The position numbers and the translations under genes are program-made. A DNA stretch of 64,000 nucleotides from Narcine bancroftii (taxonomy: Eukaryota): assembly GCF_036971445.1 (NCBI RefSeq), contig NC_091470.1, positions 278,070,001-278,134,000 on the forward strand, written 5' to 3'. The first letter of the stretch is position 1. Each line of letters starts with the position of its first letter. Under the pieces are notes generated by a model. It was not told the origin of the DNA. It made no database searches and saw only the letters and a list, made by a program, of their open reading frames with translations. Shown one piece after another: positions 1-64,000 of the stretch.

Positions 1-745
1 CTTCGGAGGCTACTGACTAACATAGAGAGTTCATTACTAATAATAAAAAAGGAAGGTAAACATTGGATCCAAACACCAAAAATTTAGTTAATCTTACAAA
101 TTGTGAAAGTAATTAAGAACCCCATAAAGAAACAAAGTCAAGATTCATTTCATTAGTGGAACATCTAATTTTTTCCCAAGTCAGACATGCCATCGCATCA
201 GACAACCACTGATTATGAATGGGAGGGACAGCCTCTTTCCATCTAATTAAAATGACCCTCTTTGTGTTAAGGTAGGCGAGAGCAACTACATGGGATTGTG
301 AGGCAGTTAGAATTAAACCAGATGGCCCACTTATTCCCAAGGATTTGGAGTCAGTAATATTAAGAACTAAAGACATGGTATGAAATACCCCTTCTCAAAA
401 ATTGGAAAGAGAAAGACATAACCAGAATATATGATACAATGTACCTTCTTCAATTATACATTTATTACATTTAGAAGTGAGATCAGAATAAAATTTGACC
501 AATTGGACTTTGGAATAGTGGGCCCAGTGTTCTACCTTAAATTGTAATAATGAATGTCTAGCACAAAGAGAGGATGAAAATTACTTGAAAATATTGTTCT
601 CATAGTTTTTTAACTCTGCCCAGAGATTGGTCCCTAGATACAGGCCAGATGCCACCCCTTTGTAATTAGTTTAAAATTATAAATCATCCCTATCATATTA
701 GGTTCCAGCTCTTTGGGAGCCTCAAAATTACAGAATTTAATTTGA
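1..745 (-). mobile_element. Decayed L1-type LINE, 3' part of ORF2
   Basis: Minus strand near 420-480 reads C-x-K-C...EGTLYHIFW, the L1 C-terminal zinc-knuckle region. ORF 113-376 (RVILIRWKEAVPP...WLSDAMACL) resembles the L1 ORF2 C-terminus. Confidence 0.7.
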
Positions 746-1040
746 GTTTAAAATTCTGGTTTGGAATATATGAGTAGTGTGGCTAGAATATAACACCTTG
801 AAAACCGAGCTATTGCTTGAGCACTGGGGCTTGCGGCACTGCAAGGAGATCACCCAGATACAATGTGAGATGGAGATACTACAGCAGTGTTGCTCCACCA
901 TGGGAGAAGCAGTCCAGGTCCCACAAAACCAGGCCAGAAAATAAATAGTCTGAACTGTGAGGTAGTCAAGGTGCACCAGTTGGGGTAGGGGGGTGGGGGG
1001 AGACAGTTCCAACCTGTTGTCTGGGAAAAGAAACATCTAG

Positions 1041-3020
1041 ATGGATAGTGAGGTCACCAAGGGCCATGACTTCCTTGAGGGCTCCAGGGTTACCCCTGCA
1101 CTGGTGGGACACCTGGTCACCACTGCCCATCCCGACTTAAAAGGTGTGGAATTGTCTCTAATTGGCCCAGCAGCCAGGAAGACAGTAAGGGACACCACCA
1201 GTCTACTGGAAAGGCTAGGTACATGGGGAGGGGAGCATGTGCTTGGGTCTGGAAGATAGAAAAGAAGGCTGAGGATAGGGAATTACGTATGACCCGCAAA
1301 GCATGTACATTGCACTGCTGCAGGCAGGGGTAGCTAAGGACCTAATTAACAGGATGTCCACCCCCACTCTGTGTACACTCTGGAAGGAGTGTTGTGCGGG
1401 GCAGTCGAAAAAACGTGTGATCCATCTCCTAAAGGCAAGGGTTGGCCTGATCCCACATTGGCTCTCCCTCCAGACTCACACCGAGTCCCTGCAGGAAGCT
1501 GTAGCAGCAGCAGGAATTGACCAGTGAGTGGTGACCTTCCACTCTGTTACCACAGGATTGGGGCCAGGTCTCCGGCGGATTTTTTTTGCAACTCTCTTCT
1601 GACAGGAGACCCAACGCCCTGTATCCCTTTGGCCGTACAGTGGGGAAAGGGTAATATCCAGCGATGGCCGACACTGGTGGACATTGTTGCCGAGCACACA
1701 TCAACCCAGGCAACTGACACATGGCGGGAACCCTGGGTTAACATCAAGGGTTTAGGGGCTCCATCATCACTGCCTAGAAAGGGAAAGGTTGTAGTGCACA
1801 GACCAGGGAACACACAATGGGTTACATTACTGGGGGAACACACAGCGACTAACCCGGAGAGAGTGAGTTTGTCCTCACTTACAGGGTGACATTTGTGGAT
1901 GCTGATAGCAGTGATAACAGCATTGATTTGCAGAAGGAGATCCTACAATACCTTCCTCAAAGAGGCTTACGAGTATGTCAGCAGAACTAACACATTAAAC
2001 TGCTGGATTTATATGAGGACTCCTGCCCATGTGCCACTGAAGGACATGCGCTGACCCAGATCCCTTTCAACCCTCAAGAAAGGGACTGGGGGGTAATTGT
2101 CCAGCTTCATGGGTATTGATATCCTGTTTTGGGGAGGCCAGGAGATAGTGGTCCCCAAATAAGTTCACTCCATAGCATAAAGCACCTCATATCAAGTGAT
2201 GCCCTGTGGGTGGGTGCTTCAAGAGCTGGTATTTCCCTGCATGTGATTTGCCCAACACTAATATTTTGACTCTCAGATTCATTCCCCAATCGGTGAGCAA
2301 GGGAAAAGAATGTTTGTGCAGATGGTATAATCAGCAATGGTCCAAACTATTGGTGGGACAGAGCATGTGCAAGCAGGAACTACATCCAGGAATGACAGTG
2401 CCCATAACCAATGATCCAATGAAGGTGGATGCCTACAGCGAATATCAGAGCAAAAGGGTGATTACTGAGACAGAGAGGATCTGGATGGGTGACTTTCTCC
2501 AGTACGGACCTGCCCAATTGTCCTGAGAAGTAATACGTATGACCACTGATGAAGACACTGACCAACAAGATGGCTGTGGTACTAAAGCATACAGAGTACA
2601 CATTGACTCCGGCAGCAGATGAAGTGATGGCTGTACAGATGGTGTTCTTGCAGAATTGGATGGCTCTGAATTACTTGCTCACAGATGACCTGTGTTGTTG
2701 TAGGTAAAGAGTGTTGCACTTACATTCCAGATAAATCGGGGAATATCATTCAGTTGGCGGATCATATAAGAGAGTCAGTGAACAAAACAAAGAGAGGGAC
2801 CAGTTCCTTGAACACCACACTTCATGGTGGCCTTTTGGGGGAGTGGGAAGTTGGTGGGCCAGAGTAATTCATTGGGTCATCAGGGAGTATTGTTCTGGTG
2901 TGCTGTCTATGCAATTTAATAAATCATCTGCGTGGTTTGTATTAGCCTGTGAATGGATTGGGGGGTGATTGTAACTTCTAAGGGTTGAAATTCTATATGG
3001 AGTGTCACCTGACAAGGTTA
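1041..3020 (+). mobile_element. Endogenous retrovirus relic: class III (ERV-L/S-like) gag-pro, pol largely deleted, gamma-type env
   Basis: MYIALLQAGVAKDLINRMSTPTLCTLWK (ERV-L-like gag C-terminus); LAVQWGKGNIQRWPTLVD (ERV-L-like protease start); env SU NCWIY near 2000; SKR|VITE cleavage-like site near 2450; TM immunosuppressive motif LQNWMALNYLL (2648-2680) followed by CVVVGKECC (CX6CC); G-rich PPT 2960-2965 then TGTAA at 2970. Confidence 0.65.
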
Positions 3021-3169
3021 GGATCAGTCTTAGAGGTTTGAGTTCTGCAGTCCAGAAAGAGGCCCTTCAGCCCAAATTGTCCATGCCAACCAAGCTAGTC
3101 TCCCTGAATTCAACCTACATCCCCTTAAACCTTTCTTATTCATCTACTTGTCTAAATGTCTTTTAAAAA

Positions 3170-4460
3170 CTACTTAGGAAGGTAATATAAGATGAGGCCC
3201 TTGAAGAATACAAAGGAAGCAAGGGTGGGCATAATCAAAAGAAATTAGGTGAAGAATGGGGCATGAAATATCATTAACTAGACAAGTTTAAGGAAAACAC
3301 TATAACATTAATAAGGGCAAGAGGATAATGAAAGTAAGAGTCAGGCTCAAAGGGTTTAATTTAATGATACAGTGTGACATAACTCAGCTGGAGAGCTGGA
3401 CAGAACAATGGCAGATAAAATTTAATCCAGATAAGTATGAGGTCATATTTGTTCAACATGCAATTTGAGAGGTCAAATTCTGGCAGGGGCCTTAGAAGAT
3501 AATATACGGAAACACTTTGTGGTACAAGTCCAGGGGTCCCTGGAAGAAGTGATACAGGTGGAAAGGGTAGTGAACAAGACATTTGGAAAATTTTAAAAGA
3601 GATTTTTCACAGTGCTCAGCAAAAGTATAAAATCAAGGACAGAAAGGGTGGGGGGAGCCAGCCTTTGATAATTAAGTGAATAAAGGAAGGTATGAAACTA
3701 AAACCTCATGCCAACAAAGTTACCAAGAGTGGTGAAAACTGGAAGATTGGGAAAATGCTAAAAAGCTACAAAAAACTATTAAGCAAGCAATAAAGAAAGG
3801 GACAACAGATGATGAAAGTTAACTAGAACACATTATAAAAGCAGATAGTAATTTTTGTATTATCTAAGGCAGAAAAGGATGGCCAAAGTGAACATTGTCC
3901 TTGGAAGATGAGAAAGGAAAATATTGGGTTATGTGAAATAGCCACAACCTTGAATGGCCATTTTGTGCAGGTCTTCACAGTGGAAGACACTTCTAATATC
4001 CCAAAGAGTGCTGCAAAAGATGCAATGGAATGTGCAGACCTCGATACATAGGTCGACGAGTACCATGTTCCTGTTGGAATGCATCCCAGAATGACTGGGT
4101 GGGTCCCAGCAGATTGAGATTCAGCAAATGTCAGGCCATTGTTTAAAAAAAAGAAAAAAAGATGTAGGTAAAGGCAGATAACTATAGACCAGTTAGCTTA
4201 ATGTCTGTACTTGGAAAAATGCTTGAAGCCATCTTTAAGGAATAGCTAGACATCTGGATAGAAACTGCTTTGTCAGGCAGATGCAGTAGGAATTCAGGAA
4301 GGGCAGGTCATGTTTGATAAATGTACCGGAGTTCTTTGAGGATACAATGAGTGCACTGAATAAAGAGGAACAGGTGAATGTCATATACTTGGATTTCCAG
4401 AAGGCATTCAACAAGATACTGCATTAAAGAATTGTTCATAAGATAAGGATGCATCATACA
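3170..4460 (+). mobile_element. Decayed CR1-type LINE fragments
   Basis: Degenerate RT segments (NYRPVSL near 4180; VIYLDFQKAFNK near 4380) with many stops. Confidence 0.65.
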
Positions 4461-4469
4461 AGTACGCTA

Positions 4470-5360
4470 GAGGAATTCAGCAAGATAGGGAGTAAAGGGT
4501 AACCAAGGTTTTTGGCCTGAACCCTTCTTCAGGAATAAGAAACAGGCAGACACCAGAATAAAATGGTGGGGATCGGGGGGGGGGTGGGGGGGGAGGAGGA
4601 GAAGAGGGAGGAAGGGGAATGGAAGTACAGGCTAACAAGTAAGAGGTAATAGTTAGATGTGGATGGGAGGGTAAAAGGAAAAAAAGCTGAGAAGTGACAT
4701 AAAGAGAGCAAAGGGCAGTTTCTCTGATAGGAAAAGGAAGGGAGTGGGGAGCTGGAGAAAAAGAGGGGGATAGTGAAAGAGAGACATGGGGAGGAGGGTT
4801 CATGGAAATTGGAGGTCTATGTTAATGCTGTGCAGTTGGAAACGGTTGAGGTGGAATATAAGGTATTGTTCCTCCAAGTTGTGTGTGGCCTGGGTTTGGG
4901 AGTACTTGAGGCCATGGACAGACATGTCGGTGTGGCAAAGAGTTGTGGAATTAAAATGGTTGGACACTACAAAGTCCTTTCAGTGGCAGCAGACAGAGCT
5001 GCAGCAGACTCCATAAATTTCTGCCACTTACAATGGGACCCCATCACCAAAGTCATCTTCTCCCCCCCCCCCCACCCCACCCCCCCACCTCGCTCTCCAT
5101 AGGGACAGCTCCATCTGGAACTCCCTTGTCCACTCATCACTTACTAATAATCACCCCCTTGTAACTGCAGGAAATGCTACATTTACACCTTCACCTCCTC
5201 CCTTACCATTATTCATAGCCCCAAACAGTCCTTTCTAGTGAAGCAACACTTGTAAATCTGCATTTGGTGCTCCCAATGTGGCCTACTCTACATCAGGGAG
5301 ACTGATTATAGACTGGGAGATTATCTAATTGAGCACCTTCGCTCTGTCCGCTGCAACAGC
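4470..5360. mobile_element. Penelope-like element fragments (GIY-YIG remnant)
   Basis: 5263-5350 on + reads WCSQCGLLYIRET...LGDYLIEHLRSVR. A similar purine-rich block recurs at 15060-15500. Confidence 0.55.
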
Positions 5361-6449
5361 ATGGTCATATTGAATAGCAGGGCAAGCTTGAGGGACCAAG
5401 TAACCTAATCTTGCTCTTATTTTCTTGTGTTCTAGATAAGGTAGTGAAGAAAATATATGGAATTCTTGCCTTCATAAACTAGGTACATTCGTTAAGCCAC
5501 ATCTTAAATACTGTTTACAGTCTGGGTCTTCACACTGTAGACAGGGTTGACTGCCTACAGTGTGAAGATTGTGCAATGGAGATTCCCCAAAAGGATGCAA
5601 TACACAAATATGCTGGAGAAACTCAGCAGTTCACACAGCATCCATAGGAAGTCAAGGGCAACAAACATTCCAGGGTCCCATCCTTCAACAGTTAATAAAG
5701 AAATCAAATTGCAAATGCAACTAGTGTCAGAATAACATATTATTCCCTTTATTTTCAACTCAGCTGAGTTGTATCTTTCAGCAGAATTTTAACGGAAGTA
5801 GATTTTACACCCTTGGATACCCCTGGAAGAAATTATCAGAAATGTTCAGGGACTTGAGCTATCCCATGCAAAATCAAGGCAGTTATACAATCACGATCTT
5901 ATAGACAATTGCTCAGAATCATTCATTGCTAGTTGTATGCCACATCAGCACATCTGATCGAAGAGATTCAAGCAAAGACTTAAGATGCATAGTCATGGAT
6001 ACACAGGGTTGCAGAAAAGAGGCAATATCTTAAGAAAGCAACCTCAATCCTCAAGGACCCCCACCCCCCAGGTCATGCCCTCTTCACTCTTTTACCATCG
6101 GGAAAGAGGTACAGGACCCTAATGATGGAACATTTTTCCGTTGAGCTAGGAAGCTGTGTGGTGACTGGTAAGAGATTTATAACATCAATAAGGTCAATTG
6201 TCACACTGTTTCCCAGAGTAGGGAATCTAAAACTCAGGGATATAGATTTAAGGTGAGAGGGGATCAATTTAAAGGCAACCTGGGGGTTACCTTTTTCACA
6301 CAGGAAGTTGAGAGTTTCTGAAAGGAACTGACTGAGGAAATGGCAGAGTCGGGTACAACTGAAACATTCAAAAGACATTTAGACCAGAACATGGATCGAC
6401 ATCCTTAGTGCAAGTCTATGAAAGGTGATACATTTGAAACAATCTCATC

Positions 6450-6797
6450 TAATGGTTCTCAACCTTTTTCTTTCCACCCACATACCACTTTAAGTAATCC
6501 CTATGCCATCAGTGCTCTGTGATTAGTAAGGAATTGTTTAAGGTGGTATGCAAGTGGGAAGGGAAGGTTGAGGATCACTGCTCTAGACCCAATTATTACT
6601 GAAATATTTTAAGAAAAATTGTCATTTTGGCTTATTTCCTTTGGAGTTATGAAACTGTTCACATAAGTCAATTAGGTACGATTAAAACAGTGGTTTTCAA
6701 ACTTTTTCTTTCTACCCACATACCACCTTAAGCAATCCCTTACTAATCACAGAGCACCTATGACATAGGGAATTAAAGTGGAGGTTGAGAATCACTG
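6450..6797. mobile_element. hAT-type MITE made of two inverted subunits
   Basis: Termini (C/T)A(A/G)TGGTT(C/T)TCAA...TTGAG(A/G)ATCACTG occur twice (6450-6580, 6688-6797). 8-bp TSD ATCTCATC (6442-6449) / ATCTAATC (6798-6805). Confidence 0.75.
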
Positions 6798-7756
6798 ATC
6801 TAATCCCAAACGTTGGCTCTGGTTCACTTTTCACTGACTTGCTGTGTTTCCTGACTTGTTTCTCATTTCAAACAACACATTCTGGCCAACTCCGCACAGA
6901 TCGCGCACAGTTTAAGGTTGTGCATTCCTATAAACATTTGCTGAAGGAGAATTTTTTTTTTAAGTGATCCCCAACAACTATTCTGTTCAATGAATCCAGG
7001 GAACCATTCAGGGGAAAACACAAAGCAGGCGACAATGTGAGCGTCGCTAAAGGCCGCAGGTACTTCACAGGAGTGGTTCAAATATGGGTGGACGCTTGGC
7101 CAGAGTTTTAGCTAGAAAGGTATGGGCGGGGGCAGATGGGGGATAGCTCCAATAGGCAGCATGGTGGGAAGGGAATTTTAGCTCCAGGGTCCACACTGCT
7201 ACTTATGCGAGAGATTAAACATCTCTTTTGTGAAACTTTGGAACAGTCACTTCAATCGGCCGTGGCCAATTGGATTAGTTGGGGAAGGGGAGAGGAAAAT
7301 ATAATCTCCTGGAGAAACTCAGCAGGTCGAATAGCATTTATAGGAGAAAAGGAATGGTCGACATTTCGAGCTGGAACCTTTCAGGAAGAGGATGGAGCTC
7401 TCTTCCACTTAACCGCGACCAGTAATTCACAAGAGGGGAGCCCGGGGCGGGACCCTGTCACTCTCCCAGAAGAACTGATGCATTTCTCCCACAGAGTCAT
7501 CCCCAACTACACCATCTCGTCATTTCGCTTATCCCTGCTTGCGGGGTCTTGCTGAGCACTCATTTCAATAGCGTTTGGCATAGATGGGCTGGGTCTCTCT
7601 GTACATTCTCCGCCAGGAAGGAGGTATTTCAACCTTGTGGTCGGTTGAGAGCTGACACATCTGATGACGGGTGTGATGTAGGGAGGAAAGCCGCATCCTT
7701 TTCCCCCAACTGCCCATTTTTATCGAATGCAAGCAGCGGAACGGCACAGCGGAGCC

Positions 7757-8196
7757 ATGAAGGTGGGGAGCGCGGTGTTACCGGTTTTCCTGGCGTGGTC
7801 CTTCTGTGAGTGCCACATGTTTAGCTCAACTTAAGGTTCGTGCTGTCCGACGATCTGAAATAACTGTGATGTTCATTCAGCAGGTGGCTGCCACTCTCTA
7901 TCTTTGCACCAGCCCACGTTGTCCATTACCAGACCGACTGGGAAAATCGCCCGTTTTCGCTGCTTGATTGACACGGGAGATTTCATCAACCTTGTTGTGC
8001 ATTGGTACCGAAGTATTGAGAGCGGAGGCTTCCGGCGCATCCTCTACATCCAGGCAAACAAGGCGGCAGTGAGGGACGCGGGTTCTTCGGACAGATTCAC
8101 CGCTGAGAACTTGATCAAGGGAAACTTCAGTCTGCTGGATGTAAGAGACATAGAGGAGAGCGACGCGGGGGATTACTACTGTGCCACTTGGGACAC
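7757..8196 (+). CDS. TRGV: TCR gamma-like V segment 1 (leader 7757-7805, intron 7806-7880 or 7883, V exon to 8196)
   Basis: Leader MKVGSAVLPVFLAWSF + GTGAGT donor. Open V exon LHQPTLSITRPTGKIARFRC...VVHWY...RILY...DRF...DAGDYYCATWD followed by an RSS. Confidence 0.9.
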
Positions 8197-8235
8197 CACA
8201 CTGTCACAGTCGCACAGGAGCGCAGAACAAATACT
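8197..8235 (+). other. 23-spacer RSS of V1
   Basis: CACACTG (8197-8203), 23 nt, ACAAATACT (8227-8235). Confidence 0.9.
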
Positions 8236-9137
8236 CAGTACGGCGGGGTCTTGCAGTTCTTCCCGCTCCAGTCAGCTTAAACAAACCGAAATTCAGGTGG
8301 ACAGTCTCGACCCCAAACGTTGACTGTCTATTTCTCTCCATGGATGCTGCTCGATTTGTTGGGTTTCGCTCCAGTTTCCTTAAATCTCGAGTTCACTGGC
8401 TTCCTGGACTCAATCCTAGTAACAACGCAATGTATCCAGTGCCGGTGAACACCCAGGACACGAGAGCTCAGGGCTGCAGAACCGGGACTGTGCGCCGTAG
8501 GGAAAACGGGGACCTGGATCCATTGAGCTACGCTAGTAATTTCCGCGCTCAGGTTAAAAACTCTCACCACCTGGACTCAAGAAAATCAGAATAAAGAGCG
8601 CCGAGGCCTTACATAGAGTGGGATAAGTAAACGCAACGACCCGCAGCGAGTTGAGCTCCGAGTGTGGATAGAACAGGTTAAGAGGGGATCTGGTAGAAAA
8701 ACCTTGAGAGGAAGTCCTGGAAACAGTCAAATGGTCAGGCAACATCTGTGGAGCAAGAAACTGTTCAGGCGGTCGACCTAACTGGAGGTAAAACAAATCC
8801 GTTTCAGGTGGCGGAGGGTGAGAAGAGCAGAGAAAAAGAGAGCAAGGTGGATAGGTCAATGCGTCCATCTCTGATAGCATAAGGCCAGGTTTAGCACAGC
8901 GATTAGATGATCTGGTCATCAGTCACAGAAGGACCACTTGACGCTGGGCAATTCTTATAGTTCTGACACACACTTTTCAGTCTTTAGGCACCTTTATGAT
9001 TTGATTTCCATCATTAACCTGTTAAATCAGTGGTTTACCACCAGACTGTCCACGCAGCAACCACCTGTGCCGTTCTGTAACATAAGGAAATATTATAACC
9101 ATTTGCAATCAGAATACACTGTAAATGTAGTGGTGGT

Positions 9138-12100
9138 TGTCACATTTGTGGCCCGAAATGTGAAGTTAATAAAACATTAAACACAAGTTTTATCAGGTAA
9201 GCTTTATTCTCCCGTTTTCCTTTGTTCTCCTGCTTGTGTTCTTATCTCTCCCTCATACCACGTGACTTCCAGTACATCTCATACATATTCATTATCATGA
9301 CATCCCTCCTTTAATCAGAAATAAACTTTACCTTCACTTACCAATATCCCTGGAAACATACAAACATCGTAACTAATGGTAATACTATAACTCAACTACA
9401 TAAAATTTACTTCCTACAGCACTCATACATGCACTTTATGATATAAGATTAAAATACTGTCCCAAAGTTCTTATTAAAACTATGGCACAAAGTCTTCGTA
9501 TCGTTTGGGCACTTTCTGGTTTCGTTTCGGCCTGCCTGCGATATTGTCGTCGCTTCTCGGTTGTTCACTCTCAGCGTCGGAAATACTGCTCACCACGGCT
9601 TCGGGTGTTTCTGGAGCTCTAGTCACTTCATCAGGAGTGCTGGTAACTGCCTCTGGAACATCATCAGGTCTCTCAGTTTCAGCATCTCGTATTGGCCTTT
9701 CAACCTCTTCGCTCGATGTATCTCTGGACTGGTACCTTTTTACACCTGATACATTTCTCTTATACAGGACTCCAGTCAGAGACTTGACTGTCACCATACT
9801 GCCACTTCTGGATACGACAGTATAGGGTTGATGGTAATAAGGTGTGTCTAGCTTACCACCAGTTTCATGCCTCACTAGAACATTATCTCCTGGCATGATG
9901 TCTGAATACTTGGCTCCACGTTTCGAATCTGTGTACAGCTTTGTTGCACCTTTCTTTTCAGCATCGTGGTCCCTCATCTCCCGGTCGTCTCGGATTTCCT
10001 TTATTTCTGGCATTTTTGTGCGGATTTTTCTCCCAAAAAATGCTTCTGCAGGACTTTTTCCAGTGGTTGCATGAGGCGTTGCTCGATAGACAGCCACATA
10101 AGATAGCAATGCTTCTCACCAATTTTGTCCTTCTGCGTGTGCAATCCTCAATCGTTTTTCAATGGACTGATTTTGTCTCCCTACTTCTCCATTGGCTTGC
10201 AGCCATTTCGGAGTTACTTTATGATGGTGGATACCTGTGGTCCTCATGTATTCCGCAAATGTCTCTGAAATGAATTGTGGACCATTGTCAGAGTATAATG
10301 TAACAGGTAATCCATATCTTGCGAATATCTCTGCTAACGCTTGTATTGTTTTTTCAGTGGTTGTGGACTTCAACACCACGTACTCATAGTATCTGCTGTA
10401 GTAATCTATCACTACCATAATTGATTCACCCGTCGGTAAAGGTCCAAGAAAATCAACAGCTACGTCGATCCATGGTCCTGTCGGGAGTTGCGTACTCCGG
10501 ATCGGTTCTGGCGGATTACTCCTACTTGTGATTTGACATCCGTGACAAGTTTTAACAAATCTCTCTGCGTCTTTATCACAACCTGGCCACCATACCTTGG
10601 TCCTGAGGTTTTGCTTGGTACCAACAATACCTAGATGTCCTTCATGCGCTAAGGATACGATCTTCGGTCTCAATCTTTGCGGTATCACCAATCTGCAACC
10701 TCTTAATACACACTGTCCGATGCAACAAAGTTCATCTCTAATGGGAATGTAAGCCTTGTGAGTACACTTGTCCCATTGTCCACTCTGTATGCATTCTCTT
10801 ACTTCCATGAGTTCTGGATCACGTTCGGATTCTCTCTCGACTTCCTTCGTAGTCACAGCTTTCGGTGTCGACTGAAGCATACAAAGCTCTCTGTTTCTGT
10901 TCCCAATTCTGACTTGGATTGTGGACCTCCATCCTTCACCAATCTGGACAGTGGATCTGCAATGTTTGCTTTCCCTGCAATGTGGATTACTTTATATTTG
11001 TAGGGTTGTAGTCTGAGTACCCATCTCTCAATTCTGGCACATGGTTTGGATCTAGGTGCATAGATCACCTCTAATGGCTTATGATCTGTGATGAGTTCAA
11101 ATTCAATGCCGTATAAATATGCATGGAACCTCTCACAGGCCCATACAAGTCCGAGTGCTTCTTTCTCTGTCTGAGAGTATCTTCTTTCCACATCTGATAA
11201 CGATCTGCTGGCATAGGCAATGATTCTTGGTCCTCCATCATGCATCTGGACCAACACGGCTCCTAAACCAACTGGGCTGGCATCCGCTATGACTTTGGTT
11301 GATGCCACCGGATCATAATATCCAAGAGTTTTTGCATCTGTCAGGCTTTGCTTCAGCGCTGTGAACGCTTTCTTCTGCTCAGATCCAAAATGAAATGGTA
11401 CTCCTTTCCTGGTTAGTTTCCTTAGTGGTTCTGCCACTGTAGCGAAATTAGGAATGAACTTTGCACAAAAATTGACCAATCCCAGGAAACTCCTCACCTC
11501 TGTTGCGTTCTGAGGTGCACATGCCTCTGCAATAGCTTTCACCTTGGCCTCTGCAGGGTTTAGTCCTTCCCGTGAAAGTCTGTGTCCCATGAAGTCCATT
11601 TCTGACACACCGAACTGGCACTTGTTTCCATTCACGGTAAGGCCTGCCTCCTGTAGTCTAGACAGTACACGCCTCAACCGTTTGTCATGCTCTTCCTTCG
11701 TTGGTACATGAACTATGATGTCGTCAGAAATGTTGGCAACTCCAGGAATGCCTTGAATCACTCGATGGATTTCATACTGGTAGATCTCCGAAGCTGCATT
11801 GGACTTGCTTTTGCACTTCTTTGCAAAGTGGTCCTTACCTCTACACTTTCTGCAAACTTTGCCTTTGGCCGGGCAATATGGGTCTTTTCCAAAGTGACCT
11901 CGGTTTTCACATCGATAACACTCCACGTCCTGTGTCGACGCATATCTTGGCTGGTTATGGCGATGTGAGAGCCTCTTAATTTGCTGGCTTGAGTTGTCTT
12001 TCAGGGTCATGGTATGAAATTGCCCTTCAACAGCCTCTAATGCAGCAGTAATGGTTAAAGCATCAGTGAGTTCCAACTCACTCCCTCTTTCCAGTAGACG

Positions 12101-12879
12101 TCTTCTGAGTTTATCTGATCTGCAGTGCTGTACGACTTGATCCAGTTATTGGTGGTCGAAATCAGCTGGCATGTAATTGCATCCAACAGCTAGCTGGCGT
12201 AGTTTTGTCACGTACTGAGCAATCGTCTGGCCATCTTCTTGTCTCGTTCTCCGAAACAAATGGCGTTGAAATGAAGCATTCGGTGTCACTACATAGTGTG
12301 CGTTTAATGCATCTACCACTTTCCGGTACTCATCCTTTCTTCCAGTATTCAAAAGTGTCTTAAATGTTTCCTGAACTGCAGGTCCAGCAGTGAAAAGAAG
12401 TAACGCCCTTCTCTGTGCTTTTTCTTCAACTGTACCGGTATCTAGAAATAGGCCACGACTGTCGGCGTAGGATTCAAATTCTTCCAGCCATGCCTTCCAC
12501 TTCACACTTACAGTACTTGCATCACCCGTTGGGTCAAAATGAGCAATTCCACTATGTGTTAGAAAGTCACCGTCTGCCCCAGCCATGAGGAAATATTCCA
12601 GCCCCAAAAGTACTGAGTCACAGAGAAAATTCTTATCACCTTGAAGTTGTCTGTAATCCTCTGCAATCTTGTTTAATCTTTAATTTTCTTCAAGCTTCTT
12701 TCATCCTCATCGCCAATGTCACATTTGTGGCCCGAAATGTGAAGTTAATAAAACATTAAACACAAGTTTTATCAGGTAAACTTCTCAGTGGCTTTATTTT
12801 CCCGTTTCCTTTGTTCTCTTATCTCTCTCTCATACCACGTGACTTCCGGTACATCTCATACATATTCATTATCATGACA
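9138..12879 (-). mobile_element. Ty3/Gypsy LTR retrotransposon with both LTRs, internally deleted
   Basis: LTRs TGTCA...TGACA at 9138-9302 and 12717-12879; 5-bp TSD GTGGT; PBS TGGCGATGAGGATG (12702-12715, tRNA-Ser-like); PPT 9303-9314. ORFs encode gag, CCHC knuckles, RT/RNase H (DASPVGLGAVL) and integrase (HHCC, SDNGPQF), with frameshifts and stops. Confidence 0.95.
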
Positions 12880-13099
12880 GTGGTAGGTTCTATTTTGGCC
12901 CTCAGGAATGAATTGGATAAACATATGGTAAGAAAAAAATAGCAAAAATACACAGAAAGGTCCAGAAGGTAGAACTGGCAACTGGTCTGGTGGAGAATTG
13001 ACATGGACACAATGGGTCAAGAGATCTCCTGGGTCTAACTATTCTATGATTCTATCAGAGATGTCCACTGCATTCCTTCTCCACCTTCACAATGTCATG

Positions 13100-13540
13100 G
13101 AGTGTACAGAATGGGAATAGGACCTTTGCCCAAATTTGTCCCCATTGTCTATCTAAGCCAGTCCCATATCCCTCTGAATTTTCTATCCATTCACCTACCC
13201 AAATGTTTTTTCAAAGCATCTATTTGTCTCAAACATTTCCTCTTGCAGCTCATTCCATATATTCAATTTCCTCTAAAGTCCTATTTAAAGCTGTCCCTCT
13301 CATATTTAACATACCCTCTAGTTTTGTACTTTCCTATCCTAGGGTGGGGTTTGACTATTCACCCATCAATGCCCAGGATGATTCTATGTTCTTCATGAGG
13401 TTACACCTCATTTTCTTGCATTTCAGGGAGAAAAGTCCCAAACTATCCAGCCTCTCCTTATAATTCCAGTCTGCCAGTCCCAGTGACATTGATGTGAAAT
13501 GTTTGCACTCTTTTCAGTTTTATGATCTAATTCCTCAAGC
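13100..13540 (-). mobile_element. Decayed CR1 3' fragment
   Basis: Resembles the minus-strand CR1 3' ends at 22490-22900 and 59480-59950. Confidence 0.5.
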
Positions 13541-13567
13541 AAGACCACTATCACTCCACACACATTA

Positions 13568-13837
13568 TGTTAGAATAGGTTTGATGGGTACAAATAGAAT
13601 CAAGGCTGGATATTTATTATCAACAATCAGTGGTCTTTATTTATGCACAGGGGAACTCTCAAAATGGCACGCACTCACAGACCCAACAATAATACACAAA
13701 TAACTAAATATCAGATGCTGTGAAACATTCTCAGCTCCTGAGTGGGAATGCAAGAGTGAAACACACAATACCCACCACTCTCTCTATCTCTAGCAGGCAC
13801 AGCACACTAATAAACTGTAAATTAATTACAACTAACA
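13568..13837. mobile_element. Probable solo LTR
   Basis: Inverted termini TGTTAG...CTAACA, AATAAA on the minus strand, flanks ATTA/ACTA. Confidence 0.4.
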
Positions 13838-14329
13838 ACTATATGAATGAATTTAGTTTCCAGCATGGCCCTTGGGTCAGGATCCAGGAAGGACCCACTG
13901 CAGTCGGCCCTCCGGTGCCTCCTGTGGCCTGCAGCTTAGATTTAGTGATGATCTCCAAGCAGCAGCAAGAACAGAGAGAGAGAGAGCAAAAAACTCCATG
14001 TTTTGCTTTTTCAATGCAGGGCCCATCCACGTGAACTGCGAGGACCAACCTCACCTGTGGGAAGATCTAAAGCTTGATTGGCAGGTGAGGTCACTTCCAA
14101 TCTCAGGCTCACTGGAGAGGTCACGTGGCCCCACACAATTCAGTCTGACCAGGTCCCAGACCGAGAGGTTACATGGGCCTCCACAATCCACAATACAATA
14201 TTCCAAATGTGAGTTTACCAGCATCTTTTGCAGTTATGTCATGATGACCTATCTCCTATATTCAATGCCTTTCACCACCCTGACTACCTGCATCACCTCT
14301 TTAAGGCAATGATGTATCTGCATCCCTTG

Positions 14330-14957
14330 GCCTCTCCCACTGCAACTCGTACGCCTATGTGGAGTACCCAGATGGCAGGGAGGACACCATCTCCATCAGT
14401 GACATAGCACCCACCAGAATAGAGAGTCCATTGCCTCAAGTGCCCTACAAACCCCAGAGCTCATTCTTACCAACTCCAGCCAGGGCTTCAGGGGATCTGG
14501 CTCAGGAGGAAATTGCATTCCCCTCCACCTTTGAGCAGGAGACCCAGCCCACCTCTCCTCCCTCACAAGGGGACCAGGAGACTAAAGGAGCCCAAGGCCC
14601 TCTGGTGCTGAGGGAGTTAACAATCCCTCCACCAGGATCACCAGACCCCCAGACCGGTTAAATCTGTAAATTTGTAAATAATTGTATAATTTTTTTATTT
14701 ATTTTTCTTCTGAATCAATGTTCTGTCTTCATCCACAGACCCTAAATTCTGCAGGAAGGGGTGAGTGCAATGAACTGGGATTCACTGGTGGTGTGTTATA
14801 CTGATGGCTGGCTCCGTATATACCCATATATAACTCTGGTTTCTTGCCTAAACCCTGAGCCCTTCTGAAAACCACTTTAAGACCCTACCCTCAATTATAA
14901 GCTAATAAAAGCACGTGTTCTCCCTCCAGTCCTGAGAGCTTTTATTCAAGCTATAAT
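14330..14957 (+). mobile_element. Gypsy 3' fragment (integrase tail, PPT, LTR)
   Basis: EYPDGREDTISISDIAP, also seen in the elements at 24072 and 32950; PPT GGAAGGGGTGAG; LTR from TGCAATGAACTGGGATTCAC at 14766. Confidence 0.7.
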
Positions 14958-16074
14958 AGGATAGCTCAGAAGGCCTATGGGATGATGGGTTTCATTAATG
15001 TGGGAATGCGTTCTAGAAGTAAATCACAAAAATTTGTAGAGACTGATTGAAGTAAAAACACATATGCTGGAGAAACTCAATTGGTCAAATAGTGTCCTTT
15101 ATGTAGCAAAAGTAAAAATACATAACTGACATTTTGGGCTTGAGCCCTTCATCAAGGTATGGAAGAATGTTGGCAAATGTCCAAACAAAAGCGTTGGGGG
15201 GGGGGTAAAAGGGAGGAGGTGATAGGTGGAGAAGGGAGGGAGGGGACAGCAGTGATCAAGGGGAGGAGGGATGGCTGGGTGAGAGGAGAAGGTAGGGAGG
15301 CAGGAAAACTGGAAAAACTGGAAAGGGGAGAGGAAGGGGTGAAGGGAAGAGCAGGTTAGCAGAAACCATAAAAGTCAATGTTAATGCCATCTGGCTGGAG
15401 AGTGCCCAGATGGAAAATCAGATGTTGTTCTTCCAATTTGCAGGTGGTCTAGGTGGGATAGTACATAAGGCCATCGACAAATATGTGAGTGTGGGTGTGT
15501 GACTCAGAATGTTAAAAATCTAATAGTTGGTGGGAAGGTGGAGGAATCAAGGATGATTTGGATGCCACATCCCCACCCCAGCTGAAAAGCAGCTAGCCTC
15601 ACTCAAGAGAGCGCCTGGAGGTAGACACTTAAGTAATTCGTGGCACTCTGGTGGGCGCTGCTGTGATTGACTGAGAGGCCACCTCACTGAGGTCACAGAG
15701 AGGTGGCCCCTCAGTATCAGCCAGTGCCGGGCCCACAACAAGTGCCACTAATTACTTAACTAACTGACTGCCTCGACTCAGGCTCTGTGTGCTCTTCGCA
15801 AGCTGCTTTACAAATTTAACCCCCACTGGGAGTCCAGCACTCACTCCCCAATCCTCCACGTTCCTCAATTCCTCTCACCACCAAACTATTAGATATTTAA
15901 CGTCCAATTCAGTCAGAGAGACATTAAAAATTTAATAGTTTGGTGGTTGTTGTTGTTAAGGTAGAGGATTGTGGGGGGGGGGGGGGGTGGGTGGAAGAGA
16001 GACCCGATGAGCACACCACCCGGGCCAGCAGCTGAGGCACCTGACGACCCTGCGCTAACAGCCCACGCCGGCTG

Positions 16075-16269
16075 CCCCTGCCCTGACGTCCCTCGCCGGG
16101 GAGCAGGGGCAGCTAGGAGGGGAGCTGTCAGGCGCTAGCCAGCTGATTGTCATCCCCTTAGCAGACACTTTCATGTGGTGCCGGGGGTCCTCAGTGCTCC
16201 GGCGATTATCCCTCCTGGAGTATAATATGCTGCTTTACATCGGGGGATTTTGGCCATCTGAAAGTGTCT
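16075..16269 (+). mobile_element. Partial non-autonomous DNA-transposon-like repeat (Harbinger-like MITE end)
   Basis: Homologous in inverted orientation to 17897-18170; terminus ...CCATCTGAAAGTGTCT next to TTA. Confidence 0.45.
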
Positions 16270-16288
16270 TTAAGTGTCTGTATTCAGC

Positions 16289-16570
16289 AAAGAGGTGGGC
16301 GTCTGTCTCCACTGTATTGAACAGGCAGTGCTGCAAAGTCTATTGTCGGGCGCGATCCTACCACTGATGGGCACGGGGGCTTTGACCTGCTCTGTTTCCG
16401 ACCTGACCCGATGTACACAATCTGGTGATGCCCGATTCCTCCAGAGACACCATATCGATGCCCAACTTAGTGAGGACACCAGCTCAACACAGGCCGCAGC
16501 AGCCCACAACTCCTGATCTCAAGCGATGCCACAGCATCCTGAGTAGCCGGATTACAGGCGCGCTCCAGCA
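16289..16570 (-). ncRNA. Divergent 7SL (SRP) RNA-derived sequence, near full length, probably a pseudogene or retro-copy
   Basis: Minus strand is colinear with 7SL: GCGCGCCTGTAATCCGGCTACTC...ATCGCTTGAG..CAGGAGTT..GGGCTG...GGTGTCC.CACTAAGTT.GGCATC.ATATGGTG...CAGGTCGGAAACAGAGCAGGTCAAA (helix 8, 16387-16405)...GGATCGCGCC...AATAG...GAGAC...CTCTTT. Confidence 0.85.
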
Positions 16571-16830
16571 GAGGACAACGTGTGTCACCCAGTAAGGCAG
16601 ACAGCAGGCACTAAATTAACTTAATGCAGGAGAGCCACAAACACTGCTGAGTGTTTCCAGCACTTAGTCCTCTAATTTGGGGTAAAGATCAGTTTTAATT
16701 ACAGGGGTGGGGGGCGACAGGGCTGGAGGGGCTGAATTACCCGTATTCGTTTGCTCCAGAGGAAATCGGTGAGATCATTTAACCGAATTTCTCCAATGGG
16801 TGATAATAAGAAAAAGACCGGCGTGTCCCA

Positions 16831-17071
16831 CCCCTCACGCATCTGCTCCAATGAAAGAGGGCACCGACAGAATAATGCCAAGAATGGAAGCGTACGAGGT
16901 AAACCACGGTGTCTGCAGACGTTCGTGTTTTACTGTTGATACGTCTGAGGCGGCGGAAGGAGGAGGAGAGGTAAAGGGGCGGGCTCTTCAATATTACTCG
17001 GGCAGACAGTGGATTCTGCTCAGTTTCCAACCAGCTGTTTGGCTCAATCGCCCCGATCGAGTGGAGGAAAC
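16831..17071 (+). promoter_or_regulatory. Putative V2 promoter (CCAAT and GC box)
   Basis: CCAAT 16848-16852 and GGGGCGGG 16976-16983. Both are retained in the otherwise diverged V5 upstream region. Confidence 0.5.
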
Positions 17072-17503
17072 ATGTGGCTGAATTCCTGGCTCCTGGCACT
17101 GACTTTCGGCTGTGAGGTTCCGAGGGTCCTTCAGCTTTAATCACTCTGTCCCGCCGTCGCGCAGCCGATTTATCGCTCTCTGCTTTTTTTTTGTTGCAGA
17201 TGGTTGTTGGGCTCAGACTCTAATCCAGCCCCAAGCATCGATTACCAAGTCTATCGGTAAAACCGGGAGAATCCGGTGTGATGTGAAGGGTGCAACGATT
17301 AGCAGCACAGATCCCATTCATTGGTACCAACAGAAACCCGGCCAGCCGATCACCAGGATACTCTATTTTGGGGACAGCGTGATCCGGGATTCGGGATTCG
17401 GGAGTGCATTCAACGTTGAAAAAAATGATCCCTCCAAACTCTCTCTCGTCATTGAAGTAACGGCAGAACACTCGGCCACTTATTACTGTGGCTTCTGGGT
17501 GTA
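17072..17503 (+). CDS. TRGV: TCR gamma-like V segment 2 (leader 17072-17111, intron 17112-17199, V exon 17200-17503)
   Basis: Leader MWLNSWLLALTFG + GT..TTGCAG intron. V exon QTLIQPQASITKSIGKTGRIRC...IHWYQQKPGQPITRILY...SATYYCGFWV. Confidence 0.92.
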
Positions 17504-17542
17504 CACAGCGTGCAACAGGAACTCCAGCTCTGTACAAAAACC
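17504..17542 (+). other. 23-spacer RSS of V2
   Basis: CACAGCG, 23 nt, ACAAAAACC (17534-17542). Confidence 0.93.
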
Positions 17543-17896
17543 CGAGCCGCCTGTCAGAGACACCACCTGGTCCAGAGAGGGCACCGACCCGCAGCTCAGG
17601 CAGAGATTACCCTTCCTCGGGGTGAGGAGCTGGGGTCTGGACAAGAGGCGGGGACTGAACCAGGAGCTTCTGAAGCAGCCGGATTTGTCGCTACAAAAAG
17701 GAAGCGGCCTGGTGCTGTCCACGTTTCTGGAGGCCCTCTTCCTATGGAGGGCTGGATGAGGGGACTCTGTCACCCGGGACACGCCGCGGGCCGGCTGGTG
17801 GGGTGGCAGAGGAGCTCTTCCAGACCATACTGATCCCCTGGCGTGGTGAGCTGCGCACTGTCCTCTGACTTCCCAAACTCCCGACCCTGCCCCATT

Positions 17897-18640
17897 AGGC
17901 ACTTTCAGGTGGCCAAATGCCCCGCTTGTAAAGCCGCATATTATGGCAATATGTGGCTGTCGGGAGACCACTTGAATGCGCAGGAGACGCCTGCAAGGCA
18001 AACTTTGTAACCCTTCGCCAAGAGGGATAATCGCTGCAGAACAGTGGTCCCCCCAGCCATCTGAAAGCACCCGCCTGAAAGTGGCTGAGGGGATGACAGT
18101 CAGCTGGCAAGTGCCTGACAGCTCCCCTCCCAACTGCCCCTGCCCCCCAGTGCGGGACATCCCCACACTGATACCCCTGCCCACTCTCTCCCAACAGCCC
18201 AAAATCAGTCTCCATACTGTTGGGCGGCCGGCGCGGTCTGTAGGGGTTGGGGCAGCCGGCATCGGCAGTAGCACAACCTGCGCCGGGCGCCCCTACCGCT
18301 GCAGCCCGAGCTGTCCGTTCCATCCTCTCCAGCCGGCGCCGGCCACCTGAAGCACTACAGCCCTCTCCACCCGTACCTACCCCGACAGCCCCAACCACAA
18401 AAGCCTGCACCGGCCACCACAAATACTAGAGCCCGCGCTGGCAGCTCCAATCCCTACAGCCCACACCGCCAGCTCCAATCACAAAAGCCCGCGCCGGACC
18501 CCCCTCCCACCCCCCACAGTGTGGGAACTAATTTTGGGCTGTTGGGAGAGCGGGGCAGCGGGATCAGTGTGGGGACATCTCCACGCTGATAGCCCGCGCC
18601 AGCTGTCCCAACTCTGACAGCCGGAAGGGATAGGAGCCAG
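17897..18640 (-). mobile_element. GC-rich non-autonomous DNA-transposon-like repeat (Harbinger-like), partial
   Basis: Begins TTAGGCACTTTCAGGTGGCC, has internal inverted similarity (18170-18220 vs 18515-18575) and is homologous to 16075-16269. Confidence 0.45.
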
Positions 18641-18644
18641 AGTG

Positions 18645-21042
18645 CGCTCAGAGGCGCATAGGATGCAGCTTCGCGAGGGCGTCCTTAGTGGCCTCAAATG
18701 CTGCGCAGGCTTTTGGGTTCCAAGTGAGCACCTTGTGTTTGGCCGCGATGAGGGCGAATTGCGGTTGCATATTGCGCGCAGCTCCCGGGATGAAGCGGTT
18801 GTAAAAGTTGACCATACCCGCGAACTCCTGCAGCACTTTGAGGCTGTCTGGGTGTGGGAACTCCCTGATAGAGGAGACCTTAGCAGCAGCTGGTGTGGCT
18901 CCTTCTGATGGTATGGCCCAGGAACTGCATGGACTCTTTCCCGAACTGTCACTTGGCCTGGTTGATGGTAAGGCTGAAGTCGGCCAGCCAGGAGAAGAGG
19001 GCATGTAGTTGGGCCTTAGTTTGTGCCCAGTCTTTGCTGGCAAAGAGAATGTCATCCAAATAAATAAAGATGAAACCCATGTCTCTGCCCACAGAGTCCA
19101 TGAGGTGCTGGAATGTCTGAGCAGGGTTCTTGTGCCCCAAGGCATGTGCAGGAATTCGAACAAGTCAAAGGGGGTGATGATGGCCGTCTTGGGTATGTCC
19201 TCAGGGTGCACCAGGATCTGGTGATATCCATGCATCAGGTCAACCTTGGAGAAAACCCTTGCACTGTGCAGGTTGGCCGTAAAGTCTTGGATGTGAGGGA
19301 TGGGGTAACGGTCAGAAACGGTCACCTCGTTGAGCCATCGATAGTCTCCGCAGGGACGCCAGCTGCTGGAGGCTTTCGGGACCAGGTGGAGTGGTGAGGC
19401 CCATGGCATGTCGGACCACTGAATGATCCCCAGCTCCAACATGTGCAAAAACTCCTTCTTCGCTACCTGGAGCTTGTCAGGTGGAAGCTGGCGTGCTTTG
19501 GCGTGAACCGGTGGGCCCTGGGTGGGGATGTGATGGAACACCCTGTGGCGTGGCAAGGCAGCAGAGAACTTGTGGCTTGAGGAGTGTTGGGAACTCGTCC
19601 AGGATTCGCTGGAACTCGTCTCTGGGCGTGCTGATCGTGGCCATCTACGGTTGCTCAGAGCGGGAGTTGTCGAGGCAAATGGCCTGGAAGGTACGGGCAT
19701 TCACCAGGTGCCTACCTTGAATGTCCACCAGAAGCCCGTGTGCGAGGTGGAAGTCTGCACCCAGGATGGCAGTTGGGAGGGACGAGACGGTAAACCTCCA
19801 CGCGAAATTACGTTGGCCGATCTGGAAGTGGACTGTCTTGTCTCCATACATCCAGATTGCCATTGCGTTGGCCACACGGAGGGGAGTTCCATGAGGTTGG
19901 TTCCTGGACTCGAAGGCCACCAGGATGATGCTGATCTGGGCTCCAGTGTCAATGAGGAACTGCCAGCCACTGACTGATTCCCGCAGGTAGAGGAGGCTGT
20001 GTTGTTGGCCAGCTGCTGCAGCCATTAACAACGGCCAGCCTGGTCATTTCTCTGGAACGAGCAGGGCTGATGACACTTCTAAGCCTTGGCTCCCCAGCGC
20101 TGGTGGTAGAAGTAGAGGCCTGGAACGGATGGTGTGGCCTTGGTTATGCTCTTGGGGGCCCCTGCATGGGCTGGGTGCTCTACCACAGCACTAAGGGTGG
20201 GCTTAGTGTGGTCGTGCCCATGCCTCATGACCTGCTGGACCACTGAGCCCTCCAGGAATCATGCGAGCCATAGCTCTTGGGCCTTCTGGGTGACATTCCT
20301 TGGGTCATGAAGCTCTCCTGGACTAGCAGCGGCCAGATGTCCCCAGGTATATGGTCGAGGAAGATGTGCTCGAAGAGTGGGCAGTTGTTGTGCTCACCCA
20401 TGAATGCGAGCATCTCATCCATCAGCTTCATCGGGGACCTGTCCCCCAAGGCATCGAGGTGCAGCATCCGAGTGGCACGCTGGTGTCTGGATAGTCCGAG
20501 GGACCCGGTAAGCACTAGCTTGATGGTCTCTTATTTTTCCTCGGTGGGTGTCCTCGGCGTGTGGATGCTGAACAAGGTGCAGTGACCACATGGTAGAATT
20601 TGGTCATGTCGGACGAAATCTGGTGGAGGTGAAACTGAGCCTCCGCATGGCCAAACCAGGTCTCCAGCTCCTGAACCCAGAATTCAGGCAGTTTCACAGT
20701 TATAGCGCTGATCCCAGGCTCACTCGTGATGGGTTCAAAGACGTTTGAACCAGACGGGGTCACCAATTGTAGCGGCAGCTACACTGCTCCTGCAATAACA
20801 CACACACAACCAGACAGGTTGAGCTCAGTGAGCAGACTGGTTTATTGCAGGCTGCTGGGCTGCACTTATACTCCCAGCCCAAACCTGGCTGAGAACTGCA
20901 CTGGATGACTTTGACGTTACCCGGGCATCATGTGGTCCCCCACCGCAGGTTTCTGAGCCCCATGCTGGAAGGAAGAGAAACCCCTGACAGTGCCATTTTG
21001 GCTGGCGGGACTGGTTCACCTGCCTTGTGGTGAGGCACCACA
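18645..21042 (-). mobile_element. Gypsy LTR retrotransposon, 3'-truncated and frameshifted
   Basis: 5' LTR 20768-21042 (TG...CA); PBS TGGTGACCCCG (20755-20765, tRNA-Trp-like); gag KLPEFW; protease FLIDTGA; RT PWASPLHLVPK, FIYLDD. Confidence 0.9.
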
Positions 21043-21517
21043 AGACTTAAATTTTAACAACACAATTCACAAGATTATTACCTCTGACAATGAGGTTACA
21101 TTTATAACCCTGTTTGTCTGTTTATTGTTTGTTTCTCTGTCTGACTATAAGCAAATTATTGTCCTAACATGATGGGTTGATTACGCCAAATAACCTTAAA
21201 AGGTATATAGACTTAAAGGTGTGTAAAGTAAAAGGTTTTAATGTTGTGTTGCCCTTGGCAGAAGTATGCACTCTACTGAGTGATTTGTGTGCCAGAACAT
21301 TTTCTTTTATATTTGAAAAAGATAATCAAAGATTGATGTGTTACGTATTCTTGCAATTTAAAATAAATTTAGCAGTTTAAAGTTTTGTGCTTTTCATTTT
21401 TTCTACAAAACATGTCTTTGAAAGTCAAAGTTGGCAATTTGGGTGGGGGATGGGGGGGACGGAGGTCCAAATAGTTGGCCTTGCCTAGGGCGCTAAATAG
21501 TCTGGTACCAGTCCTGG

Positions 21518-22485
21518 CCTTAGGGATCAATTCTGGGACCATTGTTTGTTGTCTGTTTCAATGATCTGGATGATAATGTGGGAAATTGGATCAGCAAGTT
21601 TGATGATGATATAAAAGATTGGGGGAATTATGGACAGCGCAGAAGGATTTCAAAACTTGCAGAGGGATCTAGACCAATTGGAAAAATGGGCCAGGAAATG
21701 GGAGATGGAATTAAATGCAGACAAATGTGAGGTGAAGGACAAACCAAGGTAAGACATACACATTAAATGGTAGGCCACTGAAGAGTGCGAAGGAACAAAG
21801 GGATCTGGGAATATAGATAGATAATTCCCTGAAAATGGTGTCACAAATAGATAGGGTTGTAAAGAAACCTTTTGGCACCTTGGCATTCATAAATCAAAGT
21901 ATTGAGTACAGGAGTTGGGATGTTATGGTGAGGTTGTATAAGACATTGGTGAGGCCATATTTGGAGTATTGTGTGCAGTTCTGGTTGCCAAACTACAGGA
22001 ACAATATATCAGTAAGATTGAAAGAGGGCAGAGAAGATTTAATAGGATGTTGCCGGGTCTTCAGGAGTTGAGTTACAGGGAAAGTTTAAACAGGTTGGGA
22101 CTTTATTCCATGGAGCATAGAAGAATGAGGGGAGATTTGATAGAGGTTTACAAAATTATGAGTGGTACAGACAGAGTAAATGTAAGTAGGCTCTTTACCC
22201 TTAGATTAGGAGAGATAAATACAAGAGGTCATGGGTTTTAGGGTGAAAGGAAAAAGGTTTGGGGGATCAATGGGGGAGCTTCTTCACTCAGAAAATGGTG
22301 GGAGCGTGGAAAAAGTTGCTATCTGACATGGTAAATGCAGACTCACTCTTAAGTTTTAAGAATAAATTGGATAGATAGATTGGAGGGTTATGGAATGGGT
22401 GCAGGTCAATAGGAGTAACAGAATGATAATTTGGCACAGACGAGAAGGGCCAAATGGACTGTTTTCTGTGCTGTAGTGTTACAGA
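21518..22485 (+). mobile_element. 5'-truncated CR1 LINE
   Basis: RLYKTLVRPYLEYCVQFW...RRMRGDLIEVYKIM and a CR1 3' UTR. Confidence 0.85.
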
Positions 22486-23570
22486 AGAACATAAGAATAG
22501 AAGCAGGAGTAGGCCATCTGGGTCATTGAGCCTGCTCGGCCAATCATTAAGATCATGACTCAAACCCCCCCATATCTACCTTTTCCCCATGCCCCTTAAT
22601 TCCTTTTTTTGATGTAAAAATCTATCTAACTGAACCTTAAATATGTTTAAGTAGCCTCAACTGCTTCACTGGCCAGAGAATTCCACAGATTCACTACTCT
22701 CTAGGAAAAACAGTTTTTCCTCATCTCCATCTTAAATCTACTCCCCTGAATCTTGAGGCTGTGTTCCCTAGTTCTGATCTCACCTGCCAGTGAAAACAAT
22801 TTTCCTGCCTCTATATTATCTATCCCTTTCATAATTTTATGTTTCTATAAGATCTCCTCCCAATCTTCTGAATTCGAGTGAGTATAACCCCAGGCAATTT
22901 AGACTTTGCTTGCAGGTCAACCCCCTCATCTCTGGGATCAACCTGGTGAACCTCCTCTGGACTGCTTTCAAGGCCAGTATATCCTTTCTCAAGTATGGAG
23001 TTCAGACCTGCACACAGTACTCCAGGTGCAGGTGCACCAGTACCTTTTACAGTTGCAGCATGACCTCCCTGCTCTTGAATTCAATTCCTCTAGTGGTGAA
23101 GGCCAACATTCTATTTGCCTTCTTAATAACCTGTTGTACCTGCAACCCAACTCTTTGTGATTCATGCACAAACACTTCCAGGTCCTTCTGCACTACAGCG
23201 TGCTGCAGATTTTCACCATTTAAATAATAATCTGCTCTTCTATTTTTCCTACCAAAGTGGATGACCTCATATTTACTAATAATGTAGTCCATCTGCCAGA
23301 CCTTTGCCCACTCACATAATTTAACTTTATCCTTCTGCAGCCTCTCCACATCCTCTGTACAATTTGCTTTTCCACTCATTTTAGTATCAACTGCAAACTT
23401 GGCTACATTACACTCTTCCAAATCATCAATGCAAATGGAGAATTTTGGTAAATGACTACCAACACATTGAATATAACTCCCGCCATTTCCTTCAGTATCC
23501 TGGGATGCATCCCATCAGCACCAAGGAAATTTGTCTACTTTCAGTCCCATTAGTTTGCTCATCACGATCT
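22486..23570 (-). mobile_element. 5'-truncated CR1 LINE
   Basis: ORF 23047-23421 KFAVDTK...RGIEFKSREVMLQL; CR1 3' end at 22486. Confidence 0.85.
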
Positions 23571-23575
23571 CTTTT

Positions 23576-26470
23576 TGTAATGTGACTGATTGCACTCAGA
23601 GACAAGTGAGGAGTACAAACTGACTTTTAACCACTTACAATCAATGACCAGTAGACACAATAGTACTTAGATGAATCTGAGATAAGGTGGGAAAACTAGT
23701 ATTTATATTGGAGTAGGTGAGGGTGGAGCCAGGGGAGGAGCCAGTCATCTGAACAATACATAGACAGTGAATTCCAGTTCACTGCATTCACCCCGTCCTT
23801 TAGAATGGAGACCATTCATTAAAAAAAACTAATACTTTACAAATATTTACAAGTTAAGTCTGTCAGGGGCTCTGGTAATTCTGGTCGAGCACTGCAGTAC
23901 TGGAGGAGTTGTGCTTCCAAAACTTCCTGGACCCCCTGTGGTACAGGGTCAGTGGATCTCGAGGGCTCCGGCTCAGGTCATGGAGTGGATTGGTCCACTT
24001 CCCGAGCAGTGTCCTCTGGGACACTGAGTGGAGTACTCAGTAGTTCCTGGCTCACTTGAGGCATCAGATCCTCAATTCCGACGGTCTTTTATCGAGACAG
24101 TGTCCTCTCTGCCATCAGGATATGTCACATAGGCATACGTTGGGTTGGCGTACAGCAGGTGCACCCTCTCGATTGGGGGTCTGTCTTGCTCCTCCTCATA
24201 CATTCTCAGCAGGACTAGCCCTGCCAGGAGAATAGTCCCAAGTGTAAATGTAAACAAAAGCTCCTGAGTGGTTGCGTTGGTCTCCATGCAGAGGAGTGAC
24301 CTTATGGAGTGGAGCACCATGGGTAGGACTTCTTGCCAGCGTGAGTCTGGAGAGCCAATTTCATGACCTTCCATACAGTCATGTTCTCTTTTTCAACTTG
24401 TTCGTTTTCCTGGGGATTGTAGCTAGTTGTCTTGCTTGAGGCAATGCCCCTTACGAGCAGGTACTTGTGTAGCTCTTTTTTGCTCATAAATGATGAGCCC
24501 TGGTCACTATGGGTATAGCTAGGGTACCTGAACAGGGTGAAAGTAGAGTGCAAGGCCCTGATTATTGTGGTTGTGGTCATGTCTGGGCAGGGCATGGCCA
24601 ATGGAAAATGTGAATACTCATCGATGATGTTGAGAAAGTACACATTTCCATTGGTGAAAAGGAGAGGACCCTTGAAATTGACACTGAGTCATTCTAAGGG
24701 GCAGGTTGCCTTTATCAGGTGCACTTTGTTGGGATGGTAGAAGTGTGGCTTGCACTCTACTCAGACCGGGCAGGACCTGGTCAATTCCTGATGTCCTCAA
24801 TGGAGTAGGGCTGTTTGCATGCCTTGATGAAATGAGCCATGAGAGTGATGCTCGGGTGACAAAGCTCATCGTGCAGTGACTGCAAATGGCTAGAGTGTGC
24901 AAAAGCACAGCTTCCTCTTGACAGGGCATCTGGAGGTTCATTGAGGGTACCTGGCCTGCTGTTATGTCATACTTATAGGTGGAGAGTTTGATCCTCCACC
25001 TAGTGATCTTTATTTTGCCCCTTTTTGCATTATTAAACCTGAATGCCACTGATTGCTGGTCAATGAGCAGTGTAAATTTTCTGCTGACCAGGTAATGCCT
25101 CCAGTGCCTGATGGCCTCTACAATGGCTTGAGCCTCTTTTTCCACAGATGGGTTCTGAAGCTGGTGGCCTTGGAAGGTGCAGGAGAAAAAGGCAATCTGG
25201 TTAAGGGTAGTAGCCAGAGCTACGTCATAGGCATCACTTTCCACCTGGAAGGGTGCATTCTCATCCACCACATTAATGGTGGCCTTTGCAATGTAGCCCC
25301 GAACGTAATCACCTGGGCTTCGACTGATAATGGGATAACGGGACTGATAATGGACCTTATTTTTGTATTGAGGGACCCACTGGGCATAGTAGGAAAAGAA
25401 GCCCAGGAATTATTATAGGAAAGATATAAACAAAATAGAGAGAGTGCAGAGAAGGTTCACAAGAATGTTGATAGGATTTCAAGGTTTGAGTTACAGGGAA
25501 AGGTTGTGCAGACTAGGGCTTTTTTCTCTGGAGCATGGAAGATTGAGGGGGGACTTGATAGAGGTGTTTAAGATTTTAAAAGGGACAGACAGAGTAAATG
25601 TGGATAGGCTTTTTCAATTAAGAGTGGGGGAGATTCAAACTAGAGGGCATGGTTTAAGATTGAAGGGGGAAAATTATAAGGGGAACATGAGGGGAAATTT
25701 CTTTACACAAAGGGTGGTAGGGATGTGGAATGAGCTTCCGGCAGACGTGGTTGAGGCGGGATCATTGGTTATATTTAAGGATAGACTGGATAGTTACATG
25801 GAGAGGAGAGGACTGGAGGGGTCTGGACCGGGTGCTGGTCAGTGGGACTAGGAGGGTGGGAATTTGTTATGGCATGGACTAGTAGGTCCGAACTGGCCTG
25901 TTCTGTGCTGTAAGTGGTTATATGGTTATATGGTTATGGTAACCTCTTTAAAGCTTTCATGGTCTTCGGGATCTAGAGGTCGAACAGGGGTGCATTTGAT
26001 CAGAGTCAGGGCCAGTGACACTATTCTCCACCACATAGCCCATCACCAGAGGATTCATCTGGAATGCACCCTTACTGGAATTGTATGTGAGGTTCAGGGC
26101 CTTGGCTATGTGGAGAAACCTCTGGAGGTTGGTGCCATGGTCTTCCAGAACCTGTCCACAAATGGTGACGTTCTCGAGATAAGGGAAGGGGGCCTTCAAC
26201 TCGTATTCATTGACCATCTTGTCTGTCTGTCTCTGAAAAACTGAGACCCATTGGTGATACCAAAAGGGGCCCTCCAGAACTGATGGAGCCATCCGTCTGC
26301 CTCAAATGCTGTGTAGGGGAAGTCCTCAGAGCGGATCAGTAACTGATGATATGCAGCTTTCAGGTCAATGGTTGAATACTGTGCAATTTCGTTTACCATG
26401 TCTGAAATCCGAGGGAGGTGGTACGTGTCCTGCAGTGTGAAATGATTAATTGTTTGGCTGTAGTCAAACT
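23576..26470 (-). mobile_element. Gypsy element (RT-RH-IN + 3' LTR), decayed, interrupted by CR1
   Basis: LTR 23576-23786; TIDLKAAYHQ, FQVESDA, HSDQGSSF motifs; same family as 29348-33429. Confidence 0.85.
25413..25940 (+). mobile_element. CR1 3' fragment inserted into Gypsy
   Basis: ORF 25444-25851 (RLRGDLIEVFKIL) ending in a TATGGTTA-type tail. Gypsy sequence resumes on both sides. Confidence 0.9.
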
Positions 26471-27030
26471 GTGAAGGCATCATGCAGACTGCTACGTCAA
26501 CCATGCCTTAAGAAATGACTTATCCTGGACACAAAACACTTGTCAGAATGACTGCACTACCTGAAAAGACTGAGGCAGGTAAGGCTACCAGCCACTATCC
26601 TGTCAACTTTTTACAGGAGCTTGATGGAGAGAGTCCTGGCCTGGTATGATTGCAGTAGAGCATCAGATGGGAGGTCAATCCACTAGACCATAGGAGCAGT
26701 AGAGGATCACTGGGGCACACAGCATCTTTCAGCTATTCCCGTCGGGAGAGAGATGAAGGAGTGTCAGAACGAGAACTACCAGGCTGAGAAATGAACTGCT
26801 CATACAAACTCTCTATGATTCAACAGTTTATTTAACAGTCATATTAATTGATTTTAATATTTGTATGTAAGTACTGTGAACATGTATGGTTTGTCTGGAT
26901 GTGTGTTTGCAGTGAGGACTGGAGAACGCTGTTTCGTCCGTAGTACTCGTATGATAAATGAACCTGAACAATAATTAAAAAGAGCTTCACGTGTAGACTG
27001 GAGGGAAAGGGACTCGGAAGAAGATGTCTA

Positions 27031-27156
27031 TGACGGTGATTCTGCGCCGCTGTGTCAAACGGAGCCGCATTATGTTGCCTGCATCCTGGACACTTCCTAT
27101 TTAATACTAACGACGCAATTAGAGGAGCACGTCCACCCCAAGCTTCACACGGAATC
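27031..27156 (+). promoter_or_regulatory. Putative V3 promoter
   Basis: Half-CRE TGACG (27031), ETS-like CACTTCCT (27091-27098) and TATA-like TATTTAA (27098-27104), about 55 nt before the ATG. Motif match only. Confidence 0.4.
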
Positions 27157-27564
27157 ATGTCGCTCCGTTATCTAGTTGCTGCCTTGTTGATCTTCCTTGG
27201 TAAGTATGTCCACCATACTTTTTTTTTGCTACCCCTTCTCCTTCACGTGCCTTCACTGTCCTTCATTTGCAGCTGGATACGTTACCGGGGATTTGAACCA
27301 GCCTCAGATGTCCATCACCAAGCCCGTGACCACAACGGTGAAGATATGGTGCGAGTCCACGGCCGCCTATTACATCCACTGGTACCAGCAGCGCCCCGAC
27401 CAGGCGCCTACAAGAATCTTATTTTACAACGAGGGGAAAACCGTGCGGGAATGGGGAATACCCATCAAATTTTCAGCCGAGGCGAGCGGCTTTTCCTTCT
27501 CGCTTGTGATTGATAACGTCAATCTGACTGATGCGGCCACGTATTACTGTTCCCGATGGGTTGG
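27157..27564 (+). CDS. TRGV: TCR gamma-like V segment 3 (leader 27157-27199, intron 27200-27272, V exon 27273-27564)
   Basis: Leader MSLRYLVAALLIFL + GTAAGT donor. V exon DLNQPQMSITKPVTTTVKIWC...IHWYQQRPDQAPTRILF...DAATYYCSRWV. Confidence 0.92.
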
Positions 27565-27603
27565 CACAGTGTGAAATAACGACTGGAGGGGCATACAAAA
27601 ACC
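27565..27603 (+). other. 23-spacer RSS of V3 (perfect consensus)
   Basis: CACAGTG, 23 nt, ACAAAAACC (27595-27603). Confidence 0.97.
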
Positions 27604-28279
27604 CTGCGAGTCGCTTAGCTGCTATTCAGCTTCGCCCGGGGACATGAGACACCAGCACATTTCCTGGCGGTACATCTAGGAACGCAGCGTTCCCGTTAAG
27701 TGGGGGTGGGACACACGGGACAATCTGCTGGAGGAAGGAAATAAATTCGATTTAAACCGGAACGTGTATCATTGCAAAATACACATCGCCCGCTAGGCGC
27801 ACTGCATTTATCAATCAGATTGTTTTTCAACGCCGGGATTCCTGCCTACTATAGAGATGGGGAACCTGATGCAGACGTTAGGTCACTAGAAAAGCTAAGC
27901 AGAAAAAAAATCACTGTTTTTGCGAGGTAATTTGAATGCAACATGAAGTAGACGACGCTTCCTTGTTAGAGGCCGACATTGGGAGTATCGTGCAGAGTAT
28001 TGGCTCATTGATTTAAGGAGATGTTTTCTGGAATGAATACCTGGAATGATGGAGTAAAGTTGGGAGTTTAGTACCACATTGAGCCAGGAGATTGAAAGGA
28101 GGTCTCGTTTCCTGAGGAGTGTTGACAGGATGAATCCACGTGGGAGAATCAAGGTTGGGTGTCCTTTACAAATAAGGGGTCGCCGTCTTTCTCTCGGGAA
28201 GCCAGGAGTCTTTGGAACCTTCTTCCACGAAGGACGGCAAGCCGAGCCTTTGAGACATGGGGAGATGAGCGAAGGAGGA

Positions 28280-28515
28280 TGGAGTGAGTGGGTGGAAGGG
28301 GGTTGAGAGGAGGTTGGAGCGAGTGGGTGGAAGGGGGTTGAGAGGTTGGAGCGAGTGGGTGGAAGGGGGTTGAGAGAAGGTTGGAGCGAGTGGGTGGAAG
28401 GGGGTTGAGAGGAGGTTGGAGCGAGTGGGTAGAAGGGGGTTGAGAGGAGGTTGGAGCGAGTGGGTGGAAGGGGGTTGAGAGAAGGTTGGAGCGAGTGGGT
28501 GGAAGGGGGTTGAGA
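28280..28515 (+). repeat. 35-bp G-rich minisatellite, about 7 copies
   Basis: Unit GAGCGAGTGGGTGGAAGGGGGTTGAGAGGAGGTTG; one copy is 32 bp. Confidence 0.95.
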
Positions 28516-28624
28516 ACTTCGCCGACCGGTGAAGGGAGACCGAGGAGGAAAATCTGCGGATAGGAGCTCTCGCCAGGTCAAACACCACGTCCTCCGCGCA
28601 TCAGCTGCTTTCGGTTCCACGTGG

Positions 28625-28749
28625 TGAGGGGCGGAGATTCGGATTGGCATTCAGCGCGGAGGCTGCGACGTCCCGGAATTTCCTGCCGAGCCAGAGTTGG
28701 GGTGAGACCCGCCGCTTCAGTCTCAGTCGCGACGCTGCAACTGCTCAAC
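28625..28749 (+). promoter_or_regulatory. Putative V4 promoter (GC box and inverted CCAAT)
   Basis: GGGGCGGAG 28628-28636 and ATTGG 28643-28647 in CpG-rich sequence. Motif match only. Confidence 0.45.
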
Positions 28750-29185
28750 ATGAAGCCGCTGCTGACTGTCATTTTATGGGCCTCCCTCCTCGGTCAGGGG
28801 TTTGGATTGTAATTTCTTTTTAAACACTGATGCGTTCTGAAATAATTCGAACTCTTTTTAACTCTCTTCTCCCGCAGGTAAATCGGCGGCTCAAACACTG
28901 ATCCAGTCCCAACGATCGATCACCGTAGCTCCCTCCAAATCTGTCCACTTCTACTGTGAGATCCAAGGACTAGATTTCGAGAAAGCTCTTATCCATTGGT
29001 ATCGGCAGAGACCGGGACAGGAACCGCAGAGGCTCCTGTATTTTATGAACCCAACCAATTATCAGAAGGATGTGCCCGAGAAGCGATTAACTGTTAGCAA
29101 AGTACCCGAGAGTAAATCGTGCAAACTGCTCTTGACGAGTGTCCGGGCGGAAGATGCTGGCACGTATTTCTGTGCTTACTGGATG
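28750..29185 (+). CDS. TRGV: TCR gamma-like V segment 4, not in the ORF track (leader 28750-28792, intron 28793-28877, V exon 28878-29185)
   Basis: Hand translation: MKPLLTVILWASLL|GKSAAQTLIQSQRSITVAPSKSVHFYCEIQGLDFEKALIHWYRQRPGQEPQRLLYFMNPTNYQKDVPEKRLTVSKVPESKSCKLLLTSVRAEDAGTYFCAYWM, no stops. Confidence 0.92.
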
Positions 29186-29224
29186 CACAATGGCCAAGGG
29201 CGACGGGCGACCAGTGCATAAACC
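29186..29224 (+). other. 23-spacer RSS of V4
   Basis: CACAATG, 23 nt, GCATAAACC (29216-29224). Confidence 0.85.
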
Positions 29225-29347
29225 CTCTTTGTGCGCAACACGCCTGACTCGTTGAAGCCCAAATCACAGGTGTCGCGCCTCCAGTTTGCCGCGAACATCT
29301 GCGTTGACTGAATTTTTTTTTTCACGACGTAAATTAAATGTTACTTG

Positions 29348-32300
29348 TGCAGTGAAATGGGATTCACTGTTTCTGGCTGGCTCCTCCCTCACCTACCCCA
29401 ATATAAACCCCGGTTTTCCCGCCCTACCTCAGATTCACCTGAGGACTATTGTGTCTACTGGCCATCGGTTGTAAGCTGTTAAAAGCGTGTTTGTACTCGC
29501 TAGTGCAATCAGTCACTTACATTTTTAATTGCTTAACTTTGAAATGGGATGGAAGCCCTGTGGAAGCCAGGCATGCTCCAGGTCGACCCTCTGTCCCCTG
29601 AGGCCCCGGAAGAATTCACCTACTGGCTGGAGTGCCTCCAGTCCTACCTGACAGCCACACACGACGTCTTCAACTCGGATAGTCTCCGGAGATCAGCACT
29701 TCACTCTTGAGTCGGCCCAAAAGGTACATAGTAGATTGTACTAAATACAAGTCAGCCATAGAAGGCTTGAAGGCCCGCTACGTGAGGCCCCAGAACGATC
29801 TGCTGGTGAGGCACTGACTCAATGTTGGCAACGTCTGGGTGAGTCACTGGACAATTATGTTCTTGAACTGTGGGTCCTGACCAGAAAATGCCACTACAAA
29901 GTGACAACGTCCTGGGTGAGAGAGGAGGAACAAATCCGGGACACCCTCGTGGCAGGAGTGAGGTCAGAGGCAGTAACTGCTAGAGTTGGGGGAAGAAAGA
30001 CTTGGCCAGCACCCTGGAGCTGGTGAAAGTGCTCGAACAGGTCCAACTGGGGGCTGATGACCTCAAGGTCAGAGGACCAATTAGTTGGAGCGCCTATGAC
30101 CCCCACAGATCCATTACCAACAGCTGTGGCCTGTGGTCAGACAAAGCACCACCACGCCCAATACCCTGCGAAGGACTCTGTGTGCTCAGAATGTGGTAAG
30201 CAAGGGCACTGGGTGAAGGTCTGCCAGGCTAAAGGAAACCTAAAGAGGGCAACCACATGTGCAACCCCTGAATTATTTTTCGACCCATGCCCTAGTCCCG
30301 AAGTGCCGGCCTCAGCTTCTCCATGCTACTCACCACCAGCATCTTGCTGCACCTCGCGGGGGACCCACCACCAGTGGTAAAGCATTGTGGGAAGCCACGG
30401 GAGCCAGGTCAGTGCCACCTAGTCCATTGTTGGATCAAAATGGAGGGCGGCCATCTTGCTGAACCTCATGGTCAATGCCATCTTGTCTGCCCATGGGCCA
30501 AGAGGAGAGAGTTGACATCAACATGGGAAGCGATGGGGTTTCTGGAGAACTGTTATCAGGCAATACCTCACCAATTAAATAACTTGACAATGGGGTTGAG
30601 GGTAAATGGACATTTGACTGATTGCTTAATAGACACTGGCTCCACTGAGAGTTTTATAAACTCTGTGATGGTTCTGGGGTACAACTTAAGAGTGTACCTG
30701 ATGGACTATTGTATTTTTGTAGCTTTGTACTTGCACTCTGCGATGATCTAGGACTATTGAATAGTACATCTAACTGTAAAAGTGGGGGAGGGAAATTTTG
30801 TAAGTTCTGATTATTTGTACTGAAGAATTTGTGTGCTTCCGTGTTGCTGGGCCTGGACTTCCTATGTCACTTTAAAAGTGTGGTCATGGAGTAATCTGGC
30901 CCACTTCCTCCAATCGTGGTGTGGAATGGAAGGTCCAGAAAGCCTTATTCCACATGTGGTCTCTCCACCCTACATATTGATCCCCTCCCCCACCCACTGT
31001 TTCTGAACCTGACTCCTGATTGTATACCAATAGCTACAAAGTGCAGGCGATGCACTCAGGAATTTAACATCATTGAGCCCAACAACAGCCCATGGAGAAC
31101 CTAGGTGGTAGTTGTAAAAGGGGAAGAAAAGTCCAGGCTTGTGATTGACTAACAATTAATCATTTTACACTCCAGGATGAGAACCCTCTCCCTTGAATTT
31201 CAGACATGGTAAATGAAATTGCATAGTATTGGGTCTATTCAACCATCAACCTGAAAGCTGCATACCATCAGTTACTGATCTGTTCCAAGGATTACCCCTA
31301 CACAGCATTTGAGGCAGACAGAAGGCTCCATCAGTTGCGGAAGGTCCCTTTTGGTATCACCAATGGGTCTCAGTTTTCCAGAGACAGACGGAGAAATGGT
31401 TGACAAGTATGGGTTGAAGGCCACTTTCCCTTATCTCAACAATGTCACCATTTGTGGACACTCTCTGGAAAACCACGATGCCAACCTCCAGAGGTTTATC
31501 CACATGGCTAAGGCTCTGAACCTTACATACAACTCCAGTAAGTGCAGGTTCTGGGTGAAATGTCTGGTGATCTTGGGCTATGTGGTGGAGAATGGTATCA
31601 TTAGCCCTGTCCCTGATTGAATGTGCTCTCTGTTAGACCTCCCAATCCTGAAGTCCATGATAGCCTTAAGGAGGTTCCTGGGCTTCTTCTCCTTTTCTAG
31701 TGGGTCCCTCACAACACAGATAAGGTCTGCCCCCTCTTAAAATCAATCTCTTTCCCATTGTCGGCCAAAGCCCAGGCAGCTTTTGACTGTTCAGAGCTAT
31801 GTCACAAAGGCCACCATGCATGTGGTGGATGAGAATGCACCCTTCCAGATGGAAAGCGATGTCTCTGACATAGCTCTGGCCCCTACCCTCAACTAGATGG
31901 GCAGATTGGTTACTATTTTCTCCTGCACACTATAAGGCCATGAGATTCCTAACACATCAGTGGAGAAAGAGGCTGAAGCCACTGTAGAGGCCATCAGAGA
32001 CTGGAGGCATTAACTGGCCAGCAGAAATTTTACACTGCTCACCAACCAGCAATCAGTGGCATTTATGTTTAATAATGCAAAAAGGGGCAAAATAAATATA
32101 ATTTTGACGTAGCATTCAGGCCAGGTATTCTCAATGAACCTCCAGATGCCCTTTCAAGAGGAAGCTGTGCCTCTGCACTCACCAGCCAGTTGCGATCACT
32201 GCATGATGAGCTTTGCCACCTGGGCATCACCCGCATGGCTCATTTCGTCAAGGCATGCAACCTTCCCTACTCTGTTGAGGACACCAGGGAAATGACTAGG

Positions 32301-33429
32301 TCCTGCCAGGTCTGTGCGGAGCATAAGCTGCATTTCTACTGCCCCAAAATGTGCACCTGATAAAGGCATCCCACCTCTTTGAATGCCAATTTCAAGGATC
32401 CCCTCTCTTCCACCAATGGAAATGTGTACTTTCTCAACGTTATCAATGAGTATTCACATTTTCTGTTCACCGTCCCCATGACCACTACCACAGTCATCAG
32501 GGCCTTGTACTCTATTTTCGCCCTGTTCTAGTATCCCAGCTATATCCATAGCGACCGGGGCTCATCATTTTTGAGTGAAGAGCTCATCAGTATCTGCTCG
32601 TAAGGGGCATTGCCTCAAGCAGGATGACTAGCTACAATCCCTGAGGGAATGGATGTTGAAAAAGAGAACATAACTGTATGGAAGGCCATGAAATTGACTC
32701 TCCAGACTCATGTTGGAAATAATTCTACCCACAGTGCTCCACTCTATAAGGTCGCTCCTCTGCATGGCAACCAATGCAGCTCCTCACGAGCTTATGTTTA
32801 CGTTCTAGAGGAAATCCACATCTGGGTCTACTCTCCTGGCTTGGCTGATAGCAACAGGACCAGTCCTTCTAAGATAGCACCTGAGGAGGAGCAAAGCAGA
32901 CCTCCTGATCAAGAGGGCGCATCTGGTGCATGCCAACCCAATGAATGCTTACATGATGGCAGAGAGGACACTGTCTTGATCAGAGACTTGGCACCCGCCG
33001 GAACTGAGGATCTGATGCCTCAAGCAAGCCAGATGCTACCGAGTACCCCACTCAGAGTCCCGGTCCCTTGATAAGCAGACCAATTCACTCCACAACCTGA
33101 GGCGAAGCTGGAGCCCTCGGAGCCCACAGATCCTGTGCCACAGGAGGTTCAGGAAGCCCAAAGTCCTACAATACTGTGGCACTCAACCAGAATTACCAAA
33201 CCCCCTGACAGACTTAACTTGTAAATATTTGTAAAGTATGAATAGTCTCTGTTTTTCACCCACAGGCTCCATTCTGAAGGAAGGGGTAATGCAGTGAACT
33301 GGAATTCACTGTCTACATATTGTTCAGATGACTGGCTCCACCCTCATCTACCCCTGGCCATTGATTGTAAGCTGTTAAAAGCGTGCTTGTACTCTTCACT
33401 TGTCTCTGAGTGCATTCAGTCACGTTACA
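29348..33429 (+). mobile_element. Gypsy LTR retrotransposon, full span but decayed
   Basis: Diverged LTRs TGCAGTGAA...TTACA at 29348-29521 and 33290-33429; gag knuckle CSECGKQGH; protease LIDTGS; RT/RH/IN remnants; PPT before 33290. No clean TSD. Confidence 0.88.
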
Positions 33430-33508
33430 ATTTCATAGCTGGTTTAATAAAGCTGTGCGATAGTACAAATTCTATCACCAATGTGTATATGTACTGATGG
33501 TAGTGTAG

Positions 33509-35039
33509 GCAAAATCTTCGCTAGGATTCTCCTAAATAGAATAATACCTAGTGTCGCCGAGAATATTCTCCCAGAATCACAGTGCGGCTTTCGCGCAAAC
33601 AGAGGATCTACTGACATGGTCTTTGCCCTCAGACAGCTCCAAGAAAAGTACAGAGAACAAAACAAAGGACTCTACATCACCTTTGTTGACCTCACCAAAG
33701 CCTTCGACACCGTGAGCAGGAAAGGGCTTTGGCAAATACTAGAGCGCATCGGATGCCCCCCAAATTTCCTCAACATGGCTATCCAACTGCACGAAAACCA
33801 ACAAGGTCGGGTCAGATACAGAAATGAGCTCTCTGAACCCTTCTCCATTAACAATGGCGTGAAGCAAGGCTGTGTTCTCACACCAACCCTCTTTTCAATC
33901 TTCTTCAGCATGATGCTGAACCAAGCCATTAAAGACCTCAACAATGAAGACGCTGTTTACATCCGGTACCGCACGGATGGCAGTCTCTTCAATCTGAGGC
34001 GCCTGCAAGCTCACACCAAGACACAAGAGAAACTTGTCCGTGAACTACTCTTTGCAGGCGATGCCGCTTTAGTTCCCCATTCAGAGCCACCTCTTCAGCG
34101 CTTGACGTCCTGTTTTGCGGAAACTGCCAAAATGTTTGGCCTGGAAGTCAGCCTGAAGAAAACTGAGGTCCTCCATCAGCCAGCTCCCCACCATGACTAC
34201 CAGCACCCCCACATCTCCATCGGGCACACAAAACTCAAAACGGTCAACCAGTTTACCTATCTCGGCTGCACCATTTCATCAGATGCAAGGATCGACAACG
34301 AGATAGACAACAGACTCGCCAAGGCAAATAGCGCCTTTGGAAGACTACACAAAAGAGTCTGGAAAAACAACCAACTGAAAAACCTCACAAAGATAAGCGT
34401 ATACAGAGCCATTGTCATACCCACACTCCTGTTTGGCTCCGAATCATGGGTCCTCTACTGGCATCACCTACGGCTCCTAGAACGCTTCCACCAGCATTGT
34501 CTCCGCTCCATCCTCAACATTCACTGGAGCGCTTTCATCCCTAACGTCGAAGTACTCGAGATGGCAGAGGTTGACAGCATCGAGTCCACGCTGCTGAAGA
34601 TCCAGCTGCGCTGGGTGGGTCACGTCTCCAGAATGGAGGACCATCACCTTCCCAAGATCGTGTTATATGGCGAGCTCTCCACTGGCCACCGTGACAGAGG
34701 TGCACCAAAGAAAAGGTACAAGGACTGCCTAAAGAAATCTCTTGGTGCCTGCCACATTGACCACCGCCAGTGGGCTGATCTCGCCTCAAACCGTGCATCT
34801 TGGCGCCTCACAGTTTGGCGGGCAGCAACCTCCTTTGAAGAAGACCGCAGAGCCCACCTCACTGACAAAAGGCAAAGGAGGAAAAACCCAACACCCAACC
34901 CCAACCAACCAATTTTCCCCTGCAACCGTGTCTGCCTGTCCCACATCGGACTTGTCAGCCACAAACGAGTCTGCAGCTGACGTGGACATTTACCCCCTCC
35001 ATATATCTTCATCCGCGAAGCCAAGCCAAAGAAAGAAGA
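33509..35039 (+). mobile_element. 5'-truncated RTE-clade LINE
   Basis: Open RT ORF (QCGFR, FVDLTKAFD, GVKQG, YLG); GAA-rich tail; TSD AGTGTAG (33502-33508 / 35040-35046). It sits inside a small LTR-like repeat ending at about 35213. Confidence 0.93.
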
Positions 35040-36600
35040 AGTGTAGAATGAGTGTGATTGGCTGAGAGTGTAACCACACCTACTGGCAGATTTTAAAGGA
35101 TTGCTCCTAGCCAGACCAGGTCATTCTGGACTGGTCGACCTACTTGTGATATGCTCCAGTCTTTGGAGTCTTGGTTGGATCAACAAGTCTTTGGTTCTTT
35201 CGACGCACGTTACAAGGTGCTTTTGCTAAGTTTGAGATGCACGATTAATGTGGATCTAAATTCTATAAATAGATACCCTCCCAATACCCAGAGCCTTCTG
35301 AAGGTTCAGAAAATACATCTACATGGTCACAATGAACCATAGTCCAATCCAATTGTCCCTTCTCTAAACTACAGTCATAGAGTCACAGCACAGAAAAGGA
35401 TGCTTCAGCCCACCACATATATACTGACCTTTTAGTCCTTCATACTTATCCTCTTTGCCCTTATTAGGTCCATATCCTTTTATGCCTGATTTATTCAAAT
35501 GTCTAAATGTCTCTTAAATGTTGTGATTATATCTGACCCACCTCCTCATCTTGCAGTGAGTTTCAGATATCAACCATTGTTGAGTGCCCCTTCTACAGTG
35601 GGACCATTGAATGCATCACAGCGTCGTATGGGAGCAGCTCTGCTGGTGATCGGTGGAATATATCCTCCTTTCCACAGCCTCCATATACATCTCCCACTGC
35701 CTAGAAAAGGCACCAACTTTCTGAAAGACCCATCACAACCTTGGCATACGCTTTTCCCTCCTCCCACTGGAGAGAAGTTTTCACAGTGTGAAAACACGAA
35801 CCAACAGGCTTAAAGACTTCTTCCCTGTAGCTAACAGGATCTTGAATAAACCCCATAAATGAGTTCACAGGGCCTTGTCTGGTATAATTGATCTTCCTTT
35901 TCAGTATAATACCAAGTTCTGTAAGTTGTGCTTCATACATGGCCAAATGTGACACAAGAGGTAACTGAGGTAAACAAGAAAATCTGCAGATGGTAGTGTC
36001 TAGTGCAATGCACAAAAGTGCTGGAGAAACTCAGCAGGTCTCGCAGAAGCTATCGGTCGTAAAAGGGCATTGACATTTTGGGTCTGAGTCTTTTGTCAGG
36101 AATGAGTTCCTCCAGAATTTTTGTGCACTGCCAGATAAAACCTATTGGATTTATCACAGAGGAACACTTTTCACTATACTAGGTATTTTGTGACAAATAA
36201 ACCCTCTGACCTGTATTGCCTTTAAAATGCTTCATATCACCTTAAACCTATCCCTCTCACCTTAGATAATCTGTCAATTCTATATATTAAACTGGGTTGT
36301 GGAAAAATAATATTCTAGATAAGAATGCAATATATTTATGCCATGAGAAGAAATAATTCAGATTATATAGATTAACTTTTCAAGAACATGTTATCAACAA
36401 GCAGTACAACAATAAACCAAGCAGTAGAAAGATGGTCACACTGACAGGAATAAAAGGTGGCAGAAATAATTCATGACACATTAGAAAAATGAAGATTTTA
36501 AAAGATGCTGCCACATTGCAGTTGATCAGTGATTGGTCTCAGCACTATGAGAAAACCGATATTTTAGTTTTACCCCTGGACATTTAGAAATGTAATTGCC

Positions 36601-38082
36601 AGGAACTCGTCCAGGATTCGCTGGAACTCGTCTCTAGGTGTGCTGATCGTGGCCATCTGCGGCTGCTCTGTATGGGATGCGTCGAGGCGAACGGCCTGGA
36701 AAGTCCAGGCGTCTACCAGGTGCCTACCTCGAATGTCCACTAGGAGGCTATGGGCGAGGAGGAAGTCGGCACCCAGGATGGCAGTTGGAGGGGATGAGAC
36801 GGAGAACTTTAGCTGGCCGATCTGAAAGTGGACTGTCTTGTTCCCATACGTCCGGATCTATGTTGCGTTGGCCGCACAGAGGGGAGGTTGGTTCCTGGAC
36901 TCAATGGCTGTGGCTGGGATGATGCTGATTTGGGCCCCAGTGTTGACGAGGAAACGCCGGCCACTGACTGAGTCCCACAGGTAGAGGAGGCTGTGTCCTT
37001 GGCCAGCCGCCACAGCCATTAACAGCAGCCGGCCTACTCATTTCCCTGGAACAAGCAGGGCTGACGACGCTTCCAAGCCTTGGCTCCCCAGCGCTAGTGG
37101 TAGAAGCAGAGGCAGAGGCCCGGTGCAGAAGTGTGTCCCTGGTTATGCTCTTGGTGGCCCCTACAGGGGCCGGGTGTTCTACCGCAGTGCCAGGGGCAGG
37201 CTTGGCGTGGCCATGCCCATGCCTCTTGACCTGCTGGACTGCCGAGCCCTCTGGGAATCGCTCGAGCCATAGCACTTGGTCCTTCTGACCAACCTTCCTC
37301 GGGTAGGTAAAGCTCTCTTGGGCCAGTAATGGCCAGATGTCGTTGGGCAGATGGTCAAGGAAATTTCACTCAAAGAGTGGGCAGTTGGTGTGATCACCCA
37401 TGGGCGCAAGCATCTCGTCCATCAGCTCCACCAAGGACCTGTTGTGCAAGGCGTCAAGGTACAGCATCCGAGTGGCTTGTTGACGCCTGGATAGTCCGAG
37501 GGATCCGGTGAGCACTCGCTTGATGGTCCCATATTTGTCTTCGGTGGATGGGTGCTGAACGAGGTGCAGCACACGTTTGGTGGTGGCCTGGTCCAGGGCG
37601 GCGACCACATGGTAGAATTTGGTCATTTCGGACTAAATCTGGCGGAGGTGAATCTGAACCTCCGCGTGGCCGAACCAGGTCTCCGGCTCATGAACCCAGA
37701 AGTCAGGGAGCTTGACGGCTATAGCACTGATCCCAGGTTTGCTCATGTTGGGTTCAATGATGTTTGAACCAGTCTGGGTCACCAATTCTAGTGGCAGCTA
37801 CACTGCTACTGAAAGAACACACAACCAGACGGGTTGAGCTCAGTGAGCAGAAAACTGGTTTATTGCTGACTGCCGGGCTGGACATATACTCCCAGCCTGG
37901 ACCTGGCTGAGAACCACACTGGGGGTCGCCGACGTCTCTTGGGTGTCACGTGGTCCCCCAGCACAGGCTTCTGAGCCTGGTGCTGAGAAAGGGAAACCTC
38001 CGACGGTGCCATTTTGGCCGGCTGCCCTGCCGTGTGAATTACAAGTGAGGCCGGTTCACCTGCCTAGTGGCATGCCACCACA
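36601..38082 (-). mobile_element. Gypsy 5' fragment (LTR, PBS, gag, protease), same family as 18645-21042
   Basis: LTR 37787-38082 aligns to 20768-21042; TKFYHVVAALD gag; FLVNTGA protease. Confidence 0.88.
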
Positions 38083-40533
38083 AGTAGTGTATTGTGCATG
38101 CTATGTGAAGTGTGGAGTAAGAACAAGGCACTCAGGGTTTTGTGGTCGAAGACTGCCATCTCTGTTTATATTCATTCCTGGCTGCTGAAGACAGGAGTGA
38201 CATCACCACAGAGCTGGCTTCCAACTGGCCAGCATTCCCGCTGCTGCCTGCTGGACGATGGCCTTCAGTCCCCCTGAGGCCCTCATGATGGCCACATTCA
38301 TCAGCCATTTTGTGAGCCTGATCATGTCTCGATTAGTGGGCTGCTACATGACTCCACCCCCCCCCACCCCCTGAATAGGCAATTGGAATGTCGTTCACCA
38401 CTTTTGGAGGGCTACCTCTGCATCACAGGGGCTGAGTGGTGATTTGCTGACTAATGTCAAAGTGGACCAGTTTTAGGCAGTCAAGGGTGAAGGTTTCCTG
38501 TTTGCTGGCAATGTCCAATACACACATCATTGTGCCTGATGACTTTGTACGGCCTCTCGTATGGCCATTGCAGGGGTGCCCAATGCACACCCCTTTGCAC
38601 AAAAACATACTCACAGGTTTGTAAGTCCTTGGGGACATAGTATCTGGGTTGGCCAAGTGGTGGGTACTGTGAAGGGGCCAGGGTACTCAATATTTCCCTC
38701 AATTGTTTTAATGAGTCTGCAGGGGTCTCTTGATCCTTGGCAGCAGCCAATTGTGTCCTGAACTGGCACTTGGCAGGGTTGATAGTCAGCCTGAATTCCT
38801 GCAAGTGGGTGCATAGTTGCCTGAGATGGCCCACGTGCTCTGAATGATTGCAGCTGGCGACGAGGATATTGTCCAAATAGATGAACACGAATGGGAGATC
38901 CTGCTCCGCTGAATCCATTAGCTGCTGAAAAATCTGGGCAGCGTTTTTAAGCCCAAAGGGCATCCTCATGAATTCAAGCAGTCTGAAGGAGGTGATTATG
39001 GCAGTTTTGGGGATGTCTTTAGGGTGCACTGGGATTTGATGGTGGTAAAGTCTTGGATATGGGGATATCTGCCCAGTATGGTGGCCTCTTTTTTTGTATA
39101 TAATTTTTTATTTTTCACACGGTGAACCATATCAACCAAAATATATATAAACGTTTCTCATTAAATATATACAGTGGCATTTTCTCCCATTTTTTTCCTC
39201 CTTACCTTCCCTCCCCCCTTCCCACCCCCTCCAAAACCAATAAATATTCAACATATACACGAAAATATCTATCTGATAATGTTGGATCCATTTTTTTAAC
39301 TTTTGAGGCATGATAAAAACCTGTGTAACCAATTATACTGTATCATGCGTAACCTTGTGTTTATTATATTCTTCATAGTTCTAGAACATAACTTTTCCCA
39401 TGTTTCATTTTTTATCTCTGTTTAAATCCTTTTCCCACTTTTGTTTAGGTTTAGAGCTTATTTCATCATTTTCCTTATCTTGCAGCTTAATGTACATGTT
39501 CATTATAAATCTTTTAATTATCATTCTGTCTGTAATCACATATTCAAAGCTGCTTCCTTCTGGTAATCTCAAACTGTTTCCCAATTTATCCTTTAAATAA
39601 GCTTTCAATTGATGATATGCAAACATTGTACCATGAGTTATTCCATATTTGTACTTCAACTGTTCAAATGTTAAATTATTTCCCAAAAAACAATTTTCTA
39701 TTCTTTTGATTCCTTTTCTCTCCCATTCTCTAAAAGAAAGGTTATCTATTGTAAAAGGGATTAGTGGGTTTTGTGTCAATAACAATTTTGGTATTTGGTA
39801 ATTTTTTTTTCCTTTCTAAGTGGATCTTCTTCCATATATTAAGTAAATGATGCAACACTGGTGAGCTTTTATATTGCGCCAGTTTTTCATCCCACTTATA
39901 AAGTATATGTTCTGGTACCTTCTCCCCTATTTTATCTAGTTCTATCATAGTCCAGTCTAGTTTTTCCCTTGTCTGGTAAAAATCTGATAAATACCTTAAT
40001 TGTGCGGCTCTATAATAATTTTTAAAGTTTGGTAACTGCAAACCACCTTGGTTGTACCTCTCTGTTAATTTATCTAACGCTATCCTCGGTTTCCCCCCCC
40101 CCCCTTTCCACAAGAATTTCCTTAGTTCATTAAAGAATTTCTCTGTTAAGGGAATTGGCAATGATTGAAATAAGTATTGTATCCTTGGGAAGACATTCAT
40201 TTTAATGAAATTTACCCTCTCTATCAACGTTAGTGGTAATTCTTTCCAATGTTCTAAGTATTCCTGCAATTTCTTTATTAGTGGCTGATAATTTAGTTTG
40301 TACAGGTGGCTTAAGATATTATCTAACCTAATACCTAGGTATCGGATTGCTTGTGTTTGCCATTTAAATTCTCGATAATCCGCGTTACTCATTGGCATCA
40401 CTTCACTTTTATTTGCGTTGATCTTATACCCTGATATTTCTTCATACTCCTTCAATTTCTTATGTAATTTTTTTATTGATATTTTTGATTCCATTAAGTA
40501 TACTATGATGTCATCTGCAAATAAACAGATTTT

Positions 40534-41414
40534 TTTAAACTTTATTTATTCGTTCAAAAAACAAATAATATATGACATATACAACAATTAACCATAAACA
40601 TGAACATTATTTTTTATATATAAAAAAAGAAAAAAAGAGAAAAGAAAAGAACACCCCCCCCCTCTTCACCCAACTCTCCTTAGGCGAGCCATAAAGAAAG
40701 AAAAAAGAAAAAATATTAAAGAAAAATTAAATATGCATATTAAGATCTAATCAATGTAAATTGAAATGTAAATATTCTGAATATAACAACCACTTATTAA
40801 TTAAAAATGATAATTATCACATGAAACATACATAATTTTTTTCCATTATTAAACAATATTTCATCTCATTATGCCATCTATTAATATCAATCATATTTGT
40901 ATCTTTCCACGTACTAGCAATACATTTTTTCGCTATGGATAAAGCTAAATATACAAAAGCAAGCTGAAACTTATCTAATCCCAAGGCTTTCAAAGGTTGC
41001 AAACTACCCAATAAAAATACTGTTGGATCTAAAACTATTTTAATCTTATACAGATATTCTAAAAACGATTGAATTTTCTTCCAAAAAGATTGTATATCTA
41101 TACATGACCAAACAGCATGAAAAAAAGTTCCAACCGTATCACTAGATCTAAAACACAAATCTGATTCACGAAAACCATACTTTTTTAATTTTTCAGGTGT
41201 TAAGTATAATTGATGTAAAAAAAAAATTATAGTTAATCATTGCATAATGAGTATTTATCAATCTAGTTACACTATCATAACAGATATCTAACCAACCATC
41301 TTCGGAAAATCCACTTCCCATTTACTTTTAGATCTATCCCAACCCTTTTTATCCATACCAACCTGTAATATTTGATACATAGATGAAATATAACCCTTCT
41401 CTGGTACCTTCATA
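40534..41414 (-). mobile_element. 5'-truncated L1 of a second family nested in the host L1 RT
   Basis: ORF 40817-41158 (GTFFHAVWSC); TSD AAATAAAC(A/T)GATTTT at 40519-40533 / 41415-41429, at the ISLFADD motif. Confidence 0.85.
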
Positions 41415-42783
41415 AAATAAACTGATTTTATTCTCCTTCTCCTTTATTTTTATCCCTTTTATTTTTTTTTCTATTCTTATCAGTTCTGCCAATGGTTCTA
41501 TTGCTAAAGCGAACAGTGAGGGGAATAATGGACATCCCTGTCTAGTTGACCTACTTAATTTAAATTTGCTCGATACATATCCATTTACTGTTACCTTTGC
41601 CAATGGTCCACTATATAATGCTTTAATCCAATTAATATATTTTTCAGGTAGATTGAACCTCTGTAATACTTTAAATAAATAATTCCATTCTATTCTGTCA
41701 AAGGCTTTTTCTGCATCTAAAGCAACAGCCACTGTTGGCTTCTTATTTCCTTGAACTGCATGAATTAGATTAATAAGTTTACAGACATTATCCGCCGTTC
41801 GTCTTTTTTTAATAAATCCAATTTGATCTTGTTTTACTATTTTTGGAACACAATTGGCCAATCTGTTTGCTAATAATTTTGCTATTATCTTATAATCTGA
41901 ATTAAGTAGAGATATTGGTCTATATGATGCTGGTGTTAGTGGATCCTTCCCTGTCTTTTGTATTACTGTAATTATTGCTGTCTTACATGAATCTTGCAAG
42001 TTTTGTGTTTCTTCTATCTGGTTCATTACTTCCAGGAGAGGAGGAATTAATAACTCTTTAAATGTTTTATAGAATTCTATTTGGAATCCATCCTCTCCAG
42101 GTGTTTTATTGTTCGGCAGCTTTTTTAATATATCCTGTACTTCCTCTATTTCAAATGGTTTTATCAGTTTGTTTTGTTCCTCTTCTTGCAATTTCAGCAG
42201 TTCAATTTTAGCTAAAAACTTTTCTATTTTATCATCTTTCCCCTCATTCTCAGTTTGGTATAATTGTTCATAAAATTCCTTTAAGTTTTCATTAATCTCT
42301 ATTGGGTTATATGTAATTTGTTTGTCCTTTTTCCTTGATGCCAATACAGTTCTTTTAGCTTGTTCTGTTTTAAGTTGTCAGGCTAATATTTTATTTGTTT
42401 TTTTTTCTCTCCTAGTTCGTAATACTTTCGCTTTATTTTCATTATGTTCTTCTTCACCTTGTACATTTGTAATGTTTCGTATTTTATTTTATTTGTCTGT
42501 CATTTCTCTCCTTTTTATTATATCATCCCTTTTTACTAGTTCCTTTTCTGTACTTACTATCTCCCTTTCCAACTGCTCTATTTCCCGATTGTAGTCCTTT
42601 TTCATCTTAGTTACATAACTTATTATCTCTAACGAAGCCTCTAATAAGGCTTTCATTGCATCCCATAATATAAATTTGTCTTTCACTGATTCCGTATTTA
42701 TTTCAAAATTTGTTTTAATTTGGCATTCAATAAACTCTCTAAATTCCTGCCTTTTAAGTAGCATGGAGTTTAACCTCCATCTA

Positions 42784-45700
42784 AAGGGGAGGTGGCGGCC
42801 CCGGCCTCGGTCGAGTGAGGCAGGCGGAGGCCCCGGTCCGGGCAGAAAGTAGCAGGCGGTGGCCCCGGTCCGGGCACAGGGAAAGAAGCGGCGGCCTCGG
42901 ACCTGGTCCGGGCAGTATGGACCGACCTAGGAGGGGAGGCAGACCCCTACAGCCCGGGTAAGAAACCTGCATAGGAGAAGGCCACTCCGATATAAAACCT
43001 ACGACCCAAGGACCTCGCTGCCACGTCCCACCTTGCTTGGCCACGGCACACGAACCATGGGTGTAAAGGGTGGGGCCAGTACTGCGCGCACTGCACTCCA
43101 CCTAAAAGCTCCTTTGCGCAGGCCCGAGGACAGGTCCACGTCCTCCCCCTCCACGTCCTTCCCCTCAAAAGATGCTCACAAACTCAAGCTAGCATGCTGG
43201 AACATCAGAACCATGCTAGACAAGGCTGACAGCCACCGACCTGAACATCGGTCTGCCCTCATTGCACATGAACTCCTCAGACTTGACATCGACATAGCCG
43301 CTCTCAGTGAAGTCCACCTGGCAGATGTAGGCAGCCTCCAAGAACGCGGCACGGGCTACACACTCTACTGGTCTGGCAAGCCTATGGATGAACGACGCCT
43401 ATCTGGTGTAGGCTTCATGGTCAAGAACTCCATTGCCTCCAAACTCGAAAACCTCCCGACAGGCCACTCGGACCGGATCATGTCCATGCGACTCCCCCTT
43501 CAAAACAAGCGTCGCATCACCCTCATCAGTGTCTATGCTCCAACCCTCCAGGCGGAACCAGCAGAAAAGGACAAGTTCTACACTGACCTGCGCAACCTCA
43601 TTCAATGCACCCCTACAGCCGACAAGGTTGTCATCCTTGGCGACTTCAACGCTCGCGTCGGCAAAGACTCAGAAACCTGGCCAGGAATCCTGGGCAAGCA
43701 TGGTGTCGGCAAGTGCAATGACAATGGGCGCCTCCTGTTGGAGCTCTGCGCAGAACAGCGACTTGTCATTACAAACACCCTTTTTCAGTAGAGGGACAGC
43801 CTGAAGACTACCTGGATGCATCCCCGATCCAAACACTGGCACCTCCTGGACTACGTCCTGGTGCGAGAAAGAGACAAACGAGATGTGCTCCACACCAGGG
43901 TCATGCCCAGCGCGGAATGCCACACTGACCACCGGCTGGTTCGCTGCAAGCTCAACCTTCACTTCAAGCCAAAGACCAGGAACAGTAAAGCCCCCAGAAA
44001 GAGGTTCAATGTTGGAAACCTGCAGTCAGACGAAATGAGAGGAAACTTCCAGGCAAACCTCAAAGCAAAGCTCGAGGATGCAATCCGCCTCACGGACTCA
44101 TCCCCTGAAACCCTCTGGGATCAGCTGAAGACTACCATACTGCAATCCACTGAAGAGGTACTGGGCTTCTCCTCCAGGAAAAACAAGGACTGGTTCGACG
44201 AAAACAGCCTGGAAATCCAGGAGCTGCTGGCAAAGAAGCGAGCTGCCCACCAGGCTCACCGTACAAAGCCGTCCTGGCCAGAGAAGAAACAAACCTTCCG
44301 TCGCGCATGCAGCCATCTTCAGCGCAAACTCCGGGAGATCCAAAATGAGTGGTGGACTAGCCTCGCCAAGCGAACCCAGCTCAGCACGGACATTGCGACT
44401 TCAGGGGTTTTTATGAGGCTCTAAAGGCTGTGTACGACCCCTCACCCCAAGTCCAAAGCCTGCTGCGCAGCTCAGATGGCAAAGTCCTCCTCAGCGACAA
44501 GATCTCCATCCTCAACCGATGGTCAGAACACTTCCAATCTCTTTTCAGTGCCAACCGCTCAGTCCAAGATTCCGCCCTGCTCCAGCTCCTCAACAACCCC
44601 TAAGGCTAGAGCTGGATGAGGTCCTCACCCGGGAAGAGACATATAAGGCAATTGAACAACTGAAAAGTGGCAAAGCAGCAGGTATGGATGGAATCCCCCC
44701 CAGAGGTCTGGAAGGCTGGCGGCAAAACCCTGCATGTCAAACTGCATGAGTTTTTCAAGCTTTGTTGGGACCAAGGAAAACTGCCTCAGGACCTTCGTGA
44801 TGCCATCATCATCACCCTGTACATAAACAAAGGCGAGAAATCAGACTGCTCAAACTACAGGTGAATCACGCTGCTCTCCATTGCAGGCAAAATCTTCGCT
44901 AGGATTCTTCTAAATAGAATAATACCTAGTGTCACCGAGAATGTTCTCCCAGAATCACAGTGCGACTTTCGCGCAAACAGAGGAACTACTGACATGGTCT
45001 TTGCCCTCAGACAGCTCCAAGAAAAGTGCAGAGAACAAAACAAAGGACTCTACGTCACCTTTGTTGACCTCACCAAAGCCTTCGACACCGTGAGCAGGAA
45101 AGGGCTTTGGCAAATACTAGAGCGCATCGGATGCCCCCCAAAGTTCCTCAACATGGTTATCCAACTGCACGAAAACCAACAAGGTCGGGTCAGATACAGC
45201 AATGAGCTCTCTGAACCCTTCTCCATTAACAATGGCGTGAAGCAAGGCTGCATTCTCGCACCAACCCTCTTTTCAATCTTCAGCATTATGCTGAACCAAG
45301 CCATGAAAGACCTCAACAATGAAGACGCTGTTTACATCCGGTACTGCATGGATGGCATTCTCTTCAATCTGAGGCGCCTGCAAGCTCACACCAAGACACA
45401 AGAGAAACTTGTCCGTGAACTACTCTTTGCAGGCGATGCCGCTTTAGTTCCCCATTCAGAGCCACCTCTTCAGCGCTTGACGTCCTGTTTTATGGAAACT
45501 GCCAAAATGTTTGGCCTGGAAGTCAGCCTGAAGAAAACGGAGGTCCTCCATCAGCCAGCTCCCCACCATGACTACCAGCCCCCCCACATCTCCATCGGGC
45601 ACACAAAACTCAAAACGCTCACCAGTTTACCTATCTCAGCTGCACCATTTCATCAGATGCAAGGATCGACAACGAGATAGACAACAGACTCGCCAAGGCA

Positions 45701-46415
45701 AATAGCGCCTTTGGAAGACTACACAAAAGAGTCTGGAAAAACAACCAACTGAAAAACCTCACAAAGATAAGCGTATACAGAGCCATTGTCATACCCACAC
45801 TCCTGCTCGGCTCCGAATCATGGGTCCTCTACCGGCATCACCTACAGCTCCTAGAACGCTTCCACCAGCGTTGTCTCCGCTCCATCCTCAACATTCATTG
45901 GAGCGACTTCATCCCTAACATCGAAGTACTCGAGATGGCAGAGGCTGACAGCATCGAGTCCACGCTGCTGAAGATCCAGCTGCGCTGGGTGGGTCACGTC
46001 TCCAGAATGGAGGACCATCGCCTTCCCAAGATCGTGTTATATGGCGAGCTCTCCACTGGCCACCGTGACAGAGGTGCACCAAAGAAGAGGTACAAGGACT
46101 GCCTAAAGAAATCTCTTGGTGCCTGCCACATTGACCACCGCCAGTGGGCTGATATCGCCTCAAACCGTGCATCTTGGCGCCTCACAGTTTGGCGGTCAGC
46201 AACCTCCTTTGAAGAAGACTGCAGAGCCCACCTCACTGACAAAAGACAAAGGAGGAAAAACCCAATACCCAACCCCAACCAACCAATTTTCCCCTGCAAC
46301 CACTGCAACCGTGTCTGCCTGTCCCGCATCGGACTTGTCAGCCACAAACGAGCCTGCAGCTGACGTGGACATTTACCCCCTCCATAAATCTTCGTCCGCG
46401 AAGCCAAGCCAAAGA
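42784..46415 (+). mobile_element. Near full-length RTE-clade LINE (APE + RT), frameshifted, nested in L1
   Basis: CWNIRT, ALSE, SVYAPT, LGDFNAR, TDH endonuclease motifs, then an RT nearly identical to 33509-35039. The host L1 frame PPRIY|RWRL rejoins exactly. Confidence 0.95.
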
Positions 46416-49400
46416 TATATTCTTGGTGGGATGTCCTCCAGTTCTATTGATAATAATAGGGGTGAATGATCTGATAGTAGTCTAGCTTTATATTCAGTTT
46501 TTCTAACTCTCCCTTGAATATGGGCCGACAACAAAAACATATCAATCCTTGAGTAGGTTTTATGCCTACTTGAATAATATGAGTATTCCTTCTCTCTTGG
46601 GTGCTTCCTTCTCCATATATCCATAAGTTTAATTTCCAGCATTGATTTAACCATAAATTTGGCTACTTTATTCTTTTTCTAGTCTTTTGTCCAGTTTTAT
46701 CCAACATTGGATCCAAATTAAGGTTAAAGTACCCTCCTATCAATATATTTCCTTGTGTATCTACAACCTTCAAAAAAAATATCCTGTTAAACTTTTGATC
46801 CTCCTCATTAGGTCCATATATATTGAACAAATTCCAGAATTCTGAGTATATCTGAATTAATTTTATTTTTGCTTGTGGTTAGACTTAATCATTACATACC
46901 TCCCTGCTGAATCTATTATTTCCTCCTCTATTTTGATTGGTACATTTTTATTAATTAATATGGCTACACCTCTAGCTTTTGAATTATATGATGCTGCCAC
47001 TACGTATCCAACCCAGTCTCTCTTTAATTTGTTATGTTCCACTTCAGTTAGATGTGTTTCCTACACAAATGCTATATCTATTTTTTCTTTATTCAGTAAA
47101 TTTAATAGCCTCTTCCGTTTAATTTGGTTATGTATTCCATTAATGTTTATAGTTCTATAGTTCAACATGGCCATCTCATATCCTGTTTACACCTCATTTC
47201 CGTTTCCTCACCATCACCATCCCCCTTTTTCTTATTTTCATCTCTGTTTTCCCTTTTTAAATTCAATGTATGACAACACATTTAAAACACAAAATACTCC
47301 AACAACTCCCACATCCAATATTCCCTTAACCCCAAATATCCCCCTCCCCCCGGAATTGCTCCTTATCCCTCTCTCCTTCTGTCCTGCAGGCATTCTGCAA
47401 ATTCTTGTGCTTCCTCCGGATCTGAGAACAGTCTGTTTTGCTCCCCAGGGATAAATATTTTAAGCACAGCTGGATGTCTTAACATAAATTTATAACTTTT
47501 TTCCATAGGATCAATTTTGCTGTATTAAACTCCTTCCTCTTTAAGAGTTTAAAACTAGGTAAAAAAGTATTTTTTGACCTTTGTATTCCAATGGTTTATT
47601 GTCTTCTTTAATTTTATTCCTTACCCGCTCCAGTATATTTTCTCTTGTCGTATATCTCAAAAATTTTACTAAGATGGATCTTGGTTTTTGATGTGTCTGT
47701 GGTTTTGGAGCTAGTGTTCTGTGTGCCCTTTCTATTTCCATTCCTTCCTGCATTTCTGTTGTTCCCAGGACCTTCGGGATCCATTCTTTTAAAAAATTCC
47801 TTCTTATCTGTGCCTTCTTCATCTTCCTTTAGGCCTACTATTTTTATGTTGTTTCGCCAACTATAATTTTCCAACATATCAATTTTTTGAGATAACAACT
47901 CTTGTGCCTCTTTAATTTTTAAATCACTTTCTTCCAATTTTCCTCGTAAGTCGTTTACTTCCATTTCTACAGCCGTTTCTCGTTCTTCCACATTTTCTAC
48001 ACTTTTCCCTATTTCTGTCATGACCAGTTCTAATCTTTGCATTTTATCTTCTGTTCTTTTCATTTCTCTTTTAATTGCACTAAATTCTAATGATAATCAT
48101 TCTTTTAATTCTCTCATATGTACTTCAAAAAAAGCTTTATCTAGATTCTGTTCATCTGTTTTACCTTCTATCTCTCTGTGAAGATCTTGGTGTTCTTCCT
48201 CTTCTGTGTCTGTACCTGTGTTTGTGTCTTCTTCTTTTCTTCTTTGTGTCTGTGTCTCTTCTGATTTTTCTGATGAGTAGTTTGTCTCACTTTGTTGGGT
48301 ATCTTCTTTCTTGGCCTCTTGCTGTTGGTCCTCTTCTTCTGAGCTGCTTATCTGTTGAGCCTCCTGCTGCTGCTCCTCTTTCCTTTCACCCCGTCGACTT
48401 TCTTTCTCACCTGGTACTTCACTCCCCCCTACTGCCGCTTTCCTCATCTTCCAGCTGAGAGCCCTGGTATCAGGCATCCCTCAGCTGGTCGCGCTGTGGT
48501 TGCCCGCTCCTCGGCTGAGCCCCCCTCCCGTCGGTGTTTTCCTTCACCTTAGATTGCGCACTTTTTGTTTGGCTCAGAGAGTCATTTTTGCAGTCCACCG
48601 GTCGGGGAGTCGCGACTTCGCGGGGCTGTCGCCAACCTCGGAGATCGGGCACTCTTCTCCACCACAGCTGCCTGTTCCTTCGTGCTGGTAAGGCCTTCTC
48701 TTTTCTTTTCCAGTGTCTTTTCTTCTTTTTTCCCCGTTGTTTTTACTTTTTCCTTTGTAGGTGCCATTTTCTTTCTCTTCTCTGCTTTTATTTCTTATAT
48801 TTTGTATTTATTGAACTTTGTCTTTTCTTAACTTTTTTTCTTCTTTTCAGGAGAGGGAGGGTTTTACCCTACCGGCCACTACTCCATCACGTGACTCCCC
48901 CGGCTGTGGTGGCCTCTTTGAGGCATTGATAATCACCACACGGCCTCCACCCTCTTGCTACTTTCGGAATCATATCCCCAGCTCCTCCATTTTCTTAAAC
49001 TCCTCTTTGGCAAGGGCAAGTTTCTTGGGGATGAGGCAGTGCACCTTGGTGTAGAGCCCTCGTTTGGGATGTAGTGCCTTACCCTGTACTTCGGCTCAAT
49101 GGAGAAGAATTATGACACCATGATTGCAGGGAACTATATCAGGATACAAGTGTAGGCATTGTCAGACTGCATGGTGGAGTCAAGGGGGGGGCGGCCAGAA
49201 GCTTGGCTTCCCTCAGGGATATCGACTGAAAAGTTCTGGCGTGCACCAAATGCAGACTGTGGGAGCACAGGAAGTCAGCTCCCAGGAGCGGTTGCACCAC
49301 TGCTGTGCTTGTGAAAGTCCATGTGGACCGGTGGCCACAAAATCATAGGGGCATAATGCAGGTGTCGTAAGTTTGTATGGAATTGTTATTTGCTGCCCTC

Positions 49401-50139
49401 AGTGCCGGGCCCAGCTTGGCATTCTGGATGTTGTAGGCTGAGGGGGGAAGGACATTTATTTCAGCACCGGTGTCCATGAGGAACCAGCTTCCTGACAGAG
49501 AATCCCACATGTGGAGGAGGCTGTCACATTGGCCAACTGCTGAAACTATTAACGATGGCTTGGCAATCTGTTCCACCAGGCGCTGTTTTTTTTTTGCTCT
49601 CCAGAGCACATCCGCCTGGGCTGCCACTTTCCTCGGGTCGCTGAAGTCCTCAATGGTGAGTAAGAGTCTGATATTATCAGGCAGCTAGCTCCAGGAAAAT
49701 CTACTCAAAGAGCAGTCAAGGCCTATGCCCCTTGGTGAGTGTGAGCATTTCGCTCATGAGGGCAGATGGTGCCCTGTCCCCCAAATTATCCACATGCAAC
49801 AATCAGGGAGTTGCACTGCTGCTGGTGGTCACCAAAATAGCGTGTATACTATGCAAAGTGTGGAGTAAGATCAACACACACAATTGAGTCAAGGTCAAAG
49901 ACTGATTTATTACATTGCCAGCTCTGTTTATATTTACTCCTGGCCTCTGACAACAGGAGTAATGTTATTGCAGTGCCAGCCTCTGAGTGGCCGGCATTCC
50001 CGCCGTTGCCTGCTGTTTCTCACTGTGCAGGAGGTTATGAGGGACAACGGCCGTCGGAGCCTGTGGGGCCCTCATGGTTGCCGCATTCATCGGCCATTTT
50101 GTGAATCGGGTCATGACTCAATAAGTAAGTCGCTACAGT

Positions 50140-50830
50140 AGATTATTTTCTAAATGGGGAGAACATTGAAAATACCCAGATGCAAAGGGACCTGGGAGCT
50201 TAAAGATAAACTTACTTGTTGAGTTAGCGGTGAAGGAGGCAAATGCTGGGATTCATTTCAAGAGGAATTGAATATAAGAGCAGGGACTGGTTAAAGCTCA
50301 CTTGGAGTATTGTGAGCAGTTTGGGCTCCTCATTGAAGAAATTATGTGCTGACTTTGGAGAGAGTTCAGAGGGGGTTCACAGGGATAATTCTGAGAATGA
50401 AAGGATGATCATATGAGGAGCATTTGACAGCTCGGCTTGTTCTTGTTGGAATTTAGGAAAATGAGGGGGATCTCATTAAAACATTTTGAATATTGAAAAC
50501 CACAGACAGAGTAGATGTAGAAAGGTTGTTTCCCATGGTGAGAGTCTTGGATAAGAGATCACAACTTCAGGATTAAGAAGGAATTTCTTTAGCCAGAAGG
50601 CGGTGAATCTGTGGAATTTGTTGCGACAGGCAGTTGAGGAGGCCAGGTTATTGGGTGTATTTAAAACAGGGATTGAAAGGTTCTTGATTTGTCAGGGTAT
50701 TAAAGGTTAGGGGGGGGGGGAGGCCGGGCAGTGGGGCTGAGTGTGAAAATGGATCAGTTCACGATTGAAGGGCGGGCCAGACTCGATGGGCTGAATAGTC
50801 TATTTCTGAACCTGTGTCTTGTGGTCTTAT
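50140..50830 (+). mobile_element. Decayed CR1 3' fragment
   Basis: HLEYCEQF, FRKMRGDLI remnants and a CR1 3' UTR. Confidence 0.75.
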
Positions 50831-51421
50831 ACTTGTACTCGAGGGATTCACTTGATCTCAGCTACCCTCACATGAAGTATGGTCCCTTTTTCCTGGCAAA
50901 CGCTTAATATCCCACATCATCCATAATTCTGACAGCCTTGAAACGGGAGGTGGAGAGTGGGAAACTGCTGCCGCCTCGGCGAAAGACACCGAAACTTTGA
51001 TCTGTAAATGCGGCGCTTCACATCCAACGACCACTCAAACAATAAATTTGGGCAGAGCCCATGACTCCATTGGAAGTTTCGCAGGACTTTAAACAGGATG
51101 TACTAGCTAACCTGGGTAAAATGAGCCGCCGCATCTATCTTTGAAACATATCCATGATTCAGTGGAAAACGAATTCTGCAATTCTCGCTGATTATCAGTA
51201 TTGATAGGGTTAAAGTGCGAGGGGAGGTGGGCAATCCAGTTTCCCTCGATGAACGAGGCCAAGTTGAAAGAGATGGGGCAGGCAGACGGTTCCTTGTCTG
51301 GCGGGGTACAGAACACTCATCAGGAGGTTATTCGGGGACCCGCATGTCGCGGGACGGTGGAAGAGCAGAGCTCATCTGTACCGAACATGCTGTCATCTCC
51401 TCGGTCGCTGGGAGTGCACCG

Positions 51422-51583
51422 CCCCTCGCACATCTCCACCAATATGAAACAAATAATGCGAAGAATGGATCCGGATACGGGTGGGTCGAGAAACGGGGCG
51501 GGTTCAGCACCGAGACGTATATCACTCGGGCTCAGTTTCCAACCAGCTGTTTGGTTCAATCGCCCCGATCGAGTGGAGGAAAC
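51422..51583 (+). promoter_or_regulatory. Putative V5 promoter (CCAAT and GC box)
   Basis: CCAAT 51439-51443 and GGGGCGGG 51495-51502, matching motifs upstream of V2. Confidence 0.5.
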
Positions 51584-52019
51584 ATGTGGCTGAATTCCTG
51601 GCTCCTGGCACTGACTTTCGGCTGTGAGGTTCCGAGGGTCCTTCAGCTTTAATCACTCTGTCCCGCCGTCGCGCAGCCGATTTATCGCTCTCTGCTTTTT
51701 TTTTTGTTGCAGATGGTTGTTGGGCTCAGACTCTAATCCAGCCCCAAGCATCGATTACCAAGTCTATCGGTAAAACCGGGAGAATCCGGTGTGATGTGAA
51801 GGGTGCAACGATTAGCAGCACAAATCCCATTCATTGGTACCAACAGAAACCCGGCCAGCCGATCACCAGGATACTCTATTTTGGGGACAGTGTGAACCGG
51901 GATTCGGGATTCGGGAGCTCCTATAACGCTGGAAAAAACGAACGCTCCGAATTCTATCTCTCAATAGAAAAACTAACGGCAAAACAGTCGGCCACTTATT
52001 ACTGTGGCTTCTGGGTGTA
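51584..52019 (+). CDS. TRGV: TCR gamma-like V segment 5, paralog of V2 (leader 51584-51623, intron 51624-51712, V exon 51713-52019)
   Basis: Same leader as V2; open V exon ending SATYYCGFWV. Confidence 0.92.
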
Positions 52020-52058
52020 CACAGCGTGTAACAGGAACTCCAGCTCTGTACAAAAACC
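52020..52058 (+). other. 23-spacer RSS of V5
   Basis: CACAGCG, 23 nt, ACAAAAACC (52050-52058). Confidence 0.93.
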
Positions 52059-53939
52059 CGAGCTGCCTGTCAGAGACACCACCTGGTCCAGAGAGGGCAC
52101 CGACCCGCAGCTCAGGCAGCGATTACCCTTCGGTGGGGGCAGGTGCTATAAGAAACACATCTAGCTAATTTAAAGTATTTTATTGAACATTTTAAAGAAC
52201 AAAAATCACTGCAAGAACATAAAAACTCACATTCAAAATCAAATCTCAAGCCACTTTAATGAGACCCCCATTCCTGAAGTTTCTTCACCAGTTTTCTACA
52301 TCCTTGGTTCTGTTGTTGATAATACACACCTGAGATCTGCCTCCAATTCAATGCAATTTTGTGCCTTTGTCTTCAACTGCACAATGTGCCTGATTCACAA
52401 AGGTAAGTGGCTGCGAAGGGCAGGATCTTCTGAAGACATTCCTTCGCAATGTTGGGATAACTATCCGTCATTTTTGGCCTAAGGTCAGAGATTGATGGAG
52501 CCTCAAACACATCTCTGCATCCAGAATCATTTTGTAAGTTAACGAGTTCATCTTGCAGATCATAGAGACTTTATTGACCTTAACAAGAAAGGGGTTCCTC
52601 ACCAGTGCCAGTCCTGCTAGGCTGATTTCTAAGAATAGCCAAGTAAACTTGTAACAACAATCCCATCCAAGGTAAATCTTCAATGAAAATTTTTGCAAAA
52701 ATAATTTTATATCCAATTTTAGTGGAGAAACATATCATGTGTCTTACCTTGTAAACCAGAGCCTCTTGGGTCTTGACTGAAGAACAACAAGCAATAAGAG
52801 AGAAAATACACAATTCCAAATCAGTCTGAATCTGTTTTGTATGGAGGTTTGATAGGAACTGTGTCTGAGTGCTGGGCACCAAGCTGCGTAATATTGAAAG
52901 GCAGCTAGGTGACCTCACTGACCTCAGTGGCAGATTGCTCCCACCCACCGAAGGTCACCTGGGAGGACCAAGACAAGACCTCAGCCCTATCTGTCCTTAG
53001 TGGGTTGGGAAGACTCCATAGCCCACATGGAAACACGCTCTGGACCACCAGTAAGGATGGACAACAAGGGTGACAACAATGTGAAGATGGGACTTTATTC
53101 CCAGAAGCAATGCTTTGCCTAATGATTTCATACAGTGATAATAATAGGTACATCAAGTTGATCTATTATGTTGGTTTATTCACTACTTGCTTCAGGCAGA
53201 CTGACAGCTATGTTCAGCTCTGTCATTAATGCTACCAATTCACACTTAATGTAGATAATGATGTTCCATTGAATGGATTTGTTGTGGTTTGTGTGATGAA
53301 ATATTTGTATTTGTATTTGGGAGATAAATTGGTAATATTAGAGTAGGTTACATTTTAAGACAGATCTTATTTGAAATACTGAAGAATTCATATTCCGTGA
53401 CTTTACAGAAACTATGGAGAGTGCTATGCATATTTCACAAGTAGATGCTAATTGAAATGATGATGTCATGAAATGAATAGACCATTGTCTTGAAGGAGTC
53501 AGGGGGTCTGTGTTGAACATTTTTACAAGACTTCTGACCTTTCTGCAAAGTGCTCGCTCAAAGGTTTGAGAGGTTTGTTTACCTAAAACAACAGATGGGA
53601 GTGGAAGACTAACTCCTATTGTTTGCTGGAGAAGGAGGGGGTTTTGGCAAGTGAGAGAGAGAGGGAAGGACATGAGGCTGGCAGATGAAATCTAAGATGG
53701 AGAGAGAAAAAGTCACAGCTGAAACAAGCAGGAGAAGCTTGTTACACCTGAAACAGAAGCTCCAGAGTGGCGGATGGCTGGAAGTGCTATCTGTTTGATG
53801 GAATAAGTGGAACAGAAAGGAACTCTGTGATAGCCTGAAAGAAAGAGGTTACCATCTTGAAGACCCTGATGGGGCAAGTTTCATCAGCAAAACATTGAGG
53901 TGAATAATGGTGGTACCTCAGTTGTGGAAATACCACACA

Positions 53940-56900
53940 ACACAGCACATAGCCTTTTTTAATATTATAGTCCTGACTTAATCACATTTCTGCACATAAT
54001 CATTCATAATGACATATCTTATCAGTATGTCATCCCTTGGCTCACCACAATTATTTTCATTACTTTCCACCTAGTAATCATGTTTGGAACCACGTGTTTC
54101 ATCATATCCTGCCACCTATTACCTTATCCGTGACTCTCACTGTGACTTAGTGTAGTAAATACATAATGAATTGTTACTTTTGTTTAGTGTGAGTAAATTG
54201 TTGCATAGTAATGGTTTAATGAATACATAATGAATAGTATATAGTTCATGTGGTTTATTTTCCATTTATTCCCCCTTTGAGACCTAAACGGTCTCATATA
54301 AAGACAAAAGACAAAGAGCCACACACATGAAAGGTCAGAATAAACCACAGTAGTTATCCCCAAAATTGGGTTATTTACAATTTTCGTGTACAGATCTTGA
54401 AGTATTCTCTCTTTACCTCACTGGGCCCCTGGGATGCTGAGCCAAAAAACCATCTCTCAGTGTCTGAGACAGGAAAAAAGACCCAGAAGCCCTCACAGGC
54501 TATTCTCAACATTATCACACTCTTCCTGAATATCTTATACATTTTGCAGATTTAGATCTGCCAGTGGGATTGTTTGATTGTCCCACTCCTCTTTGGGAAT
54601 CGAACCTCAGTCTCCCATGGAATGGAAAATCTGAATGGAGAACATGTCACTTATTCCTTATCTGCACTGCCTGCATTCCAAAGCCATCTGTTGGTGCCTT
54701 ATGAAGGTCATATGAGTCTGTGTCATATTCATGGAGCATCTCCTTAATCTAGACATCAGGCTTCCATTTTGTGTTTTAATTCACTTTAATACTTTAACAT
54801 TATTTTAATATTCACTTTAATACTACATTCCTTCCTTTTATCATAGGATGATAGCTACTAAATTATAATGTCAAAATGATTCTAGACAAATAATAAAGGT
54901 ATGGAGGTTTATATGATAATTACAATGGGGTAGAGGCAGGTAATTGGGATAGTAAGGTTTTACAGCTGACATTTAAGCAAGCAATTGCAGCACAATTGCA
55001 TGTAAGATATAGGACCCCCATGACCCTCAAATATTAGGTTAGCCAAGCAAACCATCCATTCTGTCCTCTTGGTCCCTGTTTAAAACTATCTGATTATGGA
55101 TATCTTGTATTGCCTTTGAGATATTGAAGAATTCATCTGTAACCTTAGTAATGCACTTATACTCTACAATCAAGCATACACCACCCTGGGTAGCAAACTG
55201 ATAATCCACTGCATATCCAGTTTGTTGTGAAGAAGAGCCTCAATTCTACCAATTCTCGATGATTATCCTCCAACCCTGCCACTGTCTCATTGCCCAATGG
55301 TGTTAAGCCACAGATGAGATCATTGCAAATCTTGGCAGCCACCGCCCTAGCTGATCTTCCAAGGGATATGGAACTGAGGACTCCCCATTCGATGTCAGAT
55401 CCTAGGGTAACAGGATTGTTATAGTCTGCATAAATTCCTTTGTCACTTCTCAGATGATGATCCGTCTTCTGACTCTATTGCTTTTCTGGGCATGGGACGA
55501 CAAAACACCCTAATGCCCCAAATGGCAAAACAAGCCAGGGAGGCTGTTTCCTGTAGCGGTAATAAAAGTTCCATTAACCGATAGCATGCGGTGGAGTCTC
55601 AGTACATTTGTTGGTATATTTATATATATTAGCAAAATTGAGGATGGTTTTTCTTACCCTTACTTCATATTTTTTCCATTGTTTTTCCTAGCAGTGTTCC
55701 CGCAAACCACCTGAGTTCCTTGAGTTAGATTCAAACATTCCTTCCTTAAACAAGTGCATGAGAAGTGTCCTTCCTTAATCTTACAATCACGTTCCCAGCA
55801 ATGTTCTTCTATACAAGGCAAATCATCTTTAAATTTTACTATCCCACATCCCCATTCCATACCATCAAAGCACATGGAGTAACTATTATTTTAAAAATAT
55901 GCTGACTGTGCAATCTCCTCTGGGCATACTATCTATCTGGTCAAATAAGTGTGGCTGGCTTTCTATACGCCTTCTTTTAGCTGCTTGGAACCATTAGCTA
56001 ATAGCCCTAGATTCAGAGTCAGTGAACCAGCTCTTTGGATGCCTTTCTTGTACTGTCGAAGGGCAACAGAAACATGAAGACCTGCTCCATCTTAGAGATA
56101 GCTCTCTTTGTCCTGAACCTGGTTACATCGGGCCAATCAGGATATTGGTGTAGCTTCTGTACATGATGTGTAGAGGGAACCACATATTCCAATTAACAGG
56201 ACCCATCCAATTAGTAGTGAACCACAGATATACTTAAAGAGGCTTAAATCAACTTTCTCCCATCTTTAGTATGGCTATATGACTGGAGGAACCATTAATA
56301 AAAGATGTCATGTTATACCCTGCTTTTCTCCACATGTTTATATCCTTGTAGTCTGTTTTGTCTCAAAATCTATTCTATCATTTTCTGTATGGGGTAGGGG
56401 CTATATTTTGAGGGGATACTTCCCATTGAGTTGGTTAGAATATGGGAATAGATTCAACAGCTATAAACATTCATCTTATCAACATATAAGTAAGACACAT
56501 TTAAAAAGACTGTCACCAAAAATTCCTCTCTTCAGTCACGACTCCAATATTCAGTTCAAATGTCAAGGTGACAAAAGCCATAACAATAAAATTCTCATAT
56601 TTTAGGTGGGCCTTTTTACTTAAGTCTGTTTGGTGTATCTAGTGAAGCTGTCCTTCAAGCTTTACTGCAGTCAGTGTTATTACCGGGACTTGGAATGGCC
56701 CTTACCAGTGAGTTCCCAATTTCTTCCGATCCCAATTCTCTACCAGTACATAATTCTTAGGTTTGACATTTGGATATTCACCTCTTTAATCTGTTGGATC
56801 ATCCTCCTTTCGGTGTGCTTGTGGTACCTGTGAATGCATCTTTCAAAAAGGTTTTAGTTAAATTACTCAAATATTTGCTTATGCCATCACTACATAAATC

Positions 56901-59900
56901 CATCCCTACTGACAGTGCAGGCTTTGCCCCCTCCCCCCCCCCACACACACACACAGATGTCTGTATTGGCTGTCCATGGACCATCTCTGCAGCAGATAGC
57001 CCTGTCTTAGCCTGCAGTGTCATCTGCATTTAAAACAATGCCAGGGTTAGCACTTTTTCACCCTGTTCCCTTAGTCAATTTGGCCAGTTTAGTTTTTTAA
57101 ATGTTTCATTCACACATTCCACTATTCCTGCTGCCAAGGGTTAATGGGAGTAGTGGAACAACTGTAATCCTCAATTCCTTCATTTATCTTGGCTACAAAG
57201 TGAGGACCATTACCTGAACTCTGTGCCCCAGGCAGACCACAGCAGGGAATTATTTCCTTTAACAAAATTTTAAACTATTCATCAAAGCAGTAAAATCAAA
57301 ATCTTAACTAAGTCAAGGCAATATCGTCTTTAAATAAAAAGAAAAATGTGGGTATCATTGTGCATTATATAATTAAGCAACAAAGATATCAAGTACTGTA
57401 CACCTGGTTTTGACTGGCTGACATAATCTTATAACTGAGTATTTTTCTGCAGAACTTGCTGTTTGCATATTTTGTTTCGTTATCTTGTCTCTGTGCTGAG
57501 TTGCTGCATTTAAATGAATTCAGAAATCGTATGATCTTGTTAATTTTCAGTATAGCCACTTATTGATTGCATTATTTTTGATGATTTGCAGGAACACTGG
57601 GTTGACTTATGAATGAGCTTAGAGACCTCAGCTTAAAGAAATTTGGAGTGTTGCATATTCAATGATTATCAAGCATTGTTCTTCTTCAAAGCAAGTAGTC
57701 ACCAGGCTGGAGGAGGGGCACTTGTTTACCACCAATAGGTTCCTCGAAATGTCTTTGCGTCTCCTGCACCTGTGAGTGTGGACTGATAGTTGCTGTATAT
57801 AGCTGATCATTTTGTTAATTAATACATCTAAATCTAAAGTAACATCATGTCAGTCTTAGGATTTTAACCCTGTACTGCCTTGCATGTTTATAAACATTTC
57901 AAATAAAACTAACAGCAATACCTTTATCCAATTCAACCCAGTTTCTGCTGACAACTGACCCAACTAAGGTCCCAGGCATATCAATAATTACAAGACAATA
58001 CTTATAATTATGTACTTTAAGTTATTCTATAAAATCATTCTATATACACTCAAATGGTAGGCATTCATGTCCTTCACTGAGGGGCACTTTATTTCTTTAC
58101 CAGAATTATTTTATGGAAAGATGATACATTCCTTCCTTTGGTAGGTCTTATTTTCTCAAATTAGTGATGTGCCACTCCTATGCAACTCCTCCTTAGTCAA
58201 ATATATTATTGCATGTATATTATTAAGTAATACAAGTAAAAGAAATTGCATTAGGTACAGAAATTGTCCAGCATGGGTGGTTATAGGAACATAGGAAGTA
58301 GGATCAGGAGTAGGCCAAAAATGGCCCATCGAGCCTGCTCCGCCATTCAATACGATCATGGCTGATCTAATTTATGACCTGTTTCTGGATTTCTGGCACA
58401 CCCCCTACTATTTACAGAGTTCAATGAAATTAGTACGCCAGGGATGTCCCCCAGAAGTTATGTTATGCTTCATCCCCATATCAGGCAAGACCGTTCTATT
58501 TTCACACAGTTTATCACTTTCTGAATAAACAGTGAAGGGACCATTTATAATAGTAGCTTTTGCAGTAGTCTCTGCCTAAGCATTCCCAAGGGGTATAGAG
58601 TTCTGGTATGGGCATAAATATTCCTTTCCCTGGCATATAGACTCTAATAAGGGAAAACAATTCAAATGCTGGGAAAACTGGATGATAGAAGGCAACTGTC
58701 TTCATTTCTGTATTTTTCACAATAGCATAACCTGCACAGTGCAGACCTCAGTCTATTAAATCTTGTTCTGCCAAAAGTCAAAAGATAATTTCACTGCAAA
58801 CAATCTTAATCTGTTTCTTCATGTTCATTTGGAGGCAGTTTTAAAAAGGCTGTCGAGTTAATAGTAATATAGTCATGAAAGGTCAGATGAATTCACTAAG
58901 GGAAAAGTTCATAGTGGCTCAAAAGTGCTTGAGTTGCCTGTTTGATTAGAAGTCAGGAGAGCTGCCACTGACTGTTGGATATATTTCACTCTGGGTTTCA
59001 AAGGTACCTCAGCTCTCTTTAATACTCAGTCCAACAGTCATCACCACTCTTCTAGGTTGTTCTTTGGTATTAGACCAGTTTCAATTAGTATTTTTTGGTA
59101 AATATTGCATAAAGATTGCATTAAATTAAGCCGAGGCTGGTCATCATTAAATGTCTGATCTGCAGTACAAGTCTGGTGTGCTTTTTGGGCGGGGCTTACA
59201 TTCCAGGCAACTTGTTGCTTGTGCAGCTCTTCGCACAAAAGGATTCAAAATTTAATGGCATGGGTGGGTGTGGGGGGGGGGGGGGGGCGGGGTGGAGGGG
59301 GGGAACAAACTGGAGCTTGTTCCATACATGTTTTGAATTGATCTGATATGGTGAATAAAGCCCAATGGAATTTTACTTCCATCGGGAGCATGGAGGGCTA
59401 TTCAGAGTATATATTTCCCCTGGTTTATAATTCTTTCTTCTGTGTGATTTGTTTTTACTCCTTCTGTACAAGTTATTAACATATAATAACATATAACAAT
59501 TTACAGCATGGAAACAGGCCATTAGGCTCTTCTAGTCCGCACCGAACCAAACACCCCTCTCTAGTCCCACCTCCTGCACAATGCCCATAACCCTCCATCT
59601 TCTTCTCATCCATATACCTGTCCAACCTTTTCTTAAATAATACAATTGACTCCGCCGCCACTATTTCTCCCGGAAGCTCATTCCACACGGCTACCACTCT
59701 CTGATTAAAGAAGTTCCCCCTCATGTTACCTCTAAACCTCTGCCCCTTAATTCTTAACTCATGTCCTCTTGTTTTAATCTTTCCTCCTCTTATCGGAAAT
59801 AGTCTATCCACATCCACTCTGTCTATCCCTTTCATAATCTTAAATACTTCTATCAAATCTCCTCTTAACCTTCTACGCTCCAAAGAATAAAGACCTAATC

Positions 59901-61395
59901 TGTCCAATCTCTCCCTATACTCTAGATGCTTAAACCCAGGTAACATTCTGGTAAACCTTCTCTGCACTCTCTCCACTCTGTTTATATCCTTCCTATAATT
60001 AGGCGATCAGAACTGCACACAGAACTCCAAATTAGGCCACACCAACGTCTTATACAATCTCAACGTCACCTCCCAACTCCTATATTCCATGCAATGATTG
60101 ATAAAGGCCAGCATACTAAAAGCCTTCTTCACCACCCTATTCACGTGAGTTTCTACCTTCAGGGAACGATGTACTGTTACTCCTAAATCTTTCTGCTCTT
60201 CTGTATTCATCAATGCTTTCCCATTTACCACGTATGTCCTGTTCTGATTCTTCTTACCAAAATGAAGCACCTCACACTTATCAGCATTAAATTCCATCTG
60301 CCATTTTTCAGCCCATTTTTCTAAGCAGCCCAAATCCCTCTGCAATCCTTGAAAACCTTCTTCATTATCCAAGAACCACTGCAGAAGTGGAACGCTGTTT
60401 CTTAATTATTACTTTTAAAGTCCAACAATGTGAAACTGCTGGTGATTGAAGGATTCTGGAAGGCAGGTTTCAAATTACTGCGGATAACTTTTCAGTTCAA
60501 ACTTTTTAACCCCTTCCTCACTCATACACAGTCTTACTGTTGTCAATGAAGGTGGGAGGCAAACTTTTTCAAGTTTGTTTTTTCCAAAATGAGCAACAAT
60601 TTTACATCAGAACTAAGTCTGAAACCTTCTTTATTGTGTCTAGTGAGACACCGGTCTGGTTACTGCGGCTGCTAGGGTACATATGGGGGTGGTCTTGCCA
60701 ATAAGGAATCTTTTGATTCCTCATCCTCATCATTCTATAAGAATAGGGTCGCCCTGCCTGACATCAGGATTCTGGGGTTTTCTTCTTTCACCTTTTGTTT
60801 GTTAACTATTTGGTGCCTGATTTCTTTCCTCTCACATTAAGCCTGCAGGACCTCACAGGTTTTTTTTTCCTTTTCTGCATCCGTTTCCTACACTTTTCTG
60901 TCCTTGTTACTCTCTTTGCTTCTGTTCCCTTTCTTTTCTCTCATTGTTTCTTTTTGAAAAAGATTATTGGCTTGGTTTAGTCCAGATCATGTTTTAACAT
61001 TTGAAATAGAACATTTAAAGTGGGCTCAGTGGTGTTTAAAAAAATTAGTAGAACAGAAGGTTGTCAGTCATGAATGGACAGCAGAGAAAAAATCTCTCTC
61101 TCTTGGGTAGGGATGTGGGCAAGAGAATGTGCTACCATTTTAATTGTAAATATCATCTGTAATCTGAAATGCTAAATCAATTTCACATTCTGTAGTTGGT
61201 GGTGATCTGATCCTTATTTAAATTTAATTTTTATTATACATCTTACCTGGAGAAAAGCTTTATTTCAGCTTTAAAAAATATACTGCACAGACTGGGCAGG
61301 AACTGCCAATCATTATTAACTTTATTTTGATTACTAAGCAATATGCCAGACATGTAACTGAGATTCCCAAAGGTTCCTCCCTCGTGGCTCGCATT
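53940..61395 (-). mobile_element. Heavily decayed endogenous retrovirus (pol and env remnants); boundaries uncertain
   Basis: Env TM ELVELRLF..QQTGYAVDYQFATQGGVCLIVEYKC (55140-55260); integrase GNGPHFVAK...AAGIVE..N..F...GLSAAEMVHG (56970-57215); RNase H-like SAGYAIV near 58730; PPT AAAGGGGGAA near 54270; possible PBS near 61378-61394. Confidence 0.6.
59476..60371 (-). mobile_element. Young 5'-truncated CR1 LINE inside the ERV
   Basis: Two nearly contiguous ORFs (WQMEFNADKC...RRRLRGDLIEVFKIM) and a TATATGT-type tail. Confidence 0.93.
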
Positions 61396-61399
61396 ATCT

Positions 61400-64000
61400 C
61401 TTCAGCTCTTATTCTTCAGCTCCTCTCAAAGAATTGCTTGGTTGTGAGTTGACCCAGCAATGTGGATCGACAAAGCTTGGCAGGAGGTTGGAGCCAGCCA
61501 CCAAAGAAGCAGCAGCTTCAACTACTAACCAAGAAGAAGACTCTGATAAGGCACTGCAGACCTCTTTAGCTGACTTAAAGGCTAGTGGAACTGGAACAAG
61601 TGAAAGTACATTGCAAAGTCCCATTGGTGCTGTACTGAGCAAAATGCAGAAGACAGAGACTAAATCAGTGGTATCTGAAAGTTCAGATGTGAATCCTGAT
61701 TATAGTATTTCCAAGGTTATGAGTGAAGGAAGATCTTCAAAGTCTTCAGACATCTAGAACAAATGCATCTTTGAATGCTTCAAGAATATCAGCCATGCAT
61801 GTTAAGGCATAAGCAGACTTGTGCACAACAACAGTGGTCAAAGAAAAGGTATGTTTAGAAGGTATGGAAGCTGAAATGAAGAATCAGCAACTAAAGCAAG
61901 AAGCTGAACTCAGGAATCAGCAACTGAGGTTACAAATGGCTAGTGAAGAACAAAAAAGATTATTGAAGAGAGAAAAGAAAAGACTAGACCTTAAGGAACA
62001 ATGTGCTATGAATATGGCCAAAGTAAAAGCTTTAGTTCAGGTTTCTACAAGATCTATCACTCAAAATGAAATACCCAAAGGGTGAGCACCTAACATTCCA
62101 GCAAATCAATGGGTACTTCAGCCACGAGAAACAACTATACTCGAACAAGGAGCCACGGGTGTCACTGCTAGTGCTCAAATGACAATGACCAACCCTATGG
62201 AAAGAGTAAGCGACATTCAGTCTCTTCAGTGTTCACAATATATGAATCTTCCCAAAAGGAGAGTATTTCAAAAAAGTTCAACTATGTGAGTTGATCATAC
62301 TCAACCATTGATGTCTTTTTATGTTGCTGGAGAACCAGCAACAAGTCAAGGATCTCCACCAATGCCATCACTTACATACCAAGGATCCCCATCAATGCCA
62401 TCACTTACATACCAAGGATCTCCACCAATGCCATCACTTACATACCAAGGATCCCCATCAATGCCATCACTTACATACCAAGGATCCCCATCAATGCCAT
62501 CACTTACATACCAAGGATCCCCATCAATGCCATCACTTACATACCAAGGATATCCACCAATGCCATCACTTACATACCAAGGATCCCCATCAATGCCATC
62601 ACTTACATACCAAGGATCCCCATCAATGCCATCACTTACATACCAAGGATCCCCATCAATGCCATCACTTACATACCAAGGATCCCCATCAATGCCATCA
62701 CTTACATACCAAGGATCCCCATCAATGCCATCACTTACATACCAAGGATCTCCACCAATGCCATCACTTACATACCAAGGATCCCCATCAATGCCATCAC
62801 TTACATACCAAGGATCCCCATCAATGCCATCACTTACATACCAAGGATCTCCACCAATGCCATCATTTACACCTATGACATCACTTCATATTGAGGTACA
62901 TTTTCTCAATTCACCTTACGACAACCAGTCACATGCCATATTGGACATGACAATATGATATCATTCATAGCAAAACAAAATGAAATCTCTGTTATGTTAG
63001 TGCAGCAACAAGGTTTATATGGTTTACCTAAGAAGGAAATTCCAGTTTTTAATGGAGATCCATTGCAATATCCAACATTCATGAAATCCTTTGAACATCA
63101 CATTGAAAGTAATACTAAAAACACATAAGGTCATCTGTATTACCTGGAACAGTAGAGTGGGGGACAGGTGAAAGAGTTAGTCAAAAGTTGCCAATATATG
63201 GATGGAGAACAAGGCTTTAAAAGGGCAAAGAATTATTACATCATCATTATGGCAATGAACATAAAATCGCAAGGGACCACGTAGACAAGATTTTCTCTTG
63301 GTCATCTATAAAATCAGAGGCCACAAAGGCTTTACAAGTATATGCATTCTTTCTGAGAAGATGTAGTAATGCAATGGGAAGTGGTATACATTTGCAAGAG
63401 CTGAATTTGCTTGATAATTTGTTGATTATTGTAAATAAATTACCTTATACAGAGAACCAAAGTTGCAGAGCTTAAGATGCTTCCCAGAATGGACAACACT
63501 TTTGTGGATGTTGTACGATTTTTGGAATTGCATGTATATGTTTACACCATGCCAGCATTTGGAAATATTAAGGTTACTTCAATAGTTCCTAAAGATGTAA
63601 AGTCTAAATCATCGTCTCAACAGAAACCAAAGGGAAGTACCTTTGTTACTGCTGTGTCCGATACAAGCACAAGAAAGAACAAGGAAACAAAGAAAAATAA
63701 AGTTCAGACTGTTCAGGAAAGCTGTTTGTATTGCAAAGTTAAGCATGCTTTAGAAAGATGTTCACGATTGGAGAAAAAGTCAGACAACAAGAAATTAACC
63801 TTTTTATAGAAGAATGGAATATATTTTGGTTGCTTGTGTAAAGGACACATCAGCAAAACTTTCAATATGCAGTTGTGATATATGCAGTTTAAAGCATCCA
63901 AAATTACGACATACTCAACGAATTAAAGTTGAGAAGGATATCAAACAATCTGGATTCAAGACTAAAGACACAGTCAGAGAGGAGCCTCAGCTTCAATTTA
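61400..64000 (+). mobile_element. BEL/Pao LTR retrotransposon gag, decayed, runs off the window
   Basis: EIPVFNGDPLQYPTFMKSFEHHIE...LYYLEQ*...YGNEHKIA (63035-63270); knuckles CLYCKVKHALERC and FGCLCKGH; multiple stops. Confidence 0.8.
62347..62871 (+). repeat. 33-bp minisatellite, about 16 copies
   Basis: Unit CAAGGATC(C/T)CCA(T/C)CAATGCCATCACTTACATAC (QGSPSMPSLTY). Confidence 0.97.

What the first reader, a model, noticed from the sequence alone, without database searches (positions are those of the whole stretch)
7757..52058. Five intact RAG-recombinable TCR gamma-like V segments from four distinct families, one missed by ORF calling
Seen: five leader-intron-V-23RSS units on the + strand, no pseudogene V, no J or C. 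V4 is invisible in the ORF track. Known: TRG V segments carry 23-RSS and end YYC-x-x-W, and sandbar shark TCR gamma was reported as a small translocon that hypermutates. Inference: this is most or all of a chondrichthyan TRG V array, stretched out by retroelements, with J and C downstream of the window.
Basis: partly seen in the sequence, partly recalled or inferred. Interest (0 to 1): 0.7.

Follow-up and report, generated by a model that had tools for sequence, protein, structure and literature searches.

The report
Ray's complete T-cell gamma receptor locus
This is the full set of five variable gene segments of an electric ray's single T-cell receptor gamma locus, which likely builds receptor genes by ordinary cut-and-join recombination with two J segments and one constant gene just downstream; it is an ordinary shark-type locus, whose one oddity is a pair of segments that are near-identical except on one predicted outer face.

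Summary
Confirmed and ordinary. Five open leader-intron-V-23RSS units (four families) lie at the stated places; no other V lies within 200 kb on either side. Beyond the window are two 12-RSS J segments, one three-exon constant gene with a hinge cysteine and a TCR-type transmembrane lysine, and an inverted MENTAL-domain (STARD3NL-type) gene, the 3' border known for TRG loci. Contigs of four runs (one study) splice J to C and V1's leader to its exon. So this is the whole V array of a batoid TRG translocon (5 V, 2 J, 1 C, 81 kb) of the sandbar-shark plan (5 V, 3 J, 1 C). The V tree alone does not separate it from Ig light chains; hypermutation and V4 use were not tested. One extra: V2 and V5 differ at 8 places in about 530 bases but at 21 in a 67-base FR3/HV4 patch whose synonymous divergence is as high as its amino-acid divergence, likely gene conversion that spared the patch. 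The scan noted a similar shark TRG locus before on other DNA (e1-10347457).

The parts
7757..8235 (+). V1: leader 7757-7805, intron, V exon 7884-8196, 23-RSS 8197-8235
   Evidence: leader-to-V joint in 2 of 4 runs, pieces end within 6 nt of the heptamer in 4 of 4; sister to a Callorhinchus V, 99/93
17072..17542 (+). V2: leader 17072-17111, intron, V exon 17200-17503, 23-RSS 17504-17542; one FR3 codon shorter than V5
   Evidence: a 154-nt contig with no other letter covers its own patch in 1 of 4 runs
17018..17615 (+). Tract near-identical to 51530-52131 (leader, intron, FR1-CDR2, RSS, 3' flank), likely gene-converted
17405..17471 (+). V2 divergent FR3 patch (D strand, DE loop = HV4, E strand, EF turn in the V5 model)
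   Evidence: 21 of 29 V2/V5 differences; 0 of 20000 permutations reach this; pS 0.385, pN 0.263; model
27157..27603 (+). V3: leader 27157-27199, intron, V exon 27273-27564, perfect 23-RSS 27565-27603
   Evidence: contigs begin at the acceptor in 2 of 4 runs, one runs on through the RSS, i.e. unrearranged
28750..29224 (+). V4: leader 28750-28792, intron, V exon 28878-29185, weaker 23-RSS 29186-29224
51584..52058 (+). V5 (J-proximal): leader 51584-51623, intron, V exon 51713-52019, 23-RSS 52020-52058. The rest of the locus lies beyond the window, on G000:C5: J1 278151188-278151272, J2 278151399-278151483, C exons 278154976-278155281, 278156042-278156119, 278157934-278158067, MENTAL-domain gene exons 278194190-278198663 (-)
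   Evidence: an unspliced contig with two V5-specific marks in 1 of 4 runs; J, C and neighbour:
51918..51987 (+). V5 FR3/HV4 patch, counterpart of 17405-17471, inside the shared tract 51530-52131

Best explanation
These five segments are the complete V array of an electric ray's single T-cell receptor gamma translocon (5 V, 2 J, 1 C, about 81 kb), in which RAG likely joins a 23-RSS V to a 12-RSS J by deletion and the joined exon is spliced to a three-exon constant gene with a predicted transmembrane segment. Shown: the segments, their signals, same-strand order, open frames, the J-C and C-exon splices, V1 leader splicing, a single C copy, the MENTAL neighbour. Inferred: rearrangement itself (from the 12/23 layout and from V1 and V2 contigs that stop just before the heptamer), pairing with a delta chain and CD3 (from hinge Cys and transmembrane Lys), use of V4. 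V2 and V5 are likely old duplicates whose leader-to-CDR2 and RSS ends were made alike again by gene conversion while a 67-nt FR3/HV4 patch was left out (about 0.65); whether selection spared it is untested. Retroelement insertions account for much of the long spacers.
For: RSS and chance control. Open spliced frames. Only these 5 of 21 genome matches to V2 lie on C5; no further V in 464 kb. Two J and one C downstream, no D-like double signal seen. C exon has one close copy among 24 matches, the next at 35% or less. Transmembrane exon reads Y-T-L-L-L-M-K-S-V-L-Y, as in shark and ray chains P0013 and P0081. Splice joints. Inverted MENTAL gene 36 kb past the C, the 3' border in alligator, opossum and mammals (PMC7349638, passages). 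Of 30 look-alike proteins whose names were looked up, 5 carry TRG-type names, one more has a TRG-named cluster member, none a TRA/TRB/TRD name (TVC1 read as TRG from recall). Best single-stretch PDB sequence matches of V2 are human Vgamma9; in the fold search Vgamma9 has the best TM-score, rmsd and identity among the 49 rows shown (1hxm_B 0.87, 1.5 A, 36%). Conversion: 21 differences in 67 nt against 8 in the other 531; pS 0.385 in the patch against 0.019 elsewhere; weak older likeness upstream of the tract, score 63 against at most 55 in 300 shuffles; in the patch V5 shares 15/23 and 13/23 residues with V's of two other animals but 9/22 with V2, outside it 76/78.
Against: The tree does not resolve a TRGV clade: the genome's 3 IgL-like V rows nest among the TRG-like rows; the AU test merely fails to reject one clade (p 0.421). 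The 60 best PDB matches of the C exon are immunoglobulins, none a TCR, and the fold search ranks VpreB and light chains first by E-value. Public names of V2, V5 and 4 other look-alikes are light-chain-like. No amphiphysin exon was found 5' of the array (capped searches, inconclusive). No V-J junction was read letter by letter. All runs are one study, RNA is a guess of the tool and one may be the assembled animal. The patch rests on 15 synonymous sites and few other species; the downstream flank shows no older likeness.
Confidence: 0.95

Rival explanations
1. An immunoglobulin light-chain or VpreB-like locus, as the automatic names say.
For: Source names 'immunoglobulin iota chain-like' for V2 and V5; PDB matches of C; fold ranks; IgL-like V rows nest in the tree.
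Against: The C gene has a hinge and a transmembrane exon with Lys, spliced in 4 of 4 runs; light chains have none (established knowledge). The 3 IgL-like V's examined on C9 are germline-joined V-J without RSS. VpreB does not rearrange (recalled). MENTAL neighbour.
Confidence: 0.02
2. A TCR alpha, delta, beta or an orphan TCR-like locus rather than TRG.
For: 23-RSS V and 12-RSS J also fit TRA; no TRA/TRB/TRD V could be put in the tree (7 of 13 fetched loci gave no V domain); 5' amphiphysin not found.
Against: No D seen, only two J, V ends in C-x-x-W, TRG-named nearest named relatives, inverted MENTAL gene at the 3' end.
Confidence: 0.03
3. For the V2/V5 patch: a recent duplication followed by fast adaptive change or decay of V2's FR3, or import of the patch from a third, now lost V, instead of conversion around an old patch.
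For: V2's patch is the more derived one (10/22 and 8/22 to the two nearest foreign V's against V5's 15/23 and 13/23) and lacks a codon.
Against: pN/pS in the patch is below 1 (0.263/0.385), which selection on amino acids after a recent duplication does not give; no donor among V1, V3, V4 or in 464 kb; upstream flanks are about as diverged as the patch. A lost donor cannot be excluded.
Confidence: 0.3
4. V2 and V5 are two haplotypes of one gene placed in tandem by the assembler.
For: About 98.5% identity over most of a 600-base tract.
Against: Flanks differ on both sides, V3 and V4 lie between them, and one run holds both a V2-patch contig and a V5-marked contig, though a heterozygote would too.
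Confidence: 0.03

Closest known systems
Sandbar shark (Carcharhinus plumbeus) TRG translocon, Chen et al. 2009 (paper not held; known only from passages of PMC7349638 and PMC5931798)
   Same: Five V upstream of a single J-C cluster with one C; small germline repertoire.
   Different: Two J here against three; four families here against five named V genes; 81 kb here (the shark's roughly 32 kb is recalled, not seen in a call); hypermutation is reported there and untested here.
Nurse shark TCR gamma (PMC5931798, section 5 read)
   Same: Few V families, same chain type.
   Different: Nine predicted V genes from cDNA; hypermutation called minimal in that figure's title.
Single-cluster TRG loci of alligator, opossum, rabbit (PMC7349638, passages)
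   Same: V(n)-J(n)-C order, three-exon C (alligator, opossum), STARD3NL at the 3' end (inverted in alligator and rabbit).
   Different: AMPH at the 5' end was not found here (inconclusive); fewer V.
Human Vgamma4 versus Vgamma2 and BTNL3 binding through HV4 (PMC6868513 passages; PMC7608190 passages)
   Same: Related V genes whose germline HV4 residues differ; in humans that difference decides BTNL3 binding.
   Different: No ligand is known for the ray segments; CDR2, which also counts in humans, is nearly the same in V2 and V5; the analogy is by position only.

Membership tests
TRG (T-cell receptor gamma) locus | V segments with leader exon, V-set exon and 23-RSS | tested here: met
   5 of 5
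TRG (T-cell receptor gamma) locus | J segments with 12-RSS and FGxG, no D segment | tested here: met
   2 J; no D-like double signal in RSS scans between V5 and C
TRG (T-cell receptor gamma) locus | Constant gene of C1-set, hinge with Cys and transmembrane exon with a basic residue | tested here: met
   spliced in 4 of 4 runs
TRG (T-cell receptor gamma) locus | STARD3NL inverted at the 3' border | tested here: met
   MENTAL exons on the - strand 36-40 kb past the C; paralogue identity inferred, START domain not searched
TRG (T-cell receptor gamma) locus | AMPH at the 5' border (PRKDC in birds) | tested here: inconclusive
   BAR and SH3 searches scored 150 of 730 and 150 of 273 candidates, none near the locus; 5 BAR hits fetched looked like endophilin (label recalled)
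TRG (T-cell receptor gamma) locus | V and C group with known TRG sequences in a tree | tested here: inconclusive
   V2/V5 group with ray V's (97/95), V1 with a Callorhinchus V; no resolved TRGV clade; p-AU 0.421; no C tree made
TRG (T-cell receptor gamma) locus | Somatic V-J joints with junctional diversity | tested here: inconclusive
   V1 pieces stop within 6 nt of the heptamer in 4 of 4 runs, one with 28 further letters that do not fit; junction letters not shown
TRG (T-cell receptor gamma) locus | Protein pairs with TCR delta and CD3 on T cells | not testable with these tools
   needs cells
Hypermutating shark TRG | cDNA V regions carry point and tandem mutations against the germline | not testable with these tools
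   only assembled contigs were served, which drop rare variants; WRCY/RGYW counts of 13-24 per exon had no control
Immunoglobulin light chain / VpreB | Single C domain without transmembrane exon | tested here: not met
   hinge and transmembrane exons are spliced on
V segments with RSS-associated CTCF site | CTCF motif 20-30 bp behind the RSS | tested here: not met
   recalled 14-letter consensus: best 4-5 mismatches behind 5 of 5 RSS; 13 window matches at 2 mismatches against 12.4 by chance, none behind an RSS; a consensus, not a matrix

The most novel reading that the evidence does not exclude
Selection keeps two different HV4 faces on one V scaffold in this ray: gene conversion repeatedly homogenises V2 and V5, including CDR1 and CDR2, but is purged where it crosses the D-E strands, because each face reads a different butyrophilin-like ligand, as human Vgamma4 and Vgamma2 differ. 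That would carry germline HV4-based ligand reading back to cartilaginous fish and give a natural swap pair to test it.
Probability: 0.2. Interest if true: 0.65.

Novelty: new member of a known kind. Interest (0 to 1): 0.27.

Why it matters
As a locus it adds a complete batoid TRG germline (5 V, 2 J, 1 C) and corrects automatic light-chain labels. With so few, so distant V families any cDNA can be assigned to its parent, so it is a clean place to test whether rays hypermutate TCR gamma as sandbar sharks do. The V2/V5 pair is a ready-made contrast for asking whether HV4-based ligand reading predates bony vertebrates; butyrophilin genes are reported in cartilaginous fish (PMC12841164, listing and two passages). 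None of this would surprise a specialist unless the ligand link were shown.

Tried and rejected
More V or pseudo-V: none in 464 kb; 2 short tblastn hits at E 0.49-0.73 set aside as noise. Third J: a relaxed scan of 52100-85000 gave 6 signals, 2 real J and one motif-only hit at 61458 without J features. Amphiphysin: BAR and SH3 searches inconclusive. Outgroup V's: 7 of 13 fetched loci (L045-L048, L051, L053, L054) gave no V domain by my patterns and were left out of the tree, as was the camel TRGV P0112 (pattern miss). Longer homologues of the C exon: 0 of 28 candidates scored. Donor for either patch among V1, V3, V4: none. CTCF site behind the RSS: not supported. A shared one-codon gap of V2 and a Mobula V: the patches are no more alike otherwise (6/21 against 7/22), so not taken as common origin. 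Lack of the usual Asp before A-x-Y-Y-C in V2/V5 is not a defect: other ray V's and Amia TRGV3 lack it too. No RNA holder listed on record. No earlier scan note near this place. Chen 2009 not held; Chen 2012 not sought. Not-in-print checks: species name with 'T cell receptor' from 2023 on, none of the 10 listed held the species name; HV4 + butyrophilin + shark + TCR gave 2 reviews, the passages of neither on shark HV4; gene conversion + TRGV + HV4 gave 13 papers, 12 listed, none on fish by title; TRGV + ray/skate gave none on this locus among 20 of 174 listed. Subscription journals are largely missing from the library, and no supplements were read; those of PMC7349638 hold a map of the shark locus that may bear on the size comparison.
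Full report
Observation. A scan for RSS with at most 3 mismatches found five 23-spacer signals on the + strand, at 8197, 17504, 27565, 29186 and 52020, each right after Y-[YF]-C-x-x-W. Two hundred shuffles gave 0.19 on average and never more than 2. All five exons are Pfam V-set. Each has an ATG leader, a phase-1 GT-AG intron and an open spliced frame. Nine of ten pairs are 47-55% identical in DNA and V2/V5 90%, so four families. V4 gives only a 58-aa ORF with start-codon calling but is listed stop-to-stop.

Extent. A genome search with V2 gave 21 matches among 66 candidates; the 5 on contig C5 are these five. tblastn and blastn with all five over the window plus 200 kb on each side found no further V or V remnant. 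The array is therefore complete as far as these searches see.

What lies downstream. In coordinates extended past the window (G000:C5 place minus 278070000), J1 (81216-81272) and J2 (81427-81483) carry 12-RSS and FGxG. A C1-set exon (84976-85281), a hinge exon with a cysteine (86042-86119) and a transmembrane exon with Y-T-L-L-L-M-K-S-V-L-Y (87934-88067) follow, then AATAAA at 88389. The C exon has one close copy among 24 genome matches. Three of six MENTAL-domain matches lie on the opposite strand 36-40 kb further on; STARD3NL is the 3' border of TRG in alligator, opossum and placental mammals (PMC7349638, passages). Which MENTAL paralogue this is was not tested, and amphiphysin was not found 5' (capped, inconclusive). 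From V1's ATG to the poly(A) signal the locus spans 80.6 kb. Of 16 other long window ORFs that I picked and scanned, 11 match reverse transcriptase, RNase H, integrase, gag or endonuclease families and 5 match nothing; 64% of 7757-52058 matches other places within the 464 kb.

Transcripts. Four runs of one study, guessed to be RNA and held as contigs, carry the C region. They join J2 to C (4 of 4), J1 to C (1 of 4, starting upstream of the RSS, so a germline transcript) and the C exons to each other (4 of 4), all at GT..AG; the contigs end 11-15 nt past AATAAA in 3 of 4. On 7700-27699, V1's leader is spliced to its exon in 2 of 4 runs and V1 pieces stop within 6 nt of the heptamer in 4 of 4; V3 contigs begin at the acceptor in 2 of 4, one running on through the RSS; one run holds a contig over V2's own patch with no other letter, ending 2 nt before the heptamer, and an unspliced contig with two V5 marks. 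One X3 contig has 425 letters in front of the whole J2 that do not show on V1-V3 or on the part V5 shares with V2; by elimination it is likely V4-J2-C, an inference only. Contigs drop rare variants, so hypermutation is untested.

Identity. Proteins that hold the V5 and V2 exons letter for letter are named by their source 'immunoglobulin iota chain-like [Narcine bancroftii]': an electric ray, with an automatic VpreB-like label. The nearest relatives of V5 come from sawfish, devil ray, zebra shark and an unnamed animal at 55-68%. Of 30 look-alikes looked up, 5 carry TRG-type names, 1 more through a cluster member, 5 light-chain-type names, none TRA/TRB/TRD; three light-chain-named chains have the same transmembrane lysine motif and are thus likely receptors, not light chains. 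Sequence and fold alone are ambiguous: the C exon's 60 best PDB matches are immunoglobulins, the V5 model (pLDDT 89) ranks VpreB and light chains first by E-value though Vgamma9 fits best by TM-score and identity, and in a 39-row tree the genome's three IgL-like V's nest among TRG-like rows; holding the 33 TRG-like rows together is not rejected (p-AU 0.421) but not shown. No TRA/TRB/TRD V could be added. The TRG call therefore rests on architecture, the membrane-type C, the neighbour gene and the named relatives together.

How it works. Shown: same-strand V(23) and J(12) signals, open frames, splicing. Inferred from established V(D)J biology: RAG deletes the DNA between one V and one J, the joint is diversified, the transcript is spliced leader-VJ-C, and the chain pairs with a delta chain through the hinge cysteine and with CD3 through the lysine. 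Ten V-J pairs is all the germline offers, fewer than the sandbar shark's 15.

The V2/V5 pair. The two share a tract of about 600 bases with sharp ends. Of 29 differences, 21 fall in 67 bases of FR3; 0 of 20000 permutations cluster so. The patch covers strand D, the DE loop (HV4; strand names assigned by me), strand E and the EF turn of the model. Synonymous divergence is 0.385 in the patch and 0.019 elsewhere, non-synonymous 0.263 and 0.011, so the patch looks old, not fast. Upstream of the tract a weak likeness remains, above 300 of 300 shuffles; downstream none does; V2's upstream shows none to that of V1, V3 or V4. In the patch V5 is closer to V's of two other animals than to V2. The simplest reading is an old duplication and later conversion on both sides of the patch (about 0.65). 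Two conversion tracts can miss a stretch by chance or because it was already too diverged, so selection is not shown. In mammals HV4 decides butyrophilin binding (PMC6868513, PMC7608190, PMC7348870, passages), which makes the pair testable but is an analogy by position.

Comparison and verdict. The plan is that of the sandbar shark locus, 5 V, 3 J, 1 C (seen only as cited in PMC7349638 and PMC5931798). I found no paper on this species' locus or on HV4-sparing conversion in fish in the searches made, in a library that lacks most subscription journals. New member of a known kind; interest 0.27.

Noticed in passing
window 9480-12679 (-): Broken Ty3/Gypsy-type LTR retrotransposon remnant (gag, RT/RNase H, integrase in separate frames; clade label mine) between V1 and V2; its family is heavily covered in the run contigs.
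   Followed up: partly
window 33451-34980 (+), 42931-46363 (+), 39405-42377 (-): LINE copies with reverse transcriptase and, at 42931, an endonuclease ORF, in the 22-kb gap between V4 and V5; one appears to lie inside another element on the opposite strand.
   Followed up: partly
window 28273-28515 and 62347-62871: Minisatellites of period 35 (7 copies, about 230 bases upstream of V4's start) and period 33 (16 copies, 96% alike).
   Followed up: no
L041:1-272 and window 27272-27699: Spliced germline transcripts: one runs through J1's RSS into C, one through V3's RSS, as expected of an open locus before rearrangement.
   Followed up: partly
L041:399-426 versus L041:188-215: J2 has a poor heptamer and a good nonamer, J1 the reverse; J2 is the one joined to C in all four runs, though contigs cannot rank use.
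   Followed up: no
L043, L052 (G000:C12) and L050 (G000:C9): Single-exon V-J-type domains without RSS, several copies on a 1.9-Mb contig, forming their own branch apart from IgL; possibly NCR3/UrIg-like or germline-joined genes (labels recalled).
   Followed up: no
L042, L044, L049 (G000:C9): Germline-joined light-chain-like V-J exons, each a few kb from a C1-type exon.
   Followed up: no
P0013, P0081, P0154: Public proteins named immunoglobulin light chain that carry a TCR-type transmembrane segment, likely misnamed TCR gamma chains of zebra shark, stingray and bowfin.
   Followed up: partly
window 17543-17615 and 52059-52131: The 3' flank shared by V2 and V5 reads, in translation, somewhat like the flank of a devil ray V (P0014; by eye), hinting at a conserved non-coding element; a CTCF consensus fits it only with 4 mismatches.
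   Followed up: partly
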